34,459 bases of DNA from Macrostomum lignano (GCA_002269645.1 NIVC01004811.1:1-34459), one strand, 5' to 3'. Positions 1 through 34,459 are shown, counted from the first letter of the stretch. Notes: generated from the sequence alone by a model not told the origin. Translations and numbers: made by a program.

Positions 1-922
1 ATACTAAAGTTGACGCGTTGTTTGTCTGTCTGTCTGTGTGTCTGTCTGTCATTTCGACAACTCCTCCTTGAATAGTGCCAACTCAGCGTTGAAACTTATA
101 TGGGAAGATTGGAAATTATCGAGGTCGGCTATAGGCTATTTTAATCTGAAATTTTAATTTCTAAAATCCTCAAAAAAGCAGAAAACGGCGGTCTTGACCT
201 TTGATAATCTTAATTGTCCCTCTTTCTGCTGGCTGAAAAATTTGCATGAATTTTCAAGTGATTGCGCCACAAACTTTTCCCTACTTCTGCAGTGTATTTT
301 CTCTCCAGTGGGGGGATGGGGCGTTCTAAATGGCTGCTGGTACAATCGGACCCTGGCTCACTGGCTGACTGTATAGACAATTGCGCAAAGATTTGTGTTC
401 TAATTTTCAATAGGCAGCCCTGTGATTTTGTTGAACCTTGAAATTCAATGCATAAACTTGCGGGCCTCTTTAGCAGGCAGTGAACGTACAATCGATATTT
501 CAATGCTTTAAATCAGAAAGTTTCAAACGCAAACTGTTGCTCGAGTTTTAACTTTGAGAGAAAAAATTATATTGCTGGAAAGAACTTGCAAAGCTGATTT
601 CAGGGATATAAATTGTTTGCTTCAAATATGGAAACTAAAAGCTCTGCAAGCAAAACTATTTCCATACTTTAAACTTTCTGCAAAGATTGTACTCATTTTG
701 GCGAGAGGTGAGAGATAAAGTTGGGGTTTCGACTACCAACTGGGCCTGTGTATAGGAAGGGGGTCAGTTGCTTTGTATTGGAGGTTGATTTAGATTGCGC
801 AATGTTTTTGTTAACTTTAACTGAGACTGATACTGACTGACTGTGAAAACGGTTGCGCAATGAATTGATTCAATTAGTTCAATAGTTTATCAGTGCCTTT
901 TAACACGAAGCTGTGCGTAGTT

Positions 923-946
923 CTAACCCTAACCCTAACCCTAACC
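923..946 (+). repeat. (CTAACC)4 telomere-type tract, unit A
   Basis: Directly read; TTAGGG-type on the minus strand. Confidence 0.9.
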
Positions 947-1034
947 AATGAATCCGGAGAGTTGAGTTGTTTGACGGAAAAAATTGATTGAGTCCAGTTT
1001 AGCGGAGACGATTTCAATGTTTTAATTTTGACAA

Positions 1035-1470
1035 GAGGATTTCTGTTTTCGTGGAGAGGATTTCGATGGTGCTCAGTTTCACGGAGAGGATTTTGATGAT
1101 GTTCAGCTTCACGGAGAGGATTTCTGTTTCGCGGAGTTAATTTATGATTGATTTCTGCTTTATGGAGACGATTTTGATAGATTTAAGTTTCAAGGAGAGG
1201 ATTTCGAAGTGTTCAGTTTCACGGAGAGGATTTCGAAGGTGTTCAGTTTCACGGAGAGGATTTCGATGATGTTCAGCTTCACGGAGAGGATTTCTGTTTC
1301 GCGGAGATAATTTATGATTGATTTCTGTTTTATGGAGACGATTTTTGTTATTTTGATGGATTTAAGTTTCAAGGAGAGGATTTCGAAGGAGTCCAGTTTC
1401 ACGGAGAGGATTTCGATGGTTTTCAGTTGCACGGACAGGATTTCTGCTTCGCGGAGAGGATCTTGATGGA
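1035..1470 (+). repeat. 15/30-bp minisatellite (ACGGAGAGGATTTCGATGGTGTTCAGTTTC-like), unit A; equivalents at ~3765-3950, 6125-6415, 8735-9030, 11665-11815, 22975-23265, 25210-25490, 30010-30300, 32225-32515
   Basis: Recurrent GGAGAGGATTTC core with ~30-bp spacing; copy number differs per unit. Confidence 0.85.
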
Positions 1471-1488
1471 TTTGGCATCTTCAATCAG

Positions 1489-2200
1489 TCAGAGAAGAGA
1501 GTAAAGAGAAGAATGAAAAGAGAAGAGAGAAGAGATGATAGAAAACAGAGTATAATTGAGTGGAGAGATTAGACATGACAGATTGGAGATGATAGGATAG
1601 AGAATAGATGAGGGATAAGAGCGTACAGAGGCAATAGAAGAGAGGGGAGAGTAGAGGAGAAAGAAAGAGTGAGATGAGGAGATGAGGGATGAGAGAGGAG
1701 GGGAGAGAGGAGACAGGAGAGAGTACAGACGAAAGACTAGGGAGAAGATATAAATAAGGTAGTAAAGATGAGAGGAGAGAGAGGAGAGAGAAGCGAAAGA
1801 GAAGAGAGAGTGAGGAGAGAGGAGAGAGATGAAAGGAGCAAGGAAAGGAGAAAGAGAGAATGGAGAGAATAGAAAAGAGAGAAGAGAAGAGACAGGGGAT
1901 AGTGAAAAGGAGGAAGAAAGATGGGAGACAAGAAAGAAAGTAGAGTGTGAGAGCGTATATGAGATATCAGAAATGAGAAGCAGATAGGAGAGAAAAGAGA
2001 AGAGAGAGAGGGTTAAGAGAGACGATAGATAAGTAAGGAGAAATGACATATGACAGAGGAGAGAAGAGGGAGAGATAAGAGTGAAGAGAGGAGACAGAAG
2101 ACAGGAGAAGGTACAGACGAAAGACGAGGGAGAAGAGATAAACAAGGGAGCAGGGGTAGAGATGAGATGAGAGAGAGGAGAGAGGAGATATGAGAGACTT
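1489..2200 (+). repeat. GA-rich polypurine low-complexity tract, unit A; equivalents at ~3964-4925, 6437-7140, 9046-9970, 23288-23995, 25503-25815, 30323-31030, 32537-33245
   Basis: Strongly purine-biased + strand; source of the Leu/Ser-rich minus-strand ORFs. Confidence 0.9.
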
Positions 2201-3708
2201 GAGAGTCTTTGAGCTATGGTCTTTGAAAGATTTTGTAAAGAATTTGGAGACGATTTGGAAGATAGGGTTAAAGACATGGAATTTCAGTTGATGGATATTT
2301 CAGGGAATAGAATTCCGGTGATGGGAGTTCTTCCCCTTTCTCCTCCGAAGGAGGAGTTCCACTCGTCTCTATATATACTAAAGTTGACGCGTTGTTTGTC
2401 TGTCTGTATGTCTGTCTGTATGTCTGTCTGTATGTCTGTCTGTCATTTCGACAACTCCTCCTTGAATAGTGCCAACTCAGCGTTGAAACTTATATGGAAG
2501 ATTGGAAATTATCCGAGGTCGGCTATAGGCTATTTTAATTCTGAAATTTTAATTTCTAAGATCCTCAAAAAAGCAGAAAACGGCGGTCTTGACCTTTGAT
2601 AATCTTAATTGTCCCCTCTTTCTGCTTGGAGCTGAAAATTTGCATGAATTTTAAGTGATTGCGCCATAAAATTTTGCTAACTTGGCAGTGTATTTTCTCT
2701 CCAGTGGGGGATAGGAGCGTTCTCAGTGGCGGCGTGTGTACACTTGGACCCTAGCTAACTGGCGGACAGTGAAATTCAATGCATCAATTTGCGAGCCTCT
2801 CTAGCAGGCAGTGAACGTACACTCGATATTTCAATGCTTTAAATCAGAAAGTTTCAAATGCTAACTGTTGCTCGATTTTTGAACTTTGAGAGGAGAGACT
2901 TATATTGCTGGAAAGATCTTGCAACGCTGAGTTCAGGGATATAAGTTGTTTGCTTTAACTGTAAAAATTAAAAGCACAGCATTCAAAAAACGATTTTATT
3001 ACTTTTACTTTTAACTTGCTGCAAAGATTGTACTTATTTTTGCGATAGGTCAGAGATAAATTTGGGGGGTTCAATTGCTAATTGCCACTGCGTAGTGGAA
3101 GGCGTCGGGCGCTGTGTATTGGAGGGTTGATTTAGATTGCGCAATCTTTTTGTTAACTGTAACTGAGACTGATACTGACATACTGTGAAATCAGTTGCGC
3201 CATCAATTTTGTTTTATTATCTGTGCCTTTCAATAGGCTGCCCTGTGTAATAGCCGGCCTGTGTAGTAAATGAATAAACTTGCGAGCCTCTTTGGCAGGC
3301 AGTGAACGTACACGCGACATTTCAATGCTTTAAAACGGGAACTTTCAAACGCTAACTGCTCTTCGAGTTCTAAACTTTAAGAGAAGAGACTTATACTGCT
3401 GAAAAGATCTTGCAACGCTGAGTTCGAGGATATAAAATGTTTCAAAAAACCATTTCCATACTTTTAGCTTTATGCAAAGATTGTACTCATTTTTTTGTTC
3501 AATGCCCCCAAAAGTTTGAGGTTCAATTTCTAACTGCCACTGCGTATTGAAAAGGGGTCGGTCTCTGTGTACTGGAGGGTTGATTTAGATTGCGCAATTT
3601 TTTTGCTAACTTTAACTGAGACTGATACTGACTGACTGTGAAATCGGTTGCGCAATCAATTGATTCAATTGGTTCATTTTTTATTTGAACACGCAGCTGT
3701 GTGTAGCT

Positions 3709-3726
3709 CTAACCCTAACCCTAACC
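3709..3726 (+). repeat. (CTAACC)3, unit B
   Basis: Directly read. Confidence 0.85.
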
Positions 3727-4594
3727 CTTAACAATAACCAATGAATCCTGATATTTATTCTTTTTGACGGAGAAAATTTCGATTGAGTCCAGTTTAAAAG
3801 AAAGAATTTCGATGGTTTTCAGTTTCACGGAGAGGATTTCTGTTTCGCGGAGAGGATTTCGATTCTCTTCAGTTTCACGGAGAGGATTTCGATGGTTTTC
3901 AGTTGCACGGACAGGATTTCTGCTTCGCGGAGAGGATCTTGATTGATTTGGCATCTTCAATCAGTCAGAGAAGAGAATAAAAAGAAGAATGAAAAGAGAA
4001 GAGATATGAGATGGTAGAAAACAGAGTAGAAATGAGTGGAGAGATTAGACATGACAGATTGGAGAGAAGAGGGGATTAAGGCGGGAACGAAGGACAGAAA
4101 AGCGAAGAGGAGAGAGGAGATAAGAGTGGATATATGAGATAGCAAAGGGAGACAAGAGAGATAATAGGAGAAAGAAAGAGTGAGATGAGGGATGAGAGAT
4201 GAGAGAGGAGCGGAGAGAGAAGAGAGAAAAGAGGAGAAAAAAGGGGAGAAAGGAGACAGACGAGAGTAGAGACGAAAGACGAGGGAGAAGATATAAATAA
4301 AGTAGTAGAGATGAGAGGAGAGGGAGGAGAGAGAAGCGAAAGGAAAAGAGCGAGAGGAGAGAGGAGAGAGATGAAAAATCAGAGATGAGAGAGTTAAGAG
4401 AGGGAAGTAGTGAGGAGAGGAGAGATGAGAGATGCGAGGAGAAGAGATGAGTGAGAACATAAGAGAGAAGAGATTAGAGATTAGAAAAGAGAGAAGAGAA
4501 GAGACGGGGGTAGTGGAAAGGAGGAAAGAAAGATGGGAGACAAGAAAGTAGAGTCTGAGACCGTATATGAGATATAAGAAATGAGAGCAGAGAG

Positions 4595-4600
<6 letters not shown>

Positions 4601-4658
<58 letters not shown>
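4601..4658 (+). repeat. (AG)~29 microsatellite
   Basis: Pure AG run; only a few copies long at the same position in other units. Confidence 0.92.
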
Positions 4659-4661
<3 letters not shown>

Positions 4662-5088
4662 TAAGAGAGACGATAGATAAGTGAGTAGAGATGACATATG
4701 AGAGAGAAGAGAGAAGGAGAGATAAGAGAGAAGAGAGGAGACAGGAGACAGAAGTGAAGAATAGAGATGTGATAGAACAGAGAACAGAGGAGACAGGAGG
4801 GGTACAGACGAAAGACGAGGGAGAAGAGATAAATAAGGAAGTAGGGGTAGAGATGAGATGAGAGAGAGGAGAGAGAAGAGAGTCACGATAATAGCGAAGA
4901 GAGGAGAGAGTAGATATGAGAGACGTAAGAGTCTTTGAGCTATGGTCTTTGAAAGGTTTGTAAAGAATTTGGAGACGATTTGGAAGATGGGTTCAAGACA
5001 TGGAATTTCAGTTGATGGATAATTCAGGGAATGGAATTCCGGTGATGGGAGTTCTTCCCCTTTCTCCTCCGAAGGAGGAGTTCCACTC

Positions 5089-7307
5089 TCTCTATATATA
5101 CTAAAGTTGACGCGTTGTTTGTCTGTCTGTATGTCTGTCTGTCTGTCTGTCTGTCATTTCGACAACTCCTCCTTGAATAGTGCCAACTCAGCGTTGAAAC
5201 TTATATGGGAAGATTGGAAATTATCCGAGGTCGGCTATAGGCTATTTTAATTCTGAAATTTTAATTTCTAAGATCCTCAAAAAAGCAGAAAACTTGAATC
5301 TTGACCTTTGATAATCTTAATTGTCCCCTCTTTCTGCTTGGAGCTGAAAAATGCATGAATTTTTAGTGATTGCGCCACAACTTTTCCCTATCTCTGTAGT
5401 GTATTTTCTTTCCAGTGGGGGGTGGGAGCGTTCTCAGTGGCTGCGTGTGTACACTTGGACCCTGGCTCACTGGCTGACTTTATAGATAATTGCGCAATGA
5501 TATGGCTACTGATAAGTTTTCCTGCCTTTCAATGGGCAGTCCTGTGTATTTGTTGGACATTGAAATTCAATGCATCAACTTGCAAGCAGGCAGTGAACGT
5601 ACACTCGATACTTCAATGCTATAAATCAGACAGTTTCAAACGCTAACTGTTCCTCGAGTTTTAAACTTTGAGAGGAGAAACTTATATTGCTGGCAAGATC
5701 TTGCAACGCTGAGTTCGGGGATATAAGTTGTTTGCTTTAAATATGAAAAGAAAAAGCACAGCATTTGAAAAACTATTTCCATACTTTTAACTTTTTGCAA
5801 AGATTGTACTTTAATCTGCAAAGATTGTTGGGGGGAGGGTTCAACTTCTCACTGCTGCTGTGTATTGGAGGGTTGATTTAGATTGCGCAATGTTTTTGTT
5901 AACTTTACCTGAGGCTGATACTGACTGACTGTGAAATCGGTTGCGCAATGAATTGATTCAATTAGTTCAATATTTTTATCTGTGCCTTTTAACACGAAGC
6001 TGTGCGTAGTTCTAACCCTAACCCTAACCCTAACCCTAACCCTAATGAATCTGGCGAGTTGAGTTGTTTGACGGAAAAAATTCGATTAAGTCAAGTTTAG
6101 CGGAGACGATTTCAATGTTTAAATTCTGACGGAGAAGATTTCTGTTTCGTGGAGAGGATTTCGATGATGTTCAGTTTCACGAAAGGATTTCCATGGTGTT
6201 CAGTTTCACGGAGAGGATTTCGATCATGTTCAGCTTCACGGAGAGGCTTTCTGTTTCGCGGAGATAATTTATGATTGATTTCTGTTTTATGGAAACAATT
6301 TTGATGGATTTAAGTTTCAAGGAGAGGATTTCGAAGGAGTCCAGTTTCACTGAGAGGATTTCGATGGTTTTTAGTTGCACAGACAGGATTTTTGCTTCGC
6401 GGAGAGGATCTTGATGGATTTGGCATCTTCAATCAGTCAGAGAAGAGAGTAAAGAGAAGACTGAAAAGAGAAGAGAGAAGAGATGATAGAAAACAGAGTA
6501 TAATTGAGTGGAGAGATTAGACATGACAGATTGGAGATGATAGGAGAGAGAATAGATGAGGGATAAGAGCGTACAGAGGCAATAGAAGAGAGGGGAGAGT
6601 AGAGGAGAAAGAAAGAGTGAGATGAGGAGATGAGGGATGAGAGAGCAGGGGAGAGAGGAGACAGGAGAGAGTACAGACGAAAGACTAGGAGAAGATATAA
6701 ATAAGGTAGTAAAGATGAGAGGAGAGAGAGGAGAGAGAAGCGAAAGGAGAAGAGAGTGAGGAGAGAGGAGAGAGATGAAAGGAGCAAGGAAAGGAGAAAA
6801 GAGAGAATGGAGAGAATAGAAAAGAGAGAAGAGAAGAGACAGGGGATAGTGAAAAGGAGGAAGAAAGATGGGAGACAAGAAAGTAGTGTCAGAGCGTATA
6901 TGAAATATGAGAAATGAGAGCAGAGAGAAGAGAAAAGAGAAGAGAGAGAGAGGGTTAAGAGAGACGATAGATAAGTGAGTAGAGATGACATATGAGAGAG
7001 GAGAGAAGAGGGAGAGATAAGAGTGAAGAGAGGAGACAGAAGACAGGAGAAGGTACAGACGAAAGACGAGGGAGAAGAGATAAATAAGGGAGCAGGGGTA
7101 GAGATGAGATGAGAGAGAGGAGAGAGGAGATATGAGAGACTTGAGAGTCTTTGAGCTATGGTCTTTGAAAGATTTTGTAAAGAATTTGGAGACGATTTGG
7201 AAGATAGGGTTAAAGACATGGAATTTCAGTTGATGGATATTTCAGGGAATAGAATTCCGGTGATGGGAGTTCTTCCCCTTTCTCCTCCGAAGGAGGAGTT
7301 CCACTCG
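5089..7307 (+). mobile_element. Non-autonomous Helitron unit C
   Basis: Same head; hairpin 7282-7298 + TTCCACTCG; near-duplicate of unit K (2219 vs 2216 bp). Confidence 0.82.
6012..6045 (+). repeat. (CTAACC)5+, unit C
   Basis: Directly read. Confidence 0.9.
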
Positions 7308-7698
7308 CTATATACTAAAGTTGATGCGATGTTTGTGTGTTGTTGTCTGTTGCATAACTCCTCCTAGAATACTTGCAACTCAGCGTTGAAACTTATATGG
7401 AAAACTGCAAATTTTCCGAGGATGGCTTTAGGCTATTTTAATCTTTCATTTTTACATTTTAAGATCCCTAAAAAAGCAGAAAACGGCGGTTTTGACCTTT
7501 GATAATCTTATTTGTCCCCTCTTTCTGCTTGGAGCTGAAAAATGCACGAATTTTTAGTGATTGCGCCACAACTTTTCCCTATCTCTGTAGTGTATTTTCT
7601 TTCCAGTGGGGGTGGGAGCGTTCTCAGTGGCTGCGTGTGTACACTTGGACCCTGGCTTACTGGCTGACTGTATAGATAATTGCGCAATGATATGGCTA
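7308..7698 (+). mobile_element. 3'-truncated Helitron head fragment D
   Basis: Head plus ~390 bp of conserved 5' region, stopping at ATATGGCTA where a new TC-starting head begins. Confidence 0.72.
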
Positions 7699-10137
7699 TC
7701 TCTTCTATCTATCCTAATACTAAAACTGACGCGATGTTTGTCTGTCTGTCTGTGTGTCTGTCATTTCGACAACTCCTCCTTGAATAGTGCCAACTCAGCG
7801 TTGAAACTTATATGGGAAGATTGGAAATTATCCGAGGTCGGCTATAGGCTATTTTAATTCTGAAATTTTAATTTCTAAGATCCTCAAAAAAGCAGAAAAC
7901 GGCGGTCTTGACCTTTGATAATCTTAATTGTCCCCTCTTTCTGCTTGGAGCTGAAAATTTGCATGAATTTCAAGTGATTGCGCCACAACTTTTCCCTATC
8001 TCTGCAGTGTATTTTCTCTCCAGTGGGGGGATGGGCGTTCTAAATGGCTGCGTGTGTACACTTGGACCCTGGCTCACTGGCTGACTGTATAGATAATTGC
8101 GCAATGATATGGCTACTGATAAGTTTTCCTGCCTTTCAATGGGCAGCCCTGTGTATTTGTTGGACATTGAAATTCAATGCATCAACTTGCAAGCAGGCAG
8201 TCAACGTACACTCGATACTTCAATGCTATAAATCAGACAGTTTCAAACGCTAACTGTTCCTCGAGTTTTAAACTTTGAGAGGAGAAACTTATATTGCTGG
8301 AAAGATCTTGCAACGCTAAGTTCGGGGATGTAAGTTGTTTGCTTTAAATATGAAAAGAAAAAGCACAGCATTTAAAAAACTATTTCCATACTTTTAACTT
8401 TCTGCAAAAATCGTACTCAGTTTTGCGAGACGTAATAGATAAAGTTGGGGGAGGGTTCAACTTCTCACTGCTGCTGTGTATTGGAGTGTTGATTTAGATT
8501 GCACAATGTTTTTGTTAACTTTAACTGCGACTGATACTGACTGACTGTGAAATCGGTTGCACAATGAATTGATTCAATTAGTTCAATAGTTTATCAGTGC
8601 CTTTTAACACGAAGCTGTGCGTAGTTCTAACCCTAACCCTAACCCTAACCAATGAATCCGGAGAGTTGAGTTGTTTGACGGCAAAAAATTCGATTGAGTC
8701 CAGTTTAGTGGAGACGATTTCAATGTTTTAATTTTGACGGAGAGGATTTCTGTTTCGTGGAGAGGATTTCGATGGTGTTCAGTTTCGTGGAAAGGATTTC
8801 GATGGTTTTCAGTTTCACGGAGAGGATTTCGATGATGTTCAGCTTCACGGAGAGGATTTCTGTTTCGCGGATATAATTTATGATTGATTTATGTTTTATG
8901 GAGACCATTTTGATGGATTTAAGTTTCAAGGAGAGGATTTCGAAGGAGTCCAGTTTCACGGAGAGGATTTCGATGGTTTTCAGTTGCACGGACAGGATTT
9001 CTGCTTCGCGGAGAGGATTTTGATGGATTTGGCATCTTAAATCAGTCAGAGAAGAGAGTAAAGAGAAGAATGAAAAGAGAAGAGATATGAGATGGTAGAA
9101 AACAGAGTAGAAATGAGTGGAGAGATTAGACATGACAGATGGGAGAGAAGAGGGGAGTAAGGCGGGAACGAAGGAGAGAGAAGAGAAGAGGAGAGAGGAG
9201 ATGAAGGAAGAGGATATGAGAGAGGAGACATGAGATAGCAGAGAGGAGACAGGAGAGAGAAGAAAGGAGGGATAAGAGCGTACAGAGGCAATAGGAGAGA
9301 GGAAAGAGAGGAGAGAGGTGAGAGGTGAGAGGAGAGAGATGAAAGATCAGAGATCAGAGATTTAAGAGAAGAAAGTAGTGAGGAGAAAGAAGAGGGTAAA
9401 GATGAGAGTGCAGAGAGGAGAGAAACGAGAGGAGACAGGTGGTAGAAAGGAGTGTAAAAAACAGGAGATAAGAAAGGGGAGGGTGAGAGTGAGAGCATAT
9501 ACGAAAGTGTAAAAGGGGAGCAGAGGAGAGAGAATAGATAAGTGAGTAGAGAAGAGATATGAGAGAGGAGAGATTCGAGATTAGAGAAGAGATGAGGGGA
9601 GATGAGAGGAGAGAAAAGAGAGGAGAGGAGACAGGTGATGCAGTAGAAAGGGAAGAAAGATGGTAGATAACAAAGGAGAGGGTGAGAGCGTATAAGAGAT
9701 ACGAGAAATGAGAGCAGAGAGAAGAGAGAAAGTAGAGCGGAGACAATAGATAAGTAAGTAGAGATGAGATATGAGAGAGGAGAGAAAAGGGGAGAGATAA
9801 GATAGAAGATAGGAGAGTAGACAGGAGAGGGTACAGACGAAAGACGAGGGAGAAGAAATAAATAAGGGAGTAGAGATAAATAAGAGAGTAGGGGTAGAGA
9901 TGAGATGAGAGAGAGGAGAGAGAAGCGAGTCACGAAAATAGCGAAGAGAGGAGAGAGTAGATTTGAGAGACGTAAGAGTCTTTGAGCTATGGTCTTTGAA
10001 AGGTTTGTAAAGAATTTGGAGACGATTTGGAAGATGGGGTTCAAGACATGGAATTTCAGTTGATGGATAATTCAGGGAATGGAATTCCGGTGATGAGAGT
10101 TCTTCCCCTTTCTCCTCCGAAGGAGGAGTTCCACTCG
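7699..10137 (+). mobile_element. Non-autonomous Helitron unit E
   Basis: TCTCTTCTATCTATCCTAATACTAAAAC head; hairpin 10112-10128 + TTCCACTCG. Confidence 0.8.
8627..8650 (+). repeat. (CTAACC)4, unit E
   Basis: Directly read. Confidence 0.9.
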
Positions 10138-11902
10138 TCTTAATACTAAAACTGGTGCGTTGTTTGTCTGTGTGTGTGTGTGTTTGTTGGATATCTCCTC
10201 CTAGAATACTTGCAAGTCAGCGTTGAAACTTATGTGGGAAAACTGCAAATTTTCCGAGGATGGCTTTAGGCTATTTTAATCTTTTATTTTTACATTTTAA
10301 GATCCCTAAAAAAGCAGAAAACGGCAATTCTGACCTTTGATAATCTTAATTGTCCTCTCTTTCCGCTCGGAGCTGAAAATTTGCATGAATTTTGAGTGAT
10401 TACGCAACAACTTTTTCCTATCTCGGCAGTGTATTTTCTCTCCAGTGGGGGGATGGGGGCGTTCTCAGTGGCGGCGTGTGTACACTTGGACCCTGGCTCA
10501 CTGGCTGACTGTATAGATAATTGCGCAATGATTTGGCTACTGATAAGTTTTCTTGCCTCTCAATGGGCAGCCCTGTGTATTTGTTGGACATTGAAATTCA
10601 ATGCATCAGCTAGCAAGCAGGTAGTTAACGTACACTCGATACTTCAATGCTATAAATCAGACAGTTTCAAACGCTAACTGCTCTTCGAGTTCTAAATGTT
10701 AAGAGAAGAGACTTATACTGCTGAATAGATCTTGCAACACTGAGTTCGAGGATATAAATTGTTTGCTTTAAATAGAAAAACTAAAAGCACAGCATCAAAA
10801 AAACTATTTCCAGACTTTTAGCTTTCTGCAAAGATTGTACTCATTTTGGGGTTCAATGGGCGTTCGACCGACCCCCCAACAGTTGGGGGTTCAATTTCTA
10901 ACTGCCACTGCGTAGTGGAAGGGGTCGGGCGCTGTGTACTGGAGGGTTGATTTAGATTGCGCAAACTTTTTGTTAACTTGAACTGAGACTGATACTGACT
11001 GACTGTGAAATCGGTTGCGCCATCAATTTGTTTTATTATCTGTGCCTTTCAATAGGCTGCCCTGTGAAGTTTTGGACATTGAAATTCAATGCATAAACTT
11101 GCGAGCCTCTTTAGCAGGCAGTGAACGTACACTCGATATTTCAATGCTTTAAATCAGAAAGTTTCAAACGCAAACTGTTGCTCGAGTTTCTAACTTTGAT
11201 AGGAGAAACTTATATTGCTGGAAAGATCTTGCAACGCTGAGTTCGGGGATATAATTTGTTATCTTTAAATATGAAAAGAAAAAGCACAGCATTTAAAAAA
11301 ACTATTTCCATGCTTTTAATTTTCTGCAAAAATTGTTCTCAGTTTTGCGAGACGTAATAGATAAAGTTGGGGGGGGAGGGTTCAACTTCTCACTGCTGCT
11401 GTGTATTGGAGGGTTGATTTAGATTGCGCAATGTTTTTGTTAACTTTAACTGAGACTGATACTGACTGACTGAGAAATCGGTTGCGCAATGAATTGATTC
11501 AATTAGTTCAATATTTTTATCAGTGCCTTTTAACACGAAGCTGTGCGTAGTTCTAACCCTAACCCTAACCCTAACCCTAACCAATGAATCTGGAGAGTTG
11601 AGTTGTTTGACGGAAAAAATCGATTGAGTCCAGTTTAGCGGAGACGATTTCAATGTTTTAATTTTGACGGAGAGGATTTCTGTTTGGTGGAGAGGATTTC
11701 TATTTCTCGGAGGGGATTTTGATGAATGTCAGTTTCACGGAGAGGTGTTTGATGGAGTTCTCTTTTACGGAGAAGATTTCGATGATGTTCAGTTTCGCGG
11801 AGAGGAGTTGGATGATGGGATTCAGGGAATGGCATTTCAGGGAATGGAGTACCGGTGATGGGAATTCTTCCCCTTTCTCCTCCAGAGGAGGAGTTGGCCT
11901 CG
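10138..11902 (+). mobile_element. Non-autonomous Helitron unit F (no GA tract; termini closest to the autonomous copy)
   Basis: TCTTAATACTAAAACTGGTGCG head as in unit G; hairpin 11877-11893 (loop AGA) + TTGGCCTCG. Confidence 0.82.
11553..11582 (+). repeat. (CTAACC)5, unit F
   Basis: Directly read. Confidence 0.9.
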
Positions 11903-13114
11903 TTAATACTAAAACTGGTGCGTTGTTTGTCTGTGTGTGTGTGTGTTTGTTGGATAACTCCTCCTAGAATACTTGCAAGTCAGCGTTGAAACTTATGTGG
12001 GAAAACTGCAAATTTTCCGAGGATGGCTTTAGGCTGTTTTAATCTTTTATTTTTACATTTTAAGATCCCTAAAAAAGCAGAAAACGGCAATTCTGACCTT
12101 TGATAATCTTAATTGTACCCTCTTTCTGCTCGGAGCTGAAAATTTGCATGAATTTTGAGTGATTACGCCACAACTTTTTCCTATGTCGCCAGTGCATTTA
12201 CTCTCCAGTGGGGGGATGGGGCGTTCTAAGTGGCTGCATGCGTACAATTGGACCCTGGCTCACCGGCAATTGCTACGGATCGATATTAGTCAACTGCAAT
12301 TTGGCTTAATTGATGAATTTCGTGGGGTGGTGGGTGTGAAGCGCAACGATATGGCTACTGGGTCGAGATTCAATTGGTTTTATTATCAGCGCCTTTCATT
12401 AGGAAACCCTGTGTTGAACTGTGAAATTCAATGAATAAACTTGCGAGCCTCTCAGTGGAAAAGGCAGTGAATGTACGCACAAAAATTCAATGCTTTAAAC
12501 TGGGAAGTTTTAAACGCAAAGTGTTCCTCAACTTTTAAAATTTGAGAGGAGAGACTTATATTGCTGGAAAGATCTTGCAACGCTGGTTTCAAAGATGTAA
12601 GTTGTTTGCTTTAAAAATGAAAACTTAAAGCACAGCATTCAGAAAACGATAACCATGCTTTTAACTTTCTGCAAAGATTGTACTCATTTTTGCGATACGT
12701 AATAGATAAAGTTGAGGAGTTCAATTTCTTACTGCCGCTCTGCATTGGAGGGGGGTCGGTCGCTGTGTATTGGAGGGTTTATTAAGATTGCGTAACCTTA
12801 TTTTTAACTTTCAGATAAAATTGGGGGATTGCGTTCGCACATTTAAGCCAGCTATCATTTGGAGTAATTTCAGTATTTGAGGAGTCGGGGGGGGGGTGGA
12901 GGCTCAAGTTATTTTTTTGACTAAAATCACGTACACTGGGCCTTTACTTACACTGAACTCTTACTTAATAGCGCGAAATTCCAATTCAGTTACATTTCCT
13001 TCGATATCAGAATAGAATTTGTCTAATATTCCGATTGAGCTATTTCCTTATTTTTTTGTCATTTGCTTTTTGCTTTTTTGCCCATTTGCTATTCCCTATT
13101 TGCTTACTATAATA

Positions 13115-16100
13115 ATGCCAAAACGTGGTCGAGGAAGCCTTTCCCGCTCTACACGCGCTGCATCGGATGCCAAGAAGCGCAGGGCGTCGGAGACACCCGA
13201 TGAGCGTGCAGCGCGCGTTGAGCGGGAGCGGCAGCATAGGGCCGAGAGAGCCGAGGGCGAAGTGGAGCGCCAGAATCGCCTCGAGTCCAATCGAATGCGC
13301 ACAGCCGGAAGCCGTGAGGCCGAAGGCGAAGTGCAGCGCCAGCATCGCCTTGAGTGCAATCGACTGCGCACAGCCGGAAGCCGTGAGGCCGAAGGCGAAG
13401 TGCAGCGCCAGCATCGCCTTGAGTGCAATCGACTCCGCTTAGCTGAAAGCCGGGATGCTGAAGGCGAGGTGGAACGCCAGAATCGGCTCGACCACGACCG
13501 GCTGCGTGCTGTCGAAAGCCGTGAAGCCGAGGAGGAGGCAGTCCATCTGCATCGCCTGGAGGCGCAGCGGCAGCGCCAGGTCCAGTATCGCGCGGCTGAG
13601 TCCGCTGAGGACCACGACCGCCGTGTACACGCACAGGCAGAGTGGCGCCGAGACAGGTAGGGTTCCTATATAAAATTTTATTCTGCTATTCTTATGTGTG
13701 GTAGCTCATAATCTGAGACTATTAAATTTTCTGCATGTGGATCTGGATTTTCAAGAATTCCTGATTAAAATACTCTATTTCATTACCACAGGCTGCTGGA
13801 GCTGGCACACCAGCCACATGTTCTCGGTCGCATGGACCGCCAATGCCCTCACTGCAGCGCGCTACGCTGGACGGACGAGCCAGCTAGCATTTGCTGCCAT
13901 GCTGGAAAGGTGAGTTGATATTTATTGTTTTAGTTTACTTGAATTGCTGCCTCATTTATGCCTCCTGTACTGTATCAAGCCTCTGACCACCTATGGAGTC
14001 ATCGACAATTGCATGATTTGCTGCAGCCCGTCTCCGCATAAAAGCTACTTCAGTTTTTTTTCTAACACTGACAGACCGTCCTGGAGCAGCGCCGAGACCC
14101 GCCTGATGTTCTGAAGCGGCTGCTGACTGGCGAGCATCCGTTCAGCTCGCAGTTCCTGAAGGACATCAGGAAGTATAACGGCGCGCTCCATATGACCTCG
14201 CTTGGTTCCAGGCAGCGTGAACAGCCCGGGTGGAACCCCAGCTTCATCCTCCATGGTCAGATGCACCATCGGATCGGCAGCCTGTTGCCGGACCCAGGGG
14301 ATGCGGCCAGGTTCTGCCAGGTCTTCTTTGTGGACCAAGAGCTGCAGAACAGACTGCAATGGACAGCAGGTCTCAACGACACTTTGCTGCAGGAGCTGCA
14401 AGCTGTTCTGCATGATTGCAACAGCTACGTGCGCAGCCTGAAGTCCGCAGTCGACTTGCTGCGCAGCGACCCGCAGCTGCAGAGCGCCAGGGTCGTCATC
14501 AACCCCGATGCCCGCCCATCTGGGGAGCATGTCCGACGCTTCAACTTGCCCGAGTGCAGTGAGGTCGGCATCCTGACGGACCTTGGCGATGCTGATGGCG
14601 TAGTTCAGGCGCAATGGCGGAGCGTGGTTTTGCGTCTGAGAGGTGGTGGTAAGTACTTTAAGCGTCTTAAAAGACTTAAAATTTGGGTTGCATTGTAAAG
14701 TTAGATAATAAAATAAACGTTTTGGGTTATTCAGGTGTACATTTTGGTTGCTTTTGAACTGTAGTTTAGAATTAAATTACCCAACTGCATCCACAGGCCT
14801 CCAGGAGATCTCTGAGACCCATCGCTCCTACGATCCGTTGGAGTACGTGCTGCTGCTTCCGTACGGCGAGGACGGCTGGCACATTGGGCTCAAGAAGGAT
14901 CGAGGCATCACCATGATGAAATACTACGCCTACTTGATCCAGGTGCGACCAGGCCAGTTCAACAGCCTGCTGTACGGTCGCCGGCTCTTCCAGCAGTTCC
15001 TGGTGGACCAGGCTGCCAAGATCGAGTCCGAGCGACTTACGTACATCCGGCAGCACCAAACGGATCTGGTGTCCGAAAGTCTTCGGGGTCTCCGCGATGC
15101 GCTGCACGAGGACGACGGCAGGCCGGAAGAAGTCGGGAAGCGTGTCATTCTTACTTCCAGCTACGTGGGAGGTCCACGGTACCGTCTGGAGCGTCAGCAG
15201 GATGCCATGGCGTATGTTCACGCCTTTGGCCGCCCAGACCTGTTTCTGACGATGACATGCAACCCGAAGTGGCCGGAAATTCTGGCCGAGCTGCTTCCAG
15301 GGCAGACTGCCGTCGATCGGCCGGACATCACCGCCCGGGTGTTCGAGCTGAAGAAGAAGGCCTTCTTAAACAGGCTTAAGAGTCTGTTTGGAGATACTCT
15401 GGCTCGAGTCTGCTCGCTGGAGTACCAGAAGCGAGGCAAGTGTACTTTTAAGCTTTAAACTGTAGCATTAACTGTTGGCTCCATAACTTCGTAAATTTCA
15501 ATAAAATTATTGATGATCAATTATCAATAAATTTTATCCACAACCAGGTCTTCCCCACGTGCACGCGCTGCTGTGGCTGGCGAACAAGCTGAAGCCGGAT
15601 CAGTACGACGCCGTCATCAGCGCGGAGATCCCGGACCCTGTCGCCGACGCCGACCTGCATCAGCTGGTGGCGGAGAACATGCTGCACGGTCCCTGTGGGC
15701 AGCAGCTCAACTCTGCCGCGGCGTGCATGGAGAAAGGCAAGTGCAGCAAGCGCTACCCGAGGGAGTTCCTGGCCGCCACGAAGGTGGAGGAGGATGGCTA
15801 CCCGCATTACTGCCGCAGATCCGTCGAGATGGGCGGCTTCACGGTGACGAAGCTCGCAAAGCTGCGTGGCGGTCAGAGGGTGATGTTCACCTTTGACAAC
15901 CGCTGGGTGGTGCCGTACTGCCCAGCGCTGCTGCGCGAGTTTCGCTGTCACCTGAATGTCGAGATCTGCGCGACAGTTCGGGCCATCAAGTACGTGGTGA
16001 AGTACATCACCAAGGGTAGCGACATGGCAGCATACCAGATCCGTAAGGAGTCGGCGGCTGCTGCGAATGCCAGCGCTGATTCGGCCACTGAAGGACCACT

Positions 16101-18813
16101 GGCGATCGCCGGTCCGTCCACGTCGACTGGGACTGCTGCTGCTGCTGCTGCGACTTCCGCAAAGCGACACAAGATCGATGAGATCGACGAATACCTACTG
16201 GGCAGGTTCATCGGTCCAATGGAGGCGGTCAACACCATCCTGGGCTTTGAGGTTCACAGCCGATACCCCCCTGTGATCAGGCTCGCGGTTCATCTTAAGG
16301 ACGAGCAGCGGGTCTTCTTCACAGACGAGACGGCTCAGGCTGTTGCTGCTACGCCCAAGGCCACGACTTTGACCGCCTTCTTCGATGTGAGTTTTGCAGA
16401 AAAAGTGCAATTTTTCAACTTTTTCCTCCTTCCTGTTAATTCCTGTTCTTATTCTTACCCGCCCAGCTTTGTCGCCATGACGATATCGCCCGAGGGCTGC
16501 TGTACCAGGAGGTGCCCCGGCACTTCACCTGGGACAGAAGTGCGCACCAGTGGCATCGCGCAGGTCGCGGCCGAGTCGCTGCTGATCAGCCAGCCGATGT
16601 TCTGACGACCAGCAACATCGGCCGCATCTACACAGTCAGTCCACGGATGGGCGACTGTTTTTACCTGCGCCTGCTGCTGGTGAATGTGCGCGGCCCGACT
16701 TCGTTCGAGGCTCTGCGCACTGTCGATGGAGTCCTGCTGCCGACCTTCAAGGCCGCCTGCCAGGCTCGCGGACTGCTGGAAGACGACAGGCACTGGCAGC
16801 TGTGTCTGTCCGAAGCTGCCCAGACGCGGATGCCTGCTGCTCTGCGCCGACTTTTTGCCGCAATTTTGGCGCACGGCGATCCAAGCGACCCCGTGAAGCT
16901 CTGGGAGGAGTTTTCCCGCGAGATGGCTGGCGACCTGCTGCACCAGGGCTTGAGCGCCGAGGCTGCTATGGCCGAAGTGCTGCGGTCGCTGCAGAAGCGG
17001 CTGGAGCGGATGGGCGGATCCGAGCTGTCTGCCTACGGCCTTCCTCAACCACTGGCAGAGCCGGATCAGGTAAATAAAATCACTTCTATGCACTGACTGT
17101 TAATTTTTTTACCTTTATTTGCTAACTGATGACAGCCACTTTTCAATATCCAGACTCGGCTTCTTTCTGACTGCCTGCCGACGCCCCATGAAGCTGCTGA
17201 GCTGCAGTCCGAAGTGGATGCGCTGGTCGCTACCCTGACTGACGAGCAGCGAGCTGTCTTCGAGGCCGTGCAGTCCAATCTGACGGCCGGTGGCGGCGGG
17301 CTGCATTTCATTGACGCTCCTGGAGGCACAGGCAAGACGTTCCTGCTCACACTTCTGCTGAAGTCGGTTCGAGCAAGACGTCAAATCGCTGTTGCCGTCG
17401 CGTCATCGGGCATCGCGGCGACTATTCTACCCGGAGGTCGGACCGCCCACTCGATGTGAGTTTTGTGTCCGCATAAATATTTTTATAAACTGTTAGTTTT
17501 TAAGCACAGAAAGTCATCCCTTATTTATCATCACAATTGACCATCCTCGCGATACCTGCCTACAGGTTCAAGATCCCCGTCTGCGCTGTACGGCAGGACA
17601 GCGCCTTCTGCTCCATCGGCAGGCGGAGCAAATTGGCGGAGATTCTGCGGAACGCCCGCCTCATCGTGTGGGACGAGGCTCCGATGACGCACCGCAAAGA
17701 CCTCGAGATCGTCGAGCGGACTCTGCGGGATTTGCTGCACGGTGGGCAGCCGTTCGGGGGAGCGCTGCTGGTGCTGGCTGGCGACTTTCGGCAGTTGCTT
17801 GCTGTTGTGCCCGGAGGGACGCAGGCCAACACGATCGAAGCCTGCCTGAATCGGTCGGTGCTGTGGCCGCACTTCCGGCAGCACCAGCTCACAAGGAATC
17901 TGCGGCTGGAGGGCGGCTCGGCTCTCCAAAGCTACGCGGATTTTCTTATGCAGGTGAGAATCTCTGGAGTTTCTATGCTCTCATTAAGCATGCGAATTGA
18001 AGGAAAAAATTGTAAAATTTCATTCCACTTTTTCACCGTCAGGTTGGCAACGGGGAGCTGCCAGAGGACGTTGAGGGCATGGTCTCCTTGCCTAGCGAGA
18101 TCCTTCTGCCCGAGGACACAACCACTGAGCAGCTCATCCGGCACGTTTACCCGTCCTTTGAGCCGAGTGCGCAGCGTGACCAGATGTTCGCGGAGCGGAG
18201 CATCCTGGCGCCACTCAACAGGACGGTGGACGAGGCCAACGCCGCCTGCTTAGCGCTCTTCCCCGGTGAGAGCCGACTCTACTTATCTGTCGACTCGATT
18301 CCGAATGACGACACGGCAGCGACCAATTTTCCGCCGGAGCTGCTGAACCGGCTGGACCCCAGCGGTATGTCGCATCACCGACTGGAGCTGAAGGTCGGCA
18401 TGCCGGTCGTCATGATGCGGAATCTCGACCCACCGCTGCTGTGCAACGGGACTCGGCTGCTGCTGCGTGAACTGCGTGACAACGTCCTGCTAGCGGAGGT
18501 AACCACTGGCGTCTACCGTTCGCGGCAGGTGTTCATCCCGCGGATCCCGCAGGAGCCGAGTCCGACAGAGGTTCCGTTCGTTTTCCGCCGTCTGCAGTTC
18601 CCGATCCGGCCGTGCTTCGCCATGACCATCCACAAGAGCCAGGGCCAGTCGCTGGGCACCTACGCCGTCGACCTGACGACGGCTTGCTTTCAGCATGGCC
18701 AGCTCTACGTGGCTCTGAGTCGTGCGCGGAGTGCCGATGGCGTCAAAGTTCGGGCTCCAGGCGGACGGACGCGGAACATCGTGCTGCGCCAGCTTATCGG
18801 CAAGCAGAACTAA
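13115..18813 (+). CDS. Helitron RepHel (HUH replication initiator + PIF1/SF1B helicase), 9 exons, ~1591 aa
   Basis: Manual splice model: 13115-13656, 13792-13909, 14075-14648, 14797-15435, 15548-16386, 16467-17069, 17154-17455 (alternative in-frame acceptor gives 17136), 17566-17953, 18043-18813; total 4776 nt, all phases compatible, no internal stop seen. Splicing restores family motifs across junctions (EYQKRG|LPHVH, TLTAFFD|LCRHD, AHSM|FKIP, FLMQ|VGNG). Confidence 0.92.
13190..13650 (+). repeat. 69-bp / 23-aa STPR-like coding repeats in RepHel exon 1
   Basis: Period-23 units such as GEVQRQHRLECNRLRTAGSREAE, about 6 degenerate copies starting ETPDERAARV; 23-aa period and E..E.R..RL pattern match STPR-type repeats. 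Confidence 0.7.
13825..13909 (+). other. Cys-rich putative Zn-binding motif of RepHel N-terminus (exon 2)
   Basis: GRMDRQCPHCSALRWTDEPASICCHAGK, matching the Helitron G.M...C..C.A..W..E....CC..GK pattern. Confidence 0.8.
15200..16025 (+). other. HUH/Y2 Rep catalytic region
   Basis: Motif 1 FGRPDLFLTMTCNPKWPEI; motif 2 EYQKRGLPHVH (spliced); motif 3 KYVVKYITKG. Confidence 0.92.
15436..15547 (+). other. GC-AG intron 4 of RepHel
   Basis: Only the G|GCAAGT donor joins CGA G to GT CTT CCC CAC in frame; the nearby GT at 15440 gives the wrong phase. Confidence 0.75.
17214..18790 (+). other. PIF1-family helicase region
   Basis: FIDAPGGTGKTFL (Walker A), ASSGIAA, IVWDEAPM (Walker B), GDFRQL, LKVGMPVVMMRNL, LCNGTR, FAMTIHKSQGQSL, HGQLYVALSR. 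Confidence 0.95.
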
Positions 18814-18871
18814 CTATTATCTGAACTGAACTGAACTGAATCATAGGCAGGATGAAAGAAATATATAGGTT

Positions 18872-19555
18872 TGAGTGACAGATTATAAGAGTGAGTGGCA
18901 AATTATGATAGCGAGTGACAAATAATGAGAGTGAGTGCCAAATAATGAGAGTGAGTGACAAATTATGATAGCGAGTGACAAATTATGAGAGTGAGTGACA
19001 AAGTATGAAAGGGAGTTACAAATTTGAGAGCGATAATGCATATAAGAGTTCCAAATTATGAGAGTAAGTGAGTGAAAAATGATGAGAGGTAGTGACAAAT
19101 TGTGGCAAAGTGTGGCAAATTATGAGAGTAACGAATTCGAGAGCGATAATACTTATGAGAGTGCCAAATTATGAGAGTGATTGAGTGAAAAAGGATGAGG
19201 GAGTTACAAATTTTATGAGTGAGTGAGTGAAAAATGACGAGGGAGTGACAAATTATCAGAGTGAAAAATTATAAGATTGATAAATTATGAGTGACAAACT
19301 ATGAGAGTGACAAATTATGAGTGAAAAGTTGAGAGTTGAAAATTATGTGAGTGATAAATTATGAGAGTGCCTAATTAAGAGTTTTGCAAATAATGAGAGT
19401 AACAAATTTGAGAGCGATAATACTTATGAGAGTGCCGAATTGAGAGTGTGACAAGTTATAAGAGTGAAAAATATGAGAGTGACAAATTATGAAAGTCAAA
19501 AATCAAAATCATGAGAGTGATGAATTATAAGAGTGACGAATTATGAGTGATAATT
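18872..19555 (+). repeat. Degenerate ~16-20-bp minisatellite (GAGAGTGACAAATTAT-like) 3' of RepHel
   Basis: Dozens of CAAATTATGA/GAGTGA variants directly after the stop codon. Confidence 0.85.
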
Positions 19556-19568
19556 TTGTAACATGAAT

Positions 19569-19574
19569 AATAAA
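19569..19574 (+). promoter_or_regulatory. Possible polyadenylation signal for RepHel
   Basis: AATAAA immediately after the minisatellite; could be chance in AT-rich DNA. Confidence 0.2.
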
Positions 19575-20992
19575 CTACTGGCAAAACTGTTCCACTTACA
19601 GAGCTGCTGAATGAATTACAGATATAATATTTTAGTATAAGGGGATGCTTCTAAGAAAGCTCGGGCTCCTACCAATTTAGATCCAATTGCTGTATTTATT
19701 TTTCAGAATATTTTCGACGTACAAAGTATCCATACGTAATTATTTATATTAAACATTCTATTTCGTTCTGCATAATTTTCACTCAATTTTAAATCCTATT
19801 TTTTAAGTTAAAGATGATCGCGCTCAAATGCTATAAAGTAGGTTCCCAGTGTAGCTCTTAGATCGCCTCCTAAATACTTATTTAGATTTTCAATCAAGTC
19901 TAAAAAACAACTCTAGAAAACAACCTTGATAATTATTTGCCCTTTTCTCTTCCCATTTCTCTCCACCTGTGCTTGCATCCCTATATTGTAATGCATTGCT
20001 TAAAACAAATATATGCCATACTGTACTCGGGGTGCGCAGGATTCAGAATACAAACAAGGCTGTCAATCATAGGCTATTAGTAACATGTATAAGTAATGGA
20101 AAGGCATAAAATTCACATGAATTTAAACTTAACAAGTACTTAGCCAAAGAGACTATCCCATTTATTCGATCGTTTCCTGCGTACCCCCCAATAATGTCTT
20201 TGAATTAGTTTTTATATTCAACAGAGGTGAAGGAATTCGAGTAGGGGTATTCAGCTAGCTGTGAAAGGAACGCAGCAACATAAGTACTTGAAGAAGTCAA
20301 GAAGTTGTAATTCAGTGCAGCTATACAAAGTAGTTTTGGTACTTTTTCCACCATTCTCACTAAGATGTACAGTCCTGCATGACTGCTATAGCTGACGGGC
20401 AGCCAATCAGTTTTTCGCACATTTAACTGCCTTACAATGAATTGGCAGAGAATGAGTAGCCAACCAGCTGTTACAGAGTGATTCATTCAATTAATGATTT
20501 GCGCAAAGTGGCGGTCTATCACAGACTTTAGATTATCACAATTTTAGACTGACTGTGAACTCTAAGCTCTTAATAGAGAATGCCATAGCAGAACATTTAA
20601 GCTGCAATCGCACCCTAACGCTGACTCATATTCCTAAAGTTTGATTTGCATCAATTTCAGTTGACAGTGAGCACTTGAATTTTACAGCTTTATTATCGGT
20701 GCCTTTCAAAAGGCAGCCCTGTGTATTAGCTGCGCAGTGAAATTCAAGAGGTGGGGGGTCAAATGCCGCGGTGCATTGGAGGGGGTGGGTCGCTGTGTAT
20801 TGGAGGGTTGATTTACATAGATTGCGCAACTATAATGTTCACTTAATTGAGACTGATACTGACTGCCTGAGAAATAGTTATGTCAATGTCAAAGCTGCTT
20901 CGTGTGACTTTTACTGAAACTGAGTTGGGTTATGGGATTCAGCTGATGGAGATCACTTAATGGAATTCCGGTGATAGGAGTTCTTCCCCTTT

Positions 20993-21018
20993 CTCCTCCA
21001 GCGGAGGAGTTGGCCTCG
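20993..21018 (+). other. Helitron 3' terminal hairpin and CTCG end (autonomous copy; equivalent in all complete units)
   Basis: 7-bp stem CTCCTCC/GGAGGAG, 3-nt loop, 9 nt from the end; CTCG is a variant of canonical CTRR. Confidence 0.82.
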
Positions 21019-24000
21019 TATATACTAAAGTTGACGTGTTGTTTGTCTGTCTGTCTGTCTGTCATTTCGACAACTCCTCCTTGAATAGTGTCAACTCAGC
21101 GTTGAAACTTATATGGGAAGATTGGAAATTATCCGAGGTCGGCTATAGGCTATTTTAATTCTGAAATTTTAATTTCTAAGATCCTCAAAAAAGCAGAAAA
21201 CGGCGGTCTTGACCTTTGATAATCTTAATTGTCCCCTCTTTCTGCTTGGAGCTGAAAATTTGCATGAATTTCAAGTGATTGCGCCACAACTTTTCCCTAT
21301 CTATGCAGTGTATTTTCTCTCCAGTGGGGGGATGGGGCGTTCTAAATGGCTGCATGTGTACAATCGGACCCTGGCTCACTGGCTGACTGTATAGACAATT
21401 GCGCAAAGATTTGTGTTCTAATTTTCAATAGGCAGCCCTGTGATTTTGTTGAACCTTGAAATTCAATGCATAAACTTGCGGGCCTCTTTAGCAGGCAGTG
21501 AACGTACAATCGATATTTCAATGCTTTAAATCAGAAAGTTTCAAACGCAAACTGTTGCTCGAGTTTTTAACTTTGAGAGAAAAAATTTATATTGCTGGAA
21601 AGAACTTGCAAAGCTGATTTCAGGGATATAAATTGTTTGCTTTAAATATGAAAACTAAAAGCTCTGCATTGCAAAAACTATTTCCATACTTTAAACTTTC
21701 TGCAAAGATTGTACTCATTTTAGGATTTCAATGGCGTTCGACCGACCCCCCAACAGTTAGGAGGTCGGTCGGTGTGTATTTGAGGGTTGATTTAGATTGC
21801 GCAATCTGTTTGTTAACTTTAACTGAGACTGATACTGACTAACACAGAAATATATTGCACAATCAATTGATTCAATTGGTTCATTTTTTATTATCGGCCC
21901 TGTGTATTAGTTTGGCAGTGAAATTCAATGAATAAACTTGCGAGCTTCTCTAGCAAGTAGTCGGGAAATTGGTAAATTCAAACGCTAACTGTTCCTCGAG
22001 TTTTAAACTTTCAGAGGAGAAACTTATATTGCTGGAAAGATCTTGCAACGCTGAGTTCGGGGATATAAGTTGTTTGCTTTAAATGTGTAAAGAAAAAGCC
22101 CAGCATTGAAAAAACTATTTCCATGCTTTTAACTTTCTGCAAAAATTGTGCTCAGTTTTGCGAGACGTAATAGATAAAGTTGGGGGGAGGGTTCAACTTC
22201 TCACTGCTGCTGTGTATTGGAGGGTTGATTTAGATTGCGCAATGTTTTTGTTAACTTTAACTGAGACTGATACTGACTGACTGTGAAATCGGTTGCACCA
22301 TCAATTTGTTTTATTATCTGTGCCTTTCAATACGCTGCCCTGTGTAATAGCCAGCCTGTGTAATGAATGAATCAACTTGCGAGCCTCTTTGGCAGGCAGT
22401 GAACGTACACTCGATATTTTAATGCTTTAAAACGGAAACTTTCAAACGCTAACTGCTCTTCGAGTTCTAAACTTTAAGAGAAGAGACTTATACTGCTGAA
22501 AAGATCTTGCAATGCTGAGTTCGAGGATATAAATTGTTAGCTTTCAATATAAAGACTAAAAGAGCAGCATCAAAAAAACTATTTCCATACTTTTAGCTTT
22601 ATGCAAAGATTGTACTCATTTTTTGGTTCAATGCCCCCAACAGATGGGGGTTCAATTTCTAACTGCCACAGCGTATTGAAAAGGGGTCGGTCTCTGTGTA
22701 CTGGAGGGTTGATTTAAATTGCGCAATCTTTTGGTTAAATTTAACTGAGACTGATACTGACTGTGAAATCGGTTGCGCAATGAATTGATTCAATTAGTTC
22801 AATATTTTTATCTGTGCCTTTTAACACGAAGCTGTGCGTAGTTCTAACCCTAACCCTAACCCTAACCCTAACCCTAACCCTAACCCTAACCCTAACGAAT
22901 CTGGCGAGTTAAGTTGTTTGACGGAAAAAATTCGATTAAGTCAAGTTTAACGGAGACGATTTCAATGTTTAAATTCTGACGGAGAAGATTTCTGTTTCGT
23001 GGAGAGGATTTCGATGATGTTCAGTTTCACGAAAGGATTTCCATGGTGTTCAGTTTCACGGAGAGGATTTCGATCATGTTCAGCTTCACGGAGAGGCTTT
23101 CTGTTTCGCGGAGATAATTTATGATTGATTTCTGTTTTATGGAAACAATTTTGATGGATTTAAGTTTCAAGGAGAGGATTTCGAAGGAGTCCAGTTTCAC
23201 TGAGAGGATTTCGATGGTTTTTAGTTGCACAGACAGGATTTTTGCTTCGCGGAGAGGATCTTGATGGATTTGGCATCTTCAATCAGTCAGAGAAGAGAGT
23301 AAAGAGAAGACTGAAAAGAGAAGAGAGAAGAGATGATAGAAAACAGAGTATAATTGAGTGGAGAGATTAGACATGACAGATTGGAGATGATAGGAGAGAG
23401 AATAGATGAGGGATAAGAGCGTACAGAGGCAATATAAGAGAGGGGAGAGTAGAGGAGAAAGAAAGAGTGAGATGAGGAGATGAGGGATGAGAGAGCAGGG
23501 GAGAGAGGAGACAGGAGAGAGTACAGACGAAAGACTAAGGAGAAGATATAAATAAGGTAGTAAAGATGAGAGGAGAGAGAGGAGAGAGAAGCGAAAGGAG
23601 AAGAGAGTGAGGAGAGAGGAGAGAGATGAAAGGAGCAAGGAAATGAGAAAAGAGAGAATGGAGAGAATAGAAAAGAGAGAAGAGAAGAGACAGGGGATAG
23701 TGAAAAGGAGGAAGAAAGATGGGAGACAAGAAAGTAGTGTCAGAGCGTATATGAAATATTAGAAATGAGAGCCGAGAGAAGAGAAAAGAGAAGAGAGAGA
23801 GAGGGTTAAGAGAGACGATAGATAAGTGAGTAGAGATGACATATGAGAGAGGAGAGAAGAGGGAGAGATAAGAGTGAAGAGAGGAGACAGAAGACAGGAG
23901 AAGGTACAGACGAAAGACGAGGGAGAAGAGATAAATAAGGGAGCAGGGGTAGAGATGAGATGAGAGAGAGGAGAGAGGAGATATGAGAGACTTGAGAGTC

Positions 24001-24157
24001 TTTGAGCTATGGTCTTTGAAAGATTTTGTAAAGAATTTGGAGACGATTTGGAAGATAGGGTTAAAGACATGGAATTTCAGTTGATGGATATTTCAGGGAA
24101 TAGAATTCCGGTGATGGGAGTTCTTCCCCTTTCTCCTCCGAAGGAGGAGTTCCACTC
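21019..24157 (+). mobile_element. Non-autonomous Helitron unit H (three internal modules)
   Basis: TATATACTAAAG head; hairpin 24133-24149 + TTCCACTC; 3139 bp. Confidence 0.82.
22844..22896 (+). repeat. (CTAACC)~9, unit H
   Basis: Eight full copies plus CTAAC. Confidence 0.9.
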
Positions 24158-25981
24158 TCTATATATACTAAAGTTGACGCGTTGTTTGTCTGTCTGTATG
24201 TCTGTCTGTATGTCTGTCTGTATGTCTGTCTGTCATTTCGACAACTCCTCCTTGAATAGTGCCAACTCAGCGTTGAAACTTATATGGGAAGATTGGAAAT
24301 TATCCGAGGTCGGCTATAGGCTATTTTAATTCTGAAATTTTTATTTCTAAGATCCTCAAAAAAGCAGAAAACTTGAATCTTGACCTTTGATAATCTTAAT
24401 TGTCCCCTCTTTCTGCTTGGAGCTGAAAAATGCATGAATTTTTAGTGATTGCGCCACAACTTTTCCCTATCTCTGTAGTGTATTTTCTTTCCAGTGGGGG
24501 GTGGGAGCGTTCTCAGTGGCTGCGTGTGTACACTTGGACCCTGGCTCACTGGCTGACTTTATAGATAATTGCGCAATGATATGGCTACTGATAAGTTTTC
24601 CTGCCTTTCAATGGGCAGTCCTGTGTATTTGTTGGACATTGAAATTCAATGCATCAACTTGCAAGCAGGCAGTGAACGTACACTCGATACTTCAATGCTA
24701 TAAATCAGACAGTTTCAAACGCTAACTGTTCCTCGAGTTTTAAACTTTGAGAGGAGAAACTTATATTGCTGGCAAGATCTTGCAACGCTGAGTTCGGGGA
24801 TATAAGTTGTTTGCTTTAAATATGAAAAGAAAAAGCACAGCATTTGAAAAACTATTTCCATACTTTTAACTTTCTGCAAAGATTGTACTTTAATCTGCAA
24901 AGATTGTTGGGGGGAGGGTTCAACTTCTCACTGCTGCTGTGTATTGGAGGGTTGATTTAGATTGCGCAATGTTTTTGTTAACTTTAACTGAGACTGATAC
25001 TGACTGACTGTGAAATCGGTTGCGCAATGAATTGATTCAATTAATTCAATATTTTTATCAGTGCCTTTTAACACGAAGCTGTGCGTAGTTCTAACCCTAA
25101 CCCTAACCCTAACCCTAACCCTAACCAATGAATCCGAAAAGTTGAGTTGTCTGACGGCAAAAAAATTCGATTGAGTCCAGTTTAGCGGAGACGATTTCAA
25201 TGTTTTAATTTTGACGGAGAGGATTTCGATGGTGTTCAGTTTCACGGAGAGGATTTCGATGATGTTCAGCTTCACGGAGAGGATTTCGATGATTTTCAGC
25301 TTCACGGAGAGGATTTCTGTTTCGCGGAGATAATTTATGATTGATTTCTGCTTTATGGAGACGATTTTGATGGATTTAAGTTTCAAGGAGAGGATTTCGA
25401 AGGAGTCCAGTTTCACGGAGAGGATTTCGATGGTTTTCATTTGCACGGACAGGATTTCTGCTTCGCGGAGAGGATCTTGATGGATTTGGCATCTTCAATC
25501 AGTCAGAGAAGATAGTAAAGAGAAGAATGAAAAGAGAAGAGAGATGAGATGATAGAAAACAGAGTAGAAATGAGTGGAGAGATTAGACATGACAGACGGG
25601 AGAGAAGAGTGGAGTAAGGCGGGAACGAAGGAGATAGAAGAGAAAAGGAGAGATATGAGAGAAGAGAGGAGACAAGAGACAGAAGAGGGTACAGACGAAA
25701 GACGAGGGAGAAGAGATAAATAAGGGAGTAGGGGTAGAGATGAGATGAGATGAGAGAGAGGAGAGAGAAGAGAGTCACGATAATAGCGAAGAGAGGAGAG
25801 AGGAGATATGAGAAACGTAAGAGTCTTTGAGCTATAGTCTTTGAAAGGTTTGTAAAGAATTTGGAGAAGATTTGGAAGATGGGATTCAAGACATGGAATT
25901 TCAGTTGATGGATATTTCAGGGAATGGAATTCCGGTGATGGGAGTTCTTCCCCTATCTCCTCCGGAGGAGGAGTTCCACTC
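24158..25981 (+). mobile_element. Non-autonomous Helitron unit I
   Basis: TCTATATATACTAAAG head; hairpin 25957-25973 (loop GGA) + TTCCACTC. Confidence 0.82.
25091..25126 (+). repeat. (CTAACC)6, unit I
   Basis: Directly read. Confidence 0.9.

Positions 25982-26013
<32 letters not shown>
25982..26013 (+). repeat. (TCTA)8 microsatellite at the head of unit J
   Basis: Eight exact copies directly read. Confidence 0.95.
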
Positions 26014-26014
<1 letters not shown>

Positions 26015-27731
26015 ACTAAAGTTGACGTGTTGTTTGTCTGTCTGTCTGTCTGTCATTTCGACAACTCCTCCTTGAATAGTGCCAACTCAGCGTTGAAACT
26101 TATATGGGAAGATTGGAAATTATCCGAGGTCGGCTATAGGCTATTTTAATTCTGAAATTTTAATTTCTAAGATCCTCAAAAAAGCAGAAAACGGCGGTCT
26201 TGACCTTTGATAATCTTAATTGTCCCCTCTTTCTGCTTGGAGCTGAAAATTTGCATGAATTTCAAGTGATTGCGCCACAACTTTTCCCTATCTCTGCAGT
26301 GTATTTTCTCTCCAGTGGGGGATGGGGCGTTCTAAATGGCTGCATGTGTACAATCGGACCCTGGCTCACTGGCTGACTGTATAGACAATTGCGCAAAGAT
26401 TTGTGTTCTAATTTTCAATAGGCAGCCCTGTGATTTTGTTGAACCTTGAAATTCAATGCATAAACTTGCGGGCCTCTTTAGCAGGCAGTGAACGTACAAT
26501 CGATATTTCAATGCTTTAAATCAGAAAGTTTCAAACGCAAACTGTTGCTCGAGTTTTTAACTTTGAGAGAAAAAATTTATATTGCTGGAAAGAACTTGCA
26601 AAGCTGATTTCAGGGATATAAATTGTTTGCTTTAAATATGAAAACTAAAAGCTCTGCATTGCAGAAACTATATCCATACTTTAAACTTTCTGCAAAGATT
26701 GTACTCATTTTAGGATTTCAATGGCGTTCGACCGACCCCCCAACAGTTAGGAGGTCGGTCAGTCGGTGTGTATTTGAGGGTTGATTTAGATTGCGCAATC
26801 TGTTTGTTAACTTTAACTGAGACTGATACTGACTAACACAGAAATATATTGCACAATCAATTGATTCAATTGGTTCATTTTTTATTATCGGCCCTGTGTA
26901 TTAGTTTGGCAGTGAAATTCAATGAATAAACTTGCGAGCTTCTCTAGCAAGTAGTCGGGAAATTGGTAAATTCAAACGCTAACTGTTCCTCGAGTTTTAA
27001 ACTTTCAGAGGAGAAACTTATATTGCTGGAAAGATCTTGCAACGCTGAGTTCGGGGATATAAGTTGTTTGCTTTAAATGTGTAAAGAAAAAGCCCAGCAT
27101 TGAAAAAACTATTTCCATGCTTTTAACTTTCTGCAAAAATTGTGCTCAGTTTTGCGAGACGTAATAGATAAAGTTGGGGGGAGGGTTCAACCACAGATAC
27201 TATAAACACTAGATAGGCCACTCAGGCTAATTTTCTGGGCAAGTTTTTTATTCTACTTTCTGCTTAGTAGCAATGAAAGGAAGCAACAGTATTATTTGCT
27301 AAATTAGACAAATCGAGTGACTGTTTTTAAGACATCGTTTTGCTAACGCCATAAACAACTAACTTGTTTTGTGCAGTAATGGTGTACTGTACATTAAGAC
27401 GCGACAGACAGTGTGCAATGCCGCTATCTTTCAAAGTGGAGGAAGGGGGGTAGTCTGGAATAGGGTTAATATCAGTTTCGTATAAGGCAGGGTGAGTGGA
27501 TCGATAATTTAGGCCCACTGGTGGTGGGATAGAAAATAAAGGACTGCACATAGCTAGCCTGGGTTAGGGGTGGGGGTTGAGAGGTTGTGGGTTAGAAAAT
27601 TTGGGGGTGGCGAATCGTGCTTAAAAGCTTATATAGATGAACAGGACAAGAGTCAGAGTTAAAGAAAGTTCGAGTGCATACTAGCTTTTCTATCTAATCT
27701 TGTACTCGAGAAATGTTTTGATTCGAACCAC

Positions 27732-27940
27732 TGCTGTGCTCCCACTTGCACGAGCTTTGTACTAGTGCTATTAACATCCGAGAAAGAAAAATCCGTTGCG
27801 AATGCATAAATTACCAAAAGATGACACTGGCGAAGCGCTGGCAGCAGCTACTGCAGGAGCGTGGATATTGACCTTTATAAACAATTAAATCACGGGGCCT
27901 CCGTGTGTTCAGCTTGCACTTTATGGACGAGGCCTACTGC
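27732..27940 (+). pseudogene. Degenerate THAP DNA-binding domain (transposase N-terminus remnant)
   Basis: In order, across two frameshifts and two stops: CCAPTC (27732), MHKLPKD (27802), KRWQQLL (~27833), RVFSLHF (27902-27922), matching THAP C..PxC / H.FPKD / W / CSxHF motifs. Confidence 0.68.
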
Positions 27941-28274
27941 TGCCTTACAAAGTGCCACGGATGTGCAAGACATCTGTTTTCGCTGGGACGCAATCCCACA
28001 CCAAGAGTTGATGCTGCCTCGGCTCGTTCAAATAGACCAGCTACCCTCTGTGCAAAGGACTGATAAACGATGAAGAGGCAGACGACATGTACCCTCCAGT
28101 GCTGGGGCCAATTAGCAATCTATCTGCAGCCGAGCCTGCGACTTGCCTGCTGCCAGTGCTGTGGCAGAGCAACCTTCGGCTACCAGATTCTGCGCCGAGA
28201 ACAGCTGTTGCGGCTGAAAGCTCTCACCTCTGCAGCCGATTCGCGGGTTCCAAGCGCTAGAGGCAACGATCAAG

Positions 28275-28536
28275 CGGCTGCAGCAACGATCCCGAGGCCG
28301 AAAGTGACAGGCGAATCAAGCGGCTGCAGCGGCAATCCCGAAAGCGACAGGCAAATCAAGCGGCTGCAGCGGCAATCCCGAAAGCGACAGGCAAATCAAG
28401 CGGCTGCAGCGGCAATCCCGAAAACGACAGGCAAATCAAGCGGCTGCAGCGGCAATCCCGAAAGCGACAGGCAAATCAAGCGGCTGCAGCGGCAATCCCG
28501 AAAGCGACAGGCAAATCAAGCGGCTGCAGCGGCAAC
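28275..28536 (+). repeat. 40-bp tandem repeat inside the TIR element
   Basis: CGGCTGCAGCGGCAATCCCGAAAGCGACAGGCAAATCAAG x5 (28321-28520, one substitution) plus a partial copy and a degenerate leading copy. Confidence 0.95.
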
Positions 28537-29896
28537 ATTCGATGGTCAAGGCAAGTGCAGCGCAGTCGTGCATCCATGGACTGTGGAGGCGTGGCTAGCG
28601 CAGCTTCCAGCGGTCGACTGGGCGGCAGGGCGCTCGCAGTCAGGGGTGCTCTGGTCAAAGGATGTCATCTCATCAGCAGCTCATTGCAGCTGCACCACAA
28701 AAGTCCTGCTGCTTATCGGCTGCCTGTTACGAAACCACTGAGGATTGGCTCTCCATCGGATACATCCCTGGACCTTGAAGTGGCGCATTCGCCAGTTTTT
28801 TTCATCTGTTGGGCCGTTCTGAATGCTGCCTCTGAACAAGGGCGACTGGCGACCCTGTTCTTCAACAGCACGCTGCGAGTTTCACAAACAGATGAGCTGA
28901 TTAAGATGAGAAATCTTTCTATTTTGCTACACGAATATGGATTATGGAGTATATGATATAGCTCGTATTTGCTAAATATACAATAGTTGACTGCAATAAT
29001 ATAGCCTTCTATGCAATCTAAAGCATTCACAATGTTGCTTTGAATTGTGGAAAGTATAATTATAAGTTTCTTTTTGCAAAAAAATCAATACAATTGCTGC
29101 ATTGCATTCATCTGTTTTTTTTTATTTTTAAAAAATATAAATAACGCTAAAATGTTTTTACTACTACTAAGCAGAAAGTAGAGTAAACTGTCGTGTTGTG
29201 AAAATTAGCCTGAGTGGCCTATCTAGTGTTTATAGTATCTGTGGGTTCAACTTCTCACTGCTGCTGTGTATTGGAGGGTTGATTTAGATTGCGCAATGTT
29301 TTTGTTAACTTTAACTGAGACTGGTACTGACTGACTGTGAAATCGGTTGCGCCATCAATTTGTTTTATTATCTGTGCCTTTCAATGCGCTGCCCTGTGTA
29401 ATAGCCAGCCTGTGTAATGAATGAATCAACTTGCGAGCCTCTTTGGCAGGCAGTGAACGTACACTCGATATTTTAATGCTTTAAAACGGAAACTTTCAAA
29501 CGCTAACTGCTCTTCGAGTTCTAAACTTTAAGAGAAGAGACTTATACTGCTGAAAAGATCTTGCAACGCTGAGTTCGAGGATATAAATTGTTAGCTTTCA
29601 ATATAAAGACTAAAAGAGCAGCATCAAAAAAACTATTTCCATACTTTTAGCTTTATGCAAAGATTGTACTCATTTTTTGGTTCAATGCCCCAACAGATGG
29701 GGGTTCAATTTCTAACTGCCACAGCGTATTTAAAAGGGGTCGGTCTCTGTGTACTGGAGGGTTGATTTAAATTGCGCAATCTTTTGGTTAAATTTAACTG
29801 AGACTGATACTGACTGTGAAATCGGTTGCGCAATGAATTGATTCAATTAGTTCAATATTTTTATCTGTGCCTTTTAACACGAAGCTGTGCGTAGTT

Positions 29897-29930
29897 CTAA
29901 CCCTAACCCTAACCCTAACCCTAACCCTAA
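29897..29930 (+). repeat. (CTAACC)5+, unit J
   Basis: Directly read. Confidence 0.9.
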
Positions 29931-31193
29931 TGAATCTGGCGAGTTAAGTTGTTTGACGGAAAAAATTCGATTAAGTCAAGTTTAACGGAGACGATTTCAA
30001 TGTTTAAATTCTGACGGAGAAGATTTCTGTTTCGTGGAGAGGATTTCGATGATGTTCAGTTTCACGAAAGGATTTCCATGGTGTTCAGTTTCACGGAGAG
30101 GATTTCGATCATGTTCAGCTTCACGGAGAGGCTTTCTGTTTCGCGGAGATAATTTATGATTGATTTCTGTTTTATGGAAACAATTTTGATGGATTTAAGT
30201 TTCAAGGAGAGGATTTCGAAGGAGTCCAGTTTCACTGAGAGGATTTCGATGGTTTTTAGTTGCACAGACAGGATTTTTGCTTCGCGGAGAGGATCTTGAT
30301 GGATTTGGCATCTTCAATCAGTCAGAGAAGAGAGTAAAGAGAAGACTGAAAAGAGAAGAGAGAAGAGATGATAGAAAACAGAGTATAATTGAGTGGAGAG
30401 ATTAGACATGACAGATTGGAGATGATAGGAGAGAGAATAGATGAGGGATAAGAGCGTACAGAGGCAATATAAGAGAGGGGAGAGTAGAGGAGAAAGAAAG
30501 AGTGAGATGAGGAGATGAGGGATGAGAGAGCAGGGGAGAGAGGAGACAGGAGAGAGTACAGACGAAAGACTAAGGAGAAGATATAAATAAGGTAGTAAAG
30601 ATGAGAGGAGAGAGAGGAGAGAGAAGCGAAAGGAGAAGAGAGTGAGGAGAGAGGAGAGAGATGAAAGGAGCAAGGAAATGAGAAAAGAGAGAATGGAGAG
30701 AATAGAAAAGAGAGAAGAGAAGAGACAGGGGATAGTGAAAAGGAGGAAGAAAGATGGGAGACAAGAAAGTAGTGTCAGAGCGTATATGAAATATGAGAAA
30801 TGAGAGCAGAGAGAAGAGAAAAGAGAAGAGAGAGAGAGGGTTAAGAGAGACGATAGATAAGTGAGTAGAGATGACATATGAGAGAGGAGAGAAGAGGGAG
30901 AGATAAGAGTGAAGAGAGGAGACAGAAGACAGGAGAAGGTACAGACGAAAGACGAGGGAGAAGAGATAAATAAGGGAGCAGGGGTAGAGATGAGATGAGA
31001 GAGAGGAGAGAGGAGATATGAGAGACTTGAGAGTCTTTGAGCTATGGTCTTTGAAAGATTTTGTAAAGAATTTGGAGACGATTTGGAAGATAGGGTTAAA
31101 GACATGGAATTTCAGTTGATGGATATTTCAGGGAATAGAATTCCGGTGATGGGAGTTCTTCCCCTTTCTCCTCCGAAGGAGGAGTTCCACTCG

Positions 31194-33409
31194 TATATAC
31201 TAAAGTTGACGCGTTGTTTGTCTGTCTGTATGTCTGTCTGTATGTCTGTCTGTCATTTCGACAACTCCTCCTTGAATAGTGCCAACTCAGCGTTGAAACT
31301 TATATGGGAAGATTGGAAATTATCCGAGGTCGGCTATAGGCTATTTTAATTCTGAAATTTTAATTTCTAAGATCCTCAAAAAAGCAGAAAACTTGAATCT
31401 TGACCTTTGATAATCTTAATTGTCCCCTCTTTCTGCTTGGAGCTGAAAAATGCATGAATTTTTAGTGATTGCGCCACAACTTTCCCTATCTCTGTAGTGT
31501 ATTTTCTTTCCAGTGGGGGTGGGAGCGTTCTCAGTGGCTGCGTGTGTACACTTGGACCCTGGCTCACTGGCTGACTTTATAGATAATTGCGCAATGATAT
31601 GGCTACTGATAAGTTTTCCTGCCTTTCAATGGGCAGTCCTGTGTATTTGTTGGACATTGAAATTCAATGCATCATCTTGCAAGCAGGCAGTGAACGTACA
31701 CTCGATACTTCAATGCTATAAATCAGACAGTTTCAAACGCTAACTGTTCCTCGAGTTTTAAACTTTGAGAGGAGAATCTTACATTGCTGGCAAGATCTTG
31801 CAACGCTGAGTTCGGGGATATAAGTTGTTTGCTTTAAATATGAAAAGAAAAAGCACAGCATTTGAAAAACGATTTCCATACTTTTAACTTTCTGCAAAGA
31901 TTGTACTTTAATCTGCAAAGATTGTTGGGGGAGGGTTCAACTTCTCACTGCTGCTGTGTATTGAGGGTTGATTTAGATTGCGCAATGTTTTTGTTAACTT
32001 TACCTGAGGCTGATACTGACTGACTGTGAAATCGGTTGCGCAATGAATTGATTCAATTAGTTCAATATTTTTATCTGTGCCTTTTAACACGAAGCTGTGC
32101 GTAGTTCTAACCCTAACCCTAACCCTAACCCTAACCCTAACCCTAATGAATCTGGCGAGTTGAGTTGTTTGACGGAAAAAATCGATTAAGTCAAGTTTAG
32201 CGGAGACGATTTCAATGTTTAAATTCTGACGGAGAAGATTTCTGTTTCGTGGAGAGGATTTCGATGGTGTTCAGTTTCACGAAAGGATTTCCATGTGTTC
32301 AGTTTCACGGAGAGGATTTCGATCATGTTCAGCTTCACGGAGAGGCTTTCTGTTTCGCGGAGATAATTTATGATTGATTTCTGTTTTATGGAAACAATTT
32401 TGATGGATTTAAGTTTCAAGGAGAGGATTTCGAAGGAGTCCAGTTTCACTGAGAGGATTTCGATGGTTTTTAGTTGCACAGACAGGATTTTTGCTTCGCG
32501 GAGAGGATCTTGATGGATTTGGCATCTTCAATCAGTCAGAGAAGAGAGTAAAGAGAAGACTGAAAAGAGAAGAGAGAAGAGATGATAGAAAACAGAGTAT
32601 AATTGAGTGGAGAGATTAGACATGACAGATTGGAGATGATAGGAGAGAGAATAGATGAGGGATAAGAGCGTACAGAGGCAATAGAAGAGAGGGGAGAGTA
32701 GAGGAGAAAGAAAGAGTGAGATGAGGAGATGAGGGATGAGAGAGCAGGGGAGAGAGGAGACAGGAGAGAGTACAGACGAAAGACTAGGGAGAAGATATAA
32801 ATAAGGTAGTAAAGATGAGAGGAGAGAGAGGAGAGAGAAGCGAAAGGAGAAGAGAGTGAGGAGAGAGGAGAGAGATGAAAGGAGCAAGGAAAGGAGAAAA
32901 GAGAGAATGGAGAGAATAGAAAAGAGAGAAGAGAAGAGACAGGGGATAGTGAAAAGGAGGAAGAAAGATGGGAGACAAGAAAGTAGTGTCAGAGCGTATA
33001 TGAAATATGAGAAATGAGAGCAGAGAGAAGAGAAAAGAGAAGAGAGAGAGAGAGGGTTAAGAGAGACGATAGATAAGTGAGTAGAGATGACATATGAGAG
33101 AGGAGAGAAGAGGGAGAGATAAGAGTGAAGAGAGGAGACAGAAGACAGGAGAAGGTACAGACGAAAGACGAGGGAGAAGAGATAAATAAGGGAGCAGGGG
33201 TAGAGATGAGATGAGAGAGAGGAGAGAGGAGATATGAGAGACTTGAGAGTCTTTGAGCTATGGTCTTTGAAAGATTTTGTAAAGAATTTGGAGACGATTT
33301 GGAAGATAGGGTTAAAGACATGGAATTTCAGTTGATGGATATTTCAGGGAATAGAATTCCGGTGATGGGAGTTCTTCCCCTTTCTCCTCCGAAGGAGGAG
33401 TTCCACTCG
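31194..33409 (+). mobile_element. Non-autonomous Helitron unit K (near-copy of C)
   Basis: TATATACTAAAG head; hairpin 33384-33400 + TTCCACTCG. Confidence 0.82.
32107..32146 (+). repeat. (CTAACC)6+, unit K
   Basis: Directly read. Confidence 0.9.
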
Positions 33410-34459
33410 TATATACTAAAGTTGACGCGTTGTTTGTCTGTATGTCTGTCTGTGTGTCTGTCATTTCGACAACTCCTCCTTGAATAGTGCCAACTCAGCG
33501 TTGAAACTTATATGGGAAGATTGGAAATTATCCGAGGTCGGCTATAGGCTATTTTAATTCTGAAATTTTAATTTTTAAGATCCTCAAAAAAGCAGAAAAC
33601 GGCGGTCTTGACCTTTGATAATCTTAATTGTCCCTCTTTCTGCTTGGAGCTGAAAATGCATGAATTTTTGTGATTGCGCCACAACTTTTCCCTATCTCTG
33701 TACTGTATTTTCTTTCCAGTGGGGGGTGGGAGCGTTCTCAGTGGCTGCGTGTGTACACTTGGACCCTGGCTGACTGGCTGACTGTAAAGATAATTGCGCA
33801 ATGAAATGGCTACTGATAAGTTTTCTTGCCTTTCAATGGCAGCTCTGTGTATTTGTTGGACATTGAAATTCAATGCATCAACTTGCAAGCAGGCAGTGAA
33901 CGTACACTCGATACTTCAATGCTAAAAATCAGACAGTTTCAAACGCTAACTGTTCCTCGAGTTTTAAACTTTATGATGGAGACACTTATATTGCTGGAAA
34001 GATCTTGCAACGCTGAGTTCGGGGATATAATTGTTTGCTTTAAATATGAAAAGAAAAAGCACAGCATTTAAAAAACTATTTCCATACGTTTACACTTCTG
34101 CAAAATTGTACTCAGTTTGCGAGACGTAATAGATAAGTTGGGGGGAGGGTTCAACTTCTCACTGCTGCTGTGTATTGGAGGGTTGATTTAGATTGCGCAA
34201 TGTTTTGTTAACTTTAACTGAGACTGATACTGACTGACTGACTGTGAAATCGGTTGCGCAATGAATTGATTCAATTAGTTCAATATTTTATCAGTGCCTT
34301 TTAACACGAAGCTGTGGCAGTTGTAACCCTAATCCAACCCTAACCCTAACCAATGAATCCAGAGAGTTGAGTTGTTTGACGGAAAAAATTCGATGAGTCC
34401 AGTTTAGCGGAGACGATTTCAATGTTTTAATTTTGACGGAGAGGATTTCTGTTTCGTGA
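33410..34459 (+). mobile_element. Non-autonomous Helitron unit L (runs off window)
   Basis: Head, module and degenerate CTAACC tract present. Confidence 0.78.
34324..34351 (+). repeat. Degenerate CTAACC tract, unit L
   Basis: TAACCCTAATCCAACCCTAACCCTAACC. Confidence 0.8.

Follow-up and report, generated by a model that had tools for sequence, protein, structure and literature searches.

A mixed train of Helitrons in Macrostomum lignano, probably assembled by integration at the ends of resident family members

Units and termini of the train

The window, by which we mean the whole 34,459-nt stretch analysed here, is one entire contig of the 764-Mb Macrostomum lignano genome assembly and consists of Helitron units arranged head to tail (Table 1). 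Each unit opens with a 5′ head (T[C/T/A]...TA(A/T)TACTAAA...) and closes with a 3′ hairpin and ...CTCG. The 3′-end motif GGAGGAGTT(CCA/GGC)CTC[GT] matches 10 times on the + strand, where chance would give 0.13 matches over the two strands combined, and each of these 10 tails is followed by 0-31 nt of (TC)n, (TA)n or (CTAT)n and then by a family head (consensus TACTAAA[AG].TG..G.(T/A)TGTTTGT + (TGTC)n + AACTCCTCC). The ten resulting 3′-end-to-5′-end junctions are exact and all lie on the + strand, no foreign DNA separates the units, and all long self-similarities within the window are direct repeats. These features agree with the earlier note, which had described ten same-orientation junctions free of host DNA and a complete RepHel element in the middle of the array; the latter is the 9.1-kb U5, with nine RepHel exons and an open frame of about 1,530 aa.

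Table 1. Features of the window, with positions counted from its first nucleotide.
Feature	Position	Strand	Remarks
U0, non-autonomous	1-2365	+	Contig begins at the U0 head (ATACTAAAGTTGACG); CCA-type tail, GAA loop
U1, non-autonomous, 2.7 kb	2366-5089	+	Diverged alpha head; long GA-rich tract; tail ends CTC(T)
U2, non-autonomous, 2.2 kb	5090-7307	+	Alpha1 head; 99.7% identical to U9
Internal (CCCTAA)n telomere-like run (example)	6012-6045	+	Further runs by TRF at 11553, 22844, 25091, 29897 and 32107
3′ terminus (example)	7282-7307	+	CTCCTCC GAA GGAGGAG hairpin (7-bp stem, 3-nt loop), then TTCCACTCG; this type of terminus also closes at 2365, 5089, 10137, 11902, 21018, 24158, 25982, 31193 and 33409
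U3 as first delimited	7308-10137	+	Resolves into U3a and U3b
U3a, orphan 5′ fragment, 391 bp	7308-7698	+	Beta head, no tail; complete head directly after
U3b, complete non-autonomous unit	7699-10137	+	Starts TCTCTTCTATCTATCCTAATACTAAAACTGACG
U4, short non-autonomous unit	10138-11902	+	Gamma head and GGC-type tail, the same kinds as in autonomous U5
U5, autonomous Helitron, 9,116 bp	11903-21018	+	Head TTAATACTAAAACTGGTGCG; tail ...CTCCTCCAGCGGAGGAGTTGGCCTCG
RepHel gene, 9 exons, ~1,530 aa	13115-18813	+	~8 short GT-AG introns; one open frame after joining
16-20-bp tandem repeats	18872-19547	+	Beyond the RepHel stop codon; contig C312 begins inside
U6, non-autonomous, 3.1 kb	21019-24158	+	Alpha2 head; 99.6% identical to U8 minus its nested repeat
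U7, non-autonomous, 1.8 kb	24159-25982	+	Alpha1 head, GGA loop, no long GA tract
U8, U6-like, 5.2 kb	25983-31193	+	(CTAT)7 linker at start; nested foreign repeat inside
Nested unrelated dispersed repeat in U8, ~2 kb	27192-29242	+	GC-rich; 40-bp x 5.9 tandem repeat; 223-aa ORF
U9, non-autonomous, 2.2 kb, twin of U2	31194-33409	+	
U10, cut by contig end	33410-34459	+	

The tail hairpin, CTCCTCC-nnn-GGAGGAG, has a 7-bp stem and a 3-nt loop and lies 9 nt from the unit end, with GGAGGAGTT as its 3′ arm. A pattern search with the stem fixed and the loop free gave seven different loop sequences among the matches listed (100 tails). At the other end, many copies start with TC (TCTTAA, TCCTAA, TCTCTATATA) and others with TT or TA; since the first head bases vary in this way (TTAA, TCTTAA, TATA, TCTCTATATA), the precision of joining is blurred by a few nucleotides. 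The head element AACTCCTCC is the complement of the tail GGAGGAGTT and is located 44-83 nt inside the unit, not at its tip.

The earlier note had also held that neighbouring units belong to different subfamilies of 1.8-3.2 kb. The first part is only partly true, because the window contains three head types and two tail types (CCA and GGC) but the same head type is found in 8 of its 11 units. Heads and tails combine in mosaic fashion across units, the tails being homogeneous within the window. Two further corrections concern single units: U3 is an orphan head plus a complete unit, and U8 reaches its length only because of the unrelated repeat nested in it, whose ORF has no Pfam match. Unit size differences mostly reflect the copy number of minisatellite, GA tract and modules. 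The gamma head and GGC tail common to U4 and U5 give at least this non-autonomous unit the termini of the autonomous element; the CCA-tailed units may depend on a second Rep lineage (83-89% identity).

The (CCCTAA)n runs lie inside the non-autonomous units and are missing from U5. Besides those in Table 1, shorter runs occur near 923, 3709 and 8627 (regex scan) and near 34340 (read from the contig end). The (CCCTAA)3-8 tracts sit ~0.9-1.8 kb from the head, or 3.9 kb in U8 with its nested repeat, and not at unit ends. This position led us to reject a telomere-targeting Helitron of the Paramecium type, in which such repeats flank the element on both sides at chromosome ends.

The autonomous element

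The RepHel exons of U5 are collinear with residues 1-1627 of a 1,628-aa homologue. The encoded protein begins with a region of 23-aa repeats, followed by a CPHC...CC zinc-finger-like motif, and has the Rep domain motifs HVHALLW and YVVKYITKG and the Pif1-like helicase motifs GGTGKT and VWDEAPM. Pfam matches comprise Helitron_like_N (2e-52), PIF1 and Pif1_2B, and an endonuclease domain was not found in the Pfam search. The Rep core aligns to Helraiser (7lcc) with an E value of 3.5e-87 and 294 bits over 376 residues, keeping HxH and both catalytic tyrosines. Judging from its open ORF, its catalytic motifs and its occurrence at 28 or more loci with at least 98% amino acid identity in the Rep-core exon, the enzyme looks functional.

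Canonical Helitrons have 5′-TC...CTRR-3′ termini and insert between a host A and T without target-site duplication. Helitron2 and Helentron elements have asymmetric terminal inverted repeats and T-T insertion, with an AP-endonuclease domain in Helentrons. The train has the canonical RepHel (HUH Rep with two tyrosines, Pif1-like SF1 helicase) and a hairpin at about the canonical distance of ~10-12 nt, but its 3′ end, CTCG (or CTC), carries C at the third position and departs from CTRR. On protein homology the train elements are canonical-clade Helitrons (Helitron1/HEL1), with a Rep close to Helraiser. A Helitron2/Helentron assignment is less favoured, given that the Pfam search found no endonuclease domain and that the Rep aligns with the Helitron1 protein Helraiser.

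Insertion sites in host DNA could be compared at one occupied site with paralogous empty sites, on contig C148, where there is no target duplication and a head-to-tail segment has been mobile; the insertion is itself composite, an orphan head joined to a full unit. This sole empty-site comparison, ...AAATCTT^TACTTC, reads T^T (or T^A) and does not establish the earlier note's rule of solo insertion between A and T. The 3′ flank is T in 9/9 host junctions sampled; 5′ flanks were assessed by eye.

Adjacency and identity across the genome

Genome-wide, 927 of 1,187 exact 3′ ends (78%) have a TACTAAAR family head within 30 nt downstream, an adjacency that could not be produced by random insertion. 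Solo insertions are thus the minority, in line with the self-targeting proposed in the earlier note. Some of the TACTAAAR-matched heads belong to a distinct family B, and 4 of 13 sampled tails lacking a TACTAAAR head adjoin other head families, C (TAACTATAAAAATC) and D (TATATCTAAAGCTGAG). The exact 48-nt autonomous-type tail has 10 genomic copies, and all 10 are followed by a family head, via six different linker/head sequences. A train with an embedded autonomous copy is therefore the family norm and the window is not a special locus, although the earlier note had singled out the mixed train with its autonomous copy as the unusual feature. Taken as sequence evidence, these adjacencies indicate that the family probably integrates, for the most part, at the precise termini of related copies.

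All of this evidence comes from a single assembly, and the genome has recently been duplicated and may hold haplotigs, so some of the different loci could be mutual copies; C4231 and C4595 have a common downstream context, and C2383 and C996 a common downstream junction. Homogeneous runs are found elsewhere: contig C317 has 3 units 1,888 bp apart, and C135:352772-357118 has units 2,160 bp apart with identical junctions. On C102, alternating ATC/AGA units show a higher-order periodicity, which points to local duplication in some other arrays.

Near-identical units stand beside different neighbours. U5 differs from its counterpart at C32:1318942-1328062 by 1 mismatch and 9 gap columns over 9.1 kb, yet identity breaks within ~4 bp of the terminus, right after CTCG, and the next downstream unit is just 80-87% identical. 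The two loci are also 100% identical over 214 bp in the tail of the unit before, in a block that starts within the minisatellite of that unit; as many tails are identical over these 214 bp, we ascribe this to a common tail subfamily, though the tail may have been co-transferred with the autonomous unit. On the 5′ side, seven autonomous copies share the head from TTAATACTAAAAC onward behind two different tails that are ~85% alike, with further differences in the units beyond. A common 1.2-kb unit with a degenerate hairpin (CTTCTCC...GGAGGAG) lies upstream of five autonomous copies.

Within the window, the U2/U9 pair has differing neighbours and its identity falls at the unit ends, sharply at the 3′ end of U2 (7307/7308) and gradually over the conserved tail on the 5′ side. 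The U6/U8 pair likewise has differing neighbours, and identity starts exactly at the head of U6. Near-identity is confined to single units in all three cases (U5/C32, U2/U9 and U6/U8), which bears against block duplication as the explanation of unit order, a possibility raised in the earlier note. Overall, similarity among window units is 79-99.7%, and the most similar pairs are not neighbours. In a phylogeny of heads from three arrays the labels are interleaved, with 11 label changes against a shuffled mean of 11.2, so that heads do not cluster by array; some heads are <0.5% different between contigs.

Origin of the trains

We consider it probable that the window train was built unit by unit, by transposase-mediated integration of family members, by sequence canonical-clade Helitrons, exactly at resident termini. 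The standard account of Helitron tandem arrays in bats and plants is instead the rolling-circle concatemer (PMC5876387, PMC11934779, PMC12001565), in which an array is the multimer of one element, produced by failed termination or circle replication and later diversified by mutation, unequal crossing-over and gene conversion. Exact tail-to-head joins, as in a circular intermediate, are what it predicts, and the runs on C317 and C135 and the homogeneous tails of the window also fit it. A concatemer cannot, however, place a 99.99%-identical 9.1-kb unit among neighbours as diverged as those of U5, nor can it yield six different heads behind the same tail or joins to families B, C and D, and its units should resemble their neighbours most, contrary to the pairings and the head tree; we regard it as an unlikely origin of these trains. 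The earlier note's preference for self-targeting insertion over a single concatemer thus appears well placed, on adjacency, unit-bounded identity and the head phylogeny alike. It is quite improbable that sub-trains move as composites, with weak 3′-end read-through mobilising two or more neighbouring units to ordinary target sites and so copying mixed neighbourhoods. End-bypass is documented for Helitrons (PMC4778049), and both the upstream unit shared by five autonomous copies and the composite insertion on C148, the only validated one, would be expected from it. Yet similarity among these upstream units is only 94.5-98.7%, as against 99.8-100% for the autonomous parts, and beyond them lie family tails of different kinds rather than host DNA; moreover, composites would spread existing junctions and cannot create six different downstream ones.

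Homologous recombination of double-stranded Helitron circles or other arrays with resident copies, with no site-specific step, would draw on the conserved heads and tails and the recombinogenic minisatellites common to units, and could account for the start of the window/C32 block within a minisatellite and for the mosaic of heads and tails. It predicts hybrid units with scattered breakpoints, whereas the autonomous tail is intact to its last base in 10/10 copies; with that tail unchanged and the heads behind it divergent from the very start, only ~4 bp (CTCG) are left for exchange, and we hold this origin to be very improbable. An assembly artefact, in which dispersed copies were collapsed or joined into a chimeric contig, might be suspected of a small, stand-alone, repeat-only contig that starts at a head. 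Judging from its tail spacing and a 100%-identical copy of the nested repeat, however, C312:1-14930, in a 534-kb contig, probably carries the arrangement of window 19530-34459; the spacing there would extend U10 by ~1.1 kb to its tail, with a 215-bp orphan head behind it and non-family DNA after that. Trains of this kind also sit well within the Mb-sized contigs C1, C32 and C135, flanked by other sequence, and at 80-97% identity the units differ sufficiently to be resolved by long-read assembly. The evidence for the structure is thus not confined to this contig, and an artefact is scarcely credible.

Integration at resident termini could exploit a known activity, as the Helraiser transposase precisely cleaves the joined ends of a Helitron circle (PMC5876387). 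A genomic tail-head junction would present the sequence of those joined ends, and a resident 5′ or 3′ end half of the site. Because the junction matches the cleavable site of the circle, we propose that RepHel may cut a resident terminus or junction and join the incoming ends there. In any given event the newcomer may have landed beside a resident's head or, alternatively, beside its tail. Arrays would be preferred landing pads and could gain units both at their edges and at junctions within. Secondary reshaping includes slippage of the (TC)n/(TA)n head tip, copy-number change in minisatellite and GA tract, nested insertion of other repeats, truncation leaving orphan heads and, in some other arrays such as that on C102, local higher-order duplication. 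In the bacterial IS91 and IS200/IS605 (IS608) HUH transposons, which use short tetranucleotide targets, the target is similar or identical to the sequence that is cut at the end of the element, and a single active site therefore reads both; we invoke this logic, by analogy, for the Macrostomum family.

Other Helitron arrays share parts of the pattern. For Helibat/Helraiser and plant arrays, PMC5876387 gives head-to-tail junctions from data mining (citing Pritham & Feschotte 2007, Xiong et al. 2016). These arrays likewise have a canonical RepHel, a 3′ hairpin ~10 nt from the end and exact 3′-to-5′ joins without target duplication, but they are one-element multimers with a CTRR end, ascribed to rolling-circle concatemers, whereas adjacent Macrostomum units are of different subfamilies and ages, one and the same unit is found in several neighbourhoods and the end is CTCG. 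In Metarhizium acridum there are three-copy tandem FoHeli-like Helitrons, and FoHeli4 is inserted 2 bp upstream of the 5′ end of a further copy (PMC5148889). Those cases are isolated, fungal and of Helitron2 type; the Macrostomum pattern extends to ~80% of >1,000 ends, to several subfamilies and to every autonomous copy sampled, in a Helitron1-type animal family. DINE-TR1/Helentron elements of Drosophila and the satellite-carrying non-autonomous Helentron elements of bivalves (PMC7492417, PMC12692304) carry a microsatellite behind the head and tandem repeats within the unit, and they tend to lie in tandem and to seed satellite-like arrays, but they belong to the Helentron/Helitron2 clade, with an endonuclease or a different Rep, in contrast to the Helraiser-like Rep here, for which no endonuclease was found. 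The subtelomeric Helitron-like expansions of Hydractinia and Nematostella (PMC11934779) and the telomere-capping Helitrons of Paramecium (PMC13085455) resemble the trains in local build-up in one orientation and in association with telomeric repeats. The cnidarian copies cluster by chromosome arm, as in local amplification (PMC11934779), unlike Macrostomum heads; in Paramecium the repeats flank the elements as a target (PMC13085455), whereas in Macrostomum they are internal to each non-autonomous unit.

Helitron tandem arrays are already known, and mixed trains, probably formed by terminus targeting, are an unusual variant. More tentatively, and with rather less confidence than we place in terminus integration itself, the joined tail and head might be a true attachment site, at which an incoming circle, through its junction, would undergo RepHel-driven strand exchange with a junction or lone end resident in the genome. 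The Helitron would then stack like a site-specific integrating element into self-made ‘safe-harbour’ trains, the only places where the autonomous copy would survive, and the internal, one-orientation (CCCTAA)n tracts might let telomerase heal a broken train.

Termini and layout of the units

A motif scan for the 3′ end of the Helitron family returned ten matches in the window, all on the + strand (chance expectation for the two strands combined, 0.13), which bears out the ten same-orientation tail copies claimed in the earlier note; the long self-matches found by self-comparison were, without exception, direct repeats. The motif is the 3′ arm of a hairpin with a 7-bp stem and a 3-nt loop, CTCCTCC-nnn-GGAGGAG, followed by TT(CCA/GGC)CTC(G), and in all ten tails the distance from hairpin to unit end is 9 nt. 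The 3′ end of the family is CTCG rather than CTRR. After each window tail come 0-31 nt of pyrimidine/TA linker (TATA, TTAA, TCTTAA, CTATA, TCTCTATATA or (CTAT)7CTA) and then the head of the next unit, TACTAAA[AG].TG..G.(T/A)TGTTTGT, which varies by a few bases at its tip between copies and leads into a (TGTC)n microsatellite and then AACTCCTCC, the complement of GGAGGAGTT in the tail.

The non-autonomous units, which are all of the consecutive units U0 to U10 other than U5, consist in order of the head, at least one body module of ~420 bp, (CCCTAA)3-8, a 30-bp minisatellite, a GA tract with strong purine skew, and the tail. The CCCTAA run (TTAGGG on the other strand) was present at 3-8 copies in every non-autonomous window unit, in constant orientation just before the 30-bp minisatellite, and also in related units from other contigs; autonomous U5 has no internal CCCTAA run. 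The GA tracts reach a + strand GC skew of +0.8, and long minus-strand ORFs within them were set aside as spurious, low-complexity artefacts. In a comparison of window 13000-19000 with the remainder, G+C content is 54-60% in the RepHel coding region and 38-44% throughout the non-coding portions of the units.

The earlier description of neighbours as different subfamilies holds in part: the window has three types of head and two of tail, but 8 of the 11 units carry one head type. Likewise, U3 is not one unit but a 391-bp orphan head with a complete unit directly after it, and the 5.2-kb length of U8 is due to an unrelated dispersed repeat nested within it. This repeat has at least 40 copies in the genome at 95-100% identity and its ORF has no match in Pfam, and the idea that the extra 2 kb of U8 was a captured host gene was dropped. 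Orphan heads, tail-less 5′ fragments of 215-625 bp directly before a full head or non-family DNA, may mark aborted or truncated events. The window contig starts at a head on its left; on C312, a further contig of the assembly, the right end of the train lies ~1.8 kb past the window, after one more tail and a 215-bp orphan head, and is followed by non-family DNA.

Coordinates of features in the window (window numbering) and of related loci on other contigs (C) or at sampled loci (L) of the same assembly
Feature	Location	Strand	Description
Autonomous unit U5	11903-21018		carries RepHel
RepHel gene	13115-18813		nine exons
69-bp (23-aa) repeat, RepHel exon 1	13241-13530		3.5 copies; Arg/Glu/Ala-rich
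(CCCTAA)n runs	6012-6045, 11553-11582, 22844-22896, 25091-25126, 29897-29930, 32107-32146	+	
Shorter (CCCTAA)n runs	near 923, 3709, 8627, 34340		
Nested dispersed repeat in U8	27192-29242		GC-rich, 2 kb; 40-bp x 5.9 tandem repeat; 223-aa ORF
Orphan heads	window 7308-7698; L016 (C148); L035 (C312:16085-16300)		
Sampled autonomous copies	C1006, C2383, C4231, C4595, C109 (L024-L032)		
Further head families	L003-L008, L019 (e.g. downstream of C1:808612); L001, L002, L015; L011, L013, L018		
13-unit train	C102:139329-153322		units 1.2-1.45 kb

The RepHel gene and the genomic context of family ends

The complete RepHel element that the earlier note had placed within the train was recovered as a nine-exon gene with Rep and helicase domains. 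Its exons are long open frames collinear with residues 1-1627 of a 1,628-aa homologue, and when joined via GT-AG introns they give one open frame of ~1,530 aa in a splice model whose choice at junction 3 is imperfect. Pfam identified Helitron_like_N, PIF1 and Pif1_2B domains and no endonuclease domain. The Rep core matched Helraiser, the bat Helitron1 protein, at E 3.5e-87 with the HxH motif and both tyrosines kept, and the nearest database proteins are from Macrostomum lignano itself (84% and 79% identity). The gene therefore looks intact as read from its sequence. In exon 1, the 23-aa repeat lies N-terminal to a zinc-finger-like CPHC...CC motif. The Rep-core exon occurs at 98% identity or more at no fewer than 28 loci in the genome, alongside a second lineage at 83-89%; among the matches listed, those on C1, C32, C108, C109, C135, C143 and C291 all lie within trains.

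Genome-wide searches covered the 764-Mb assembly of 5,269 contigs, of which the window is one whole contig (C4811). The exact hairpin-plus-tail pattern occurred 1,187 times, and the TACTAAAR head word followed within 30 nt in 927 cases (78%). When downstream sequence was retrieved for a sample of thirteen tails without this word, four adjoined other head families, C (TAACTATAAAAATCAAAA...) and D (TATATCTAAAGCTGAGTGG...), and nine adjoined non-family DNA, with T as the first base in 9/9. Solo insertions are therefore a minority, contrary to the possibility, raised earlier, that most copies stand alone. The autonomous unit's exact 48-nt tail has ten genomic copies, all ten directly before a family head, and six different linker/head sequences lie downstream of them.

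Some tails adjoin heads of a distinct family, B, which match TACTAAAR (TATATACTAAAAATG...); with its own 23-bp minisatellite (AAAATCATAGAAGCGTCATGTAA) and a GC-rich coding region, family B may represent a further lineage that is autonomous or carries genes. The 3′ hairpin and tail are shared by no fewer than three additional head families (B, C and D). By a rough eye estimate, CCA-type tails make up about half of the genome's tails. The tail upstream of the autonomous copy was GGC-type in 7/7 sampled copies; in five the preceding unit has a hairpin stem mismatch (CTTCTCC...GGAGGAG) and in two it ends in a GGC tail with an AGA loop, a context that may reflect a preference for cognate tails or read-through of a weak end. 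The A^T target rule for solo insertions, drawn by eye from five solo heads, is not established: the sole empty-site comparison shifted the boundary to T^T(A).

Breaks at unit termini and competing explanations

Across 9.1 kb, U5 and its copy on C32 are separated by a single mismatch and 9 gap columns, and immediately past the terminal CTCG their identity drops to 80-87%, the next heads being of different types. On the 5′ side, the head is common to seven autonomous copies from TTAATACTAAAAC on, and these copies sit after two kinds of upstream tail that are ~85% alike. Among the non-autonomous units, U2 and U9 are 99.7% identical and U6 and U8 99.6%; their neighbours differ, and identity stops at the unit boundaries. 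A tree built from the initial 450 bp of 24 units in the window, C32 and C1 arrays showed no clustering of heads by array (11 label changes; shuffles gave 11.2), and heads less than 0.5% different were found on separate contigs. On C148, a head-to-tail segment interrupts a dispersed repeat whose paralogous copies are uninterrupted (CCATTAAATCTT^TACTTCTAT), a comparison that shows the segment to be mobile and to leave its target unduplicated.

Tandem Helitron arrays are usually explained as by-products of rolling-circle replication, but a single concatemer would be unable to set identical units next to different neighbours, and the near-identical units whose match breaks off at their termini uphold the view that the mixed units do not derive from one. 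Homologous recombination would need a wider zone of exchange than the ~4 bp available after the autonomous tail. A composite of the autonomous unit and an upstream 1.2-kb unit as the moving entity is weakened: a similar 1.2-kb unit does precede five of the seven autonomous copies, but these upstream units are merely 94.5-98.7% alike and themselves have different tails before them. Between the window and C32, identity is also 100% across the final 214 bp of the unit before the autonomous one, and ~85% further upstream. This could be read as a 5′-extended mobile unit or as co-transfer with U5, but tails identical over 214 bp are frequent in units that otherwise differ (U0 = U2 = U8 = U9; C32_3 = C32_6, two units of C32), so that a shared tail subfamily is probably the better account and co-transfer the less likely one.

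Duplication contributes elsewhere. Higher-order periodicity in C102 and runs of equal units in C317 and C135 mean that local duplication also occurs in some arrays; in the C102 train, the loop switches between ATC and AGA and the spacing between 1,239 and 1,285 bp, which points to the same process. A two-unit block duplication from [U6,U7] to [U8,U9], proposed from self-BLAST, was rejected: U6/U8 are 99.6% identical but U7/U9 94.3%, and the match between U6 and U8 begins precisely at their heads. The genome is also a duplicated one, and haplotigs may be present. Tail spacing and the 100%-identical nested repeat, the marks by which this stretch of C312 is known, indicate that C312:1-14930 probably repeats window 19530-34459, which supports the assembly yet also shows redundancy. 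The 534-kb C312 starts inside a 16-20-bp tandem repeat after RepHel, and the overlap reflects either redundancy in the assembly or a haplotig; the contig breaks at the tandem repeat.

Resident ends as a candidate integration target

Unlike units are thus joined exactly, and near-identical units stand in differing contexts, their match breaking off at the termini. We infer that RepHel would take resident ends or junctions as its integration target, since the genomic tail-head junction is identical in sequence to the joined ends of a circular intermediate. Targets of bacterial HUH transposons are similar to the end that is cleaved. The Helraiser transposase forms such a circular intermediate and makes a precise plus-strand cut at its joined ends (PMC5876387). 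The young units U2, U5, U6, U8 and U9 are interspersed with the diverged U1 and U3, implying that integration would also take place at internal junctions, beyond the array edge alone. Together these patterns provide sequence-level evidence that a Helitron transposase may be able to target resident transposon ends.

The target of Helitron integration is usually described as little beyond a dinucleotide, AT or TT. The window family is unlike usual Helitrons in that about four fifths of its ends adjoin another member and all sampled autonomous copies lie at a tail-head junction. Head-to-tail junctions and tandem arrays of Helitrons are known from bats, plants, Drosophila, frogs and cnidarian subtelomeres, where the usual explanation is rolling-circle concatemers or local amplification (PMC5876387, PMC5148889, PMC12001565, PMC11934779); our literature search found no paper on Macrostomum Helitrons. 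The kind of structure is already known, and what is new is its greater extent: ~80% of ends, mixed subfamilies, 10/10 exact autonomous-type tails at family heads, and terminus-precise breaks. In practical terms, the trains break contigs, which bears on the assembly and annotation of the repeat-rich M. lignano genome. If confirmed by assay, such targeting would tie the choice of target to the known precise cutting of circle junctions, explain the origin of mixed Helitron arrays and Helitron-derived satellites, and give a DNA transposon a route to multiply while sparing host genes.
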